NCBI GenBank assembly: GCA_038065755.1
Contig: JBBTQJ010000015.1
Span: 3,218 to 45,171 of the forward strand
Direction: 5' to 3'
Length of the DNA: 41,954 nucleotides
Source: Patescibacteria group bacterium
GTDB taxonomy: Bacteria; Patescibacteriota; Minisyncoccia; Minisyncoccales; Staskawiczbacteraceae
The translations under genes were made by a program, and so were the position numbers. How positions within the stretch are numbered: position 1 is the first letter of the stretch; each line of letters begins with the position of its first letter. The notes under the pieces are model-generated. The model was not told the origin of the DNA, did not search any database, and saw nothing but the letters and a program-made list of their open reading frames with translations. Below, piece after piece: positions 1-41,954 of the stretch.

Positions 1-276
1 AATTTCTGGTTTGTCGTTTAATTTTCTTAATTCATCGTTTTCAATTTTAAACTCGGCGATCTCGTTCCTTAAAATTCCTAAAACTAAAAACAAAACGCAA
101 AACCCCGCCACCGCCAATATATTAATATGTCTAAATAAAAAAGGCAGAAAAATCAACAAGACACCGATAAATAAAAATGCCCACAAAAATATTTGCGGGA
201 CATTAATTGCCGAATTTATAAAAATTCCGATAATAAACGAAATGCAAAAATAAAAAAGTATTTTCGACGGAGTCAT
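1..276 (-). CDS. N-terminal part of a multi-pass membrane protein, probably ComEC/Rec2 competence protein (runs off the window edge)
   Basis: Manual translation from ATG at 276: MTPSKILFYFCISFIIGIF...VLGILRNEIAEFKIENDEL, open to position 1. Three hydrophobic helices then a soluble segment, as in the ComEC N-terminus. Not in the ORF track because it is partial. Confidence 0.55.
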   Translation of the reverse strand, partial: MTPSKILFYFCISFIIGIFINSAINVPQIFLWAFLFIGVLLIFLPFLFRHINILAVAGFCVLFLVLGILRNEIAEFKIENDELRKLNDKPEI

Positions 277-309
277 TGCTTAATTTTTAATTCGAGGTTA
301 AATTATATT

Positions 310-1005
310 TCACCTAATCTGGCAAATTTTAAAATACGGGCTTATTTCTTTTTTTACCTCCTCTAAAAAAATATCAGGATGCGGCTTTGTTTTTTCAAAC
401 TTTGGGTCAATGGTTTTTTCCGGCCTGAAGTTTTGCAGATAGTACTTCACTTCCGGCCCCCCTATCCATTTGGCAATTTCCAAAAAGTCTTCTTTCTCGT
501 GAACGCCCGGGACCACCGTTGTGCGGAACTCAGAATTTATTTGACTTCTTTTTAGAATATCAACGCTGTTTTTGATATTCTCTATATTGCATTCGCCAAA
601 ATATCCTGAATATTTTTCTATGGGAAGTTTTATATCCATAGCAACATAATCAATTTGTTTTTTTAAGATTAAATCTTCAAGCATTTTCGGGTTAGAACCA
701 TTGGTGTCAAGCTTTATAAAATATCCCAAATTTTTAATTTTTTCTATAAACTTTGTCAAATCTTTGTTCGTTGACGGTTCTCCCCCCGTAACACAAACCC
801 CATCTAAAAACTCTTTTCTTTCTTTTAAAAAATCAAAAAATTCTTTTTCTGAAATTCGCGGCTGTTTTATAATTTTTGCCGGTAAAACAAGCTCTGAATT
901 ATAACACCAGCCGCACCTAAAATTGCATCCGGCTAAAAAAACTGTGCAAGCCAGCTTACCTGGATAATCTATTAAAGTTGTTTTTTGCAATCCGCCAATT
1001 ATCAT
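310..1005 (-). CDS. nrdG: Anaerobic ribonucleoside-triphosphate reductase activating protein (radical SAM)
   Basis: CNFRCGWCYN radical SAM motif, TLIDYPG, VTGGEP, KLDTNGS; adjacent to nrdD. Confidence 0.93.
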   Translation of the reverse strand: MIIGGLQKTTLIDYPGKLACTVFLAGCNFRCGWCYNSELVLPAKIIKQPRISEKEFFDFLKERKEFLDGVCVTGGEPSTNKDLTKFIEKIKNLGYFIKLDTNGSNPKMLEDLILKKQIDYVAMDIKLPIEKYSGYFGECNIENIKNSVDILKRSQINSEFRTTVVPGVHEKEDFLEIAKWIGGPEVKYYLQNFRPEKTIDPKFEKTKPHPDIFLEEVKKEISPYFKICQIR

Positions 1006-1029
1006 ACAATTGAGTATCTTTACTATACC

Positions 1030-1060
1030 AAAAAACCGCCTTATATTAAAGCGGTTTTTT
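1030..1060. terminator. Intrinsic terminator-like hairpin between nrdD and nrdG
   Basis: aaaaaaccgc-cttatattaaa-gcggtttttt with A/T tracts on both sides. Confidence 0.55.
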
Positions 1061-1071
1061 TGTATTTGGTT

Positions 1072-3198
1072 TTAAGCCAACGCCGGGGTTTTATATTCTT
1101 TTCTTTCTTTATATTCTTGTTTTTTACCTTTATTCCATTGCTGAACAGGCCTTATATATCCCACAATTCTTGTATAAACTTCGCAGGGCTGTTTTATGGC
1201 GCATTTCGGGCATTCAAAATGTTCGCCGTCTAAATATCCGTGAGAGGGGCAAATAGAAAAGGTTGGGGTTAGGGTAATATACGGCAAATGAAATTTTTCA
1301 AATGCTCTTTTGACTAAATTTTTTGCCATTTGAGGGTCTGAAATTCTCTCTCCTAAAAATAAATGCAAAACTGTTCCTCCTGTATATTTTGTTTGGAGTT
1401 CGTCTTGTAATTTTAGCGCCTCAAAGGGGTCTGTGGTATAGTCAACCGGCAAATGAGTTGAATTTGTATAATAAGGAATTTCTTTTGTGCCAGCTGTAAT
1501 AATATCCGGATATTTTTCTCTGTCGGTTCTTGCCTGGCGATAACTTGTTCCTTCGCCGGGCGTTGCCTCTAAATTATACATATTGCCTGTTTTTTCCTGG
1601 AATTTAACCATTTTTTCTCTCATAAAATCTAATACTTCTAAAGCAAGTTTTTTTCCGTTTTTTGAAGATATATCCTCTCCTAAAAAATTTAAAAGGGCTT
1701 CGTTCATCCCTATTAATCCAATTGTTGAAAAATGATTTCCAAAATAAGAATTTCTAATGCTTTTAACGCCGTCTAAATAGTGCCTTGAGAAAGGATAAAG
1801 TCCTTTTTCTATAAAGTTTTCCAGGGCTTTTCTTTTTATTTCTAAAGACTCTTTTGCCAAGTCCATTAAATGCCCCAGTCTTTCAAAAAAATCTTTTTTA
1901 GTTTTAGAAAGATATCCGATTCTCGGCAAATTCATAGTCACCACTCCAATACTGCCGGTAAGGGGCTGTGAACCAAATAATCCGCCACCCCTCATTAAAA
2001 GTTCTTTGTTGTTCAAACGAAGCCGACAACACATACTTCTGAAATCTTCCGGCTTCATATCTGACTGCAAAAAATTTGAAAAATAATTTATTCCGTATTT
2101 GGCCGTTGCTTCCCACATTGCGTTAAGGTTGGGATTGTCCCATTCAAAATCTTTTGTGACAGAAACGGTAGGGATTGGAAAAGTAAAAGGCCTTCCCTTG
2201 GAATCTCCCTCCATTAAACCTTCATAAAAGGCCTTAATAAACATATCCATTTCCGGCTGAAATTCTCCGTAGGTTTCATTTTGCGGTTCTCCTCCGATTA
2301 TTACAGGCTGTTTTGCTAAAAACGATGGCGGTTTAATATCTAAAGAAACGTTTAAAAAGGGTGTTTGAAAACCAACGCGGGTTGGCACCATACAGTTGTA
2401 CAAAAATTCCTGCATTGCCTGTTTTACTTGTTTATAAGTTAAATTATCGTATCTGATAAACGGGGCCAAAAGGGTGTCAAAATTAGAAACAGCGTTGGCT
2501 CCGGCTGTTTCTCCCTGAAGAGTATATAAAACATTTACCAGCTGGCCTAAGGCGGTTCTTAAATGTTTTGGCGGCTTGCATTCTATTTTTCCCATTACTC
2601 CGCCAAAGCCCCTTCTTAAAAAATCATATAAATCCCAGCCGGCGCAATACGGCGAAAGAAGTTCTAAGTTATGAATATGAAAATCCTCGTTAAAGGCCGC
2701 CTCTCTTACTTCTTTGGGATAAATTTTGTTAAGCCAGTATTTTTTTGAAACATAAGAGCCGACATACTGATTTAATCCCTGCAAAGAAAAGGTCATATTG
2801 GCGTTTTCAGCAATCTGCCAGTCAAGTTCTTTTAAATAACTGTCAATTTTATCTGAAGATTCGTCAGAGATTACTCCCAGTTCTCTGATTTTTCTTCTTT
2901 GATCTCTATATAATATATAGGCTCTAGCCGTATCAACCAGGCCTTCTAAAATTAAAACCTCTTCCACGATATCTTGGATTTGCTCAACAGTGGGAATTTC
3001 TTCTTTTTTAAAGCGCCTGTTTAAAATTTCTATTGCTTTCTCTGATGCTTTTCTGGATTTTATACCATCGCCCTGTCCAGCGGCTGTAATTGCCTTAAAA
3101 ACAGCATCTGTGATTTTTTGCTGCAAAAACTCAACAATAGAGCCGTCTCTTTTTTGGACTTTTGTTATATGGTTTGTTATTTTATTTGCTTTTTTCAT
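1072..3198 (-). CDS. nrdD: Class III (anaerobic) ribonucleoside-triphosphate reductase with N-terminal ATP cone
   Basis: VQKRDG ATP cone, SMCCRL finger loop, CPSHGY...CPKC zinc site, RIVGY glycyl radical motif. Confidence 0.96.
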   Translation of the reverse strand: MKKANKITNHITKVQKRDGSIVEFLQQKITDAVFKAITAAGQGDGIKSRKASEKAIEILNRRFKKEEIPTVEQIQDIVEEVLILEGLVDTARAYILYRDQRRKIRELGVISDESSDKIDSYLKELDWQIAENANMTFSLQGLNQYVGSYVSKKYWLNKIYPKEVREAAFNEDFHIHNLELLSPYCAGWDLYDFLRRGFGGVMGKIECKPPKHLRTALGQLVNVLYTLQGETAGANAVSNFDTLLAPFIRYDNLTYKQVKQAMQEFLYNCMVPTRVGFQTPFLNVSLDIKPPSFLAKQPVIIGGEPQNETYGEFQPEMDMFIKAFYEGLMEGDSKGRPFTFPIPTVSVTKDFEWDNPNLNAMWEATAKYGINYFSNFLQSDMKPEDFRSMCCRLRLNNKELLMRGGGLFGSQPLTGSIGVVTMNLPRIGYLSKTKKDFFERLGHLMDLAKESLEIKRKALENFIEKGLYPFSRHYLDGVKSIRNSYFGNHFSTIGLIGMNEALLNFLGEDISSKNGKKLALEVLDFMREKMVKFQEKTGNMYNLEATPGEGTSYRQARTDREKYPDIITAGTKEIPYYTNSTHLPVDYTTDPFEALKLQDELQTKYTGGTVLHLFLGERISDPQMAKNLVKRAFEKFHLPYITLTPTFSICPSHGYLDGEHFECPKCAIKQPCEVYTRIVGYIRPVQQWNKGKKQEYKERKEYKTPALA

Positions 3199-3312
3199 TG
3201 ATAAAAAATTGATAAAAAAATGGCCTTAGCCCTTGATTGTTGTAATACTTTAAAATTTTAAAAAAATAAAAAATTTAAACAACAAATTTTTTACCTTTCA
3301 TAAGATTATTCC

Positions 3313-3340
3313 ATTTTACCTTATCAAAAAAACGGGTCAA
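3313..3340 (-). promoter_or_regulatory. Putative sigma70 promoter of nrdD
   Basis: Minus strand TTGACC-N16-TAAAAT about 115 bp upstream of the start codon. Confidence 0.5.
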
Positions 3341-3362
3341 GCCCCACTTAAAACACAAAATC

Positions 3363-3371
3363 TGTGGATAA
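3363..3371. promoter_or_regulatory. Perfect DnaA box upstream of nrdD
   Basis: tgtggataa is the reverse complement of TTATCCACA; it lies about 22 bp upstream of the putative -35. Confidence 0.5.
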
Positions 3372-3404
3372 GTATAAACTATGCCCCATTGGGGCAACAA
3401 TAAA

Positions 3405-3434
3405 CAAAAAATACTCTTTTTTGAGTATTTTTTG
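3405..3434. terminator. Terminator-like hairpin downstream of the Lys-rich gene
   Basis: caaaaaatactc-tttttt-gagtattttttg. Confidence 0.5.
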
Positions 3435-3443
3435 CAATTAATT

Positions 3444-3477
3444 TGCCAGAATTTCTACGATCGTAGAAATTCTGGCA
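3444..3477. repeat. Perfect 34-bp palindrome centred on CGATCG
   Basis: tgccagaatttctacga|tcgtagaaattctggca. Confidence 0.9.
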
Positions 3478-3487
3478 CAACTTTATT

Positions 3488-3712
3488 TTAAATCGCGGCT
3501 ATTTTTGCCATAAAATAATCAAATTTTTCCTTGCTGATGTCTATGATTGCTTTTATTTTTCTGGAAACTTTCCTTTTTTTCTTCACAACAATCTTTTTCT
3601 TGGCAACAGGCTTTTTCTTTTTTGCGACAATCTTTTTCTTGACAACTATTTTCTTTTTTCTGGCAATGGGCCTTTTCTTAGCCGCGGCTTTCTTCTTTTT
3701 ATTTTTTTTCAT
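3488..3712 (-). CDS. Small Lys-rich, histone H1/Hc2-like basic protein (putative nucleoid protein)
   Basis: 74 aa with repeated (A/V)KKK-IV/PV units; collinear with neighbouring genes. Confidence 0.65.
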   Translation of the reverse strand: MKKNKKKKAAAKKRPIARKKKIVVKKKIVAKKKKPVAKKKIVVKKKRKVSRKIKAIIDISKEKFDYFMAKIAAI

Positions 3713-3742
3713 ATTTTTTATAAATTAATTTACCGCGACTTT

Positions 3743-4252
3743 CTAAATCCCGTTAAGTTTATCTTTTAACCCATCTATTTGTTTTTTTACCAATTGTTCC
3801 TGTTTTTGTTTTTGTAATCTCTCGATCGCCAGCCGCCTTTCCTCATTTATTTCATGAAGTTTATCATCCACTTCCTTAACCATTATTTCTTCCATAGTTA
3901 AATCTGCTTTATCCGGGCTGGCTCTTAAAATTTTAGACTCCGCACTCTGCAATAAATCTAATTTGATTCCATCGGCAACTATCATATCTTCTCCACCTAA
4001 TTGTCTCGTTATTTCGTCAGATATATCCAAAGCTTTTTTTTTGCGATCCCTATAGCGAGATTCTATTTTATCTAATTCTATTTTTTCCTCTGGATTTGAT
4101 ATTTCTTCTGGTTTTGGTGCTAACTCCGATTCCTTTTTCTCTTCTTCGGCTAAAATTAATTCTTCTGCCTCTTGAACCGGTTTTTCTTCCTCTGGCGGTA
4201 GTTCTTCTTCTGACGACACTAGTTCTTCTTCGTGTCTATTTATTTCTGACAT
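3743..4252 (-). CDS. Hypothetical acidic, coiled-coil-rich protein
   Basis: 169-aa ORF with Glu/Pro-rich N-terminus and no recognisable motif. Confidence 0.75.
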   Translation of the reverse strand: MSEINRHEEELVSSEEELPPEEEKPVQEAEELILAEEEKKESELAPKPEEISNPEEKIELDKIESRYRDRKKKALDISDEITRQLGGEDMIVADGIKLDLLQSAESKILRASPDKADLTMEEIMVKEVDDKLHEINEERRLAIERLQKQKQEQLVKKQIDGLKDKLNGI

Positions 4253-4293
4253 AAAATTTTTAATTTAAATTTTAATTATTATTTTCGACCTTT

Positions 4294-4453
4294 AGACCTG
4301 TTGCGAAATAAGAATTCGCGCCTAAATTTGAAATTTTGGCTGCAAAATCATAAAATCTCGTCGGCTTATACTCTGTATAAACCTCCTCGATTTTCTGATT
4401 TTTCTCTCAAAATTTCTGCATTTCGCTTGCTAATTTTATTTCGCAACAGGTCT
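4294..4453 (-). mobile_element. 160-bp MITE-like palindromic element, copy 1 (about 19-bp terminal inverted repeats AGACCTGTTGCGAAATAA)
   Basis: TIRs read directly; reverse-complement homolog of 14993..15152; overlaps the ftsZ stop codon; flanks ttt/tat. Confidence 0.85.
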
Positions 4454-5394
4454 TATGCGATTTTTGTGGCGATGACTGTGATTTTTATTTCTCCTTTTTT
4501 TAAATTTTCGTCTTTTACAGCCCCAAAAATTATCTGGGCTTTTTGGTCAACATTTTTTGTGATAATGCCGGCGGCTTCTTGAATTTCGTTTAAAGTAATA
4601 TCATTTCCAAAAACGCTGAATAAAACCCCCTTTGCCCCTTTAATGGAAAAATCCAGCAAGGGAGAGTTTATGGCTATGTTGGCGGCTTCGGTTGCCCTGT
4701 TTTGGCCGCTGGCCCTGCCTACCCCGAAAAGTGTTCTGCCTGAATCCTTCATAATAGAAGCCACCGAAGCAAAATCAATATTTATAATGCCTGGCACCAA
4801 AATCAAATCTGTAATGCCCTGCGCAGCTTCTGCTAAAACCTGATCGCAAATCCAAAAGGCATTTGATACGGTTGTCTTTTCGTCTATTATTTTTAAGAGC
4901 TTGTCGTTTGATATAACCAACAAAGAATCAACTTTTCCGTTTAAATTTTCTATTGCCTCCTCTGCTATTTTTTTTCTTTCTTCGCCCTCAAAAGAAAAGG
5001 GAGTTGTTACCACAGCTATGGTTAAAATGCCAAGATTTTTTGAAAGCTCGGCAATAATCGGCGAAGCGCCGCTACCGGTTCCCCCACCCATTCCGCAGGT
5101 GACAAAAACCATATCTGCTCCTTTTATAATTTTTAATAATTCTTTTTTGCTTTCCTCTGCTGCTTTTTTTCCTAAATCTACATCCATTCCAGTGCCAAGC
5201 CCCCTGGTAATTTCTTCGCCGATTAAAACTTTGTTTTGAGTTTTACAAAAATGAAGAGCCTGATTGTCTGTGTTCACGGCAATTAATTCCACCTGCTGAA
5301 TATTTAATTTTGCCTGCCTGCGCAGGCAGGCCATTCGGGAAACGGTATTAGAACCCGAGCCCCCCACTCCAATAACTTTAATTTTGGGATCCAT
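4453..5394 (-). CDS. ftsZ: Cell division protein FtsZ (lacks C-terminal linker and peptide)
   Basis: IKVIGVGG, AVNTD, GMGGGTGSG tubulin signature, INIDFA; ends at ITVIATKIA. Confidence 0.97.
   Translation of the reverse strand: MDPKIKVIGVGGSGSNTVSRMACLRRQAKLNIQQVELIAVNTDNQALHFCKTQNKVLIGEEITRGLGTGMDVDLGKKAAEESKKELLKIIKGADMVFVTCGMGGGTGSGASPIIAELSKNLGILTIAVVTTPFSFEGEERKKIAEEAIENLNGKVDSLLVISNDKLLKIIDEKTTVSNAFWICDQVLAEAAQGITDLILVPGIINIDFASVASIMKDSGRTLFGVGRASGQNRATEAANIAINSPLLDFSIKGAKGVLFSVFGNDITLNEIQEAAGIITKNVDQKAQIIFGAVKDENLKKGEIKITVIATKIA
5312..5331. repeat. Perfect 20-bp palindrome in frame within ftsZ
   Basis: gcctgcctgc|gcaggcaggc, encoding (A)CLRRQA. Confidence 0.85.
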
Positions 5395-5399
5395 ATAAT

Positions 5400-6704
5400 T
5401 TATGGAAGGAAGTGCTTAAATATTTTTTTAATTTTTAACCACCACCCCCTTGCAAATCCCAGTATACCTTCTTCGTCGTCAAAATCAACCCCTCCCAAAG
5501 CCAGCCCGGCAACAGTGGCCAAAGAAGGATCTTCTTTCAGGCCGTAAATGCCTTTTGGAATCCCAATTTCACAAGGAAGCTTTAAGGCAATTTTTGTAAG
5601 CTCTTTTATTTTTGGCAAATTTGCTCCTCCGCCCGTTAAAACTATTCCGCCTGGCAATAATTCTTGTCTTCCGATTTTTTTCAATTCTTTTTGAATCAAA
5701 TCTAAAATTTCAGAAACCCTCGGTTCTATAATTCCCACCAGGCTTTTCTTTGTAAAAAAAATTGAAGATGATTCATCAAAAATTTCTATTTTATTTGAAA
5801 CGCCTTTTAGTCCGCGCTCTTTTTTTTCGCCGGCTGTTTTATTTTCTTGATTAACTTCCGGTTTTCCATTTATGGAATACTTAATTTGGCGGCGCAATAA
5901 ATTATCTGCTTTTAAAAGCAGGCATAAGCCATATTGCTTTTTTATGCTTTCTGCAATAGAAACATCTGTGCGCAGCCCAATGGCTATATCGTTGGTAATA
6001 TTGGCTGATCCAATTGGAAAAACAGCAAGATGTATTAATTCCCCTTCTTCAAAAACCGCCAAGCTTGTAGTATTTGCCCCAAAATCAATTAAAGCAACCC
6101 CCAGCTCTTTTTGCTGGGGAGTTAAAACAGCTTTTGCTGCGGCCAGGGGAGAGGGTATTACGTCATTAATTTGTATTTTTGAATTTAAAACAGCCTGAGT
6201 AAGGTTTGTAAAATACTGCTGGAAATAACAGAGCAAAAGCACTTTTGCTTCCAATCGTATGCCCATTAGATCTAACGGTTGTTTTATTCCTTTTTGATCA
6301 TCAATAATAAATTCTCTGGGAAAAACGTCCAGCACCTCTTCGTTATGGGGGATATTTATGGCTTTTGTGGCCTGTAAAACCCTTTCTATATCTTCTTTAG
6401 AAATTCTTTGGTCTGCCCTGGAAACAGAAATTATTCCGTCAGAAGGAACAACATAAATATGACTGCCTCCGATATTTACAAAAACAGAGGTGATTTTTCT
6501 ATTGCATTCTTTTTCAGCTTTTGCTATTGCTAGCTGGACATTTTTTGAAGTTTCTTCCACGTTAAAAACCGCTCCTTTTCTTAATCCAAAAGAAGGAACC
6601 TCAACATATGCCAAAACTTCCCATTCTTTTCCTTTTTTCTGGGCAACCAAACATTTGACAACGCTTGTCCCAATGTCTAAGCCTGCAACTATTTGACCAT
6701 TCAT
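5400..6704 (-). CDS. ftsA: Cell division protein FtsA
   Basis: GLDIGTS, LIDFGANTT, ITNDIAIGL, GIVLTGGGA; directly upstream of ftsZ. Confidence 0.96.
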   Translation of the reverse strand: MNGQIVAGLDIGTSVVKCLVAQKKGKEWEVLAYVEVPSFGLRKGAVFNVEETSKNVQLAIAKAEKECNRKITSVFVNIGGSHIYVVPSDGIISVSRADQRISKEDIERVLQATKAINIPHNEEVLDVFPREFIIDDQKGIKQPLDLMGIRLEAKVLLLCYFQQYFTNLTQAVLNSKIQINDVIPSPLAAAKAVLTPQQKELGVALIDFGANTTSLAVFEEGELIHLAVFPIGSANITNDIAIGLRTDVSIAESIKKQYGLCLLLKADNLLRRQIKYSINGKPEVNQENKTAGEKKERGLKGVSNKIEIFDESSSIFFTKKSLVGIIEPRVSEILDLIQKELKKIGRQELLPGGIVLTGGGANLPKIKELTKIALKLPCEIGIPKGIYGLKEDPSLATVAGLALGGVDFDDEEGILGFARGWWLKIKKIFKHFLP

Positions 6705-6726
6705 AAAAAATTTTTGGTTTTAAATT

Positions 6727-7155
6727 TCAAATTACCGACGATAAATAATGCTCTTCTTTTTTTTCCATTATTTCTGCTTCTTTTTTTGTTTTTTCGTGGT
6801 TATATTCTAAAAGATGCAAAATCCCGTGTGTTAAAACTTTTGTTAATTCTTCTTTAATGCTGGTTTTATATTTTTTAGCGTTTTCTTTTACAAATGCGGG
6901 GCAAATAATCACCTCGCCCAAATCATCTTTTAAAACTTGAAGCTTAAAACTTGAGACCCCGCCAAAAGACAAAACATCTGTCGCTTTATTTTTTTTGCGA
7001 TATTTTTTATTAAGCTTTCTTATCTCGCCAGTTGGAACAAAAACAACAGACAAGTTTTTCTTTTCTTTATTTTCGCCTTTTAATACTTTTTTTGCAACAC
7101 CTGTGAAAAACTTTTTATCCACAGCGAGGCCCGCAAGATTATTTATCTCAATCAT
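6727..7155 (-). CDS. ybeY: rRNA maturation endoribonuclease YbeY
   Basis: LNKKYR...ATDVLSF, LGEVIIC, HGILHLLEYNH. Confidence 0.95.
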   Translation of the reverse strand: MIEINNLAGLAVDKKFFTGVAKKVLKGENKEKKNLSVVFVPTGEIRKLNKKYRKKNKATDVLSFGGVSSFKLQVLKDDLGEVIICPAFVKENAKKYKTSIKEELTKVLTHGILHLLEYNHEKTKKEAEIMEKKEEHYLSSVI

Positions 7156-7206
7156 TTCCTTATTTTAACTTAATTTTACTTTTTTTCAAAATTCACGCGA
7201 TAAAAT

Positions 7207-7237
7207 AAAAATAGGCAAGAGCCCATTTCCTATTTTT
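7207..7237 (-). terminator. Terminator-like hairpin after the TA operon
   Basis: aaaaatagg-N13-cctattttt. Confidence 0.45.
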
Positions 7238-7255
7238 GTATCCAGATTTTAATTA

Positions 7256-7597
7256 TCAATTATTTAAAATTCTACTTTTCACAATAGTTATCAAGTCGTG
7301 CTCTGATTTATAAATTCCGTGGCGAGAAAATACTATTATTTTATAACAATCCATATTAATCATTTGAAAGACAACGCGGTATCCTTTTGATTTGCCTACA
7401 CTTTCTCTCATCGGAACAACCCTGCCCTTATAAATTTTACATTCGCCAAAACCGGGGAAAGCTTCTATGGCTGGTGTTTCTCTTAACCCCTTCAAACAAA
7501 AAAGACGCTCCCATGCCTCCAATGACTCGTGAGGTGCTGGAAAGCGTCGCAGGTCTTTTAAGTCTTTTTCAATGTCTTTATGCCGAATAGTCTTCAT
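7256..7597 (-). CDS. RelE/ParE-superfamily toxin (likely start MKTIRHK at 7597)
   Basis: IYKGRV...GKSKGYRVVF resembles the RelE/HigB GKSGGxRVIY region; starts 4 bp after the antitoxin stop. Confidence 0.7.
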   Translation of the reverse strand: MKTIRHKDIEKDLKDLRRFPAPHESLEAWERLFCLKGLRETPAIEAFPGFGECKIYKGRVVPMRESVGKSKGYRVVFQMINMDCYKIIVFSRHGIYKSEHDLITIVKSRILNN

Positions 7598-7601
7598 GCG
7601 C

Positions 7602-8099
7602 TTACATATTGGCCATTTCTCCGTATTTATTGCGATAATACGATAGATTATAGTCGATAACGCTATTTGGCTTTGTTGCAATCCATGGCGCTTCTCCATG
7701 GCTTGCATTTTTCATCTCGGCGCCCGAAAATTTTTCCCATTTATTGGCGATTTCTTCCATCATTAATAATTCCTCTTTTGAAAATAAATTTATATCAAAT
7801 TCTTTCAACGACTCAATGTGCTGTTGGTCATTATAACCAGAACCAATTTTTCTTTTAGTAATTTTAATATCTTTACCGTTCATCTCTTTTAATATTTTCT
7901 CTGCCATCCTTGGAATTGGGCCATTATCAAATCTTAAATATTCGTCTCCTGACACGGGCTTCCCGTATTTTTCAAAATAATCAAAATCCAAAAAGTATAA
8001 TAACTTCATTATTTTTAATTTTCCAAGCGTGCCATTTTTTATCTTATTTGCAAAAAACAAGATAAGATTTTTGTATTTTTTCTCGTTTATTTTAACCAT
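7602..8099 (-). CDS. Panacea-domain (DUF4065/SocA-like) antitoxin
   Basis: KLKIMKLLYFLDF, FDNGPIP, ASHGEAPW motifs; likely start MVKINEKK at 8099. Confidence 0.88.
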   Translation of the reverse strand: MVKINEKKYKNLILFFANKIKNGTLGKLKIMKLLYFLDFDYFEKYGKPVSGDEYLRFDNGPIPRMAEKILKEMNGKDIKITKRKIGSGYNDQQHIESLKEFDINLFSKEELLMMEEIANKWEKFSGAEMKNASHGEAPWIATKPNSVIDYNLSYYRNKYGEMANM

Positions 8100-8309
8100 A
8101 AATTGATTTATTCTATTATAACACAATCAAATAAAAAACCAAGATACTAAAAGATGGGTACTTCCCAAATCGTTTTTAATAATTTTTTGAATACTGCTGT
8201 TTTTATTTCTCAACTAATTTTTAATTTTATACAAAAAGGCTCCTAACCCCCCCTTTTTTTCTCGTACTTGTCAATCGTAACAAACTGCCTTAATTAAAAG
8301 TTTTGAAAT

Positions 8310-8454
8310 AAAAAAACCTCTCAGAAGATTTCTCTTCGTCGAGGCATACGAAGCATTAAAACTTCGCAGTTACGATCTGTCACAACATAATCTTGCGCTT
8401 ACTTGTTGAACTAACTTTTCGCATTAAATGTCGCCACAAGATGATAATGTTATA
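8310..8454 (-). ncRNA. Candidate structured small RNA or leader
   Basis: Upstream TTGAAA-N18-TAGAAT (8490..8461), three predicted helices including gaaga-GAAA-tcttc, final hairpin followed by a T tract. Confidence 0.4.
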
Positions 8455-8539
8455 GAAAAAATTCTAAATTCATAGAATAAAACATTTCAATTTTGGAAAA
8501 ATTTTCCGAAAGAGCTAAATAACGAAAATAATCCACTTC

Positions 8540-8571
8540 AACCAAAAAGCGGGCTTGCCCGCTTTTTGGTT
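8540..8571. terminator. Intrinsic terminator after yqeY
   Basis: aaccaaaaagcgggc-tt-gcccgctttttggtt, perfect 15-bp arms. Confidence 0.75.
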
Positions 8572-8575
8572 TTTT

Positions 8576-9073
8576 CTATTTAGACAATAATTCTTTTACG
8601 ATTTTTGAAATTTCACCGGAGTCCGCTTTGCCTTTTACTTTTGGCGCCAAGTCTGCCATTATTCTGCCCATATCTTTTATTTCTTTGGCTCCTGTTTTGT
8701 TTATTGATTCTTCAATTATTTTTTTCAATTCTTCTGTTGAAATTTGTTTTGGCAAATATTTTTTTAAAATGGCGACTTCTTTTTTTTCTTTGTCTGCCAG
8801 TTCCTGCCTATTGCCTTTTTCATATAATAAAATTGCGTCTTTTCTTTTTTTTATTTCAGAAGATATAACATCAATTGTTTCTTCATCTGTTAAATAGGAC
8901 TCTTTTATTAAGTCTTCTTCTTTCAACTCCGGCTTTAACTTTGAAATTTTATATCTTTTGTCTTTTTCTTTTGTAATAATAAAGGCCAAAACCATGCGCA
9001 AAACACCGGCAGTAAAATTATCTCCGCCTTTTAGCGCTTCTGTCGCGTCTTTTTGAATTTGTTGTTTTAACAT
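8576..9073 (-). CDS. GatB/YqeY domain protein (likely start MLKQQIQ at 9073)
   Basis: EIKKRKDAILLYEKGNRQELADKE, KYLPKQ, KDMGRIM, KGKADSG; conserved position downstream of rpsU. Confidence 0.92.
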   Translation of the reverse strand: MLKQQIQKDATEALKGGDNFTAGVLRMVLAFIITKEKDKRYKISKLKPELKEEDLIKESYLTDEETIDVISSEIKKRKDAILLYEKGNRQELADKEKKEVAILKKYLPKQISTEELKKIIEESINKTGAKEIKDMGRIMADLAPKVKGKADSGEISKIVKELLSK

Positions 9074-9087
9074 TATTATTTCGGCTT

Positions 9088-9151
9088 CCCCGTTAGAAAC
9101 CTTGCGCAAAAAGAATTTTAATCTATTTTTTATAATTGGTTTCTAACGGGG
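9088..9151. mobile_element. 64-bp miniature inverted-repeat element with 14-bp TIRs and CTT flanking duplication
   Basis: ctt|ccccgttagaaacc...ggtttctaacgggg|ctt; supplies the last codons and TAG of rpsU. Confidence 0.7.
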
Positions 9152-9358
9152 CTTTGCCATTTTTTCTGCCTGCTTTCTTTCTTTTCTTATTTTTTCCCTT
9201 CTTAAAACCGACCTCTTTTTTGACAAAGCTGATTTTTTTCTTTTATGAAATTGTTTGCTTCTTACTTCAAGCAAAACACCGGACTGCCTTACTACTTTGG
9301 TAAATCTGTGAACCAGGCTTTGAGAGGTTTCCCTGTCTTTTTTTCTTACTTCTAACAT
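9143..9358 (-). CDS. rpsU: 30S ribosomal protein bS21
   Basis: 71 aa, basic, EVRKKDRET..SLVHRFTK.V..SGVL.E.R; rpsU-yqeY synteny. Confidence 0.85.
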   Translation of the reverse strand: MLEVRKKDRETSQSLVHRFTKVVRQSGVLLEVRSKQFHKRKKSALSKKRSVLRREKIRKERKQAEKMAKPR

Positions 9359-9364
9359 AAAAAA

Positions 9365-10648
9365 TTATTTTTTAATTTTGTTTTTCATTTCTTTTACGAC
9401 CTTGTCTAATTTAATTTCTTTTTGGGCTCCTGTATCCATATCCCTTAAAGTAACAAAATCTTCCAGCGCTTCTTTCTGCCCAAAAATTAAAACATATTTT
9501 ATTCCCAATTTATTGGCAACTCTTAGCTGCGCCTTTAAAGAATCTTTTGAAAAAGATTCTGCAACCGGAATCTTGGCTTCTCTGAATTCTTCAAAAAGCT
9601 TTAAGCTTTTTCTTTTTGCCAGCTGCCCTAATTGGGCTAAAAATATTTTTGCTTCTTTTTGGTTCTGGGATAATTTTACTTCTCTGGTTTTCATTAAATT
9701 CACAATTCTTTCTGTTCCTCCCGCAACTCCGCAGGCAGGAGTGTCTCTGCCTCCTAAAATTTTTACCAAGCCGTCGTATCTTCCCCCCCCAATTAATGTT
9801 CCTTGGTTTTTTCCCTCTTCGCTGTTTTCTGAAATTTCAAAAACGGTCTTTGTATAATAATCCAGCCCTCTGACCAAGCACGAATTTAAAGTGTATGGCA
9901 GTTGCAGTTCGTCTAAAAATTCCAAAACCTGTTTAAAGTGCAAGTGACAGCTCTCGCATAAATGGTCAATTATCTGAGGAGCCCCTGCTTTTATTCTTTG
10001 GCATTTTTCTTCTTTGCAGTCTAAAATTCTCAAAGAATTTTCTTTCAACCTTCTCTGGCAATCTGAACATAAAGAAGATTTTCTTGACCTGAAGTAGCTT
10101 GTTAATATTTTTTTAAAATAGGGCCTGCATTCTGTATCTCCAATGCTGTTTACCTCTATCATCAAATTTTTAAAACCTAAATCTTTCAAAATATCATAAC
10201 TCATCTGAATAACTTGTCCGTCTATTGAAGGGTTCTTTTCTCCTAGGGCTTCAAATCCAAATTGATAAAATTGTCTGTATCTTCCGGCTTGGGGCCTTTC
10301 ATGCCTAAAACAAGGCCCATAATACCACAACTTTACAGGCTGTGGAAGGTTGTGCATTCCGTGTTCTATATAGCTTCTTGCTATTGACGAGGTATATTCC
10401 GGCCTTAAAGCCACCAAATCTCCGCCCTTTGTCCTAAATGTGTACATCTCTTTTTCAATAATATCTGTTCCTGTCCCCGTGCCTTTTAAAAAAACTTCGG
10501 CCTGCTCTAAAATTGGCGTGTCTATTTTTTGAAACCCATAATAACCGGTAATGTTTTCAACCGATTTTTGAACTTTTTGAAAATAGGGCTGATCTTCGGG
10601 CAAAATGTCGTGCATTCCTGTCAAGCTTTGAATTTTTAATTTATTCAT
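9365..10648 (-). CDS. hisS: Histidine--tRNA ligase
   Basis: GMHDILP, KEMYTF, LRPEYT, FRHERPQAGRYRQFYQ, LVRGLDYY, GGGRYDGL. Confidence 0.98.
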   Translation of the reverse strand: MNKLKIQSLTGMHDILPEDQPYFQKVQKSVENITGYYGFQKIDTPILEQAEVFLKGTGTGTDIIEKEMYTFRTKGGDLVALRPEYTSSIARSYIEHGMHNLPQPVKLWYYGPCFRHERPQAGRYRQFYQFGFEALGEKNPSIDGQVIQMSYDILKDLGFKNLMIEVNSIGDTECRPYFKKILTSYFRSRKSSLCSDCQRRLKENSLRILDCKEEKCQRIKAGAPQIIDHLCESCHLHFKQVLEFLDELQLPYTLNSCLVRGLDYYTKTVFEISENSEEGKNQGTLIGGGRYDGLVKILGGRDTPACGVAGGTERIVNLMKTREVKLSQNQKEAKIFLAQLGQLAKRKSLKLFEEFREAKIPVAESFSKDSLKAQLRVANKLGIKYVLIFGQKEALEDFVTLRDMDTGAQKEIKLDKVVKEMKNKIKK

Positions 10649-10660
10649 TTTGCTTTATTT

Positions 10661-11290
10661 TTAATAAATTGGCGTTTCAATTTGAGATAACGTTGTTATG
10701 GGAAAAATTCTTAAATAGGCTTTGCCGATAATATATTCTTTTGAAAGAATTCCCCATCTTCTTGAATCAAAAGAATATTCTCTATTGTCTCCTAAAACAA
10801 AATATTCATCTGGCCCCAAAACAATATTTATATCACCTTCGGTTTTTAGGTCGTCTGGAAGATATTCTTCGTTCAGCGCAAAACTGTTATTTTTGTAAAT
10901 TGTTATTTTACCTTCTTTAATTTCTACGGTTTCACCGGGCAGGCCTATAATTCTTTTAATAAACCGCTGGGCTGTATCTTTTGGATATTTAAAAACAATT
11001 ATATTTCCCCTTTGTGGCTCTGTAAACCTGTAAGATATTTCGTCAACAATTAAATAATCTCCAGATTTCAAATTGGGCACCATTGATTCTCCCCTTACAA
11101 TAAAAGGCTGAAATAAAAAATAACGTATGGGTAAAACTATTACCAAGGCAATAACAACTATCTGGATAATTTCCCAAACAAACGGCAAAAAACTTTTAAT
11201 GCCTCTTTTACCTATTTTTTTTTCTTCAACTCCTGCCTGTGGGGACAGGCCATTATTTATTTTTGCTTCTTTGTTATTGTCTTCTTCCAT
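10661..11290 (-). CDS. lepB: Signal peptidase I
   Basis: GESMVPNL (Ser), FIKRIIGLPGE (Lys), FVLGDNR..SFDSR.WG. Confidence 0.96.
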   Translation of the reverse strand: MEEDNNKEAKINNGLSPQAGVEEKKIGKRGIKSFLPFVWEIIQIVVIALVIVLPIRYFLFQPFIVRGESMVPNLKSGDYLIVDEISYRFTEPQRGNIIVFKYPKDTAQRFIKRIIGLPGETVEIKEGKITIYKNNSFALNEEYLPDDLKTEGDINIVLGPDEYFVLGDNREYSFDSRRWGILSKEYIIGKAYLRIFPITTLSQIETPIY

Positions 11291-11363
11291 AATTTTCTAT
11301 TCTATTGCGTTTTATTGTATCATATTTTTTTATTATTGCAAGTTTTGGGTTTTATAATAAAAA

Positions 11364-11392
11364 GGAGCTGCAACAAATTTTGCCGCAGCTCC
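11364..11392 (-). terminator. Terminator of the GC-rich insert
   Basis: ggagctgc-N13-gcagctcc, followed on the minus strand by ttttt. Confidence 0.55.
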
Positions 11393-11414
11393 ACAGAAAA
11401 AAGAAGGTTGGCCC

Positions 11415-11690
11415 TTATCGGACGGTTGCGGCGCTTCGCCGCCTATAGCAGGGCTTTTGCCCTGCCACCCCCAGGCCGTTTTCATCACCTCTCTTTTGTC
11501 CCTGCAACTGCAAGAGACGACACACCGCCAGCGGGTGGACCCAAACACAAAACTCCTTTTTCAAAAGACGGCATAGACTCAAAAGAGAGTCTTGCCTTGT
11601 GGCGTTTCCGTTGAATCGAGACGCCATTGCCAGGATGAACACCTTGTGTTCGGGTTTGAGACGGCGGTGTGTGCATATCTTCTTGCACAT
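11415..11690 (-). CDS. Hypothetical small protein, possibly HTH-like (start MCKKICTH)
   Basis: GAAGGA SD-like motif before the ATG at 11690; LCRLLKKEFCVWVHPLAVCRLL resembles an HTH; overlapping alternative ORFs make the call uncertain. Confidence 0.4.
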   Translation of the reverse strand: MCKKICTHRRLKPEHKVFILAMASRFNGNATRQDSLLSLCRLLKKEFCVWVHPLAVCRLLQLQGQKRGDENGLGVAGQKPCYRRRSAATVR

Positions 11691-11872
11691 AGAGATTCCT
11701 TCCACAAACTGGGTTAGAGAAGTTGGAAAAACAGTGCCTCTTCTCTGTTTCCTTGAAAAAGAGAAAAACGCCCGTGTTTCTATATGCACCTCCTTTCTTT
11801 AAAATTGGCTCAGAAAGAAGAAAAAACAGACGCTGATCACCTCCTTTCTTTATATTGAACGTGCTAATTTAG

Positions 11873-11901
11873 AGTATATCTCTTTTAAAAAACAAAGTCA
11901 A
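11873..11901 (-). promoter_or_regulatory. Near-consensus sigma70 promoter of the GC-rich insert
   Basis: TTGACT-N17-TATACT on the minus strand. Confidence 0.65.
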
Positions 11902-11909
11902 ATTTTGTT

Positions 11910-12314
11910 TTAATTTAATAAATAATTGTTTTTAAGTTCTTTATTAATTTTTAAATAATCGGGGATTGTTTTTTCCACCAAATTCCAAAACTTATAAGAA
12001 TGATTGAATTCCGCTAAATGACAAAGCTCGTGAACCACAAGATAGTCAGCCAGTTTATTTTCTAAAAAAACAATTTTATAATTAAAGTTCAAGTTTCTTT
12101 TTTTAGAACAGCTTCCCCACCTTGTCTTTTGATTTTTAATTCTTACTTTGTAAAACTTAAATTTGTAAAACGCGTTAAATTTGCCAATTTTTTCTTCAAC
12201 AATTTTTCGCGCCCGCTCTTTATTTTTTAAAAAATTATTTCTGCCGCCTGCCTTTCTTCGGGGTTTTGACAGACGCCTAATTTTTCTTTTAAAAATTATA
12301 ATATATTTTTTCAT
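11910..12314 (-). CDS. YgjP-like / DUF45 (M48-related) metal-dependent hydrolase
   Basis: KTRWGSCS, YLVVHELCHL.EFNHS.KFW. Confidence 0.9.
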   Translation of the reverse strand: MKKYIIIFKRKIRRLSKPRRKAGGRNNFLKNKERARKIVEEKIGKFNAFYKFKFYKVRIKNQKTRWGSCSKKRNLNFNYKIVFLENKLADYLVVHELCHLAEFNHSYKFWNLVEKTIPDYLKINKELKNNYLLN

Positions 12315-12414
12315 AATATAGATTATTCATCATAAACTAAAAAATGCAAAAAGAAAATTTGAAAAATTTAGATAAAAAGAGTAAATTAAAATAAACAATA
12401 AAATTTAAAATTTT

Positions 12415-12999
12415 ATGATTATAATAATCGGACTGGGGAATCCCGGCGAAAAATTTAAAAACACCAGGCATAATGCCGGCTTTATGGTTTTAGATAGTTT
12501 TGCAAAAGAAAATGATTTTCCGGAATTTAAAATACAAAAAAAATATAACGCCTTAGTTTCAGAGAATATTATAAACGAACAAAAAATTTTGTTGGCAAAG
12601 CCTCAGACTTTTATGAATGAATCGGGAAAAACCGCTAAAAAAATTTTAAAAAATAATAAATCAGAGACAGACAACCTTATCGTAGTTCACGATGATATTG
12701 ATTTGCCTGTTGGAAAAATAAAAATAGTTAAAGAAAGGGGCTCAGCCGGCCACAAAGGAGTAGAATCAATAATCAAAAACATCGGCAATAACGGATTAAT
12801 AAGATTTCGCCTAGGCATAAATCAAAAACAGTACCACCGACCCATCGGTGGTACTAAAAAAGCAAAAGAGGTTGTGCTTGAAAAATTTTCAAAAGACGAA
12901 CAAAAAATAATAGACCAAGCAATCCAAAAAACCGCCAGCGCTCTCAATTTTATAATAAAAAACGGCCTAGAAAAAGCCATGAATGAGTACAATAAATAA
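12415..12999 (+). CDS. pth: Peptidyl-tRNA hydrolase
   Basis: GLGNPG..F.NTRHNAGF, KPQTFMNESG, VVHDDIDL, SAGHKG. Confidence 0.97.
   Translation: MIIIIGLGNPGEKFKNTRHNAGFMVLDSFAKENDFPEFKIQKKYNALVSENIINEQKILLAKPQTFMNESGKTAKKILKNNKSETDNLIVVHDDIDLPVGKIKIVKERGSAGHKGVESIIKNIGNNGLIRFRLGINQKQYHRPIGGTKKAKEVVLEKFSKDEQKIIDQAIQKTASALNFIIKNGLEKAMNEYNK
12830..12855. repeat. 26-bp hairpin (11-bp perfect stem) within pth
   Basis: agtaccaccga-ccca-tcggtggtact, encoding QYHRPIGGT. Confidence 0.8.
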
Positions 13000-14989
13000 A
13001 ATAAATCAGGTGTTGATAGTTAGCATTACCCCCTATTTTTTAGATAAGGAGGTTTTTTGGTTTCAAGAAAATTTAGAAGAAATTTTGCGGGCAAGTAAAA
13101 CCCAGTCCTTTTTTCAGGACAATATTATTTTTTTAAAAACCGGCTATGATTGTAATTTCTCTAATTTATTGAGAAAAATAGACGAAATGGGATATGAAAG
13201 GGTTTTTAAAATTCAAGAGCAGGGGGAGTTTTCGCAAAGAGGCGGAGTTATTGATATTTTTCCCGTCAACTTAATCCATGCAATAAGGTTGGATTTCTTG
13301 GGAAACAAAATTGACTCAATAAAACTGCTTGACACAGAAATAAAAGACGAAAAAAGGGCGAGAGATATTTTAAAAAACAGGCTAAAATCGCAAAAAATCT
13401 TTTCTGATATTAAAAATTTAAAACCGGGAGATTATTTAACGCACTTAGACCACGGAATTGGAAAGTTTGTCGGGTTTGAAGAATTTTCAATTTCAAAATC
13501 TAAATTTCAAAACAATTTTAAAATTAAAATTTCAAATGACGAAAAACAAAAATATTATGTTTTAGAATATGCCAGCGAAGACAAATTATATGTGCCACTG
13601 GGTTTAGAAAGAAAACTTTCAAGATATGTGGGGTTTGCAGACCCCAAGATTTCTCGGCTGGGATCTAATTTGTGGCAAAAAACAAAAAGAAAAATAAAAG
13701 AAGGGGTAGAAAAATTAGCCAAAGAACTTTTGGATTTATACGCAAAAAAAGAAATTGCGAAAAGAACTCCTTATTTGCAAGACAAAGAATTAGAAGAACA
13801 ATTACGGTCTTCTTTTATATACGAAGAAACACCAGACCAAACGCAGGCCATTGAAGATATTAAAAAAGACCTAATCAAAGAAACGCCAATGGACAGGATT
13901 GTTTGCGGAGATGTTGGTTTTGGAAAAACAGAAATAGCCATAAGAACCGCCCTGCTGGCCGTTGCAAACAACAGGCAGACAGCCCTAATATGCCCCACAA
14001 CAATCTTGGCCAACCAGCATTTTAATAACTTTAAAGAAAGATTTAAAAAATTTCCTGTCCAAGTAGCCATGCTCTCAAGACTTCAGAGTAAAAAAGAGCA
14101 AAAAAAAATAATTGAAAATTTAAAAGGGGGGAAAATAGATATTATTATCGGCACGCACAGAATTTTGTCTTCTGACGTAGGGTTTAAAAATTTGCAATTA
14201 TTGATTATTGACGATGAACAGCGATTTGGAGTAAAACAAAAAGAAAAATTAAGACAGCTTAAATTGTCTTTAGATGTTTTAAGCCTGTCGGCCACTCCTA
14301 TCCCAAGAACCATATATCTAGCGCTTTCTTCTTTTAAAAATATAAGTCTTATTCAAACTCCGCCCAAAGGCAGAATAGCCATAAACACGCAGGTTTTGCC
14401 GTATAATTCAAAAATTATAAAAGAAGCGATAAAATTTGAACTAAAAAGGAATGGCCAGGTTTATTTTTTGCACAACAGAGTCCAAACCATTGAAAAAACA
14501 AAACAGGAATTGCAAAAATTAATTCCCGAAGCAAAAATAGCCGCAATCCACGGAAAGATGCCAGAAAAACAATTGATAAAAACAATGAGTGGCTTTTCTC
14601 GTCGGGACATTGATGTTTTGGTGGCCACTACAATTATTGAAAACGGGTTAGATTTTCCTAATGTAAACACTATAATAATAGAAAACGCTTTAAAACTGGG
14701 CCTTTCTCAGGCGCACCAGATAAGGGGAAGAGTCGGCAGATCAAATATAGAAAGTTTTGCTTATATGTTTTTTTATAAAAAAAATATTACGCCCTTGGCC
14801 AAAGAAAGATTAAAAACATTGGAAGACGAAAAAGAATTGGGGGCTGGTTACAGAATTGCAATTAAAGATTTGGAATTAAGAGGGGCCGGCAATATTTTGG
14901 GCAAAGAGCAATCGGGCGCCATAAACAAAATCGGGCTTAATTTATATTGCCAAGTTCTTTCTGAAGCAGTTGAAAAACTAAGGCAATAA
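12983..14989 (+). CDS. mfd: Transcription-repair coupling factor, compact form
   Basis: GEFSQRGGVIDIFP (UvrB-homology), HLDHGIG (CarD/RID), GDVGFGKTE, DDEQRFG, SATPIPR, QIRGRVGR, DLELRGAGNILG (TRG); no C-terminal TRCF domain. Confidence 0.93.
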   Translation: MSTINKINQVLIVSITPYFLDKEVFWFQENLEEILRASKTQSFFQDNIIFLKTGYDCNFSNLLRKIDEMGYERVFKIQEQGEFSQRGGVIDIFPVNLIHAIRLDFLGNKIDSIKLLDTEIKDEKRARDILKNRLKSQKIFSDIKNLKPGDYLTHLDHGIGKFVGFEEFSISKSKFQNNFKIKISNDEKQKYYVLEYASEDKLYVPLGLERKLSRYVGFADPKISRLGSNLWQKTKRKIKEGVEKLAKELLDLYAKKEIAKRTPYLQDKELEEQLRSSFIYEETPDQTQAIEDIKKDLIKETPMDRIVCGDVGFGKTEIAIRTALLAVANNRQTALICPTTILANQHFNNFKERFKKFPVQVAMLSRLQSKKEQKKIIENLKGGKIDIIIGTHRILSSDVGFKNLQLLIIDDEQRFGVKQKEKLRQLKLSLDVLSLSATPIPRTIYLALSSFKNISLIQTPPKGRIAINTQVLPYNSKIIKEAIKFELKRNGQVYFLHNRVQTIEKTKQELQKLIPEAKIAAIHGKMPEKQLIKTMSGFSRRDIDVLVATTIIENGLDFPNVNTIIIENALKLGLSQAHQIRGRVGRSNIESFAYMFFYKKNITPLAKERLKTLEDEKELGAGYRIAIKDLELRGAGNILGKEQSGAINKIGLNLYCQVLSEAVEKLRQ

Positions 14990-14992
14990 AAT

Positions 14993-15152
14993 AGACCTGT
15001 TGCGAAATAAGATTAGCAAGCGAAATAAAGCAATTTTTAGCGAAAATTTGGAAAAACGAGGAGGTTTATACAGGGTATAAGCCGACGAGTTTTTATAAAT
15101 TTGCAGCAAAAATTGCAAATTGCAGCGCGAATTCTTATTTCGCAACAGGTCT
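14993..15152 (+). mobile_element. 160-bp MITE-like palindromic element, copy 2
   Basis: aat|agacctgttgcgaaataag...cttatttcgcaacaggtct|aat; perfect 19-bp TIR, AAT duplication, 3 bp after the mfd stop. Confidence 0.88.
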
Positions 15153-15219
15153 AATATATAAAAATTGCAAATGCCACGCTTATTCTGATATAGTATAGTT
15201 AAACAGAAATAAAAATTTT

Positions 15220-17247
15220 ATGGATTTAATTATAGTGGAAAGCCCCACAAAATCTAAAACCCTGCAATCGTTTTTAGGAAAAGACTATAAAGTTTTGTCG
15301 TCTTTTGGACATGTAAGAGATTTGCCAAAAGGAGAACTTGGAGTAGACGTTGAAAATAACTTTGAACCAAAATATATTGTGCCCACAAAAGCCAAAAAAA
15401 CAGTTTCTTTGCTAAAAAAAGAGTCTTCATCGGCTGACAGCACCATTTTGGCAACCGACGAAGACAGAGAGGGTGAAGCAATTGCCTGGCACTTAGCAGA
15501 AGCATTAAAATTGAAAAACCCAAAAAGAATTGTCTTTCACGAAATAACCAAAGAAGCCATTCAAAAAGCATTAAAAAATCCAAGAAGCATTGATATAAAT
15601 ATGGTAAACGCCCAGCAGGCAAGAAGAATTTTAGACAGGATTGTTGGCTATAAGCTGTCTCCTTTTTTATGGAAAAAGGTGGCAAAGGGCCTGTCGGCAG
15701 GAAGGGTGCAATCTGTGGCTGTAAAATTTGTTGTTGACAGAGAAAGAGAAATAGAAAAATTTATACCGCAAGAATATTGGAGCGTTGAGGCTGCGCTTGA
15801 AAAAAATAAAAAAGAATTTACCGCTTTTTTGGCCAAAAAAAATAAAGAGCCAATAACAAGGCTTGAAATAAAAAACAAAAAAGAGGCAGATAAAATTTTA
15901 GAGGATTTAAAAAATGCAAATTATGTAATAGAAAATGTTGAAAAAAAAGAAACCAAAAAAAATCCTTTTCCGCCCTTTACAACAAGCGCCTTGCAGCAAT
16001 CTGCTTGGCAGAGATTTCATTTCCCAGCTAAAACAACAATGCAAACGGCCCAGCGGCTTTACGAACAGGGGTTTATCAGCTATCACAGGACAGATTCTTT
16101 AAATTTATCTGAAACATCTTTGTTTGCCGCTAAAAAATTTATTGCAGAAAGCTTCGGCATTAATTATTGGGCGGGAAAATTAATAAGGTATAAAGCTAAT
16201 AAAAACGCCCAAGAAGCCCATGAGGCCATAAGGCCGACCATTGCCAGCAGAACACCAGAATCATTAAAAAATACAGATTCAAGGCAGTTGAAATTATATA
16301 CTATTATATGGCAAAGATTTATTGCCTGCCAAATGTCGCCGGCTTTATTTGATTCTGTTTCTTCTGATATTAAAGCTAATAATTATACATTCCGCGCAAA
16401 CGGTCAAACATTAAAATTTGATGGCTTCTTAAAGATCTACCCGGTAAAGTTTGAAGAAAAAGAGCTACCCGGTTTAGAAAAAAATGATAATTTAAACCTT
16501 ATAAAATTAACTCCTTCTCAACATTTTACAGAGCCCCCCGCAAGATATACCGAAGCAAGTTTAATTAAAATTTTAGAAAAAAACGGCATAGGCAGGCCCT
16601 CTACATATGCCCCCACCCTGTCTACCATACAGGAAAGAAATTATGTTGCAAAGAATGACCAAAAAAGATTTTTCCCAAATGAAATGGGAATAATAGTCAA
16701 TGATATTTTGGCGCAAAATTTTCCGCAAATAGTTGATATTGATTTTACGGCTAAAATGGAAAAAGAATTAGACGAAATAGCTGAAAAAAAAGACACTTGG
16801 ATAAAAACATGCAAAGATTTTTATGTTCCCTTTGCCAAAAATTTAGAAGAAAAATACAAAGAAGTAAAAAAAGAAAACACAGACATCAAAACAGATAAAA
16901 TTTGCCCGAGGTGCGCGAAACCAATGGTAGAAAAACTGGGAAGATTCGGCAGGTTTTACGCATGCGCCGGTTTTCCGGATTGCAAATACACAGAATCTTT
17001 AGAGTCGGTTGATTTGGGAATTATTTGTCCAAGGTGCAAGGTCGGTAAAATAGTTGTCAGAAAAAGCAAAAGAGGAAAAATTTTTTACGGCTGCGACCTT
17101 TATCCAAAATGCGATTTTGCCTTATGGGACAAGCCCGTAAATGAATTTTGCAAAAAATGCGGTTCTATTTTGGTAGAAACAAAAAATAAGCAAATAAAGT
17201 GCGGTAATAAAGAATGCAAACAATCAACGCCATCAGAAAAATTATAG
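15220..17247 (+). CDS. topA: DNA topoisomerase I
   Basis: IVESPTK, GHVRDL, ATDEDREGE, SAGRVQS, SYHRTDS, QEAHEAIRPT, GIGRPSTY, C-terminal zinc ribbons. Confidence 0.98.
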   Translation: MDLIIVESPTKSKTLQSFLGKDYKVLSSFGHVRDLPKGELGVDVENNFEPKYIVPTKAKKTVSLLKKESSSADSTILATDEDREGEAIAWHLAEALKLKNPKRIVFHEITKEAIQKALKNPRSIDINMVNAQQARRILDRIVGYKLSPFLWKKVAKGLSAGRVQSVAVKFVVDREREIEKFIPQEYWSVEAALEKNKKEFTAFLAKKNKEPITRLEIKNKKEADKILEDLKNANYVIENVEKKETKKNPFPPFTTSALQQSAWQRFHFPAKTTMQTAQRLYEQGFISYHRTDSLNLSETSLFAAKKFIAESFGINYWAGKLIRYKANKNAQEAHEAIRPTIASRTPESLKNTDSRQLKLYTIIWQRFIACQMSPALFDSVSSDIKANNYTFRANGQTLKFDGFLKIYPVKFEEKELPGLEKNDNLNLIKLTPSQHFTEPPARYTEASLIKILEKNGIGRPSTYAPTLSTIQERNYVAKNDQKRFFPNEMGIIVNDILAQNFPQIVDIDFTAKMEKELDEIAEKKDTWIKTCKDFYVPFAKNLEEKYKEVKKENTDIKTDKICPRCAKPMVEKLGRFGRFYACAGFPDCKYTESLESVDLGIICPRCKVGKIVVRKSKRGKIFYGCDLYPKCDFALWDKPVNEFCKKCGSILVETKNKQIKCGNKECKQSTPSEKL

Positions 17248-18953
17248 GAAAAAGCGAAAATCCGAAATTAATCGCGGATGTTTTTGAATTTTCAAAGCAA
17301 GCCTATAAAGAAAAATTCCGAGCTTCCGGCGAAAACTATATTGAACACGCCACAAGGGTGGCTTCTATCTTAAGCCGCATGGGGCTTGATGTTGTGACTA
17401 TTGCGGCCGCTTTGTTGCATGATATAGCCGACGATATGCCAATGTCTTCCCAAAAAATCCAGCTTTATGAGATTGAAAAAAAGTTTGGCAAAGAAATTGC
17501 ATATTTGGTGGAAAAAATTTCAGGGCTTCCCAAAATCCGCTATTCTTTAACAATAAATATAAATGAAAAAAAACTCTTTACCAAAGAAAAAATTGAAAAC
17601 TTAAGAAAAATGTTTCTTGCTTTGGCCGAGGATTTAAGGGTGGTATTAATAGAGCTTGTTTCCCGTCTTGACGGATTAAACTCCCTGAGCCACCTGGCAG
17701 AAAACCAGCAAAAACTATATGCCCTAGAAACATTAGAAATTTTTGTGCCCGTAGCCAACAGATTAGGATTGGCAGAAATCAGAAGAAGGCTTGAAGATTT
17801 GTCTTTTTATTATTTGTTCCCGGAAAAATTTAAATGGATAGAAATAAATATCAAAGAACCTTTTGAAAAAAGAGAAATATATCTTAAAAAATTCATACCC
17901 CGTTTAAAAAAAATATTAAAATCTGAAAGAATAAAATTTTTAGACATAAATTGGAGAGCAAAGTCATATTGGAGCACCTATCAAAAACTCATAAAGAAAG
18001 ATATGAATTTTGAAAAAATCCATGATTTATTGGCTTTAAGAATAATAGTCAAAGACATTCAAGACTGTTATAGGGTTCTGGGGGTAATACATAAATATTA
18101 CCAGCCCATTTCAGAAGAAATTAACGATTATATAGCTAAACCCAAGGTTAATGGATACAGGTCTTTGCATACTACGATTTTCAGCGATAAAGAAAAAACA
18201 ACTGAAATCCAAATCAGGACAGATCAAATGCACAAAGAGGCGGAATACGGCGTCTGCGCGCATTGGTCATATAAAGAAAAAATTGATATAGAAAGAGAAA
18301 AAGATAAATTTGTCTGGACAAAAAAAATCCCCGAATTCTGGAAAACGTTTAAAATTGATTTCTTTTCAAAGCAGGTTTTCACTTTTACTCCAAAGGGAGA
18401 TGTGGTTGTTTTGCCAAAAGGGGCCACTCCCATTGATTTTGCCTATGCAATCCACTCAGAAATTGGAAACCGTTGCGAATTATCAAAAATAGGAGAAAAA
18501 ATCGTGCCTCTTTCTCATTGCTTGGAAAACGGAGATATTGTAAAAATTATAACAAACAAAAAGAAAAAACCCTCTCCAGACTGGTTAAGATTTGTTAAAA
18601 CAAACATGGCCAGGTCGCACATTAAAAAAGAAACCGAGAGGGAAGAGCCTTTGTTTAATTTTCCTATTCCTGTTTTTATAAAAAAGAAAATACTTGAAAT
18701 TTCAGAAAAGGTTAAAAAGAAAAAAAGCGAGAAGGAACTGATAAAAAAAGAAGGCCCGAAGCAAATTTATTTAGCCGGCCAAAAAGGCATGCTAATTACA
18801 AAAGCAAAGTGTTGCAATCCAGGTCCAGAAGATAAAGTAAGGGCATATATTACAAAACATAGGTCTGCTGTTTTGCACAGAACAGCCTGCGAAAACTTTA
18901 AAAAATTGGCAGAAAATTCGCCAGACAGGGTAATTAACGCTTCGTGGGAATAA
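17214..18953 (+). CDS. Long RSH (RelA/SpoT) (p)ppGpp synthetase; degenerate HD domain, no ACT domain
   Basis: RAKSYWS, HDLLALRII, PKVNGYRSLHT, EIQIRT, TGS domain (FTPKGD, TPIDFAYAIHS), AKCCNP zinc finger. Confidence 0.93.
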   Translation: MQTINAIRKIIGKSENPKLIADVFEFSKQAYKEKFRASGENYIEHATRVASILSRMGLDVVTIAAALLHDIADDMPMSSQKIQLYEIEKKFGKEIAYLVEKISGLPKIRYSLTININEKKLFTKEKIENLRKMFLALAEDLRVVLIELVSRLDGLNSLSHLAENQQKLYALETLEIFVPVANRLGLAEIRRRLEDLSFYYLFPEKFKWIEINIKEPFEKREIYLKKFIPRLKKILKSERIKFLDINWRAKSYWSTYQKLIKKDMNFEKIHDLLALRIIVKDIQDCYRVLGVIHKYYQPISEEINDYIAKPKVNGYRSLHTTIFSDKEKTTEIQIRTDQMHKEAEYGVCAHWSYKEKIDIEREKDKFVWTKKIPEFWKTFKIDFFSKQVFTFTPKGDVVVLPKGATPIDFAYAIHSEIGNRCELSKIGEKIVPLSHCLENGDIVKIITNKKKKPSPDWLRFVKTNMARSHIKKETEREEPLFNFPIPVFIKKKILEISEKVKKKKSEKELIKKEGPKQIYLAGQKGMLITKAKCCNPGPEDKVRAYITKHRSAVLHRTACENFKKLAENSPDRVINASWE

Positions 18954-18956
18954 TTT

Positions 18957-20042
18957 ATGAAAAAAAATTCTCTAAAGATTGCCGTTATAGCTCCTCCCCT
19001 TACAACCGTTCCGCCAAAAGGACATGGAGGAACTGAAAGAATTGCTTATGAAATGGCAGAGGGTTTTAAAAAGAGAAACCACAAAGTGGCGCTTTTTGGC
19101 GCAGGATCATGCAAAACCTCAACTAAATTTATCCAAATTTTAAAACAAACAATAGAAGAAAGAAAAAATGATATTGCTTTTACAGAATCATTCAGGCTAT
19201 TAAGAGTAGAAACTATCTATTTGGCAAAAATAATAAAAATAATTTTAAAAAAAGAAAAAAAATTTGATGTTATTTTTAATCATTCAAAAAATAATTATCT
19301 TTTTTTGCCTCTAACTCCTTTTATTAAAATTCCTATTATAAATATTCTCCATCTGCCACTTTTTAAGGAGGCAGAAGAGTTTTATTCTAAATTCAAAAAT
19401 TCTAATATTATAACTGTTTCTAATAGTCAAAGAAAGGGATTTTCTAGAATCAAATATTTGGCCACCGTTTATAACGGTGTCAACGCTGAAAAATTTAAAC
19501 TATCTAAAAAACCAAAAAATTATTTTTTGTTTTTAGGGGTAATGGGGTGTCACAAAAACCCAAAAGACGCAATACTGGCGGCAAAAAAGGCTAATGTCAA
19601 ATTGATTTTAGCGGGCGGAAAAATAAGAGAACCGTATTTTTCAAAAGAAATAAAACCGTTAATTGACGGAAAAAAAATTAATTACATAGGTGAAATTACT
19701 TCAGAAAAAAAGAAAATCAATCTTTTAAAAAATGCCAGGGCTCTTCTTTTTCCAATAAAATGGCCTGAACCTTTTGGGCTGGTAACAATTGAAGCAATGG
19801 CCTGCGGAACCCCGGTGATTGCTTACCCCAATGGAGCTGTGCCTGAAATTGTTGAAAATAAAAAAACTGGTTTCATTGTAAAAAATGTTTTTGAAATGGC
19901 AAAAGCAATAAAAAAAATCGGTGAAATTGATAGAAAAAAATGCAGAAAAAGAGTTGAAAATTTTTTTTCAATAGAAAAAATGATTGATAAATACGAAAAA
20001 ATCGCTTTTAAAATAGTTGAAAAAAACAAGAAAACAAGATAG
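18957..20042 (+). CDS. Glycosyltransferase family 4
   Basis: VPPKGHGGTE, WPEPFGLVTIEAMACGTPVIA. Confidence 0.93.
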   Translation: MKKNSLKIAVIAPPLTTVPPKGHGGTERIAYEMAEGFKKRNHKVALFGAGSCKTSTKFIQILKQTIEERKNDIAFTESFRLLRVETIYLAKIIKIILKKEKKFDVIFNHSKNNYLFLPLTPFIKIPIINILHLPLFKEAEEFYSKFKNSNIITVSNSQRKGFSRIKYLATVYNGVNAEKFKLSKKPKNYFLFLGVMGCHKNPKDAILAAKKANVKLILAGGKIREPYFSKEIKPLIDGKKINYIGEITSEKKKINLLKNARALLFPIKWPEPFGLVTIEAMACGTPVIAYPNGAVPEIVENKKTGFIVKNVFEMAKAIKKIGEIDRKKCRKRVENFFSIEKMIDKYEKIAFKIVEKNKKTR

Positions 20043-20057
20043 AATAAATATAATTAA

Positions 20058-20141
20058 GCCGCGGTGGCGGAATTGGCAGACGCAATGGATTCAAAATCCA
20101 TCGTTCGCAAGGACATGTGGGTTCAACTCCCACCCGCGGCA
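20058..20141 (+). tRNA. tRNA-Leu (CAA), CCA not encoded
   Basis: Acceptor gccgcgg/ccgcggc, D loop ggaattggcagac, anticodon arm atgga-ttCAAaa-tccat, long variable arm, T loop gttcaac. Confidence 0.96.
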
Positions 20142-20145
20142 CAAT

Positions 20146-20180
20146 AAAAAAATTGGGACGTCCGACGTCCCAATTTTTTT
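20146..20180. terminator. Near-perfect palindrome / bidirectional terminator between tRNA-Leu and uppP
   Basis: aaaaaaattgggacgtc-c-gacgtcccaattttttt. Confidence 0.7.
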
Positions 20181-20200
20181 TATATATTGTTCAACATTAT

Positions 20201-20965
20201 TTAAACCAACAACAAAGATATAAATCCCAAAAACAGGCAGTAATAGGCAAATAATGAAAACTTATCGTTGGCCATATATTTGCCTAAAAATTTCAAAGAT
20301 AAAAATCCAAATATCATTGCCGGCAAAAATCCTGCAACAGAAGCCAATAGTTCGTTTTGTGAAACTTCGTTTATATCAAATATTTGTAAAACCATGGCTC
20401 CAAAAATTGCAGGCACTGCCAAAAGAAAAGAAAATTTAAAAGCAGTGTTTCTGTCGGCCCCCATAAATATTGCAGAAGAAATAGTGGCGCCAGACCTTGA
20501 TATGCTGGGCAAAATTGACACTGCCTGAAAAATACCCACAATTAAAGAATCTAACCAATTTAGCTGTTCTATGCTCTTTCCGGTTTTCTTATAAAATTTT
20601 GTTATAAAAATAATTACAGCTGTTATAAAAAACCCGGTGGAAAGCAAAAAAACAGAATTAAACGATTTTTCTATTTGGCTTTTAAACAGCAATCCAAAAG
20701 CCGCCGCCGGCAATGTTCCCAGGGCTAAATAAAAAATTAGTTTTGCGTTTTTTTTTATATTAAAAACAATTTCAAAAATATCTTTTCTAAAATAAAAAAC
20801 CACGGCCAATAATGTGGCTGCGTGCACGGTTGTATCAAAAAAAATCGGGGGCTCTTTCAGGTTAAAAAATTTCTGGAATAAAACCAGGTGTCCGGAGCTG
20901 GATATGGGTAAAAATTCCGTTATACCTTGAATAGCGCCCAAAACTACAGATTGAAAAATATCCAT
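20201..20965 (-). CDS. uppP: Undecaprenyl-diphosphate phosphatase
   Basis: QGITEFLPISSSGH, PSISRSGATI, FSFLLAVP. Confidence 0.96.
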   Translation of the reverse strand: MDIFQSVVLGAIQGITEFLPISSSGHLVLFQKFFNLKEPPIFFDTTVHAATLLAVVFYFRKDIFEIVFNIKKNAKLIFYLALGTLPAAAFGLLFKSQIEKSFNSVFLLSTGFFITAVIIFITKFYKKTGKSIEQLNWLDSLIVGIFQAVSILPSISRSGATISSAIFMGADRNTAFKFSFLLAVPAIFGAMVLQIFDINEVSQNELLASVAGFLPAMIFGFLSLKFLGKYMANDKFSLFAYYCLFLGFISLLLV

Positions 20966-21468
20966 GGCAAAGATGAATATAAATAATAAACCAAAAAAGA
21001 AGAAATAATGCCTGCAATCATTCCGGCTAAAATATCAGACGGCCAGTGAACCCCAACAAAAACCCTGGAAAAAGAAATTAAAAAACTTAAAATGCCGAAA
21101 AAAATTCCAAGGCTCATATTATAAGACGCAACAGCAAAAGATAATCCAAAAAAGAAAGAAGCGTGCCCGGAAGGAAAAGACGGATGTTTTGGTGTTTTAA
21201 TTAAAGTTTCAGCCCCAATGGCATCTGGCGGCCTTTTTCTTTTATAAAATAAATATATTGTTTCGTTTATTAAAAACCTGGAAAAAAGCGCAATTAAAAC
21301 CGGCAGAAAAAAAACAGCTCCGCCGCCCGCCGAATAGACAAAAAAAAGAAAAAAAACAAAAAGCAGATAACTGAGGTGTACCGCAAAAAAAACCATAAAA
21401 AAATCAAAAATTGGCCATTTGCCGGATGTTTTTCTTATTAGATTAAAAATATATAAATCTAAATTCAT
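20944..21468 (-). CDS. PAP2-family phosphatase (BcrC-like)
   Basis: KRKRP, SFPSGHA, SRVFVGVHWPSDIL. Confidence 0.93.
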   Translation of the reverse strand: MNLDLYIFNLIRKTSGKWPIFDFFMVFFAVHLSYLLFVFFLFFVYSAGGGAVFFLPVLIALFSRFLINETIYLFYKRKRPPDAIGAETLIKTPKHPSFPSGHASFFFGLSFAVASYNMSLGIFFGILSFLISFSRVFVGVHWPSDILAGMIAGIISSFLVYYLYSSLPWIFFNL

Positions 21469-21476
21469 AATTTTGT

Positions 21477-22709
21477 TTAACTGGGCAAGGGAAACTTTTT
21501 ACAAAGCCTGATTACGTCTTTGCGCAGTTTTATAAGCGTTTTTTTGTCATTATGATTTTCTATTGCTGAATTAATCCAATTGGCAATTATTTTTATTTCT
21601 TTTTCTTTCATTCCCCTTGTTGTTATTGCCGGAACTCCTATGCGGACACCGCTTGGATCCATTGGCTTTCTTGGATCGTCGGGTATCATATTTTTATTTA
21701 TAGTAATGCCAATTTCGTCTAAGGCTTTTTCCGCGTTTTTGCCCGTAATTCCTTTGCTGGAAAAAACATCAACCAAAACCATATGGTTATCAGTGCCGCC
21801 GAACATTAGTTTAAACCCGTATTTTTTAAGCTCTTGTTCTAAAACTTTAGCGTTTTTTATAACTTGCTTTGTGTAAATTCTAAATGAAGGTTTCAATGCC
21901 TCACCCAAGGCCACCGCCAACGCAGCAATATTATTCATATGCGGCCCGCCTTGAAATCCCGGAAAAACAGCTTTGTCTATTGCCTCTGCAAACTGCTGTC
22001 TGCACATTATCATTCCTCCTCTCGGACCACGCAAAGTTTTATGCGTCGTAGTTGTAATAATATCAAAAAACGGGACAGGATTTGGCACGGCCTTACCTGC
22101 CACAAGCCCCGCTATGTGGGCTATATCAAACATTGTTATGGCTCCGACTTTTTCTGCGATGTCTCTAAATTTTTCATAATCTATTTGTCGCGTATAAGCA
22201 GAAAAACCGGCTAAAATAAGCTTTGGCCTTTCTTGAACCGCCATTTTTTCTAATTCGTCATAATCAATTTTTCCTGAAGCGCCTGTTTTATATCTTACAA
22301 ATCTATAAATTTTAGCTGATGATGTTACGGGGTGGCCGTGGGTTAAATGTCCTCCATGAGATAAATCCATCCCCAAAACTTTGTCTCCGGGTTTTAAAAC
22401 AGCGCTGTAAACTATCATATTTGCGGGAGCCCCGGAAAGCGGCTGAACATTAATATGTTCTGCCCCAAAAATCTTTTTTGCCCTTTCAATAGCCAAACTT
22501 TCAACAACGTCAGTGTAAGTTTGCCCGCCATAATAACGCCTGCCGGGATACCCTTCGGAATATTTATTTGTAAAAACAGAACCCAACGCCTCTAAAACAG
22601 CCTGAGAAACATAGTTTTCTGAAGCAATAAGCTCCATTCCTTTCTGCTGGCGTTTTAGCTCGCCCAATATGGCTTTATAAATTTCAGGATCCTTTTTTTT
22701 TAATTCCAT
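21477..22709 (-). CDS. glyA: Serine hydroxymethyltransferase
   Basis: ELIASEN, NKYSEGYPGRRYYGG, GGHLTHG, TTTHKTLRGPRGG. Confidence 0.98.
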   Translation of the reverse strand: MELKKKDPEIYKAILGELKRQQKGMELIASENYVSQAVLEALGSVFTNKYSEGYPGRRYYGGQTYTDVVESLAIERAKKIFGAEHINVQPLSGAPANMIVYSAVLKPGDKVLGMDLSHGGHLTHGHPVTSSAKIYRFVRYKTGASGKIDYDELEKMAVQERPKLILAGFSAYTRQIDYEKFRDIAEKVGAITMFDIAHIAGLVAGKAVPNPVPFFDIITTTTHKTLRGPRGGMIMCRQQFAEAIDKAVFPGFQGGPHMNNIAALAVALGEALKPSFRIYTKQVIKNAKVLEQELKKYGFKLMFGGTDNHMVLVDVFSSKGITGKNAEKALDEIGITINKNMIPDDPRKPMDPSGVRIGVPAITTRGMKEKEIKIIANWINSAIENHNDKKTLIKLRKDVIRLCKKFPLPS

Positions 22710-22721
22710 AATTTTACTTTT

Positions 22722-22994
22722 TTATTTTTTGTAAATATCGTGAGTGTCTATGTCGTAATAGATAACTTCGCTATTTTTTAAAAACTGAAAAAGAACCCTG
22801 TAATTTTTAGTAATATAAAAAGCCCAAAAATTAGAAAGGGATCCTTTTAGTTTATGAGTATTCAAACTTGGGTGGAGAAAGTTACTTTCAAAAAGTAAAA
22901 TTTTTCTAAATGCAATTTTCTTAATATCTTTTGAAAGTCTATTAAATTTACTTTCAAAGTAGGGAGTAGTATGTGACTTAAAAATCTTGGGCAT
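22722..22994 (-). CDS. RelE/YafQ-family mRNA interferase toxin
   Basis: HPSLNTHKLKG, WAFYI..NYRVLF, DIDTHDIY. Confidence 0.85.
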   Translation of the reverse strand: MPKIFKSHTTPYFESKFNRLSKDIKKIAFRKILLFESNFLHPSLNTHKLKGSLSNFWAFYITKNYRVLFQFLKNSEVIYYDIDTHDIYKK

Positions 22995-23193
22995 ATTTGT
23001 CTTTTATAAAATCTTTAAAAGACCTCGTTTTTCCCTTTCTTAGTGATAGTTCCCCAGATAAAATTGCCTTTATCGCCCCCCTAAGCTCTAATTTTTCTTT
23101 CTCCATTTTTTGCCATTTTTTCAAAGGTAAAACCACCACGCCATTTTTTTCGTCTACCGCTGTTTTCGATAAAATTATATTTCTATTAGCCAT
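22978..23193 (-). CDS. Putative cognate antitoxin
   Basis: 71 aa, overlaps the toxin start; GVVVLPLKKW...GE...RKGKTRSF pattern typical of RelB/Phd-like partners. Confidence 0.7.
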   Translation of the reverse strand: MANRNIILSKTAVDEKNGVVVLPLKKWQKMEKEKLELRGAIKAILSGELSLRKGKTRSFKDFIKDKYAQDF

Positions 23194-23263
23194 ATTTTTA
23201 ATCTAAATTATTTTTTAATATTATCATTTTATAACTTTAATTACAACTCCAATATATGTCCTG

Positions 23264-23878
23264 TCAATATCTTAATATTTTTTCTCTTCTTCTTGTTAAA
23301 TCAATGATTTTTGAGGGTTTTGATTTTAGCAAGTTGCCTCCGTCAATTATTAGGTCTGGTTTATTTTTTTGTTTTTTAAACAACGCAATAATTTCTTTTA
23401 CACTTTTCATTTCAGGCATACCCGAGATATTTACTGATGTTTGCGATAAGGGTTTGTTTATTTTTTTTAATAAATCCTGAATGAATTTGTGTTTTGGAAT
23501 TCTTATAGCGATTGTCTTTTTGTTCATGACTAATAGGGTCAGACGAGGGTCAGACCCTGACCTGACCCCGAGTACAAAAGTAAATTTACCGGGCCAGTGT
23601 TTTTTTAAAATTTTTTCTTGCCTTTTATCAATTTCTGCAATTTCTTTTGCTGTTTTTATATCTTTTACAAAAATAGCCAAAGGTTTTGTCTTTGGCCTTT
23701 TTTTTATTTTAAAAATTTTTTCAACGGCTTTTTTATTGCTTGCGTCCGCTAAAAATCCATAAACCGTATCAGTTGGACAAGTTATCACCCCTCCCTTCTT
23801 AATTGTTTCCGTTGCAATCTTTAATAAATTTTTATCTTTAATATTGCTAACTTTAAATTTTAAATTTTCATTTTGCAT
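23264..23878 (-). CDS. tsaC: L-threonylcarbamoyladenylate synthase (Sua5/YrdC/TsaC)
   Basis: PTDTVYG, KKRP..KPL, WPGKFT, AIRIP, TSVNISG. Confidence 0.93.
   Translation of the reverse strand: MQNENLKFKVSNIKDKNLLKIATETIKKGGVITCPTDTVYGFLADASNKKAVEKIFKIKKRPKTKPLAIFVKDIKTAKEIAEIDKRQEKILKKHWPGKFTFVLGVRSGSDPRLTLLVMNKKTIAIRIPKHKFIQDLLKKINKPLSQTSVNISGMPEMKSVKEIIALFKKQKNKPDLIIDGGNLLKSKPSKIIDLTRRREKILRY
23536..23568. repeat. Nested GGGTCAG/CTGACCC palindrome in frame within tsaC
   Basis: gggtcag-acg-agggtc-a-gaccct-gac-ctgaccc, encoding GVRSGSDPRLTL. Confidence 0.75.
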
Positions 23879-23879
23879 T

Positions 23880-24659
23880 TTACATTTTAATTTTTAAATT
23901 TTTGTTATAACCTCCGTTTTTTAAAAAATTAGAAAATTTTAAAACATCTCCCGGGTTGCCAAAGTCAATCCAGCAGTCTTTTATTATTTTAATTTTAACT
24001 TTTTTATTTTTTGCCAAAAGAGAAATGGCGTCTGTAATTTCATATTCTCCGCGCGGAGATTTTTTAATTTTAGATATTTTTTTAAAAATATCTGGCGTAA
24101 ACTTATATAATCCGGCGTTAATTAGGTTGCTTATATATTCTTTTGGTTTTTCTATTATTTCTTTTAATAATCCGTTGTTAGGAACAAGCACCCCGTATTT
24201 TTCGGGATTCTGATGTAAAAGTCCGGCGGCATAGTTATAGTTATCTCTAATATTCATTGCCTTTAAGTCTCTTATTGAATAAAGGTTGTCGCCGTAAAGA
24301 TATATAAAATTTGATTTGCCAATTATATTTTTAACGCATTTTATAGGGCAGGCAGTGCCATATTCTTTTTCTTTGGGGCCTAAAAATTCATACTGGCTGA
24401 CAAAGCTTATTTTGCGCTTCTTGCCCGCCTCTGCAGGCAGATTTTTGAGGCAGCAGCTATAATCATCTAAAAATTCTTTCATTAAGTCCTCTTTATATCC
24501 CACCACCAAAATAATCTCTTTATATCCGGCGGCCAATAAATTATCTAAAACATACGCTAAAAACGGCCTGTCTTTAACATTAATAAGGTGCTTTGGCTTA
24601 TTATTAGACAAATGAAGCATACGAGTCCCTTGCCCCGCCGCCGCTATTACAACCTTCAT
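23880..24659 (-). CDS. Sugar-phosphate nucleotidyltransferase (RmlA/GlmU-like)
   Basis: AAGQGTRM...KPKHL, YGDNL, YGVL, EKP, INAGLY, SPRGEYEITD. Confidence 0.9.
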   Translation of the reverse strand: MKVVIAAAGQGTRMLHLSNNKPKHLINVKDRPFLAYVLDNLLAAGYKEIILVVGYKEDLMKEFLDDYSCCLKNLPAEAGKKRKISFVSQYEFLGPKEKEYGTACPIKCVKNIIGKSNFIYLYGDNLYSIRDLKAMNIRDNYNYAAGLLHQNPEKYGVLVPNNGLLKEIIEKPKEYISNLINAGLYKFTPDIFKKISKIKKSPRGEYEITDAISLLAKNKKVKIKIIKDCWIDFGNPGDVLKFSNFLKNGGYNKNLKIKM

Positions 24660-25228
24660 ATATTTTTTGCCAAATTAAATGCCTTTTTATTTAATTCTAA
24701 GTACTTTTGAGGAATTATTTTTTCTATGGCTTTTTCAACTGATTCCGGCCTTAACGGAATAATTTTTTTAAAAACGCAAAACCCTAAAAGATACAAAGAG
24801 CTTACGACTTCGTTATTGAGCTCTTTTTTGCAATTTTCTGAAGCTGGAACCAAATAGAGATTTTTTTTAACTGCGCTTTTTAAATTTTCCAAAACATATT
24901 CTTTGGAAATTTTCTTGTCAAAAAAAACAAAATTTTCATTGACAACAAATTTTGTTTCCTTGTTTTTATGGGCAATTGCCCTTAATGCTTCTGTTGTTTC
25001 TAAAGAAAAAACTAAATCTGCTTTACCAAAAGAAAACAGCGGGCTGTGCGCTTTTTTGCCAAACCTAATATAGGCCTCAACCGCTCCTCCTCTTTGCGAA
25101 AGCCCGTGAAGCTCTGAAGACCTTACATCATACCCTTCAACAAAAGCGGCTTCGTTAATTATTGAAATTAAAGTAATTATCCCCTGTCCACCCACGCCCG
25201 TTATGACAATATTAAAATTATTTTGCAT
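24656..25228 (-). CDS. iorB: Indolepyruvate:ferredoxin oxidoreductase beta subunit
   Basis: GVGGQGII, SELHGLSQRGGAV, ELNKKAF. Confidence 0.9.
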   Translation of the reverse strand: MQNNFNIVITGVGGQGIITLISIINEAAFVEGYDVRSSELHGLSQRGGAVEAYIRFGKKAHSPLFSFGKADLVFSLETTEALRAIAHKNKETKFVVNENFVFFDKKISKEYVLENLKSAVKKNLYLVPASENCKKELNNEVVSSLYLLGFCVFKKIIPLRPESVEKAIEKIIPQKYLELNKKAFNLAKNI

Positions 25229-25261
25229 AAAAATATTTTAAAAAATTATTAAATTTTAAGA

Positions 25262-25768
25262 CTAAATTTGGTAAAGATAAATTGGCAAACTGCCCTGCTT
25301 TCTGTCTATTGCTACCGGTTTCCATCCTTCCATTGGCCAAGCATAAATAGCTATTTTAGCTCCTTTTTTTAATTCTTTTTCAAATTTTTTCTTTAATTTT
25401 GGATAAACGCTCTGCATCAAAAAAACATAAATTAAATCGGCATCGTTCAAATTCACATTCCAAAAATCTTTAAATTTTACAACTGCCCTGCTCTTGCAAA
25501 AAAATATTTTAACATTTGTCAGAAAATAATTAAAAACGGAAATTTCTAAGCCGGTAGCCTTTGCCCCTTTACTCGCCATAGCAATTATCAATCTGCCGTC
25601 GCCACAGCCTAAATCATAAAATTTTATATCTTGTTTTATTTCTAATAATTTTAAAAATCTATCAACATCATTTTTTTTGGTTGGGACCCATGGAGCTGCT
25701 CTCCATGAGGCATAAGCTGCAGAAAAAAATAAAATGATAAAAAATAAATATAAAATATCAATAATCAT
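25262..25768 (-). CDS. Membrane-anchored class I SAM-dependent methyltransferase
   Basis: N-terminal TM helix, APWVPT, YDLGCGDGR, ELKKGA. Confidence 0.88.
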   Translation of the reverse strand: MIIDILYLFFIILFFSAAYASWRAAPWVPTKKNDVDRFLKLLEIKQDIKFYDLGCGDGRLIIAMASKGAKATGLEISVFNYFLTNVKIFFCKSRAVVKFKDFWNVNLNDADLIYVFLMQSVYPKLKKKFEKELKKGAKIAIYAWPMEGWKPVAIDRKQGSLPIYLYQI

Positions 25769-25824
25769 AAAAAATTATTTTTTGCAATAAAATTTTATTT
25801 AATCGGCTGTTTATTTTTGTAAAT

Positions 25825-26973
25825 TTAAACACTATCCTGTATAATCCTTTTAATTTCATACAATTCGAGCGGGACAAATTTTACGTTCTTTATTCCTTTA
25901 TCAGTAAACCATTTTTGCGTTTTCTCAATTTGATTCTGCGGCACCCGAACTTCTTTTATATCCTTTCCTGTAAATTTGTCCCAATACATATCTTCAAATG
26001 GAATGTGCGTTGGTTTTTCTCCTCTTGAAAACGTTGTTAAATGCGGTTCTTTCCCTGCCCCTTCAAAAGTGATAAAACATGGAAAGGGATGATCAAGTTC
26101 TTGCTCTAATTCATCCCTTAACTCTTTGTTTGGTACATTTGGCAAAAATTCTTTTTTAATTTTATCTCTTTGATTTACATCTTCTCTTTTGTTAAATCTT
26201 TCAATAAAATCCCTTCTTCTTTCCTCTATCTGTTCATCTGTAATTTCTTCTGGTTTTACTCCGTCTCTTTTTGCCGACATTTCTCTGATTTCATCTTTGC
26301 TTAAAGACGCAAATAATTCTTTAACAAAAACTTGTGGCAAAAATTCCCCTGTTATTTTTTCAGAATCAACAGATAAATATCCGGCAAGCTCGCTTTTTTT
26401 AGCACTTGCTCTTGCAAAAATTTGTTGAAAAACTTCTGCATAATGATAATCTGGGTGGCTAACCGAAAGCCCTTTTTGAGTTTCTCTTCCTTCTTGGTAA
26501 TCTATACTGGTTTCGCCTGTATATTTTCCATATCCGCCAGCAAATCCTTCTTCTAATCCATTTCTTAAAGAAAACGAACTTGTAGAGTGCCATAAAGGAA
26601 TTTTTACATCAGACAACTCGGAATAATATTCAAGTGTTTGTCTAAATAATTCTAATCTTTGTAATTTTGAAATTTCTAATCCGTCTGCATTAAGTAATAT
26701 TTCTAAAGCTTTGCCTAATATTTTTGCGTCAACCTGTTCTGGATTTTGCGGCAAAACAGCTTTTCTAAATTCTGTATTATCGGCGCATTGCAAAATAACT
26801 CTTTCAACCTCTAAATACTTTGGATCTTCATTCTTAATTTCTGCTCCTTTCTCGTCTCTATATTCTCTTCGTCCGCTAAAATCTAAAGCTTCGCTATCTT
26901 GCTCTTCAATATTTTTTTCTGTCTCATTTTTTTCCTCTATAAATTCTTCTTCAAATTTTGGTTCGCCTTCCAT
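25825..26973 (-). CDS. Hypothetical acidic protein, possible ADP-ribosyltransferase-like fold
   Basis: 382-aa ORF; LWHSTS..SL...LEEGF, GLSVS and a late E..(x)n..IKEVRVP pattern; the fold is inferred. Confidence 0.75.
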   Translation of the reverse strand: MEGEPKFEEEFIEEKNETEKNIEEQDSEALDFSGRREYRDEKGAEIKNEDPKYLEVERVILQCADNTEFRKAVLPQNPEQVDAKILGKALEILLNADGLEISKLQRLELFRQTLEYYSELSDVKIPLWHSTSSFSLRNGLEEGFAGGYGKYTGETSIDYQEGRETQKGLSVSHPDYHYAEVFQQIFARASAKKSELAGYLSVDSEKITGEFLPQVFVKELFASLSKDEIREMSAKRDGVKPEEITDEQIEERRRDFIERFNKREDVNQRDKIKKEFLPNVPNKELRDELEQELDHPFPCFITFEGAGKEPHLTTFSRGEKPTHIPFEDMYWDKFTGKDIKEVRVPQNQIEKTQKWFTDKGIKNVKFVPLELYEIKRIIQDSV

Positions 26974-26991
26974 TTTGTTTATTTTATTATA

Positions 26992-27702
26992 TTATTTTTG
27001 TTTGTCATAGCTTTTCCAAAATTCTCTTTCTGGTAAATCTTCCCCAGATACTTCTTGCACAATATTCTTTAACGTAGCTCTACCTTCAGCTGTTTCGTAA
27101 TACCAACCCCGCCTCCTATTAAACTCTTGCGACGCTTCTTCAAGATGTGATTTTGGATCTAGATCTGATAAAACTGACTCGGTCACCCCATCTATATCGT
27201 TACGGTAAGCGTATAAACGAATTGCGTTGGTTATAATAGTTATCAGTGTATCGTCTTTTTTAATATCTAATCCCAAAACATTGGCTACATTTGCTTCATT
27301 TAAATCATAATTATCTTCCGCTGATTCTGCTAAAAGATTGCTTATTTCCCATCTTTTTTCTTCAAGTATTTGCTTTGCTCTCTTTTGTCTTTCTTTAAAA
27401 TATCTTTTTGTTTCTTCGGCTAGTTTAATTTGAACTTCCCAATTTTGCCGAATTCTTTTCTTTTCTATTTCGGGAAAAAAACGATAACCTTCAAGGTCTC
27501 GTCCTGAAATTGGCGTAAATTCTAACCGCGTCCTTTCTCCTTTTTTTGTTTTTGGTTGATCGGTCTCTGTTTTATTTAGTTCTAATTCTGCTTTTTGAGG
27601 CGCCAATTCGGCGCTTTTTTCTGACTGCTTAATTAAATCAGACACTTCAGATTCGTCTTTTTCCGCATCTGATTGATGTTCAATTTTTGGTATTTCTCTC
27701 AT
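26992..27702 (-). CDS. Hypothetical protein
   Basis: 236-aa ORF with acidic N-terminus and no recognised motif. Confidence 0.75.
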   Translation of the reverse strand: MREIPKIEHQSDAEKDESEVSDLIKQSEKSAELAPQKAELELNKTETDQPKTKKGERTRLEFTPISGRDLEGYRFFPEIEKKRIRQNWEVQIKLAEETKRYFKERQKRAKQILEEKRWEISNLLAESAEDNYDLNEANVANVLGLDIKKDDTLITIITNAIRLYAYRNDIDGVTESVLSDLDPKSHLEEASQEFNRRRGWYYETAEGRATLKNIVQEVSGEDLPEREFWKSYDKQK

Positions 27703-27712
27703 ATTGTTTTAT

Positions 27713-27806
27713 AGACCTTACTGATTAAAAATTTTTATGGATCGGAAAATTATGTTACGCGGTAATTTTTCACGACCTTTAATAAAAATCTTTTGTCATT
27801 GGGTCT
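27713..27806. mobile_element. 94-bp degenerate palindromic element with AGACC...GGTCT ends and TAT duplication
   Basis: tat|agaccttactgattaaaaatttttat...ataaaaatcttttgtcattgggtct|tat; inner arms gaaaattat/gtaattttt. Confidence 0.6.
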
Positions 27807-27827
27807 TATTAAAAATTAATAAAAATT

Positions 27828-29510
27828 TTATTGATCATGCTTTTTTGATTTTTGTCTTCTTTCCAAAAGCGCGCAGATTCTTTTGCAAATTATTACTGAA
27901 ACTTCGTCTTTTGTTAAAAAATCTTTAATTGTATCTTCCAGCTCTTTAATATTTATCTGGTCAAGAATTTTTATATATTTTACTCCGCAAGCCCTAACTA
28001 TTTCTTCTATTTTTAATTCTTCTGTTGGCTCTCCCATAGCATTTTGGCCCATTCCTGGATTTTGCTGGTGCCCTGTCATGGCGGTGATTCTATTGTCTAA
28101 TACAATCAGTAGGGGATTTGATTTATTAAAAACAGCGTTGATTAATGCGTATATGCCCGAATGAAAAAAGGTGCCGTCTCCTATAATAGATATTACTTTT
28201 TGATTTGCAACTTGCCCGGAACCGCGCTGAAGAGATTTTACCACGCCGTGGGATATGCCAAGTCCGGCCCCCATGGAAAAAATATAATCTTGTATATTAT
28301 GTGGAAAAAGGCCGGCTATCATATTGCATCCAATATCTCCGCCAAAAATTGTTCCTTCCGGCGCAACTTTTTTTATTATAGGAAAAACATACAAATAAGG
28401 GCACCCCTCGCATAATCTGGCGGTTCTGCGCGGAATTTTTAATCCTAAATTTTTTCCGCCAAAGGCGGACCCGCCTCGGGCGAGAATTTTTAAATTTTTA
28501 ATCTCGGCAATTGCAAAAATAATTTTTTCAGTATTTAATTCCCCTATTTCCGGCAAAACGCTTTTACCAAAAATCTGTGTTTTTAAATTATCGTCTTTGG
28601 CAATAATTTTTATTTCTTTTTCTAAATAAGGGTCTGTTTCTTCTATGACTAAAATTTGTTTTTTATTTTTAATAAAATCTGCAATTTTTTTACTTGGCAA
28701 AGGATAAAAAAAACCCAGCTTTAAAACAGGAATATCTATTCCTAATTCTTCAACGGCTTCAATTGTATGCAAATAAGCAACCCCCGATGCCACTATTCCA
28801 AGATTGTGGGAGACCCGATGTCCCACAATTTTATTTATAGAGGACTTTTCGGCAAAAACGCGTATTTTTTCTGTTTTTTCCAAAAGTTCTTTTTTCATTT
28901 CTAAAACCCGCGGGGGCATTGTGCAAAATTGATGAGGATTTTTTATAAAATTGGGCGTTGAATGTTGGGTGTTGGGCGTTGAGCTTACTTCTACTATTGC
29001 CCTCTGATGATTAACTCTGGTTGTGGTTCTCAAAATTACGGGAATATTAAATTTTTCTGAAATTTCAAACCCTAATTTTGTAAAGTCGTAGCATTCTTGA
29101 GGATCAGAGGGTTCTAATACCGGCACATGAAATAAATAAGCATAACCCCTTGAATCCTGTTCTGATTGGGCAGAGCTCCAGCACGAAGGGTCGTCGGCCA
29201 CAACAATAACCATACCTGCTTTTGTTCCGGTATAAGCCAAGGGAAATAAGCTGTCAGAACAGACGTTTATTCCAAAACTTTTCATATTTACCAAAGACTT
29301 CAGTCCGGAAAAACTGGCTCCAATTGCAGCTTCTAACGCCACTTTTTCATTGGTTGACCATTCTGCATATATGCCATGAGTTTTAGCAATTCTTCCAAAC
29401 TCATCTCCTATTTCAGCAGACGGACAGCCCGGATATCCAGAAACAAAATCAACACCCGCTTCCAGCGCTCCTCTGACTATAGCCTCATTTCCCAATAAAA
29501 CTTTCTTCAT
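27828..29510 (-). CDS. iorA: Indolepyruvate:ferredoxin oxidoreductase alpha subunit (no C-terminal ferredoxin domain)
   Basis: LLGNEAIVRG, GYPGCPS, NEKVALE, DDPS..S.QSEQDSR, LCEGCP, GDIGC, IGDGTFFHSG, LDNRITAMTGHQ. Confidence 0.93.
   Translation of the reverse strand: MKKVLLGNEAIVRGALEAGVDFVSGYPGCPSAEIGDEFGRIAKTHGIYAEWSTNEKVALEAAIGASFSGLKSLVNMKSFGINVCSDSLFPLAYTGTKAGMVIVVADDPSCWSSAQSEQDSRGYAYLFHVPVLEPSDPQECYDFTKLGFEISEKFNIPVILRTTTRVNHQRAIVEVSSTPNTQHSTPNFIKNPHQFCTMPPRVLEMKKELLEKTEKIRVFAEKSSINKIVGHRVSHNLGIVASGVAYLHTIEAVEELGIDIPVLKLGFFYPLPSKKIADFIKNKKQILVIEETDPYLEKEIKIIAKDDNLKTQIFGKSVLPEIGELNTEKIIFAIAEIKNLKILARGGSAFGGKNLGLKIPRRTARLCEGCPYLYVFPIIKKVAPEGTIFGGDIGCNMIAGLFPHNIQDYIFSMGAGLGISHGVVKSLQRGSGQVANQKVISIIGDGTFFHSGIYALINAVFNKSNPLLIVLDNRITAMTGHQQNPGMGQNAMGEPTEELKIEEIVRACGVKYIKILDQINIKELEDTIKDFLTKDEVSVIICKRICALLERRQKSKKHDQ
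28455..28483. repeat. Double hairpin in frame within iorA
   Basis: tccgcc-aaa-ggcgga-cc-cgcc-tcg-ggcg-a, encoding LARGGSAFGG. Confidence 0.75.
28803..28829. repeat. Hairpin in frame within iorA
   Basis: attgtggga-gacccgatg-tcccacaat, encoding IVGHRVSHN. Confidence 0.7.
28951..28986. repeat. Heptamer tandem repeat in iorA
   Basis: ttgggcg ttgaatg ttgggtg ttgggcg ttgagct. Confidence 0.7.
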
Positions 29511-31942
29511 ATAACTATATTAATTAATTTTTTATAAATAAATATTATTTTTTTAGGTTCTTTTCCCTCCATCCATTTTACTATTTTTTCTGAAGACAAA
29601 GCAAGGTTCTTCGCCTCTTTTTCTAAAATGCCGGCCTTGGCTTCTATTTTGTCGCGAACTTTACCGTTAATTTGCACAATAAGCAAAAATTTTTCTTCTT
29701 CAATTAATTTTGTATTATATTTCGGCCATTTTTGATTGCAGCATAATCCTTTAAATTTTGCCCCAAACCATAATTCTTCGGCTAAATGCGGGGCAAATGG
29801 CGATAATATCTTTAAAAAATCCTCTGAATCTTTTTCGCTTAAATCTTTGTCGGAAATATTCCATGCATTCACAAATTCCATCATAGAACTTACGGCTGTG
29901 TTAAACTTCATTTCTCCAATATCTTCTGAAACTTTTTTAATTGTCTTGTGCATTATTTTTTTAAGCTCTATGCCTGCATTGGATTTATTTAATTTTTTCC
30001 TGTTAAAGAGTTTATAAATTTTTTCAAGAAATCTTCTTGCTCCCACAACCCCTTTTGCATCCCAGGGAATCATTTGATCAAAAGGCCCCATAAACATTTC
30101 ATAAACTCTCAAGGTATCTGCTCCATATTCTTTTACAACCTTATCCGGATTTATCACGTTTCCTTTAGATTTTGACATTTTAACTGAACCCTCGCCAAGC
30201 ACCATTCCGTGCGAAGCTCTTTTTTTATAAGGTTCAGGTCCGATTGATTTTGGAAAAGCCCCAATATCCCATAAAAATTTGAAAATAAAACGGGAATACA
30301 ATAAGTGCAAAGTAGTGTGTTCCATTCCTCCGTTATACCAATCTACCGGCATCCAATATTTTATTTTTTTGTCGTCCCAATTATATTTTCCATTTTTTGC
30401 AAAAGCATATGCCAAATAATACCAATTAGAGCCTGCCCAATTTGGCATTGTGTCTGTTTCTCTTTTGGCTTTGCCTTTGCATTTTGGACATTTTACATTA
30501 ATCCAATTTTTTATTTCAGCCAAAGGAGACTCTCCTGTTTCTGTTGGCTTATATTTTTTGACTTTAGGCAACTTAACGGGAAGATCTTTTTCTGCAACCG
30601 CCTGCCAGCCGCATTTACTGCAAAAAATTAAAGGAATCGGCTCTCCCCAATAATGTTGTCTTGAAAATACCCAATCACGAAGCTTGTAGTTAGTTTTATT
30701 TTGCGCCATTCCTTTTTCTCCAAGCCAGGAAATAATTTTAGAACGGGCCTGGGCCGAACTTAAACCGTTAAACTGCATTGAATTGTAAAGAATGCCTTCG
30801 CCCTCAAAACATATTTCTAATGTTTTAACTTTAACTGCTATGTTTTTGTCTGCTGGCTCTATCGACGTTCTTAGTGGTATGCCTTGTTTTTTGGCAAGAT
30901 CAAAATCTCTTTTATCGTGGGCGTCTGCAAAAACAGCTCCCGTGCCATAGTGACCTAAAACAAAATCAGCGGTCCAAACGGGCACCTCTTCTCCCGTGGC
31001 AGGGTTTTTTGCTTTGATGCCCTTTAATTCAACGCCAGAAACAGCTCTTTCTTCATTTGTTCTTTCTGCATCGGGAGTATTTTTTGATTTTTCTCTATAT
31101 TCTAAAACCTCTTCTATGTTTTGAATTTTATTTTTGTGCCTATCTATAAATTTATGTTCTGGGGCCAATATTAAAAAGGTGCAAGAAAATATCGTATCTA
31201 TTCTTGTGGTAAAAACTTCAATAAAATTGTCAATTCCTTCTGTTGGAAATTTAACCAAAGATCCCTCTGATTTTCCTATCCATTCTTTCTGTTGAATTTT
31301 TATTTTTTCCAAATAATCAACCAAATCCAAATCTTTAATCAGCCTTTCTGCGTATTCTGTAATTTTTATAAGCCATTGCTCTTTTTCTTTTTTTTCAACT
31401 TTTGTCCCACATCTTTCACACTTGCCCAAAACCACTTCTTCGTTAGCCAGTCCGATTCTGCAAGAAGAACACCAGTTGATCGCTATTTTAGACTTATAAG
31501 CCAGCCCGTTTTTGAACAATTGCAAAAATATCCATTGGGTCCATTTATAATATTCGGGGTCTGTGGTGTTTATTTCTCTTGACCAGTCAAAAGAATAACC
31601 CAGGCTTTTTAATTGCCTTCTAAATGTGTCTGTGTTTTTTTTTGTGGCAACAGAAGGATGAATGCCTTTTTTAATAGCGTAATTTTCGGTGGGCAAACCA
31701 AAAGCATCCCAGCCAATCGGAAATAAAACATTATATCCTTCCATTCTTTTTTTTCTGGCAATAATATCTAGGGCAGTATAGCTCCGGCAATGGCCCACAT
31801 GAAGCCCATCTCCCGATGGATAAGGAAACTCCGCTAAAAGATAAAACTTTTTTGATTTGGAGCCATTTTTTGCATAAAAAATATCTGATTTATACCATTT
31901 GTCCTGCCATTTTTTTTCAATTTTATTCGGATTATACTTCAT
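29507..31942 (-). CDS. leuS: Leucine--tRNA ligase
   Basis: FPYPSG.GLHVGH, GWDAFGLP, RDWVFSRQHYWGEPIP, KMSKS. Confidence 0.98.
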   Translation of the reverse strand: MKYNPNKIEKKWQDKWYKSDIFYAKNGSKSKKFYLLAEFPYPSGDGLHVGHCRSYTALDIIARKKRMEGYNVLFPIGWDAFGLPTENYAIKKGIHPSVATKKNTDTFRRQLKSLGYSFDWSREINTTDPEYYKWTQWIFLQLFKNGLAYKSKIAINWCSSCRIGLANEEVVLGKCERCGTKVEKKEKEQWLIKITEYAERLIKDLDLVDYLEKIKIQQKEWIGKSEGSLVKFPTEGIDNFIEVFTTRIDTIFSCTFLILAPEHKFIDRHKNKIQNIEEVLEYREKSKNTPDAERTNEERAVSGVELKGIKAKNPATGEEVPVWTADFVLGHYGTGAVFADAHDKRDFDLAKKQGIPLRTSIEPADKNIAVKVKTLEICFEGEGILYNSMQFNGLSSAQARSKIISWLGEKGMAQNKTNYKLRDWVFSRQHYWGEPIPLIFCSKCGWQAVAEKDLPVKLPKVKKYKPTETGESPLAEIKNWINVKCPKCKGKAKRETDTMPNWAGSNWYYLAYAFAKNGKYNWDDKKIKYWMPVDWYNGGMEHTTLHLLYSRFIFKFLWDIGAFPKSIGPEPYKKRASHGMVLGEGSVKMSKSKGNVINPDKVVKEYGADTLRVYEMFMGPFDQMIPWDAKGVVGARRFLEKIYKLFNRKKLNKSNAGIELKKIMHKTIKKVSEDIGEMKFNTAVSSMMEFVNAWNISDKDLSEKDSEDFLKILSPFAPHLAEELWFGAKFKGLCCNQKWPKYNTKLIEEEKFLLIVQINGKVRDKIEAKAGILEKEAKNLALSSEKIVKWMEGKEPKKIIFIYKKLINIVI

Positions 31943-32009
31943 AACAAATTCAAAATTTAAAAATCATCTTAATTGTTTATATTAGCAAAAATATTTATTT
32001 GGGTAAATC

Positions 32010-32059
32010 TTGACAATGAAATATTATTATGCTATCTAAAATTAGCATGCTCTTTTACA
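32010..32059 (+). promoter_or_regulatory. Promoter followed by a boxA-like motif
   Basis: TTGACA at 32010, TG-c-TATCTA extended -10-like, then tgctcttttaca (32048..32059). Confidence 0.5.
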
Positions 32060-32085
32060 AAACGCGGCAAAACAGGAGACTTCTT

Positions 32086-32373
32086 ATGAGTAAGGTGTGG
32101 TATACAATATCTTACAATACCAACGCTCGTAGTCCCGATCATATTTCTGAATGGGGCGTAGATGTTGGTCTGCAGTTGGTTCATGTAGACACAAAAGAAA
32201 AGGCAGAAAGATTAATGTCTTTGGTAGTTTCAGAATGGGAAAACTTCTATGTTTTTTCTAATTTATATGGTCCTTTTGACAGTGTAGAGGAAGCAAGAGA
32301 AGATTATGAAAAAAAAGTTAATCGCACCGCCAGCGCTTTCTGCCGCCCGGATGTTCGTCTTTGGAAAAGGTGA
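32086..32373 (+). CDS. Hypothetical protein (95 aa, start MSKVWY)
   Basis: AGGAG SD before the ATG at 32086; own promoter and downstream ccgcc...ggcgg-T-tract terminator. Confidence 0.65.
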   Translation: MSKVWYTISYNTNARSPDHISEWGVDVGLQLVHVDTKEKAERLMSLVVSEWENFYVFSNLYGPFDSVEEAREDYEKKVNRTASAFCRPDVRLWKR

Positions 32374-32472
32374 AAGCATTAAAACATCGGCAAAAAAAAC
32401 CGACAAAGATGTCGATAAGCCGCCCGACGAAAATTTGTCAAAGGCGGTTTTTTATTAAATTTTTTTATTTTT

Positions 32473-32540
32473 TATCCCCGTATTCCTGTATCCCCGTATT
32501 CCCGCCTTATACCTGCGATCGCAAATATAACGCGGGAATA
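32473..32540. repeat. Four 8-bp tandem units running into a 44-bp imperfect palindrome centred on GCGATCGC
   Basis: tatccccg tattcctg tatccccg tattcccg; tattcccgccttatacctgcgatcgcaaatataacgcgggaata (32497..32540). Confidence 0.85.
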
Positions 32541-32558
32541 GGTTAATAGGTTAGGATA

Positions 32559-33140
32559 TCAATCTAATTTAAAAAATTTCTTGAGGTCTTTTTCTTCGCC
32601 AATATCTTTAACGGTAATAAGCCTAATTTCTTTATTTGATAGTCCAAAAAAAGACTTTAACATTTCAATTTCTTTTGTGCAATCATAGGGAATAATCCAT
32701 ACGCTTTTTTGCAATATAACAAACCCCATGCTTTTTAGCTTCCCCCTGAAAGCTTCTCTGTATAACTTTTTTAACTCAGCGATATCAAACATTAGTATTC
32801 GCCACTTGCCGTCCCATTTTTCAGTTTTTTTTATCTTCAAATCATTTATCTGCATCCAGCTGGTCTTTTTCTTTCCCTTTTTGGTGAGCAAAAAGTAAAT
32901 TTGACCGCCTTCTTTATAAAAATCTATAAACCCCTGCTGTTTTAAACGATAAAAAGTGTCATAAACCTTTCTGCGCGGATATTTCTTAAACCTCTTAAAT
33001 CCCTTTAAAAGATTTACCAAAAAAAATGGAGAGGTTGCGGCGATAGTAACTATGCCGGCAACCAATAAAATTATTAATATATCCTTAGCTATTTCTGATT
33101 TTGGTATTTTAAAATAATATTCGGGTCGTTTTATTTTCAT
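32559..33140 (-). CDS. PaaX-like protein (hydrophobic N-terminal helix + winged HTH + Cas2-like ferredoxin-fold domain)
   Basis: YRLKQQGFI...LTKKG (wHTH); WDGKWRILMFDI.E...R..FR.KL..MGF..LQKSVW (PaaX central/Cas2-like). Confidence 0.85.
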   Translation of the reverse strand: MKIKRPEYYFKIPKSEIAKDILIILLVAGIVTIAATSPFFLVNLLKGFKRFKKYPRRKVYDTFYRLKQQGFIDFYKEGGQIYFLLTKKGKKKTSWMQINDLKIKKTEKWDGKWRILMFDIAELKKLYREAFRGKLKSMGFVILQKSVWIIPYDCTKEIEMLKSFFGLSNKEIRLITVKDIGEEKDLKKFFKLD

Positions 33141-33234
33141 AATTCTATATTAAATTTTTTATTTATTATTAAATATCTTTTATTTTGTTTCGCTATTTCA
33201 GTGTAGTTTATTTTATCATATATAATTTAATCAC

Positions 33235-33271
33235 GCTATATATTTGCGATCGCAAGTGTAGCACGGGAATA
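33235..33271. repeat. Second GCGATCGC-centred palindrome, upstream of the PaaX-like gene
   Basis: tgcgatcgcaagtgtagcacgggaata (33245..33271) matches 32514..32540 at 23 of 27 positions. Confidence 0.8.
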
Positions 33272-33354
33272 TTTTTCTTCAAAATTAATTAAGTTAACCT
33301 CTCCGCCTTTAGGGCGGGAATTTCAGCCGGGATTATTAAAATATTTTTTATCTT

Positions 33355-34173
33355 TTATAATCTAAATAGTTCTCTGGCGTTTTGGGTCGTGATTTCTGCA
33401 ACTTCTTCAAAGCTAATTCCTTTTAGGTCTGCTATTTTTTGAATTGTATATTTAATAAAAATCGGCTCATTGCGCTTGTCTTTTCCTTCTATTGGGGGAG
33501 TTAAATACGGGCAATCGGTTTCAATTAATATTCTATTCAATGAACAATTCTTTATGACTTCTTGCATATCTAATTTAAAGATTATTCCATTTAAACCGAT
33601 ATAAAATCCTAAATTTATATATTGCTGCGCCTCTTCTTGGTTTCCTGTAAAACAATGAATAACTCCTTTTGTATTATTCGTTTTCAAAATTTCTAAAATA
33701 TCTTGGTGCGCCATTCGACAATGCAAAATGACTGGTAAGTTTAATTCTTTTGCCAGTTCCAGTTGTTCAACAAAAACTTTTTTCTGCGCTGTTTTAAATT
33801 GTTCTAATTTTATTTTTGTTTTCGGTTTGTAATAATAGTCTAAACCGATTTCGCCAATAGCCACAACCTTTTTTGATTTTGCTAAATTGCGATATTTTTC
33901 GTAGTCAAAATTTTGTTCTTTAACTAAAAATTCACCTTCGTTTGGATCTGTTTTTATTTTTACAAATTGCGCTCCGGCGTAAATCGGGTGCATTCCAATG
34001 GCGGCATATATATTTTCGTATTTTTCAGCTAATTCAACGGCTTGCTTTGAAGTCTCGTATTTTGTGCCGACATCAATGCAAACAACGCCCTGTTCTTGAG
34101 TTCGTTTTATAACCTCTTCCCTGTCGCTATCGTATGCTTTGAAATTCAAATGGCTGTGAGTATCAATTATCAT
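33355..34173 (-). CDS. tatD: TatD-family deoxyribonuclease (start MIIDTHSH)
   Basis: DTHSHL, GMHP, AIGEIGLDY, ILHCR, IHCF, IETDCPYL, RNEP. Confidence 0.95.
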   Translation of the reverse strand: MIIDTHSHLNFKAYDSDREEVIKRTQEQGVVCIDVGTKYETSKQAVELAEKYENIYAAIGMHPIYAGAQFVKIKTDPNEGEFLVKEQNFDYEKYRNLAKSKKVVAIGEIGLDYYYKPKTKIKLEQFKTAQKKVFVEQLELAKELNLPVILHCRMAHQDILEILKTNNTKGVIHCFTGNQEEAQQYINLGFYIGLNGIIFKLDMQEVIKNCSLNRILIETDCPYLTPPIEGKDKRNEPIFIKYTIQKIADLKGISFEEVAEITTQNARELFRL

Positions 34174-34202
34174 ATCTTTTATTTTATATCTGTATTTCAA
34201 AT

Positions 34203-34236
34203 AAAAAAAGAGCAGGCGCCGTAATACAACGCCTGC
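34203..34236 (-). terminator. csrA terminator
   Basis: gcaggcg-N11-cgcctgc, followed on the minus strand by tcttttttt. Confidence 0.6.
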
Positions 34237-34257
34237 ATATAAGTATTAAGTATATTG

Positions 34258-34470
34258 TTATTCGGACGGCCTCTCGCCGGGCAGATGACCCTCTCTGGCG
34301 AGTTGTTCATTCCGTTTGATAGCATCGTAAACTTCGCGCCGATGCACAGGAATTTCGTTTGGGCATTCTATACCCAAACGAACCTTGTCGCCGCGGATTT
34401 CCACGACGACAATCGTAATGTCATTGTTGATAACAATACTCTCGTTCCGTTTGCGAGACAGAACCAACAT
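34258..34470 (-). CDS. csrA: Carbon storage regulator CsrA/RsmA
   Basis: MLVLSRKRNESIVI...VRLGIECP.EIPVHRREVY; GAAGGAG SD. Confidence 0.95.
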   Translation of the reverse strand: MLVLSRKRNESIVINNDITIVVVEIRGDKVRLGIECPNEIPVHRREVYDAIKRNEQLAREGHLPGERPSE

Positions 34471-34530
34471 GGTAAACTCCTTCATAGCTGGAACTGAAAG
34501 GTCTCGCTCTCTCAAACCGTCATGGCTTGA

Positions 34531-34577
34531 TGAAAAAGAGCTATTACTAATATAGCAGTAAATAAAAAAATAGTCAA
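34531..34577 (-). promoter_or_regulatory. csrA promoter with boxA-like leader
   Basis: TTGACT-N17-TATATT with TGn extension, then agctctttttca. Confidence 0.6.
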
Positions 34578-34578
34578 A

Positions 34579-36009
34579 TTAAATTCTAGGAAAAATAGCT
34601 GTCTGGTTTTTGGATTCAATTGCTTGTTTAATTTTTTCTGAAGTTGCGGGCAAAAATGGCAATAATAAATCTGCAACATTCTGCAAAACAAAAAGAGAAT
34701 CAAAAACAACTTGTTTGGCGTTTTCTTTTCCCTCCCACGGTCTGCCGTCGTTTATATATTTGTCGCAAAATCCTATCAGCTCCCAAATTGATTTTAAAGC
34801 TTCATTGAATTTAAAATCTTTTAAATGTTTTTCGCATTCTTTTTTTGTTTTGCCTGCGGATTTTTTAATTTTTAAAGAGGGTTTTCCTTTTGAAACATTT
34901 AACTTCTTGGCCAAGGCAACTGTTCTGGAAACAAGATTGCCTATTCCTCCCGCTAAATCAGAATTATATCTTTGTTCAAATTTTTCATAAGTAAAATCGC
35001 CGTCCTCTGTTGAAGGAATTTCTCTTAAAAGATAATAACGCACCGCATCTGCGCCATATTTTTTTACCAGTTCAAACGGATCAATAACATTGCCTAATGA
35101 TTTTGACATTTTTTGTCCGCCGACATTGATGAATCCGTGAACAAAAATCAACTTGGGAAGCTCCAACCCGGCAGACAAAAGCATTGCCGGCCAAAAAATA
35201 CAATGAAATTTTATAATATCTTTGCCTATGCAATGCGCATTTGCCGGCCAATATTTTTTAAATTTTTTATCGTTGTCTGCGTATCCAATAGCTGATATAT
35301 AGTTTGGAAGAGCGTCCTGCCAAACATAAAAAACCTGGCTGTTGTCTCCCGGAACAGGCCACCCCCAGTATTTTTCTTTTGCTCTTGAAAAGCTGACGTC
35401 TTCCATACCCGCCTTAATCATTCCTAATATCTCATTTTTTTTTGATTCTGGAATAATTTTTATCTTGTCTTTTTCAACAATTTTTCGGATTTTAGGAAGA
35501 TATTTTGAAAGCTTAAAAAAATAATTTTCCTCTTCTATTTTTTCAACCTCTTTTTGATGAATGACGCATTTATTATCAACCAGTTCTTTTTGAGTTTTAA
35601 AAGCTTCGCATCCTTGGCAATAAAGACCCTTATATTTCTTTTTATAAATATCGCCTTCTTTCTTGTATTTTTCCCATAATTTATAAACTGCCCTCATGTG
35701 CCTTATTTTATCGGTTGTTCTAATAAAATCATCGTTTGATAAATTTAACAGTGTTTTTAAGTCCCTGAATTTTTGTGAAATTTCGTCTGCATAAATATTC
35801 GGATCTTTTCCGGCTGTTTCAGCTGCCTTTAATGTTTTTTGGCCGTGTTCGTCTGTGCCGGTTAAAAAAAATACGTCTTCGCCCAAAACCCTGTGATGGC
35901 GCGCCAAAACATCTACCTGAATTAATTCTAAAACATGGCCTATGTGTGGAGGCGCATTTGTATAAGGAATACTGGTTGTAATATAGAATTTTTTCTTTTT
36001 ATCTGTCAT
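34579..36009 (-). CDS. metG: Methionine--tRNA ligase (short form, likely start MTDKKKKFYIT)
   Basis: PYTN..PHIGH, TGTDEHGQK, YVWQDAL.NY, GKDIIKFH, KMSKS. Confidence 0.97.
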   Translation of the reverse strand: MTDKKKKFYITTSIPYTNAPPHIGHVLELIQVDVLARHHRVLGEDVFFLTGTDEHGQKTLKAAETAGKDPNIYADEISQKFRDLKTLLNLSNDDFIRTTDKIRHMRAVYKLWEKYKKEGDIYKKKYKGLYCQGCEAFKTQKELVDNKCVIHQKEVEKIEEENYFFKLSKYLPKIRKIVEKDKIKIIPESKKNEILGMIKAGMEDVSFSRAKEKYWGWPVPGDNSQVFYVWQDALPNYISAIGYADNDKKFKKYWPANAHCIGKDIIKFHCIFWPAMLLSAGLELPKLIFVHGFINVGGQKMSKSLGNVIDPFELVKKYGADAVRYYLLREIPSTEDGDFTYEKFEQRYNSDLAGGIGNLVSRTVALAKKLNVSKGKPSLKIKKSAGKTKKECEKHLKDFKFNEALKSIWELIGFCDKYINDGRPWEGKENAKQVVFDSLFVLQNVADLLLPFLPATSEKIKQAIESKNQTAIFPRI

Positions 36010-36051
36010 AATATAATTATTAAATTTTATCATAAATTTAAACAATTTTCC

Positions 36052-36534
36052 ATGATAATAATTCCTCATCTTGTTTTTGGAGCAGCTATCGGATCTTTAA
36101 TTAAAAATCCCTTTTTGGCTGTTGCTGTGGCATTTCTAGGCCATTATTTTTTAGACCTGATTCCCCATAATGAATACTCTATTGAAAATATCAAAAAAAA
36201 GCAATGGCATAAGGCTTTTCCTGATATTTTAAAGGCTTTGGCGGATTTTTTAATTGGAATTTTTCTTATTTTTATATTTTCTGGGAACCAGCCCATTGTT
36301 TATGTATGCGCTTTTTTTGCTGTTTTAAGCGACGGACTGAACCTGTTGGTTTTATTTTATCCAAATAAAATTTTAGAAGCGCACAGTAATTTTCACCACG
36401 AAAAAATACATTTTTTAAGCAATAAAAACCCCGCAGACATAGTTGGACGGGGCGGAAAAAAAATTTCTTTTTTTTTAAGAACATCTACCCAGATAACAAC
36501 AGTTATTATATCTATTGTTTTGATGGCTAAATAA
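36052..36534 (+). CDS. Hypothetical membrane protein with His/Asp cluster (possible metal-dependent hydrolase)
   Basis: PHLVFG, GHYFLDLIPH, SD, HSNFHH motifs in hydrophobic helices; start at ATG 36052 avoids overlap with metG. Confidence 0.7.
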   Translation: MIIIPHLVFGAAIGSLIKNPFLAVAVAFLGHYFLDLIPHNEYSIENIKKKQWHKAFPDILKALADFLIGIFLIFIFSGNQPIVYVCAFFAVLSDGLNLLVLFYPNKILEAHSNFHHEKIHFLSNKNPADIVGRGGKKISFFLRTSTQITTVIISIVLMAK

Positions 36535-36549
36535 TTAATTTATGGCAAA

Positions 36550-37581
36550 TTATTCCGGCTGCGGTTCATCTTCCCTTCTTTTTTCTAAAAATTCTTTAAG
36601 AAACTCATAAACAATGGCAAACACCGGCACTGCAAAAATTGTGCCCAAAAAACCAAATACCTGCGCCCCTATTAACAATGAAATTAAAACTAAAACCGGA
36701 GGCAGGTTTATCATCTTTTTCATTAGCACCGGGGTTAAAAGATTATTTTCAATAGTTTGAATAGCGGCTATAGAAATTAAAACATAAAATAAGGTTATCC
36801 AAGAATTTGACGAAACAACAATAAACACAATTAATAAAATACTGGTTACCAATGGGCCTATATATGGCACAAAATTTAAAACTCCGGAAAGCAAGGCAAG
36901 CATAAAGGCGTATTTTACTGAAAACATATAAAAAATAATAAAAGAAGCCACTCCGATAAAAAAACAGGATAAAATTCTTGCGCCAAACCATCCTGCCACT
37001 TTTTTTTGAGACCTTTCAAAAAGCGCGATTATATATTCTTCGTATTTTTTGGGAGCTAAAAGGACCAAAACCTTTTCCGTCCCTTTTTCTTCTAATGACA
37101 GAAAAAATGCAAGAGCTAAAATAAAAACGGCCGAAGAAACTCCGCCAAAAAAAGCGGCTACGGCCGAAATGATGCCGGTGGAACTTTTTTCCAGGCCTTT
37201 TGTTAAAATTTTTGTGAAGTCGCTGAAGATATGCGCCAAGTCAACTCCGAATTGTTTTAAAAGGGGGTCTATTTTTTCAAGATAATCGGGCAAGTATTGT
37301 GAAAATTGTTTCAATTCAAAGATAAAAATGGGTGCTGTCAAATAGATTAAAAGCCCCAAAAAACCAAAAAAAGACAAATATATCATAGCCATAGCTATAA
37401 TTTTAGGTATGCGGATCCACCTTAAAAAATTGATCGCCGGTTCCAGCAAAACAGAAATAATAAGGGCAAAAAAGAACCAAAAAACTATGTCTTTGGCTAA
37501 ATAAATAATATATAAAACAAAAATTGCTATAAAAATTTTAATTATAGTTTTTATTGAAATATCTAACGTGTGTTCGCTCAT
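36550..37581 (-). CDS. AI-2E family transporter
   Basis: Multi-pass; NFVPYIGP, QTIENNLLTP, L.P...LISLLIG...G.LG..FAVP. Confidence 0.92.
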   Translation of the reverse strand: MSEHTLDISIKTIIKIFIAIFVLYIIYLAKDIVFWFFFALIISVLLEPAINFLRWIRIPKIIAMAMIYLSFFGFLGLLIYLTAPIFIFELKQFSQYLPDYLEKIDPLLKQFGVDLAHIFSDFTKILTKGLEKSSTGIISAVAAFFGGVSSAVFILALAFFLSLEEKGTEKVLVLLAPKKYEEYIIALFERSQKKVAGWFGARILSCFFIGVASFIIFYMFSVKYAFMLALLSGVLNFVPYIGPLVTSILLIVFIVVSSNSWITLFYVLISIAAIQTIENNLLTPVLMKKMINLPPVLVLISLLIGAQVFGFLGTIFAVPVFAIVYEFLKEFLEKRREDEPQPE

Positions 37582-37583
37582 AA

Positions 37584-38855
37584 TTATATTTTTAAGATTT
37601 TTTCAAGCTTATATTTATCTTTTTTTTCAAACGGGCCTATTACGGCCAAATTTAATTTTTCTTGCAAAAATATATCATTTGCTACTTTATTTATATCACT
37701 TATTGAAACTTCGTCAATCTTTTTAAATTTTTCTTCTGCTGTCAGGATGTTTTCTTCCAATAATTCCTGCAGAGAATAAAAAGAGGCCAGGCTGTCTGAA
37801 GAATCTAACGAAAGAGACATGGTTCCTTTTAAATAATCTTTTGCTTTTTGCAATTCTTTTTCTGAAACTTTTTTATCTTTTAAATCTTTGTACTCTTTTA
37901 AAATAATTTTTATTGATTTTTCCAAATTTTTATGGTCTATTCCGGCCTGTGTCACCAAATATCCATTGTCCGTGGCAAGATCAGATGAGGTGTGAATAGA
38001 ATAAGCCAAACCGCTCCTTTCCCTGACTTTTATAAAAAGGCGGGAACTCATATTGCCCCCTAAAATAATTGATAACAAAACCAAAGCATACCTTTTTTGA
38101 CTAAATATATTATATGCCCTTGCGCCCAAACAAAAATGAGTTTGGTCTGTTTTTTTGTAATAAATTAATAATTCCGGTTTCTTTTGTTCTTCTTTAACTT
38201 TTGCTTTCAAGGCGGTGTTCCTGTTTTCAATATTTTTAAAACAATCTTGTATCTCTGATTCAATTTTGGCTTGATTAATTCCTCCGGCAACACAAATAAT
38301 TGTATTTTTAGAAGAATAGTGATTTTTATAATAATCTAAAACTTTCTGTCTGTTAAAACTTAATATATTATCTTTTTCTCCTATAACCTTCCATCCGGCC
38401 GGCTGGTCTTTATAAAGCAGTTCTTCAAAAAGATCTCCTATGTAGGCTGTTGGCGTATCCAAATACATATTAATTTCTTCTATTATCACCCCCTTTTCCC
38501 TTTCTATTTCTTTTTCGTCAAACTTGGAGTTTAAAAATATATCAGATATCCAGTCTAGGGCGACATCTTTGTGCTTTTTATCCACCTTTGCCCAAAAACC
38601 GGTAACTTCTTTTGAAGTAAAAGCATTATATTCGCCGCCAACCATATCTAAAGTTTCGGCAATTTTCAAAGTATTAAACCTTTTCTTCGTTCCTTTAAAA
38701 AACATATGCTCTAAAAAATGAGAAATGCCGTTTATATTTTTTGTTTCGTATTTAGATCCTGCGCCAACCAAAAGCAAAACAGTAACACTGTTAGAGTTTT
38801 CCATAGGAACAGTAATAATTCTTAACCCGTTTTTTAATGTTGTTTTTTTATACAT
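37584..38855 (-). CDS. M16-family zinc peptidase
   Basis: L.NGL, GISHFLEHMFFKGT (HxxEH), NAFTS, SSRLF..VRE..GLAY. Confidence 0.95.
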   Translation of the reverse strand: MYKKTTLKNGLRIITVPMENSNSVTVLLLVGAGSKYETKNINGISHFLEHMFFKGTKKRFNTLKIAETLDMVGGEYNAFTSKEVTGFWAKVDKKHKDVALDWISDIFLNSKFDEKEIEREKGVIIEEINMYLDTPTAYIGDLFEELLYKDQPAGWKVIGEKDNILSFNRQKVLDYYKNHYSSKNTIICVAGGINQAKIESEIQDCFKNIENRNTALKAKVKEEQKKPELLIYYKKTDQTHFCLGARAYNIFSQKRYALVLLSIILGGNMSSRLFIKVRERSGLAYSIHTSSDLATDNGYLVTQAGIDHKNLEKSIKIILKEYKDLKDKKVSEKELQKAKDYLKGTMSLSLDSSDSLASFYSLQELLEENILTAEEKFKKIDEVSISDINKVANDIFLQEKLNLAVIGPFEKKDKYKLEKILKI

Positions 38856-38875
38856 AGATTATTTATAATTTAAGT

Positions 38876-39463
38876 TTAAGATTTATTTATAATAAAAATC
38901 CCCCCGTACCTTAATTTAGCATATAACAAAAAGGGATAAAAAAACGGAGTGGCAAACCCCACCTTAAATAATTGACAGGAAAGTCCTTTTTTTTCAGTTA
39001 ATTCTATAATTTGTTGAGGAAAATAGTCCCTAAAATGCCCATTAAAAATTACATTGTTTATGCCAATTATTTTCCGAAAAAAATTAATAATCGTAAAAAA
39101 GGCCTTGTTTTCCGTTGTCGGCACTGAAATAATGACTTTCTTTTTTGCCACCCTAACAAGTTCGTTGAGAGCCTCCTCCCAATTACCAATGTGCTCTAAA
39201 ACATCAAGACATAAAACTACATCAAAAGAGGATTCTTTAAATCCCGTGTTCCTAATATCTCCCTTAATAATGTTCTCGTTCCAAGAGTTATCAATGTCAA
39301 TTCCTGTCACTTTATAGTTTTTAGAGAGTTGTAAAAAAACATATTGGTGGTGTTCATTGCCGCAGCCCGCGTCTAAAACACTGTCCTCTTTTTTTATATG
39401 TTTTAAAATTACCCCTAATTTTCTATCGCAATACTTTTCGTAATTATGAGAAAAAATTGGCAT
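38876..39463 (-). CDS. Class I SAM-dependent methyltransferase
   Basis: VLDAGCG, GIDI, FDVVLCLDVLEH. Confidence 0.9.
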   Translation of the reverse strand: MPIFSHNYEKYCDRKLGVILKHIKKEDSVLDAGCGNEHHQYVFLQLSKNYKVTGIDIDNSWNENIIKGDIRNTGFKESSFDVVLCLDVLEHIGNWEEALNELVRVAKKKVIISVPTTENKAFFTIINFFRKIIGINNVIFNGHFRDYFPQQIIELTEKKGLSCQLFKVGFATPFFYPFLLYAKLRYGGIFIINKS

Positions 39464-39498
39464 GATGATTAATTGTTATTCTTTATTATCTATTTTTG

Positions 39499-40197
39499 TT
39501 ATTTTTTAAAATATTCTTCTGCGATTTTTTTGTCTTTTTTAAAAAAAGACGCAATTTTCCATTTAATCCAGAACAGAAATGTTTTTAAATAACCTTTTTC
39601 TTCAAATCTCCGCAAAGAAATAGCGGCATAACAATTTCTAAAAAGTTTGTATTTTACGCCAAGGGTAGTTGCTCTTTTAATGAAATCTTGGAACTCGGCA
39701 ACTTTTTTTGTCTGATTAAAACCGTTAACTTTTAAAAAAATATCCCGGTGACAGAAAAAAACGCCGCCTATTACTCCTTTATATATTCTTAAAATATGAA
39801 TCCAGTTTTTAAAAAGGAAAAAAAGTTTTCCCTTAAAGTTATCTTTGTCCGCCTTACCTAAACAAGTGCCAAACGTATTTTTTTTAAGATCTTCTGTAAT
39901 TTTTTTTATTGCCCCGTTTAAAAGCTGGCTATCAGCATCTAAAAAGACAAAAATGTCTCCTTCGGATATTTTTACTCCTTCGTTTCTTGCTTTAGCGGGA
40001 CACATTGGTTCTGGAAAATTTAATGTTTTATCCGCATATCTTTTTGCTATTTCAAATGTTGCGTCTTCAGAACCATTAACAACCACAATTATTTCCATCA
40101 ACTCATATTTTTGAACCATTAACGACTCAATTGCTTTTTGAATGTATTTTTCTTCGTTGCGCGCAGGTATTATTATTGAAACTTTTTTATTGTTCAT
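39499..40197 (-). CDS. Glycosyltransferase family 2
   Basis: SIIIPARNEE, ARNEG, FLDAD. Confidence 0.92.
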   Translation of the reverse strand: MNNKKVSIIIPARNEEKYIQKAIESLMVQKYELMEIIVVVNGSEDATFEIAKRYADKTLNFPEPMCPAKARNEGVKISEGDIFVFLDADSQLLNGAIKKITEDLKKNTFGTCLGKADKDNFKGKLFFLFKNWIHILRIYKGVIGGVFFCHRDIFLKVNGFNQTKKVAEFQDFIKRATTLGVKYKLFRNCYAAISLRRFEEKGYLKTFLFWIKWKIASFFKKDKKIAEEYFKK

Positions 40198-40208
40198 TTA
40201 AAAATTTA

Positions 40209-40853
40209 TTATTTTTTGTTCACAAAAATTCCCTTGCAGATTGACGGCAAAAAAAATATCTTACGCAACACATTCGCCGGATAATCTACCCCTCCATTAT
40301 ACTTTTTCACTAATTTATATCTATTGTCAAATTGCGTTATATTAAAGGGTCGGAATTCACCATTGCGTATATCTGTGCTGCTGGGTAAAAATTTTTGTCT
40401 ATCATAATTATCATAAATACTGCTTTGAATAATAACGTGAGGAAAAACAGAAATTTTAGAAAGAATACGGCACGCATCCCGATTGCAAAGATGTTGCAGG
40501 ACCTCTTTTAAAATCACAAGGTCGCCTTTCGGTAATTCGTCATTGACAGCATCAATGTGCAGGAATTCTCTATTCGCGGAAGCAAACTTTGCTTTGGTCT
40601 TTTTAAGGATATAGTCGGACACATCACACCCGATGTATTTTTTATTCCCTAAGTTTAAATGCCTTCCAATTTGCCAATCGCCGCAACCGATATCCACCAC
40701 AGTGTTGATATCGGAGTGACTTTCTAAAAACTGATTAGTGAATTCAACAAACGGCTTATTTAAAATGAAAATGGCGCCCGTGCCAGACCCAAAACCCCAT
40801 CCGTGAAAAATATATTTGTTGTTGAAAATCCTCCTATTATTGTCTTCAATCAT
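40209..40853 (-). CDS. Class I SAM-dependent methyltransferase
   Basis: GSGTG, VVDIGCGDW, YIGCDVS, KEVLQHL. Confidence 0.87.
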   Translation of the reverse strand: MIEDNNRRIFNNKYIFHGWGFGSGTGAIFILNKPFVEFTNQFLESHSDINTVVDIGCGDWQIGRHLNLGNKKYIGCDVSDYILKKTKAKFASANREFLHIDAVNDELPKGDLVILKEVLQHLCNRDACRILSKISVFPHVIIQSSIYDNYDRQKFLPSSTDIRNGEFRPFNITQFDNRYKLVKKYNGGVDYPANVLRKIFFLPSICKGIFVNKK

Positions 40854-41066
40854 ATGTTTATTTTGTTAGGGCTATAGACTAGATAAACCAGCCAAAGCGG
40901 CCGATTAATAATATTTTTTAATAATTTTCCACAGTTCTTTTTCAAGTATAACATTTTTTTTCGTACCGCCGCTCGCATTCCTTTAAATGATTTTAGTTTA
41001 CAACAATTTTATTTTTTAAATTTAATTTCGTAATTCAAAGTAATTTTATTTTTGGTTTAACGCGGC

Positions 41067-41086
41067 TTTTTCACTCGAGTGAAAAA
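41067..41086. repeat. Perfect 20-bp palindrome
   Basis: tttttcactc|gagtgaaaaa, 24 bp downstream of the last ORF. Confidence 0.7.
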
Positions 41087-41110
41087 AACATCCTTTTTTT
41101 ACCTATTTTT

Positions 41111-41938
41111 TTACTTTCTGTCGCCAAAAAGCCTGCGGAATAATCCTTCTTTACGGGATTTTTCAGCCCCTTCGGTAATATTTATATTTTGAGTTTGGTC
41201 TTCTTTTTTATCCTCATTTACGCTCATCCACCCTTCAATAACTTCCGCCTCTTTCCCGCCATGCCTTTTTGCAATTTCTGTTATTTGTTTTTCATCTTCT
41301 TGAAGCTGTTTTTGAATTTCAATTCGTAATTCTTCCCCCCTCATATTTATAACCTTTTTCCAATCCACCGTTTTAGTTCCACACCCCTTTGTTGTACATA
41401 ACCCAGCTTCAATTAAAAATTCTACAGCTTCATTTTCTCGAACCTCTGCCGAATCGTTCATCTCGTTAGTTATTATCGGAACTACTTCTAATAAGGGTGC
41501 TAAATTTTCAAGCACTATTTCTCTTTTTCTCCTTTTTGTTAAATAATTATTTTCTCCAAGTTTATCAATTAAATCTTTTAATCTTTCATCTTTTTCAAAA
41601 AATTCACTCAATTCTAATGTATCGGCTAATTTATCGGCAGAATATGAATAATCTGTAAAACCGCCTCGTTGTATTTTTTGTTCTTTTACAAAATTATCAA
41701 ATATTTTTTGATAATCTTTTTTCTCCCATAAATTTTCTTCTTCAAATTTTTCACCGACCTCTTGCCTTGTAAGTGCTAATTTTTCTGCATCATCCTTAAT
41801 AGAATTTTGCTTCCATTTTTCTAATTCTTCTACTCGTCGTTGCTCTTCTTCTGGCGATATAGTATTCTCGCTAATCGTTTGCTCTTGTTGCGGAGTTTCT
41901 TCTTCGGGCTCCGCAGTACCCATTTCTGGATTAAACAT
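41111..41938 (-). CDS. Hypothetical acidic, helical protein
   Basis: 275-aa ORF, Glu/Pro-rich N-terminus, ends GLFRRLFGDRK. Confidence 0.78.
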   Translation of the reverse strand: MFNPEMGTAEPEEETPQQEQTISENTISPEEEQRRVEELEKWKQNSIKDDAEKLALTRQEVGEKFEEENLWEKKDYQKIFDNFVKEQKIQRGGFTDYSYSADKLADTLELSEFFEKDERLKDLIDKLGENNYLTKRRKREIVLENLAPLLEVVPIITNEMNDSAEVRENEAVEFLIEAGLCTTKGCGTKTVDWKKVINMRGEELRIEIQKQLQEDEKQITEIAKRHGGKEAEVIEGWMSVNEDKKEDQTQNINITEGAEKSRKEGLFRRLFGDRK

Positions 41939-41954
41939 ATTTTTAAAAATTAAT

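Follow-up and report, generated by a model that had tools for sequence, protein, structure and literature searches.

Two palindromic elements beside ftsZ and mfd

The window, that is, the whole 41,954-nt stretch of Patescibacteria DNA analysed in this study, contains two 160-nt palindromic elements, which we designated copy A and copy B. Copy A abuts the stop codon of ftsZ, and copy B lies between a helicase gene of the Mfd/TRCF type and topA. The positions of the genes and of the parts of the two elements are as follows.

4453-5394, minus strand: ftsZ (Pfam FtsZ), context gene
4294-4453, minus strand: copy A (probable MITE), 160 nt, abutting the ftsZ stop codon; 167 bits with model R1
4436-4453, minus strand: 5' terminal inverted repeat of copy A; the other repeat is at 4294-4311
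4330-4416, minus strand: conserved core hairpin of copy A; 99.1 bits with core model R2
4454-4456, minus strand: left flank of copy A, ATA, overlapping the ftsZ stop codon; the right flank, 4291-4293, is AAA, and the duplication agrees at 2 of 3 positions
12983-14989, plus strand: mfd/TRCF-type helicase gene (Pfam Mfd/TRCF-type helicase), context gene
14990-14992, plus strand: target-site duplication of copy B, AAT, repeated at 15153-15155
14993-15152, plus strand: copy B (probable MITE), 160 nt, from the mfd stop to the topA promoter region; 172.7 bits with model R1
14993-15010, plus strand: 5' terminal inverted repeat of copy B (AGACCTGTTGCGAAATAA); the other repeat is at 15135-15152; 15 of 18 positions equal those of the partner IS ends (by eye)
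15030-15116, plus strand: conserved core hairpin of copy B, with the loops GAGCGA/GCAGC and GAGGA/GACGA and the apical stem; 99.8 bits with core model R2
15220-17247, plus strand: topA (Pfam topoisomerase I), context gene

The first-pass annotation of this DNA had described two 160-nt elements with common termini, and both were found where it had placed them, copy A on the minus strand and copy B on the plus strand. Each copy has an exact 18-nt inverted repeat, and AGACCTGTTGCGAAATAA, which stands at both ends of both copies, gives 4 matches in the window versus 0.05 expected. The two copies are 88% identical. Ten of their 19 differences form exactly five pairs that are altered on both sides with pairing kept, as against the "about five compensatory pairs" estimated before. 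One of the other differences changes A-T to G-T, eight fall outside the shared pairs, and no shared pair is broken. The loops GAGGA/GACGA and the apical stem, which had been called invariant, are the same in A and B. As RNA, copies A and B each folded into a single long hairpin of -64.6 and -68.4 kcal/mol (z = -10.2 and -10.5), and none of 200 shuffles folded as well. Since the genome has 15 further occurrences of the element, the pattern far exceeds what chance would give.

Neither window copy has coding capacity of its own, in that no ORF is contained within the element. In the comparison with Rfam that had been recommended, tRNA alone reached the gathering score in the window, and no family matched the element. 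When matches with E up to 10 were admitted, the best were plant miRNA-precursor hairpins at 24 bits versus a threshold of 211 bits, and nothing relevant appeared. Promoter and terminator scans of copies A and B gave no site common to both and no terminator-like site; a sigma-70-like site lies downstream of copy B at 15165-15194, before topA. The first base of copy A belongs to the ftsZ stop TAA (4453-4455), and the mfd stop (14987-14989) ends 3 nt upstream of copy B, so that the reported position of both copies at or within 3 bp of stop codons, in the orientation of their genes, was confirmed.

Copy number, spread and target-site duplication

An nhmmer search of the 682-kb genome detected 15 full copies, 12 with these ends and 3 with other ends, together with a copy truncated at a contig end and a relic of some 36 nt. 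The three copies with other ends had been considered as "short" core-only forms, and this was rejected, as they are of full length with different ends. A pair of copies from separate contigs shows 100% identity over 158 nt and has differing flanks. Of the 79 genomes from this GTDB family, 47 had matches to model R1, in 10 of 16 genera, and the number of matches per genome ranged from none to at least 37 (both strands counted). The core model R2 matched 11 of 147 sampled genomes from other families of the same order, and the core motif is present across many Patescibacteria lineages. A single pattern match in viral contigs was a chance match without the hairpin. The length of the element was 157-170 nt in 133 copies. 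In the main texts of the literature searched, we found no description of this element in Patescibacteria/CPR.

Inspection of orthologous sites in a sister genome of the same genus, which had been suggested as a way to find empty sites, showed the element to be absent at all three sites inspected. This part of the expectation was borne out; the boundaries were not clean, as the spacers of the sister genome are too diverged to give a sharp insertion or excision boundary at these "empty" sites. The ftsZ site of the sister genome carries a different hairpin, 48 nt long.

Exact 3-bp repeats abutted 44 of 133 copies, versus 15.2 ± 3.3 (maximum 27) in 2000 flank shuffles. For the 70 copies whose ends are of the IS5 type, the longest abutting repeat was 3 bp in 33, 2 bp in 4 and 1 bp in 5, and never longer; the remaining 28 had no abutting repeat, which counts against the MITE reading given below. 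The consensus of the target duplication is A-N-T, with a preference extending beyond the duplication (A at +4 in 38 of 48 copies). The duplication of copy B is exact (AAT/AAT), and that of copy A is imperfect (ATA/AAA), the latter also counting against the MITE reading. The nearness to stop codons is explained by the A/T-rich target A-N-T(A), which is often TATAAT-like and contains TAA. The element is mobile.

An insertion sequence with matching ends

An insertion sequence (IS) of about 1 kb, with inverted repeats of 18-19 bp matching those of the element, was found in one relative and in 7 metagenome contigs. It encodes a 273-aa transposase of the DDE_Tnp_4 (IS5 / PIF-Harbinger) type, and its duplication is the same 3-bp A-N-T. 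Short target duplications of 3 bp occur in bacterial IS5 subgroups. In the relative (locus L094), the IS is about 1.1 kb including an inserted mini-MITE of 81 bp, has the ends AGACCTGTCCCTAAATAA and is flanked by the duplication ACT/ACT. Its ORF matched PF13359 (DDE_Tnp_4) with an E-value of 1.1e-25 and PF01609 (DDE_Tnp_1) with 4e-11, and scored 53.5 bits against NCBIfam IS5_4, below the curated cut-off of 140. The 81-bp mini-MITE interrupts this transposase ORF; its ends are those of the IS, and it contains no core. The core is accordingly not required for mobility as such. Exact 3-bp duplications flank 4 of the 7 metagenome copies of the IS (L374-L380), in which the transposase ORF is uninterrupted.

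The ends of the IS and of the element vary together. The copies of one relative carry exactly the 18 nt of the IS, in one genus GTCCCTAAATAA is common to the IS and the MITEs, and the terminal repeats of the window copies differ from those of the IS at 3 of 18 positions. The likeness to IS5-family ends proposed in the first-pass annotation proved right, in that an IS whose transposase is of the DDE_Tnp_4 / IS5 type has matching terminal repeats. The search it had recommended for a transposase with matching ends succeeded in the relative and the metagenomes and failed in this genome, in which neither a DDE_Tnp_1 (PF01609) nor a DDE_Tnp_4 (PF13359) gene was found. This result counts against the MITE reading, as do the strong DDE_Tnp_4 match in only 1 of the 79 family genomes and the interruption of its ORF by the mini-MITE. 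In a self-BLAST of the genome, no long repeat of high identity appeared that might represent an IS. The 273-aa transposase or a close variant probably moves the window copies. Two DDE_Tnp_1 loci (L080 and L081) were considered as partner and dropped, since neither resembles the element. By our own tally of the 79 genomes, the MITE is present in 11 of 14 genomes positive for a DDE_Tnp_1 transposase versus 36 of 65 negative ones, a difference too weak to use.

A conserved core hairpin between the ends

The interior of the element is a hairpin of about 120 nt that is not derived from the IS. Its central part, of about 87 nt, forms a conserved module, in which the stems covary and the purine-rich internal loops (two tandem G.A pairs) and a U.G pair are conserved. 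MITEs that carry this same core have ends from at least three different IS groups. In an alignment of 48 copies from about 30 genomes, 95.7% of the cells were paired and 37 of 42 pairs changed on both sides, counts that are inflated by identical rows and kinship. The covariation score of these copies was 0.587, compared with 0.19 for shuffled and at most 0.094 for slid alignments. The earlier claim that the fold is maintained, and not the ends alone, is borne out by these values. Covariation across families of the order extends to the inner stems, which lie outside the transposase sites.

The fold is specific to one strand. G.U was commoner than A.C (118:38 and 197:74), and the sense strand was the more stable one in 130 of 133 copies, with means of -66.9 versus -53.5 kcal/mol. 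As ssDNA, the sense and antisense strands folded with -42.8 and -37.3 kcal/mol, respectively. The mismatched loops GAGGA/GACGA and GAGCGA/GCAGC persist, and the U.G pair is present in 97 of 133 copies. In the loop variants (L032, L069 and L074), G changes to A on both strands and the middle pair flips from G-C to C-G. A reading of the loops as a hairpin ribozyme or a kink-turn was supported by no tool.

Orientation and copies inside RNA genes

Among the 133 copies, 84 lie between co-directional ORFs, 49 in sense and 35 in antisense, and the latter count against the RNA reading of the core given below. When the co-directional ORFs lay within 300 nt, the ratio was 38 sense to 21 antisense. Of the 13 copies in this genome that have an orientable ORF on one or both sides, 10 are in sense (7 of the 10 lying between co-directional ORFs), as judged from crude ORF calls. 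A dedicated 3'-UTR function, which had been proposed on the basis of the two window copies, is therefore unsupported, because the orientation to the neighbouring genes is only weakly biased (49:35 overall, 38:21 within 300 nt). GC skew as a proxy for replication direction tracked the coding strand and gave no consistent orientation of the element; by local GC skew, about 9 of 16 copies point one way and 7 the other, several of them at near-zero skew.

Relatives of the window copies occupy 3 of 30 23S rRNA loci, and one of these inserts is 160 nt long and lies in the apical loop of a helix (model positions 274-300). A further copy lies within an RNase P RNA gene. This copy and one of the three in 23S rRNA genes are opposite to the host RNA, again an observation against the RNA reading of the core. 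In this genome no 23S rRNA is assembled. The GC-rich flanks of one copy, on contig C25, had suggested an RNA gene, and Rfam found none there.

The elements as probable MITEs and the alternatives

We consider, with a probability of about 0.85, that the palindromes are copies of an ORF-less MITE family with IS5/Harbinger-type ends. They are small and noncoding, have inverted repeats and a fixed-length duplication, occur as dispersed copies, and share their ends with autonomous IS of relatives. The elements are not an RNA gene, but members of a MITE family. A free-standing structured RNA, either a 3'-UTR element or a small RNA, whose function at its site explains the conservation and whose mobility is secondary or absent, is very improbable. 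The strong covariation, the conserved and strand-specific loops and fold, the sense position of both window copies after stop codons, and the sense orientation of 10 of 13 orientable copies of this genome (crude ORF calls) would agree with it. However, the orientation becomes 49:35 over the 133 copies and 38:21 within 300 nt, the copies have 3-bp target duplications and IS-type ends, and they are absent at all three orthologous sites of the sister species. The genomes of one family range from no match to at least 37 (both strands counted), and copies A and B have neither a common promoter or terminator signal nor an Rfam match. We regard as very improbable a REP/REPIN- or IS200/IS605-type element, in which a ssDNA hairpin is moved by a Y1 (HUH) transposase. 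Here a long hairpin indeed has one strand that folds better, also as ssDNA, and a Y1-transposase-like ORF was recognized by eye in this genome (C1:13944-14594). Y1 elements, however, make no target duplication, while here it is fixed at 3 bp; the ends are those of DDE insertion sequences, and the orientation does not follow local GC skew (about 9 versus 7 of 16). The earlier suggestion that the element is mobilised through a folded intermediate is likewise unnecessary, because the 3-bp duplications and the IS-type inverted repeats indicate an ordinary DDE transposase acting in trans.

Two further explanations accept the MITE and differ on its hairpin. The palindromy may have arisen by inverted duplication or re-copying of one arm, together with two matching transposase sites, without selection on the fold, which we consider unlikely. 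The covariation of the outer 18-19 bp is explicable by both ends fitting one transposase, the end variants follow those of the IS (GTCCCTAAATAA), and identical rows and kinship inflate the counts. On the other hand, the inner stems covary across families of the order though they are not transposase sites, and re-copying of an arm would erase the mismatched loops, yet these and the U.G pair persist. The loops that vary do so on both strands (G to A, and the G-C to C-G flip), and the same core stands under at least three unrelated end types. The core could also act as folded DNA in transposition, as a hairpin or cruciform joining the ends or recruiting a host factor, and not as RNA. This explanation is our second choice after the RNA reading of the core, and we hold it to be doubtful. 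Conservation of the core in all copies, whatever the gene orientation, fits selection on propagation and not on the site, and the sense strand folds as ssDNA too. A cruciform, however, needs no better strand, yet one strand is better in 130 of 133 copies; a coreless 81-bp MITE with the same ends exists; and transposases of this DDE type work on double-stranded ends.

Comparison with known systems

The elements resemble Correia/NEMIS of Neisseria, ERIC/IRU of enterobacteria and RUP of pneumococcus, which are also intergenic, ORF-less sequences of 100-160 bp with inverted repeats and a short A/T duplication. Correia RNA is cut by RNase III, and ERIC shows compensatory changes. The differences are that the duplication here is 3 bp, A-N-T, whereas theirs is TA, that the partner IS is identified here, and that the conserved interior is common to MITEs with different ends and its motif occurs in numerous lineages of the phylum. 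No sequence relation to these elements was apparent. With IS5, PIF-Harbinger and Tourist-type MITEs such as mPing, the present family shares the DDE_Tnp_4 transposase and a 3-bp duplication with an extended preference. The partner is a bacterial single-ORF IS with the duplication A-N-T, unlike PIF-Harbinger with TWA, and differs from IS5 in its NCBIfam IS5 score below the cut-off (53.5 versus 140). REP/REPIN with RAYT are likewise dispersed intergenic hairpins, and a Y1-like gene is present in this genome. REPs, however, are short (20-40 nt) and have neither a duplication nor DDE-IS ends; membership was rejected, because our element is 160 nt long and has both a 3-bp duplication and DDE-IS ends. 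The 23S rRNA intervening sequences are hairpin insertions of 100-200 nt in 23S helix loops, as at 3 of 30 loci here, but most copies of our element are outside rRNA genes, and for these insertions excision by RNase III is a proposal.

Bacterial MITEs are described as often co-transcribed and as affecting mRNA stability (PMC3184786), and canonical Harbinger elements as having 3-bp duplications and mobilising MITEs, with the terminal repeats alone common to a Tourist-type MITE and its autonomous element (PMC2836001, PMC12730594). In size, at about 1 kb with 273 aa, the partner IS resembles the IS5 ISL2-group elements tabulated in PMC3196728. The rRNA genes of CPR (Patescibacteria) contain many short, ORF-less, unexplained insertions, for which PMC11270868 suggests intervening sequences cut by RNase III.

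A possible role of the core as RNA

The tiny, packed genomes of Patescibacteria are thought to be poor in mobile elements, and one MITE superfamily here reaches dozens of copies per 0.7 Mb. Its interior is conserved, covarying, strand-specific and common to unrelated ends, unlike the usual MITE, in which the ends alone matter. This suggests that the cargo hairpin itself is under selection. The core module may work as RNA, a possibility to which we give somewhat less than an even chance. On this model, the element would land in tightly packed, co-transcribed DNA, and its transcript would fold into a compact hairpin of about 70 bp. The hairpin might then be tolerated as the extension of a helix, or might be excised by RNase III in the way of 23S rRNA intervening sequences and Correia elements. 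By either route the insertions would stay harmless, and the element would persist.

More tentatively, and with odds clearly against the whole of it, the core of about 87 nt could be an RNA module of its own across many Patescibacteria lineages, carried on MITE chassis from at least three IS groups. Its purine-loop hairpin would be bound by RNase III or another RNA-binding factor, and it would act as a mobile "safe-landing" hairpin, with which transposons could colonise even the essential RNA genes of minimal genomes. It would also be the source of part of the CPR 23S insertions and of the one in RNase P RNA. The element's presence in rRNA and RNase P RNA genes suggests, for the many short, unexplained CPR rRNA insertions reported in PMC11270868, an origin that can be tested. 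As repeats, the elements break assemblies, two copies of this genome being located at contig ends, and they can be mistaken for RNA genes.

Two copies of a hairpin element in the window

The two palindromes described in the first-pass annotation as equal in length and alike at their termini were confirmed at the following positions.

4294-4453, minus strand: copy A, 160 nt, with 18-nt inverted ends
14993-15152, plus strand: copy B, 160 nt, with 18-nt inverted ends identical to those of copy A

The start of copy A overlaps the final base of the ftsZ stop codon, and copy B begins 3 nt past the stop of a Mfd-type gene. Both are oriented as their respective gene, in agreement with the earlier description. 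The copies share 88% identity, and as RNA each is predicted to form a single long hairpin (-64.6 and -68.4 kcal/mol, z about -10). Copy B was also predicted to fold as single-stranded DNA (sense strand -42.8 kcal/mol, opposite strand -37.3). Ten of the 19 differences between the copies make up five pairs altered on both sides, as many compensatory pairs as had been estimated by eye; another creates a G-T pair, eight fall outside the shared pairs, and no pair is broken.

Copies in the source genome and distribution among relatives

A profile search of the source genome (682 kb, 38 contigs, G+C 0.32-0.39) detected 12 full copies with window-type ends, 3 full copies with the common middle and other ends, one copy cut by a contig end, and one relic of about 36 nt. 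Each copy could be assigned to a strand without ambiguity (about 160 bits vs 45). One full copy begins a contig, which indicates that repeats of this element break the assembly. Two copies on separate contigs are identical across 158 nt with unlike flanks, pointing to a recent move. The copy at C25:2921-3083 (L012:1472-1634) has G+C-rich flanks that look non-coding; no Rfam family matched within 3 kb of it, and the 23S rRNA is not assembled in this genome. Other repeats of about 200 bp, with 91–99% identity and unrelated to the element, were found at C33:4701-4912 and C38:3122-3333, at C1:39535-39734 and C1:37534-37733 (inverted), and at C1:41462-41648 and C1:35700-35885; the C1 pairs flank a region of about 6 kb.

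By BLAST, 9 of 24 genomes from the same GTDB family contained the element, as against 0 of 16 from other families. A covariance model derived from 26 copies matched 47 of 79 genomes of the family, in 10 of 16 genera, with 37 or more matches in some genomes (both strands counted). With a model restricted to the central 87 nt, matches were obtained in 11 of 147 genomes sampled from the order's other families. At least 119 stretches in a species-level genome collection matched a degenerate pattern for the core loops. Among the matches listed, the record titles covered many lineages of Patescibacteria, including Paceibacterota, Falkow-, Kerfeld-, Moran-, Magasanik-, Berkel-, Taylor-, Staskawicz-, Lloyd-, Sungii- and Vogelbacteria and Saccharibacteria-labelled MAGs, and four records bore other depositor-given labels. 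Because the loop letters are fixed in this pattern, the matches are evidence of distribution and not of conservation. The single match in viral contigs had no hairpin and was dismissed as chance.

Target duplication and partner insertion sequences

The element is very probably (about 0.85) a MITE that depends on an IS5/Harbinger-type DDE transposase acting in trans, which would bind the 18–19-bp ends and cut at A-N-T with a 3-bp stagger. For 133 non-redundant copies, taken from alignments A4 and A6, the flanking sequence contained a 3-bp direct repeat, mainly AAT or ATT, also AGT, ACT and TTT, and then A. Exact abutting 3-bp repeats were found in 44 of the 133 copies, as compared with 15.2 ± 3.3 (maximum 27) when the flanks were randomly re-paired. 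For 70 copies assigned to IS5-type ends by a rough motif rule, the longest abutting repeat was of 3 bp for 33 copies, 2 bp for 4 and 1 bp for 5, the other 28 having none; no repeat exceeded 3 bp. This bimodal distribution fits a fixed 3-bp duplication with later decay. The flanking triplets are AAT/AAT for copy B and ATA/AAA for copy A.

The left flanks are frequently TATAAT-like; such a target includes TAA, which accounts for the position of copies right beside stop codons in genomes whose spacers are very short. In a same-genus genome, the element was absent from all three orthologous spacers inspected, which have diverged too far to give clean boundaries. The ftsZ 3' spacer of this sister genome (G001, locus L041) holds a different hairpin of 48 nt, and the mfd-topA spacer of another genome, G017, has a palindrome of about 85 nt after mfd (L035:1790-1970). 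Several kinds of hairpin insertion seem to turn over at the spacers that the MITE occupies in the source genome. In several copies of the source genome (on C18, C1, C31, C2 and at C20:43879), an ATG start follows 5–11 nt after the 3' terminus (...CAGGTYT), and a ribosome-binding site could be provided, or hidden, by AGGT in the terminal repeat.

Of the 79 family genomes, 14 had matches to the Pfam model DDE_Tnp_1. At locus L094 of one relative lies an insertion sequence, about 1.1 kb long, that has ends AGACCTGTCCCTAAATAA... and is flanked by ACT/ACT as a 3-bp duplication. Its 273-aa ORF matches DDE_Tnp_4 (1.1e-25) and DDE_Tnp_1, and the NCBIfam IS5 model weakly. Two short elements accompany it; one splits its transposase ORF, and the second adjoins its right end.

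L094:1094-1173 and 2058-2138: mini-MITEs, 81 bp, palindromic, with IS-type ends and without the core

Metagenome contigs yielded seven more IS copies of about 1.0 kb with L094-type ends, four of them with exact 3-bp duplications. The 18 terminal bases of the MITE copies in one relative are exactly those of the L094-type IS, and the window copies differ from it at 3 of 18 positions. The IS5-family likeness suggested in the first-pass annotation held. A transposase with matching ends was likewise found in the relative and the metagenomes, but not in this genome: a strong DDE_Tnp_4 match occurred in only 1 of the 79 family genomes and nowhere in the source genome. A 216-aa ORF with a HUH-like motif in the latter (C1:13944-14594, minus strand), a candidate Y1/RAYT transposase, is located 2 kb away from the relic (C1:12007-12042).

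In the three odd-ended copies of the source genome, the termini are similar to those (ACTGTGAATTACGAAAT...) of an IS982-type element, 1.02 kb long, that occurs in three relatives and whose ORF matches PF13612 (6e-26) and scores 112 bits with NCBIfam IS982, below the cut-off of 130. A third end type was represented by a copy set in another genome with the ends of an IS encoding a 326-aa DDE_Tnp_1 ORF, IS5-like below cut-offs; 5-bp duplications flank three of its five copies. Further MITE end types are present, for which no partner IS was found. Every end type has the common central hairpin and a length of about 160 nt, and the IS loci themselves contain no likeness to the core.

Fold, orientation and possible role of the core

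The proposal that the fold, and not just the ends, is kept was supported: in a MAFFT alignment, which was not fitted to structure, 34 of 42 predicted pairs stay paired through double-sided changes. With 48 model-aligned copies, whose alignment leans toward the model, 95.7% of cells were paired vs 74.9% after shuffling, 37 of 42 pairs were altered on both sides, and the covariation score was 0.587 vs 0.19 for shuffled and at most 0.094 for slid partners. The unpaired parts of the core are conserved and purine-rich on either side of the hairpin (GAGCGA vs GCAGC). In a second conserved internal loop, CGAGGAGG faces CCGACGAG; going by the sequence and by what is known of tandem sheared G.A pairs, we read it as two putative tandem G.A pairs flanking a G-C pair. 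Loop variants have A for G on the two strands alike, with the middle pair inverted. Of the 133 copies, 97 contain a U.G pair, and G.U vs A.C counts were 118:38 and 197:74. The sense strand is the more stable of the two in 130 of the 133 (mean -66.9 vs -53.5 kcal/mol). This advantage and the G.U excess indicate that one strand is shaped to fold by itself.

The suggested function as a 3'-UTR RNA was not borne out by the genomic context. By crude ORF calls, copies between co-directional ORFs were 49 sense and 35 antisense, and 38:21 with both ORFs within 300 nt (binomial p 0.036, for copies that are not independent); the split in the source genome was 10:3. Local GC skew gave no consistent orientation, and promoter and terminator scans gave no signal common to the two window copies.

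The existence of core-less mini-MITEs with identical ends indicates that the core is dispensable for movement as such. This argues against a DNA-level role of the core in transposition, which we rank second and consider rather improbable. It is still less probable, and ranked third, that the fold is not under selection: matching transposase sites could account for the covarying positions of the outer 18 bp but leave the inner stems unexplained. We tentatively favor, at somewhat less than even odds, that the core acts as RNA, so that insertions into co-transcribed DNA stay harmless.

In behaviour, the element comes closest to Correia, ERIC and RUP, and in how transposase and MITE relate, to Harbinger/Tourist; the copies residing in rRNA genes are most like 23S intervening sequences. 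Unlike all of these, the element has a core that is shared across ends and strand-specific. No description of such an element came up in the paper library searched.

Copies inside RNA genes

Among 30 23S loci of the family, the element lies inside the gene in three (two rRNA-sense, one antisense) and just 3' of the gene in four more. One RNase P RNA gene also contains it.

L353:2046-2203: element in the 23S rRNA of genome G010, 160 nt in an apical loop, helix at model positions 274-300
L354 and L360: other 23S loci with the element inside
L277:2342-2876, minus strand: RNase P RNA gene with the element, Moranbacteria-labelled MAG
L277:2609-2695, plus strand: element core within the RNase P RNA gene, full-length copy, ends GAGCCTGTC...

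The RNase P RNA match spans 535 nt vs 367 positions of the model, and the element is on the strand opposite the RNA. As described in a published account (PMC11270868), CPR rRNA genes have many short ORF-less insertions of unknown nature, for which RNase III-cut intervening sequences were suggested; the element may explain some of these. The G010 23S gene has a second, unrelated insert of about 60 nt at model position 312.

What the first reader, a model, noticed from the sequence alone, without database searches (positions are those of the whole stretch)
5312..36452. Window-wide set of tiny GC-rich hairpins sitting in frame inside proteins
Seen: at least eight hairpins inside otherwise AT-rich ORFs, none breaking the frame: ftsZ 5312..5331, lepB 11232..11250, pth 12830..12855, tsaC 23536..23568, NTP-transferase 24423..24440, iorA 28455..28483 and 28803..28829, membrane ORF 36429..36452. 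Each encodes an odd peptide (CLRRQA, LSPQAG, YHRPIGGT, VRSGSDPRLT, LPAEAG, ARGGSAFGG, VGHRVSH, PADIVGRG) in apparent loops or termini. Known: Rickettsia palindromic elements insert in frame but are about 100-150 bp; REPs spread by RAYT transposases are normally extragenic. Inference: several families of 18-35 bp elements are being added to essential genes, a potentially undescribed source of protein loop variation.
Basis: partly seen in the sequence, partly recalled or inferred. Interest (0 to 1): 0.8.

Follow-up and report, generated by a model that had tools for sequence, protein, structure and literature searches.

The report
Tiny GC hairpin repeats inside genes
Short GC-rich palindromic DNA repeats of 15 to 33 bases sit in frame inside essential genes of this ultra-small groundwater bacterium, adding five to ten amino acids to protein loops, much like the selfish palindromes of Rickettsia but far smaller.

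Summary
All eight GC-rich stretches exist at the stated coordinates, in frame, and encode the stated peptides. Five fold far better than shuffles, two are weak, and one (36429-36452) is not a significant hairpin.

They belong to several repeat families. The ftsZ element is an exact 18-nt palindrome, CCTGCCTGCGCAGGCAGG. G000 holds 19 copies (up to 3 mismatches), 18 of them in ORFs, and the same-genus genome G001 holds none. 16 of the 18 coding copies fall in a gap of the G001 ortholog, 14 of these gaps being six codons long.

ftsZ and the NTP-transferase show clean 18-nt insertions. pth, iorA site 1 and lepB lie in hypervariable loops or tails. tsaC, iorA site 2 and the membrane ORF show little or no length change against G001.

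The same 18-mer occurs in more than 119 stretches of other genomes, many labelled as other phyla. It recurs at one position of tRNA-Gln fragments beside tiny GIY-YIG nuclease genes. No RAYT flanks it, but a RAYT in G000 is flanked by another hairpin family.

In-frame intragenic REPs and RPEs are already published. I found no account of them for CPR bacteria or at this size. This scan has noted the same phenomenon before on other genomes. How the elements move is inferred, not shown.

The parts
5312..5331 (.). Family A element in ftsZ (gene 4453-5394, minus strand). The exact 18-nt palindrome CCTGCCTGCGCAGGCAGG lies at 5313-5330, extended to 20 nt by the flanking G and C. It encodes CLRRQA, residues 23-28.
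   Evidence: 0 of 200 shuffles fold as well. It is an 18-nt insertion against G001, and 27 of 29 orthologs have nothing at this site. G019 has a 21-nt variant at the same nucleotide position, and G007 has a related palindrome elsewhere in ftsZ. In the AlphaFold2 model the insert lies at the end of helix H11-26 and the following loop; residue block 21-30 has the lowest pLDDT (64, against a mean of 87).
11232..11250 (.). Family-A-like variant (CCTGCCTG-TGGGGA-CAGGC) in the N-terminal tail of the S26 signal peptidase gene lepB (10661-11290, minus strand). It encodes LSPQAG.
   Evidence: The hairpin is weak (13 of 200 shuffles). In a MAFFT alignment of 18 sequences, G000 alone has about 11 extra residues here that include the hairpin. 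The tail is low-complexity, so the indel is not cleanly delimited.
12830..12855 (.). Family D 26-nt palindrome AGTACCACCGACCCATCGGTGGTACT in pth (12415-12999, plus strand). It encodes (Q)YHRPIGGT.
   Evidence: 0 of 200 shuffles. It is single-copy in G000, but five near-identical copies lie elsewhere in G001, whose own pth lacks it. G000 is 5 aa longer than G001 here. 7 of 24 orthologs, G000 included, carry different strong hairpins in this same loop.
23536..23568 (.). Family C nested double hairpin (GGGTCAGAC repeated) in tsaC (Sua5/YrdC family; 23264-23878, minus strand). It encodes VRSGSDPRLT.
   Evidence: 0 of 200 shuffles. A second copy lies in an unrelated gene at G000:C20:7478-7523 and encodes VRPGSDPRLT. 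The length difference against G001 is only 2 aa, but G001 and five further orthologs (7 of 24 in all) carry unrelated GC hairpins in the same hypervariable loop.
24423..24440 (.). Decayed family A copy in the NTP-transferase gene (23880-24659, minus strand). It encodes (N)LPAEAG.
   Evidence: The hairpin is now weak (23 of 200 shuffles). G001 shows a clean six-codon gap. G024, from another genus, has a perfect family A 18-mer at the same codon (NLPAQAG), and none of the other 20 aligned orthologs has one.
28455..28483 (.). Family B double hairpin (TCCGCCAAAGGCGGA plus CCCGCCTCGGGCGA, 30 nt with flanks) in the iorA-like TPP enzyme gene (27828-29510, minus strand). It encodes ARGGSAFGG.
   Evidence: 5 of 200 shuffles. 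G000 holds 4 exact TCCGCC-N3-GGCGGA copies, all read as S-A-x-G-G. Clean 15-nt and 30-nt indels of this family between TTT and AAA occur in other genes. At this loop G000 is 7 aa longer than the shortest orthologs, and G016 carries a family-A-like hairpin in the same loop.
28803..28829 (.). 27-nt hairpin ATTGTGGGA-N9-TCCCACAAT in the same iorA-like gene. It encodes (I)VGHRVSH(N).
   Evidence: 0 of 200 shuffles. There is no length difference against G001. Homologous hairpins occur at the same site in G011 and G009, and G001 keeps the loop motif ACCCGACC without the stem. I read this as an old insertion that is decaying in some lineages.
36429..36452 (.). Weak 5-bp stem (CCCCG/CGGGG, 14-nt loop) near the 3' end of a conserved small membrane-protein ORF (real start near 36050; ends 36534, plus strand). 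It encodes PADIVGRG.
   Evidence: It does not fold better than chance (34 of 200 shuffles). G001 aligns through it with a 1-aa difference. No family members were found. It lies about 100 nt downstream of the convergent AI-2E transporter gene and is followed by TTTTT on the minus strand, but the terminator scan did not list it. It is probably not part of the phenomenon.

Best explanation
The hairpins are copies of several families of ultra-short (15-33 nt), GC-rich, palindromic repeat elements of the REP/RPE kind. They have been inserted into coding DNA, some recently and some long ago.

The best-defined family, A, is an exact 18-nt palindrome. It is inserted without target duplication, usually between a purine and a pyrimidine. 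It is a multiple of three long, has no stop codon in any of the six frames, and reads the same on both strands. Every insertion therefore adds one of only three hexapeptides and never breaks a gene. Selection then keeps copies in tolerant places (loops, N-terminal tails) and in the mildest reading phase, LPAQAG.

Shown here: multi-copy identity, presence/absence against close relatives, the 3n length, the phase bias, the patchy lineage distribution, and the occurrence of the same 18-mer in distant phyla.

Inferred only: how the elements move. My best guess is trans-mobilisation of a single-stranded DNA hairpin by hairpin-specific nucleases or transposases. For family A the candidate is a small single-domain GIY-YIG nuclease cassette that lives in tRNA-Gln genes, in an Ssn/SRM-like arrangement. 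For the CCCCGATGTC-CGA-GACATCGGGG family the candidate is a RAYT-type Y1 transposase.
For: **Copy number and location of family A**
- G000 holds 19 copies (up to 3 mismatches), and 18 of the 19 lie in crude ORFs that cover 91% of the genome.
- 8 of the copies are perfect.

**Comparison with the same-genus genome G001**
- 543 ORFs matched, with median identity 72%.
- G000 has 28 six-codon insertions against 8 in G001. 13 of the 28 are at least 65% GC, against 0 of the 8.
- Of the 18 coding family A copies, 14 coincide with six-codon gaps, 2 lie inside larger gaps and 2 show no gap.

**Distribution in 41 related genomes**
- Copies per genome: G000 18, G001 0, G024 24, G016 15, G020 12, G007 11.
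- 26 of the 41 genomes have none. The reversed-pattern control found 0 in all 41.

**Exactness of the insertion**
- Intact and interrupted tRNA-Gln 5' ends in the same locus differ by exactly the 18-mer, with nothing duplicated or lost (L104 and L115; G029).

**Occurrence in other genomes**
- No flank is conserved except R at -1 (135 of 164 half-sites) and Y at +1.

**Reading phase**
- G000: 14 LPAQAG, 3 CLRRQ, 1 PACAGR.
- Long frames of loci below 50% GC elsewhere: 28, 2 and 9 in the same order.
- R^Y sites are not enriched in the favoured phase: 0.21, against 0.27 and 0.145. This points to selection on a translated peptide.

**Other families**
- Family B gives clean 15-nt and 30-nt indels between TTT and AAA.

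**Candidate enzymes**
- A G000 Y1_Tnp gene (C37:17677-18420) has the 25-nt hairpin CGCCCCGATGTCCGACATCGGGGCG just upstream of it and again inside it. Two further copies exist, one of them in frame in another gene.
- Family A sits beside single-domain GIY-YIG ORFs (Pfam PF01541, E 1.7e-14 and 6e-15) at tRNA-Gln in L104, L115 and G029.
- 3 of the 80 loci found through the 18-mer hold such an ORF within about 500 nt.
Against: - No transposition event, enzyme activity or transcript was observed.
- G000 shows no family A copy next to any nuclease or transposase gene. Its only GIY-YIG gene (C36:7359-7613) is bracketed by a different 13-nt inverted repeat. Its tRNA-Gln(UUG) is not in the assembly.
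- G001 has two cassette-type GIY-YIG genes, one beside tRNA-Gln, yet no family A copy.
- The presence of Y1_Tnp does not track family A: 11 of 15 positive genomes have it against 14 of 26 negative ones, and G024 with 24 copies has none.
- Same-site occupancy in different genera with absence in the congener (ftsZ in G000 and G019; NTP-transferase in G000 and G024) fits hot-spot insertion, precise loss or allele exchange equally well.
- Many hairpins in the pth and tsaC loops are unique sequences, which a copy-and-insert model does not by itself explain.
- G000 and G001 are only about 72% identical in protein, so 'recent' is relative.
Confidence: 0.72

Rival explanations
1. The hairpins are made locally rather than copied in. 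Template switching or fold-back synthesis at permissive sites creates inverted duplications. Alternatively, one ancient hairpin per site is kept by selection for a DNA or RNA structure while its sequence drifts through compensatory changes.
For: In the pth loop 7 of 24 orthologs, and in the tsaC loop 7 of 24, carry strong hairpins of mostly different sequence at the same place. The pth hairpins of G000, G020, G024 and G007 share outer stems (AGTxCC...GGxACT) with differing inner stems. The iorA-2 hairpin is shared by three genera with changed loops. Several hairpins have variable stems around a constant centre, GTCCGAC. Many strong hairpins are singletons in G000.
Against: Families A, B, C, D and the RAYT-linked family occur as identical or near-identical sequences in unrelated genes. 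Family A occurs letter for letter in genomes labelled as other phyla. The G000 pth hairpin is identical to copies elsewhere in G001, whose own pth lacks it. Local duplication cannot produce the same 18-mer at 19 unrelated sites.
Confidence: 0.1
2. The repeats serve the host as recognition motifs, for example as sites for a single-strand nuclease that gates natural transformation as NTS/SsnA does in Neisseria, or as DNA-uptake-type signals. On this view they are kept by selection and are not selfish.
For: Hairpin-gene-hairpin layouts with a small GIY-YIG gene resemble NTS-ssnA-NTS (PMC11893778 sections read). Some copies in other genomes carry CGTCATT-type flanks like the NTS (L142 and L149; L294).
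Against: Copy numbers are low and very patchy: 18 against 0 within one genus, and 26 of 41 relatives have none. 18 of 19 copies are inside genes, whereas the NTS are 2% intragenic (PMC11893778, Discussion). The CPR copies have no conserved oriented flank. The copies decay.
Confidence: 0.1
3. The inserts are removed or skipped before the protein is made, by RNA-level excision or translational bypassing, so they do not alter the proteins.
For: Nothing direct. An 18-nt element free of stop codons preserves the frame whether or not it is translated, so the in-frame property alone does not prove translation.
Against: The strong bias towards one reading phase (14 of 18 in G000; 28 of 39 elsewhere) is not explained by target-site availability. 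It is expected only if the peptide is made and selected. The inserts sit at loops and tails.
Confidence: 0.04
4. The hairpins are sequencing or assembly artefacts.
For: All the genomes are metagenome assemblies, and palindromes can arise from chimeric reads.
Against: The same elements occur in independent assemblies from many studies and record submitters. Diverged copies lie at orthologous sites. The inserts are always multiples of three inside conserved genes. Four DNA runs from two samples hold 68-100% of the sampled words of the ftsZ region, though three are marked as possible sources of the assembly.
Confidence: 0.01

Closest known systems
Intragenic REPs, including the small Rickettsia conorii elements RPE-4 and RPE-6 (GTAG- and CGTC-tagged REP superfamilies; Di Nocera et al. 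2013, PMC3733652; passages seen)
   Same: Both are short GC-rich palindromic repeats, multi-copy, found in frame inside known housekeeping genes, sometimes as dimers, and sometimes twice in one gene. The CGTC type has no dedicated transposase flanked by it. A UvrD-like helicase in L121 carries LPAQAG before its DDDQ motif, which echoes the published bias towards repair genes.
   Different: Published REPs are 20-40 bp with a GTAG or CGTC tag and an unpaired tail, and they are mostly intergenic. Family A is a tag-less, perfect 18-nt palindrome, and 18 of 19 copies are intragenic. Family B is 15 nt. The hosts are CPR/Patescibacteria-type genomes. The exact unit is shared across phyla.
Rickettsia palindromic elements, RPE-1 type (about 150 bp; summarised in PMC10969869, passage seen)
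   Same: Both are selfish palindromic DNA inserted in frame into unrelated metabolic and housekeeping genes, adding a conserved peptide.
   Different: RPEs are about ten times longer and encode a folded peptide segment. They are described from Rickettsia only. Sequence relatedness was not tested here.
Ssn/SRM system: single-domain GIY-YIG ssDNA nucleases and their hairpin repeats, such as NTS of Neisseria (Chenal et al. 2025, PMC11893778; sections 6, 7, 10 and 12 read)
   Same: Both pair a 20-50-nt hairpin repeat with a roughly 85-aa single-domain GIY-YIG gene, in a hairpin-gene-hairpin layout (G029). Both have many dispersed orphan copies and are widespread across phyla.
   Different: The NTS have a conserved, oriented upstream flank and are 2% intragenic. 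The family A copies here lack any flank and are nearly all intragenic. The nuclease's membership of cd10448 could not be tested; its nearest solved chain is a UPF0213 protein (1zg2, E 0.0011). In G000 itself the nuclease and the hairpin are not adjacent.
REP-RAYT 'REPtrons' (IS200/IS605-related Y1 transposases flanked by their REPs)
   Same: One G000 Y1_Tnp gene has its 25-nt hairpin upstream of it and inside it, with further dispersed copies, one of them in frame in another gene. Seamless insertion without target duplication is the hallmark of this transposase family (this point is recalled, not tested here).
   Different: Family A and the other window hairpins are not adjacent to any of the three Y1_Tnp genes of G000, and Y1_Tnp presence does not track family A in relatives. 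No GTAG tag is present.
Mobile GC clusters of yeast mitochondrial DNA
   Same: Both are short GC-rich hairpin modules spreading in very AT-rich, gene-dense genomes, occasionally in frame within genes.
   Different: The GC clusters are eukaryotic organelle elements of about 30-50 bp with different sequences. No comparison was made here.

Membership tests
REP / REPtron (RAYT-mobilised repetitive extragenic palindromes) | Imperfect palindrome of 20-40 bp carrying a conserved GTAG (or CGTC) tetranucleotide tag at one end | tested here: not met
   Family A is a perfect 18-nt palindrome. Across 82 copies from 80 loci, no flank position is conserved except R at -1 and Y at +1. A few copies in other genomes have CGTCATT nearby (L142 and L149; L294).
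REP / REPtron (RAYT-mobilised repetitive extragenic palindromes) | A RAYT (Y1 transposase) gene flanked by the same repeat | tested here: not met
   Not met for family A and the other window hairpins: the three Y1_Tnp genes of G000 have other hairpins or none nearby, and in G029 a Y1 gene has a family-A-like palindrome 600 nt upstream but a different hairpin at its end. Met for the separate CCCCGATGTC-CGA-GACATCGGGG family at G000:C37.
REP / REPtron (RAYT-mobilised repetitive extragenic palindromes) | Predominantly extragenic location | tested here: not met
   18 of 19 family A copies lie in ORFs. About 17.3 would be expected if insertion ignored coding status, since 91% of the genome is in crude ORFs.
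Rickettsia palindromic elements (RPE) | Palindromic repeat inserted in frame in unrelated protein genes, absent from orthologs | tested here: met
Rickettsia palindromic elements (RPE) | Unit length about 100-150 bp, encoding a conserved peptide of about 30-50 aa | tested here: not met
   The units here are 15, 18, 26, 30 and 33 nt and encode 5-11 aa.
Ssn / SRM (GIY-YIG ssDNA nuclease with cognate hairpin repeats) | Hairpin repeat flanking a small single-domain GIY-YIG gene | tested here: inconclusive
   Met in other genomes: L104 and L115, and G029 with copies on both sides. Pfam GIY-YIG gave E 1.7e-14 and 6e-15. Not met in G000, whose only GIY-YIG gene has other flanks. G001 has the cassette but no family A.
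Ssn / SRM (GIY-YIG ssDNA nuclease with cognate hairpin repeats) | Nuclease belongs to CDD family cd10448 and cuts ssDNA next to the hairpin | not testable with these tools
   No CDD library is on hand. NCBIfam gave only a sub-threshold group-I-intron-endonuclease hit. The nearest PDB chain is 1zg2, a UPF0213 protein, at E 0.0011.
Ssn / SRM (GIY-YIG ssDNA nuclease with cognate hairpin repeats) | Conserved, oriented sequence upstream of the hairpin (CGTCATT... in NTS) | tested here: not met
   the flanks of the 82 copies are not conserved.
MITE (miniature inverted-repeat transposable element) | Terminal inverted repeats with a target-site duplication on insertion | tested here: not met
   Interrupted and intact tRNA-Gln ends differ by exactly 18 nt with no duplication. 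The codon-level indels are consistent with this.
Intrinsic terminator (considered for site 36429-36452 only) | GC-rich stem with a short loop, followed directly by a T-run downstream of a gene | tested here: inconclusive
   A 5-bp stem, 14-nt loop and TTTTT on the minus strand lie about 100 nt after the AI-2E transporter stop codon. The terminator scan did not list it, and it does not fold better than shuffles.

The most novel reading that the evidence does not exclude
The exact 18-nt palindrome CCTGCCTGCGCAGGCAGG may be one of the smallest mobile DNA units known. On this reading it is a gene-less hairpin, shared letter for letter by CPR bacteria and by genomes labelled as several other phyla and phages. 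It is launched from a homing-type mini GIY-YIG nuclease cassette that lives in tRNA-Gln genes. It is shaped by element-level selection (3n length, no stops in six frames, the same peptide on both strands) so that it can colonise the roughly 90%-coding genomes of ultra-small bacteria. It would thereby continually seed six-residue loop insertions, and reversible losses, in essential proteins such as FtsZ.
Probability: 0.25. Interest if true: 0.85.

Novelty: new variant of a known kind. Interest (0 to 1): 0.62.

Why it matters
If these elements are mobile, they show how selfish DNA can persist in genomes with almost no non-coding space: by being harmless to reading frames. They would also be a steady source of small indels in the loops of essential proteins, a class of variation usually put down to replication slippage.

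The same-site hits in different genera, and the hot-spot loops in pth and tsaC, give a natural map of insertion-tolerant positions in conserved enzymes.

The link to tiny GIY-YIG nucleases at tRNA-Gln, if confirmed, would connect the newly described Ssn/SRM nuclease-hairpin systems, the orphan CGTC-type REPs and the Rickettsia RPEs into one picture. It would also point to new sequence-specific ssDNA enzymes.

On the practical side, annotation and alignment pipelines for CPR genomes should expect these inserts.

Tried and rejected
- **The repeat finder:** I used my own hairpin scan instead.
- **Expression:** no RNA holder was listed for window 4453-9400.
- **Read laying:** Filled versus empty alleles in the population could therefore not be examined.
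- **RAYT as mobiliser of family A:** no adjacency in G000, no co-occurrence in 41 relatives, and nothing convincing at the G029, G016 or G017 Y1 genes.
- **A gene-bearing 'full-length' form of family A (half-sites separated by a gene) in G000:** none found. The isolated 8-mers are mostly ordinary coding sequence or variants.
- **Empty copies of the inverted repeat that brackets the G000 GIY-YIG gene:** none found.
- **Clustering all GC hairpins of G000 and G001 by shared 10-mers:** 914 of 1053 hairpins collapsed into one cluster. Only the small clusters were informative: family D, the GTCCGAC-centred hairpins, and a few pairs.
- **Placing the cassette nuclease in the Ssn family:** NCBIfam and PDB sequence searches were inconclusive.
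- **N-terminal enrichment of family A:** 6 of 18 copies lie within the first 30 codons, against 2.1 expected (P about 0.013). This rests on crude ORF starts, so I give it little weight.
- **Literature:**
  - CPR with palindromic and in-frame terms: 3 papers, none relevant.
  - Five-term search on GC-rich palindromic elements: 0 papers.
  - A 16-nt core of family A, matched anywhere in the text: 0 papers.
  - Patescibacteria with palindromic repeats and hairpin terms: 15 of 438 listed, none on this.
  - 'Rickettsia palindromic' with CPR names: 10 of 639 listed, and none of the 10 held the RPE term.
  - REP, intragenic and in-frame terms: this returned the two papers cited.
  - Supplementary tables of PMC3733652 and PMC11893778, which list intragenic REPs and SRM-bearing genomes, were not seen. 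They could hold CPR or similar cases.
- **The search of earlier findings by sequence:** I used a word look-up instead.

Full report
**Setting**

The window is G000:C15:3218-45171 of a 682-kb, 38-contig, 34.8% GC genome. Its size and its named relatives in public records are those of a CPR/Patescibacteria bacterium. DNA runs holding the region are groundwater metagenomes. The window is densely coding and 29-39% GC per kilobase.

**Observation**

- Each lies inside an ORF in frame and encodes the quoted peptide.
  - FtsZ: TIGR00065, 357 bits.
  - S26 signal peptidase, Pth, a Sua5/YrdC-family TsaC, an NTP-transferase and a TPP/POR_N (iorA-like) enzyme.
  - The 'membrane ORF' has no Pfam family, but G001 conserves it from an internal Met.
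- Folded as single-stranded DNA against 200 shuffles, ftsZ, pth, tsaC and iorA-2 are unmatched (0 of 200). iorA-1 is moderate (5). lepB (13), the NTP-transferase (23) and the membrane ORF (34) are weak.
- Perfect GC-rich stems of at least 7 bp occur 9 times in the window, against 0-4 (mean 1.2) in 20 shuffles.

**The ftsZ element is a repeat family (A)**

The 18-nt palindrome CCTGCCTGCGCAGGCAGG occurs 19 times in G000 at up to 3 mismatches, 8 of them perfect. 18 of the 19 copies are in crude ORFs that cover 91% of the genome, so coding DNA is not avoided.

I fetched the whole same-genus genome G001 (799 kb) and aligned 543 G000 ORFs to it; median identity was 72%.

- G000 has 28 six-codon insertions against 8 in G001. 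13 of the 28 are at least 65% GC, against 0 of the 8.
- Codon-level alignments show clean 18-nt indels with perfectly aligned flanks. An example is GGA GAG GGC [18 nt] AAG CCC against GGA GAA GGC AAG CCC.
- Of the 18 coding copies, 14 coincide with a six-codon gap in G001 and 2 lie inside larger gaps.
- The other 2 show no gap. At one of these, G001 keeps a half-site remnant nearby.
- G001 has no copy at up to 2 mismatches.

**Distribution**

- Among 41 related genomes, copy numbers are very patchy: G024 24, G000 18, G016 15, G020 12, G007 11. 26 genomes have none. A reversed-pattern control found none anywhere.
- By my count of the 80 listed titles, about 46 carry CPR-type names and 28 carry names of other phyla (Bacteroidota, Gammaproteobacteria, Terriglobia, WOR-3, Ignavibacteria-like and others). 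6 say only 'bacterium'.
- By my own arithmetic, a random 18-mer would be expected roughly ten times in 596 Gb at even base composition, and more often in GC-rich genomes. Some hits in GC-rich records, such as Streptomyces, may therefore be chance. Hits in loci of 32-45% GC are not.
- 25 viral contigs also hold the 18-mer, most of them GC-rich.

**Anatomy of insertion**

- Flanks of 82 copies are unconserved except a purine before the element (135 of 164 half-sites) and a pyrimidine after it.
- In three loci an intact tRNA-Gln 5' end and an interrupted copy lie side by side and differ by exactly the 18-mer. Nothing is duplicated or lost. The unit is therefore intrinsically 18 nt and leaves no target duplication.
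- It contains no stop codon in any frame and is its own reverse complement. It can therefore add only LPAQAG, CLRRQ(x) or PACAGR.
- The phases are strongly skewed: 14, 3 and 1 in G000, and 28, 2 and 9 in long frames of AT-rich loci elsewhere.
- Purine-pyrimidine junctions are no commoner in the favoured phase. I read the skew as selection on a translated peptide.
- In the AlphaFold2 model of FtsZ (mean pLDDT 87), the insert sits at the end of helix 11-26 and the next loop. This is the least confident block of the model, with pLDDT 64.

**The other seven sites**

- **NTP-transferase:** a decayed family A copy and a clean six-codon gap in G001. G024, of another genus, has a perfect copy at the same codon.
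- **lepB:** a family-A-like variant inside an 11-residue extra stretch of a low-complexity N-terminal tail.
- **pth:** a 26-nt palindrome (family D), single in G000. Five near-identical copies lie elsewhere in G001, whose own pth lacks it. 7 of 24 orthologs carry strong but mostly different hairpins in this loop.
- **tsaC:** a nested double hairpin with a second copy in an unrelated G000 gene. It is only 2 aa longer than G001. G001 and five other orthologs have unrelated GC hairpins in the same loop, 7 of 24 in all.
- **iorA-1:** a family B double hairpin. Family B (TCCGCC-N3-GGCGGA) has 4 exact copies, all read as S-A-x-G-G, and gives clean 15-nt and 30-nt indels between TTT and AAA in other genes. 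G016 has a family-A-like hairpin in the same loop.
- **iorA-2:** no length change. Homologous hairpins occur in G011 and G009, and G001 keeps a stem-less remnant. I read this as an old insertion.
- **Membrane ORF:** a 1-aa difference, a weak stem and no family. It is probably unrelated.

**Who moves them?**

- G000 has three Y1_Tnp genes. One, at C37:17677-18420, has the 25-nt hairpin CGCCCCGATGTCCGACATCGGGGCG just upstream of it and inside it. Two more copies lie elsewhere, one in frame in a gene.
- None of the window's hairpins is next to a Y1 gene. Y1_Tnp presence does not follow family A in relatives: 11 of 15 genomes with copies have it, against 14 of 26 without copies, and G024 with 24 copies has none.
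- 4 of the 80 loci found through the 18-mer, plus G029 (same order as G000), have the element at one fixed position of a tRNA-Gln 5' fragment (G^T in the D-arm).
  - These lie next to an 84-86-aa single-domain GIY-YIG ORF (L104, L115, G029; Pfam E 1.7e-14 and 6e-15), or next to an HNH-like ORF (L114; HNH is my reading of the motifs, with no Pfam hit).
  - In G029 a copy lies on each side of the cassette of nuclease gene and intact tRNA-Gln gene.
- A profile of the cassette nuclease finds it within about 500 nt of the palindrome in 3 of the 80 loci, whereas G000 and G001 have only one or two such genes per genome.
- This hairpin-gene-hairpin layout is that of the Ssn/NTS system (PMC11893778). 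I could not test membership of that family.
- In G000 the only GIY-YIG gene has other flanks, and tRNA-Gln(UUG) is missing from the assembly.
- G001 has the cassette beside tRNA-Gln but no family A.
- The mechanism therefore remains an inference.

**Unresolved**

- Same-nucleotide occupancy in different genera with absence in the congener (ftsZ in G000 and G019, the latter a 21-nt variant; NTP-transferase in G000 and G024) may mean hot-spot insertion, precise excision or allele exchange.
- The many unique hairpins in the pth and tsaC loops, and hairpins with variable stems around a constant centre, keep alive a rival in which some hairpins are made or maintained locally.

**Comparison with what is known**

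- In-frame palindromic DNA in genes is known from Rickettsia RPEs of about 150 bp (PMC10969869).
- It is also known from intragenic GTAG/CGTC REPs, including the small RPE-4 and RPE-6 (PMC3733652).
- The present elements differ in four ways. They are tag-less perfect palindromes of 15-18 nt. They are mostly intragenic. They occur in CPR genomes. For family A, the copies are identical across phyla.
- My searches found no published account of this. I did not see the supplementary tables of the two key papers.
- This scan has reported the same kind of element, and the tRNA-Gln GIY-YIG cassette, on other genomes before. I re-derived the points I use from my own calls.

**Verdict**

This is a real, well-supported feature: a new, extreme variant of the REP/RPE kind. 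The mobilisation mechanism is open and testable.

Noticed in passing
G000:C36:7359-7613 (outside the window): The only GIY-YIG gene of G000 (84 aa, Pfam E 5.5e-8) sits exactly between a perfect 13-nt inverted repeat, ACCCCGCCCTCTA ... TAGAGGGCGGGGT, as if it lay in the loop of a hairpin. No empty copy of that hairpin exists in G000.
   Followed up: partly
G001, L054:2108-2562: tRNA-Gln(UUG) is followed directly by GC hairpins (one with arms GGCAGGCGCA / TGTGCCTGCC, reminiscent of family A half-sites) and a small GIY-YIG gene. Yet G001 has no family A 18-mer.
   Followed up: partly
pth loop (window 12800-12870) and tsaC loop (window 23530-23590) across L224-L271: Two loops of conserved enzymes are hot spots. 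7 of 24 orthologs in each case carry strong GC hairpins of mostly different sequence at the same position.
   Followed up: partly
G000:C1:28688, C19:20950, C19:27112, C2:13328, C15:23367 (= window 20150-20176), C37:17605: A set of hairpins has different outer stems but a constant centre, GTC-CGA-C (GGTCCGACC, CGTCCGACG, TGTCCGACA). The RAYT-linked hairpin is one of them. This may reflect nested insertion into older hairpins or a loop-specific enzyme.
   Followed up: no
L282:5704-6377 and L283:5599-6272 (viral contigs): Two family A copies with inverted about-11-nt flanks (CGCG-pal-TGTTTCGCGGG / CCCGCGAAACA-pal-CGC) bracket a 638-nt coding stretch in a GC-rich phage contig.
   Followed up: no
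L142:1669, L149:5945, L294:5636: In some non-CPR or GC-rich records the 18-mer is embedded in CGTCATT...AATGACG-type arms like the NTS/CGTC-REP tag. This hints that family A is the core of an SRM-type hairpin.
   Followed up: no
L121:1378-4314: A UvrD/PcrA-like helicase (my reading of its motifs), in a MAG labelled Gammaproteobacteria, carries LPAQAG just before its VVGDDDQ motif. This echoes the published bias of intragenic REPs towards repair genes (PMC3733652).
   Followed up: no
G000:C19:24113-25009: A second, distant FtsZ-like gene (36% identity, open frame 511 aa) is present in G000 and in nearly all relatives searched.
   Followed up: no
   Followed up: no

Follow-up and report, generated by a model that had tools for sequence, protein, structure and literature searches.

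A mini-PaaX gene bracketed by palindromic sites, and its family-wide layout in Patescibacteria: a candidate dimeric repressor

The locus, its protein and its two flanking sites

The window analysed here, that is, the whole stretch of 41,954 nucleotides, belongs to a patescibacterial genome of 682 kb, which is assembled into 38 contigs and is 92% complete. The source organism is an ultra-small groundwater bacterium. Within the window, a single gene set among housekeeping genes (32559..33140, minus strand) encodes a protein of 193 amino acids, referred to below as mini-PaaX; the host genome holds six PaaX_M genes. On one flank stands the TatD gene (33355..34200, minus strand) and on the other an unnamed open reading frame of 114 amino acids (orf114; 32029..32373, plus strand), a small gene convergent with the mini-PaaX gene. 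The wider neighbourhood consists of MetRS and CsrA upstream and LeuRS downstream, all of these names, like that of TatD, being assigned via Pfam. None of the five neighbours is a paa catabolic gene. Cas1 (PF01867) was not found in the whole of the 92% complete host genome, no CRISPR array adjoins the locus, whose tandem repeats were 8-nt units only, and PADLOC returned weak Cas2 matches only (best 1.5e-4). An initial sequence-only reading of this DNA, which had reported no cas1, CRISPR array or paa genes in the window, agrees with these results.

The same reading described the protein as a winged helix-turn-helix joined to a Cas2-like domain that retains an acidic residue after its first strand, and both profile and structural evidence agree. 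The winged helix-turn-helix spans residues ~14-85, a linker helix residues 87-99, and the Cas2-like domain (PaaX_M) residues 107-190. Pfam PF20803 (PaaX_M) matches residues 107-184 with 70.7 bits (cut-off 24; E 1.2e-19), accompanied by weak Cas2 (0.018), TrmB and PadR matches. An AlphaFold2 model built from a 40-sequence alignment (mean pLDDT 79.6) arranges residues 14-85 as helix, strand, helix, helix and two-strand wing, followed by the linker helix and a ferredoxin-like fold over residues 113-177. Its top Foldseek matches are E. coli PaaX (8a39; 8.7e-7) and Rv0674 (3kfw), and then Cas2 chains at 24-34% identity (28-34% for 5zyf). In a profile search against solved structures, the best match of the winged helix is the centromere-binding protein AspA of pNOB8 (5.5e-4); a single-sequence search of the same structures with the Cas2-like part alone gave nothing useful. 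The acidic residue, D119 of the MFDI motif, is invariant in all 40 aligned family members, as are W109, F118, R128, R132, F140, Q144, S146 and C154, and profile alignments starting at residue 113 suggest that D119 is equivalent to the metal-binding Asp of Cas2.

The extremities of the protein deserve separate mention. The hydrophobic N-terminal helix that had been listed beside the winged helix-turn-helix is present at residues 14-28; in the model, it is helix 1 of the winged helix itself. The model confidence there is moderate, so that this helix may yet act as a membrane anchor. At the other end, the protein stops at residue 193, just past the Cas2-like domain, and no PaaX_C domain was matched by Pfam at E up to 1. 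Nor did Pfam find an HUH, Y1 or transposase domain at the same limit. Prediction of a homodimer scored 0.25 against a mark of 0.42, a value that speaks in neither direction on binding.

The gene is bracketed by two copies of one 44-nt element. The 3′ site (32497..32540), the proposed binding site, begins 19 nt past the stop codon and is an imperfect palindrome centred on TGCGA|TCGCA; the 5′ site (33228..33271), the proposed operator, lies 88 nt upstream of the start codon. The 27-nt repeat first noticed on either side of the gene (32514..32540 and 33245..33271, four transitions apart) was reproduced and extends over both sites as a 44-nt direct repeat of 77% identity. The octamer GCGATCGC occurs twice in the window, at the centres of the two sites, against an expectation of 0.15, and none of 100 shuffles reached two. 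The accompanying proposal that both segments lie within palindromes centred on GCGATCGC stands for the 3′ site, whose 22-nt arms are 86% complementary and whose single-stranded DNA folds better than shuffles on both strands (z -4.1 on the plus strand, -5.6 on the minus strand). It fails in part for the 5′ site, which is palindromic around its centre only (arms 71% complementary) and in folding does not surpass shuffles (z +0.25 and +0.56). The subfamily pattern CGCC-N7-TGCG-N2-CGCA-N7-GGCG likewise finds one mismatch in the 3′ site and three in the 5′ site. The 3′ site is a good palindrome, and the 5′ site a decayed or degenerate one.

Short repeats adjoin the 3′ site at both edges. Four tandem 8-nt units with the consensus TATTCCCG (32473..32504; period 8, 4.0 copies and 79% matches by Tandem Repeats Finder) repeat the outermost arm of the palindrome, the last unit being part of it, which confirms the earlier description of a 44-bp downstream palindrome running into four 8-bp units. 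At the other edge is a second short tandem duplication, AATAGGTT, in 2.1 copies (32537..32553). Further downstream, a terminator-like hairpin of 7 pairs with a T run (32399..32416, minus strand; tail TTTTTTTTGCC) is recognisable by consensus match; if it is used, the 3′ site and the 8-nt units fall within the 3′ untranslated region. Here and in two orthologous loci that were checked, the 3′ site faces the end of the convergent small gene, and as such it controls no downstream promoter. On the other side of the gene, a candidate extended -10 element, TGATAAAAT (33210..33218, minus strand), was read by eye ~12 nt downstream of the 5′ site and carries low confidence; a sigma-70 consensus scan upstream of the mini-PaaX gene yielded zero promoters on the gene's strand.

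The octamer was also considered as an iterated palindrome in the style of HIP1 and rejected, its 12 genomic copies comparing with 1 to 23 for other G+C-rich 8-mer palindromes. Within the focal site family it represents one core variant; in the subfamily, TGCCA|TGGCA occurs more often than any other core.

The folding of the 3′ site, which is best on the sense strand of the gene, bears on a function at the RNA level, whereby hairpins in the mRNA would terminate it, stabilise it or serve in its processing, perhaps with the Cas2-like domain cutting them as a ribonuclease. The 3′ sites of relatives lend this some support in that G-T exceed A-C mismatches by 11 to 3. However, the 5′ site shows no such folding, the 67 mismatches comprise 42 of non-wobble kinds beside 16 G-T and 9 A-C, and at 5′ sites the two wobble-related kinds are balanced (G-T 5, A-C 6). 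Moreover, the would-be loop at the centre is the most conserved part and the mid-stem the least symmetric, a T run is missing after most 3′ sites, and Rfam reports no RNA family at threshold on the sites, its two matches on the 3′ site, to microRNA-like hairpins, both falling short. An RNA-level function is therefore quite improbable.

Family-wide layout, inheritance and solo palindromes

Of 41 related genomes, 21 carry the mini-PaaX family, one of them (~0.6 Mb) in as many as 14 copies, and one scan of species genomes returned at least 544 relatives. In the host genome, five of six paralogs carry a long palindrome on both sides, its sequence private to each. Among 60 homolog genes drawn from 21 genomes, a palindrome of at least 14 pairs lies no more than 200 nt away from 45, and 21 of the 60 are flanked by one on each side; when 581 other genes of the host genome are judged in the same way, the corresponding numbers are 90 and 2. 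An independent sample of named species genomes (Staskawiczbacteria, Nealsonbacteria, Paceibacter and other Parcubacteria, by record titles) provided 76 loci with both flanks, among which 56 have a palindrome and 25 have one on both sides, a count that takes in some G+C-rich terminator stems of the upstream gene. Viewed from the palindromes rather than from the genes, 13 of the 39 long palindromes in 845 kb of family-carrying genomes lie at most 100 nt from one of 11 family genes. The same criteria applied to 728 kb from five genomes without the family gave 11 palindromes, nearly all of them G+C-rich or terminator-like stem-loops (one with an A+T-rich middle). The dyads of the family measure 36-48 bp, and protein clades track site clades. 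The palindrome-gene-palindrome layout is a family trait.

The site-gene-site arrangement had also been likened to an integron cassette, and a cassette that excises via its flanking sites and inserts at solo palindromes, in the manner of an integron cassette or a dif module, has to be weighed. The spread of the family over 21 of the 41 genomes is patchy. In most other relatives and in all outgroup families examined, TatD adjoins LeuRS across a gap of 9-155 nt without a palindrome; the outgroup arrangement implies that the mini-PaaX unit entered this position once. In the same-genus genome G001, furthermore, the gene is absent between TatD and the orf114 homolog, yet a degenerate palindrome of the same subfamily is kept, together with tandem repeats that include the arm of the palindrome and a second palindrome of another family. 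An empty site with one palindrome left, as had been envisaged for a mobile unit, does exist; one deletion from one 44-nt direct repeat to the other would nonetheless suffice to explain it, without dedicated machinery.

The remaining evidence points to a fixed gene. Orthologs of 57-64% identity hold the position between TatD and LeuRS in five other genomes (G002, G009, G014, G016 and G020), which represent at least four other genera, and other paralog groups likewise have both flanks in common across genera. Pairs with a common flank gene make up ~1-4% below 60% protein identity, 26 of the 90 pairs in the 60-70% band and 13 of the 25 in the 70-80% band. No recent copies turned up within a genome, the closest pair being 73% identical. 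The only two matches to tyrosine recombinase genes in the host lie on contigs C13 and C4, not on C15, which carries the locus, and the protein, as noted, has no transposase domain. The joint expected from excision, 32518 to 33249, is absent from the contigs of five DNA data sets from two studies, an absence without weight here, since contigs drop rare variants. Two contig joints skip from LeuRS to TatD (31926>33434 and 31942>33500; short sides of 25 and 33 letters, 85% likeness), and these fit relatives in which the two genes are adjacent. In sum, the mini-PaaX gene itself does not look mobile at present, the notion of a mobile or integron-like cassette finds no support in these comparisons, and excision and reinsertion via the flanking sites is the least probable of the readings considered here.

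A pattern search of the 682-kb genome revealed no third copy of the focal site family, and the suggested link to palindromes scattered over the window dissolves accordingly: those belong to other paralogs or are terminator-like. With no further copy of its site, the protein would regulate only itself, with no obvious benefit. For other paralogs of the host, the solo copies number 2 to 4 apiece; within a family they are almost the same in sequence, and they stand tight between unrelated housekeeping genes. No functional theme emerges among the genes beside them, which include translation, cell wall, sugar-nucleotide and aminoacyl-tRNA synthetase genes. One solo, at the infB-rbfA junction, is missing in all four relatives that hold rbfA; another, which follows fusA, occurs in G000 as well as in G001, in each case with the family sequence of its own genome and in each case 21/21 perfect.

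Solo palindromes of this kind recall REP-associated transposases (RAYTs), whose genes are flanked by cognate repeats and vertically inherited. A comparable system built on the Cas2 fold would use its acidic site to nick or process cognate palindromes, and would thereby maintain and spread the solos, with the gene itself remaining in place and passed on by vertical descent. The mini-PaaX gene is indeed bracketed by cognate repeats and vertically inherited, and the near-identical solos of other paralogs also suit such a system. What keeps the idea alive is the turnover of solos at infB-rbfA and fusA together with the invariance of D119. Against it stand the lack of an HUH or tyrosine-transposase domain by Pfam, a focal family without any solo, and the mere one or two solos in 845 kb of other carrier genomes; in addition, the symmetry profile and the residue-base association described below point to a double-strand read-out. 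A RAYT-like role is, on balance, unlikely.

The placement of the sites also bears on an architectural or boundary element, which would bind the ends of the gene and the paralogs' solos and would insulate transcription units or organise DNA, like AspA and other centromere-binding winged-helix proteins, rather than act mainly as a classical repressor. Sites at both gene ends, a 3′ site facing a convergent gene, solos tight between housekeeping genes of unrelated function, and AspA as the best solved-structure match of the winged helix are all in keeping with it. Yet the match to AspA is a marginal one, of a kind that any winged helix could produce; neither a partner ATPase nor another conserved neighbour came to light; and up to 14 paralogs with private sites per genome are unlike a segregation system. 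We accord a boundary role a low probability.

Residue-base association and a proposed repressor mechanism

Within 96 cassettes, the identity of particular residues is associated with that of particular bases of the flanking sites. The strongest links connect core bases 2 and 4, counted from the centre, with residues 121, 122, 125 and 129, which lie where the first helix of the Cas2-like domain begins. Gln at residue 122 goes with C at base 2 in 30 of 38 cassettes and Glu with G or T in 36 of 36, while at base 4 Lys at residue 125 goes with G in 47 of 49 and Arg with A in 27 of 35. For outer bases 10-16, the best partners are residues 59, 63 and 65, in the recognition helix of the winged helix. 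The focal protein carries E122, K125 and E129, and its site, with G at base 2 and G at base 4 of TGCGA|TCGCA, is in accord with these rules. The raw association is inflated by shared ancestry. Among phylogenetically independent pairs, ~3 of 3 change in the same direction for Q/E122 (p = 0.25), and for R/K125 4 of 7 do so, with 3 unchanged and none opposite (p = 0.125), both comparisons being underpowered. Co-variation of the winged-helix sequence with the palindrome had been put forward as a check; in the raw association, residues 122, 125 and 129 of the Cas2-like domain track the core and the winged helix tracks the outer bases.

The sites themselves show a corresponding organisation. Base 1 is A in 75 of 88 sites and base 3 is C in 89 of 92. 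Dyad asymmetry reaches 23-31% at bases 6-8 and is 4-11% at bases 3-5 and 9-11, with the outer block 9-18 symmetric again. Symmetry that is relaxed in the middle of the arm and tight on either side is what one expects of two read blocks rather than of a uniform stem. Taken together, the family layout, the private site sequences and the residue-base co-variation indicate that the mini-PaaX protein very probably recognises its flanking palindromes, in line with the binding that had been surmised from the sequence alone.

Recognition of the repeat centre by a Cas2-fold domain can be taken further. The domain may also nick the repeat through its acidic residue, and the protein would then make and maintain the repeat-gene-repeat units and the solos of its paralogs, as a RAYT-like or proto-CRISPR-like system built on Cas2. 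This extension is improbable in our estimation. If it were true, it would point to the recognition of repeats as an ancestral trait of the Cas2 fold.

We favour a simpler reading and consider it reasonably likely, namely, that mini-PaaX is a dimeric repressor binding the sites that bracket its own gene. In this scheme, the short PaaX-type protein would work as a dimer on a dyad-symmetric site of ~40-44 bp, with one dimer per site, and both bracketing sites would be cognate. The two Cas2-like domains would sit on the dyad centre and read bases 1-5 on each side (TGCGA|TCGCA), while the two winged helices would extend to the outer blocks at bases 9-18 (near CCGCC in the focal site). Placed directly upstream of the likely -10 element, the 5′ site would, when occupied, repress transcription of the gene itself, as PaaX does at Px in E. 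coli. The 3′ site would be a second cognate site, which could cooperate with the 5′ site by looping or, alternatively, block transcription entering from the convergent neighbour gene.

Several observations can be set for and against the dimeric repressor. Among the 31 relatives that have a 5′ palindrome, hexamers resembling a -10 element cluster 5-25 nt past its edge, a distribution tallied without a chance control; at such spacing, the promoter-proximal arm would cover the -35 region. According to a review (PMC9493321), E. coli PaaX binds TGATTC(N27)GAATCA, a 39-bp dyad, and represses its own promoter; this operator is of the same scale as the 36-48-bp sites of the family, which, like the homology and fold shared with PaaX, we count in favour of the dimeric repressor. 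Counted against it are the degenerate 5′ site of the focal gene and the lack of a consensus promoter upstream of it, the confinement of the focal site family to the two ends of the gene, the 3′ site that faces a convergent gene, the underpowered comparison of independent pairs, the 15 of 60 cassettes in which the flank criterion detects no palindrome, and the perfect palindromes of 48-60 nt in some relatives, which are longer and more exact than most operators. The label of a self-regulating cassette, which the sequence-only reading had offered beside that of a mobile one, fits the family-wide layout, the private sites and the residue-base co-variation.

Comparison with known systems and significance

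The closest known relative is PaaX (8a39; TIGR02277; Pfam PaaX, PaaX_M and PaaX_C), the phenylacetyl-CoA-responsive repressor of E. coli and Pseudomonas, with which mini-PaaX has in common a winged helix followed by a Cas2-like central domain. In E. coli, PaaX has an operator of ~39 bp with widely spaced half-sites and represses its own promoter (PMC9493321), to which the 44-nt dyads flanking the mini-PaaX gene may correspond. The differences are nonetheless considerable. At 193 residues, mini-PaaX ends after the Cas2-like domain and lacks the C-terminal ligand-binding domain of PaaX. With TIGR02277 it reaches 47.5 bits, short of the cut-off of 264.55, and only residues 57-161 match, at profile positions 35-136. 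Its whole site is palindromic with a conserved core, sites stand at both ends of the gene, the paralogs are many, each with a private site, and no paa genes are adjacent.

With Cas2, mini-PaaX shares the ferredoxin-like fold (28-34% Foldseek-aligned identity to S. pyogenes Cas2), D119 after strand 1 and a conserved second strand of the QKSVW type, but it falls below the Cas2 cut-offs (17.5 versus 24.5 bits for TIGR01573; 15.6 versus 23.8 bits for PF09827). Unlike Cas2, the domain is fused to a winged helix in a genome without Cas1, and its first helix appears to read DNA bases, a role that Cas2 is not known to play. The module would, by analogy, work like a PaaX repressor-operator pair, yet its protein fails both the PaaX and the Cas2 cut-offs.

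Resemblances to other systems are more partial. REP elements and RAYTs share with mini-PaaX a gene flanked by cognate palindromic repeats, vertical inheritance and, for some paralogs, dispersed copies. REP copies, however, number tens to hundreds, against 0 to 4 per family here and 0 for the focal one, and mini-PaaX belongs to a different protein class without an HUH or Y1 domain. Unlike an integron cassette, the locus has no adjacent integrase and no cassette array, only a single gene. AspA, the centromere-binding protein of the Sulfolobus plasmid pNOB8 (4rs8, 5k5q) and the best sequence match of the winged helix, binds a palindrome beside its own gene, but it has no Cas2-like domain, whereas mini-PaaX is chromosomal, lacks partition partner genes and has many paralogs.

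A search of the literature outside subscription journals found no account of short PaaX-like proteins flanked by palindromes in Patescibacteria, and the source records call such proteins "hypothetical" or "PaaX", labels that the present analysis corrects. The family thus appears to be a large and undescribed one of self-enclosed protein-and-site modules. If the proposed mechanism is right, these would form a naturally occurring collection of orthogonal repressor-operator pairs in which every pair has a 40-bp site to itself, together with a partial recognition code that could be tested by two or three point mutations, and they would represent the first case of a Cas2-type domain reading DNA bases. 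Patescibacteria have tiny genomes and few recognisable regulators, and yet this family attains up to 14 copies in a genome of ~0.6 Mb.

Family genes at the margins of the genome and of the assembly

The sixth paralog in the genome under study (contig C38:2596-3018), which is also its most divergent PaaX_M gene, carries a palindrome at its 3′ end only, with the core CGG/CCG, and a G+C-rich hairpin lies upstream; both flanks are shared with the ortholog in the related genome G007. Among five other related genomes (G020, G002, G014, G018, and G011), contig ends fall within a few hundred bases of many mini-PaaX homologs, as exemplified by two genes of G020 (C110:9-548 and C34:6-449). This crowding is probably the product of short-read assemblies broken by long perfect palindromes, and therefore the copy numbers of the family in fragmented genomes may be underestimates.

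Surroundings of the focal gene

Convergent with the focal mini-PaaX gene is a plus-strand open reading frame of 114 aa, orf114 (window 32029-32373), which has no match in Pfam. A homolog with 62% identity occupies the same place in G001, the same-genus genome that lacks the focal gene, and where other genera carry the orthologous locus, this position is taken by another gene, which encodes a different small membrane protein. The gap between TatD and orf114 in G001 (L036:1190-1510) harbors two sets of tandem repeats, 3 × 15 nt and 3 × 19 nt, both adjoining a single degenerate solo palindrome, one located away from a family gene. The second set incorporates the outer arm of this palindrome, as the 8-nt units do with the site at the focal locus. 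Short tandem duplication of site arms seems to be recurrent, considering these two loci together with contigs C6 and C14 of the focal gene's genome.

Solo palindromes and their cognate families

The window itself contains a perfect solo palindrome of 34 nt (3444-3477, or contig C15:6661-6694; TGCCAGAATTTCTACGA/TCGTAGAAATTCTGGCA), which belongs to the site family flanking the paralog on C14 rather than to that of the focal gene, and which lies 11 nt from a 74-aa open reading frame. Elsewhere in the same genome, four nearly identical solos (C14:4811, C31:1680, C31:16076, and C36:31575; AGCTnTCACGATTTTCTACGA/TCGTAGAAAATCGTGAnAGCT) resemble one another more closely than they do the palindrome pair flanking the C6 paralog, their presumed cognate gene. 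Their settings are the stretch after fusA, gaps flanked by sugar-nucleotide genes, and the infB-rbfA junction. A free-standing 256-aa open reading frame with a LAGLIDADG_3 domain (L074:2394-3161, on C36) also adjoins rbfA and infB.

The two genomes of the genus share the position of the solo that follows fusA (C14:4811-4852 here and L181:3583-3624 in G001). Approximately 8 of the 21 arm positions differ between the two copies, each change is mirrored in the opposite arm, and each difference agrees with the cassette family of the genome in which it resides.
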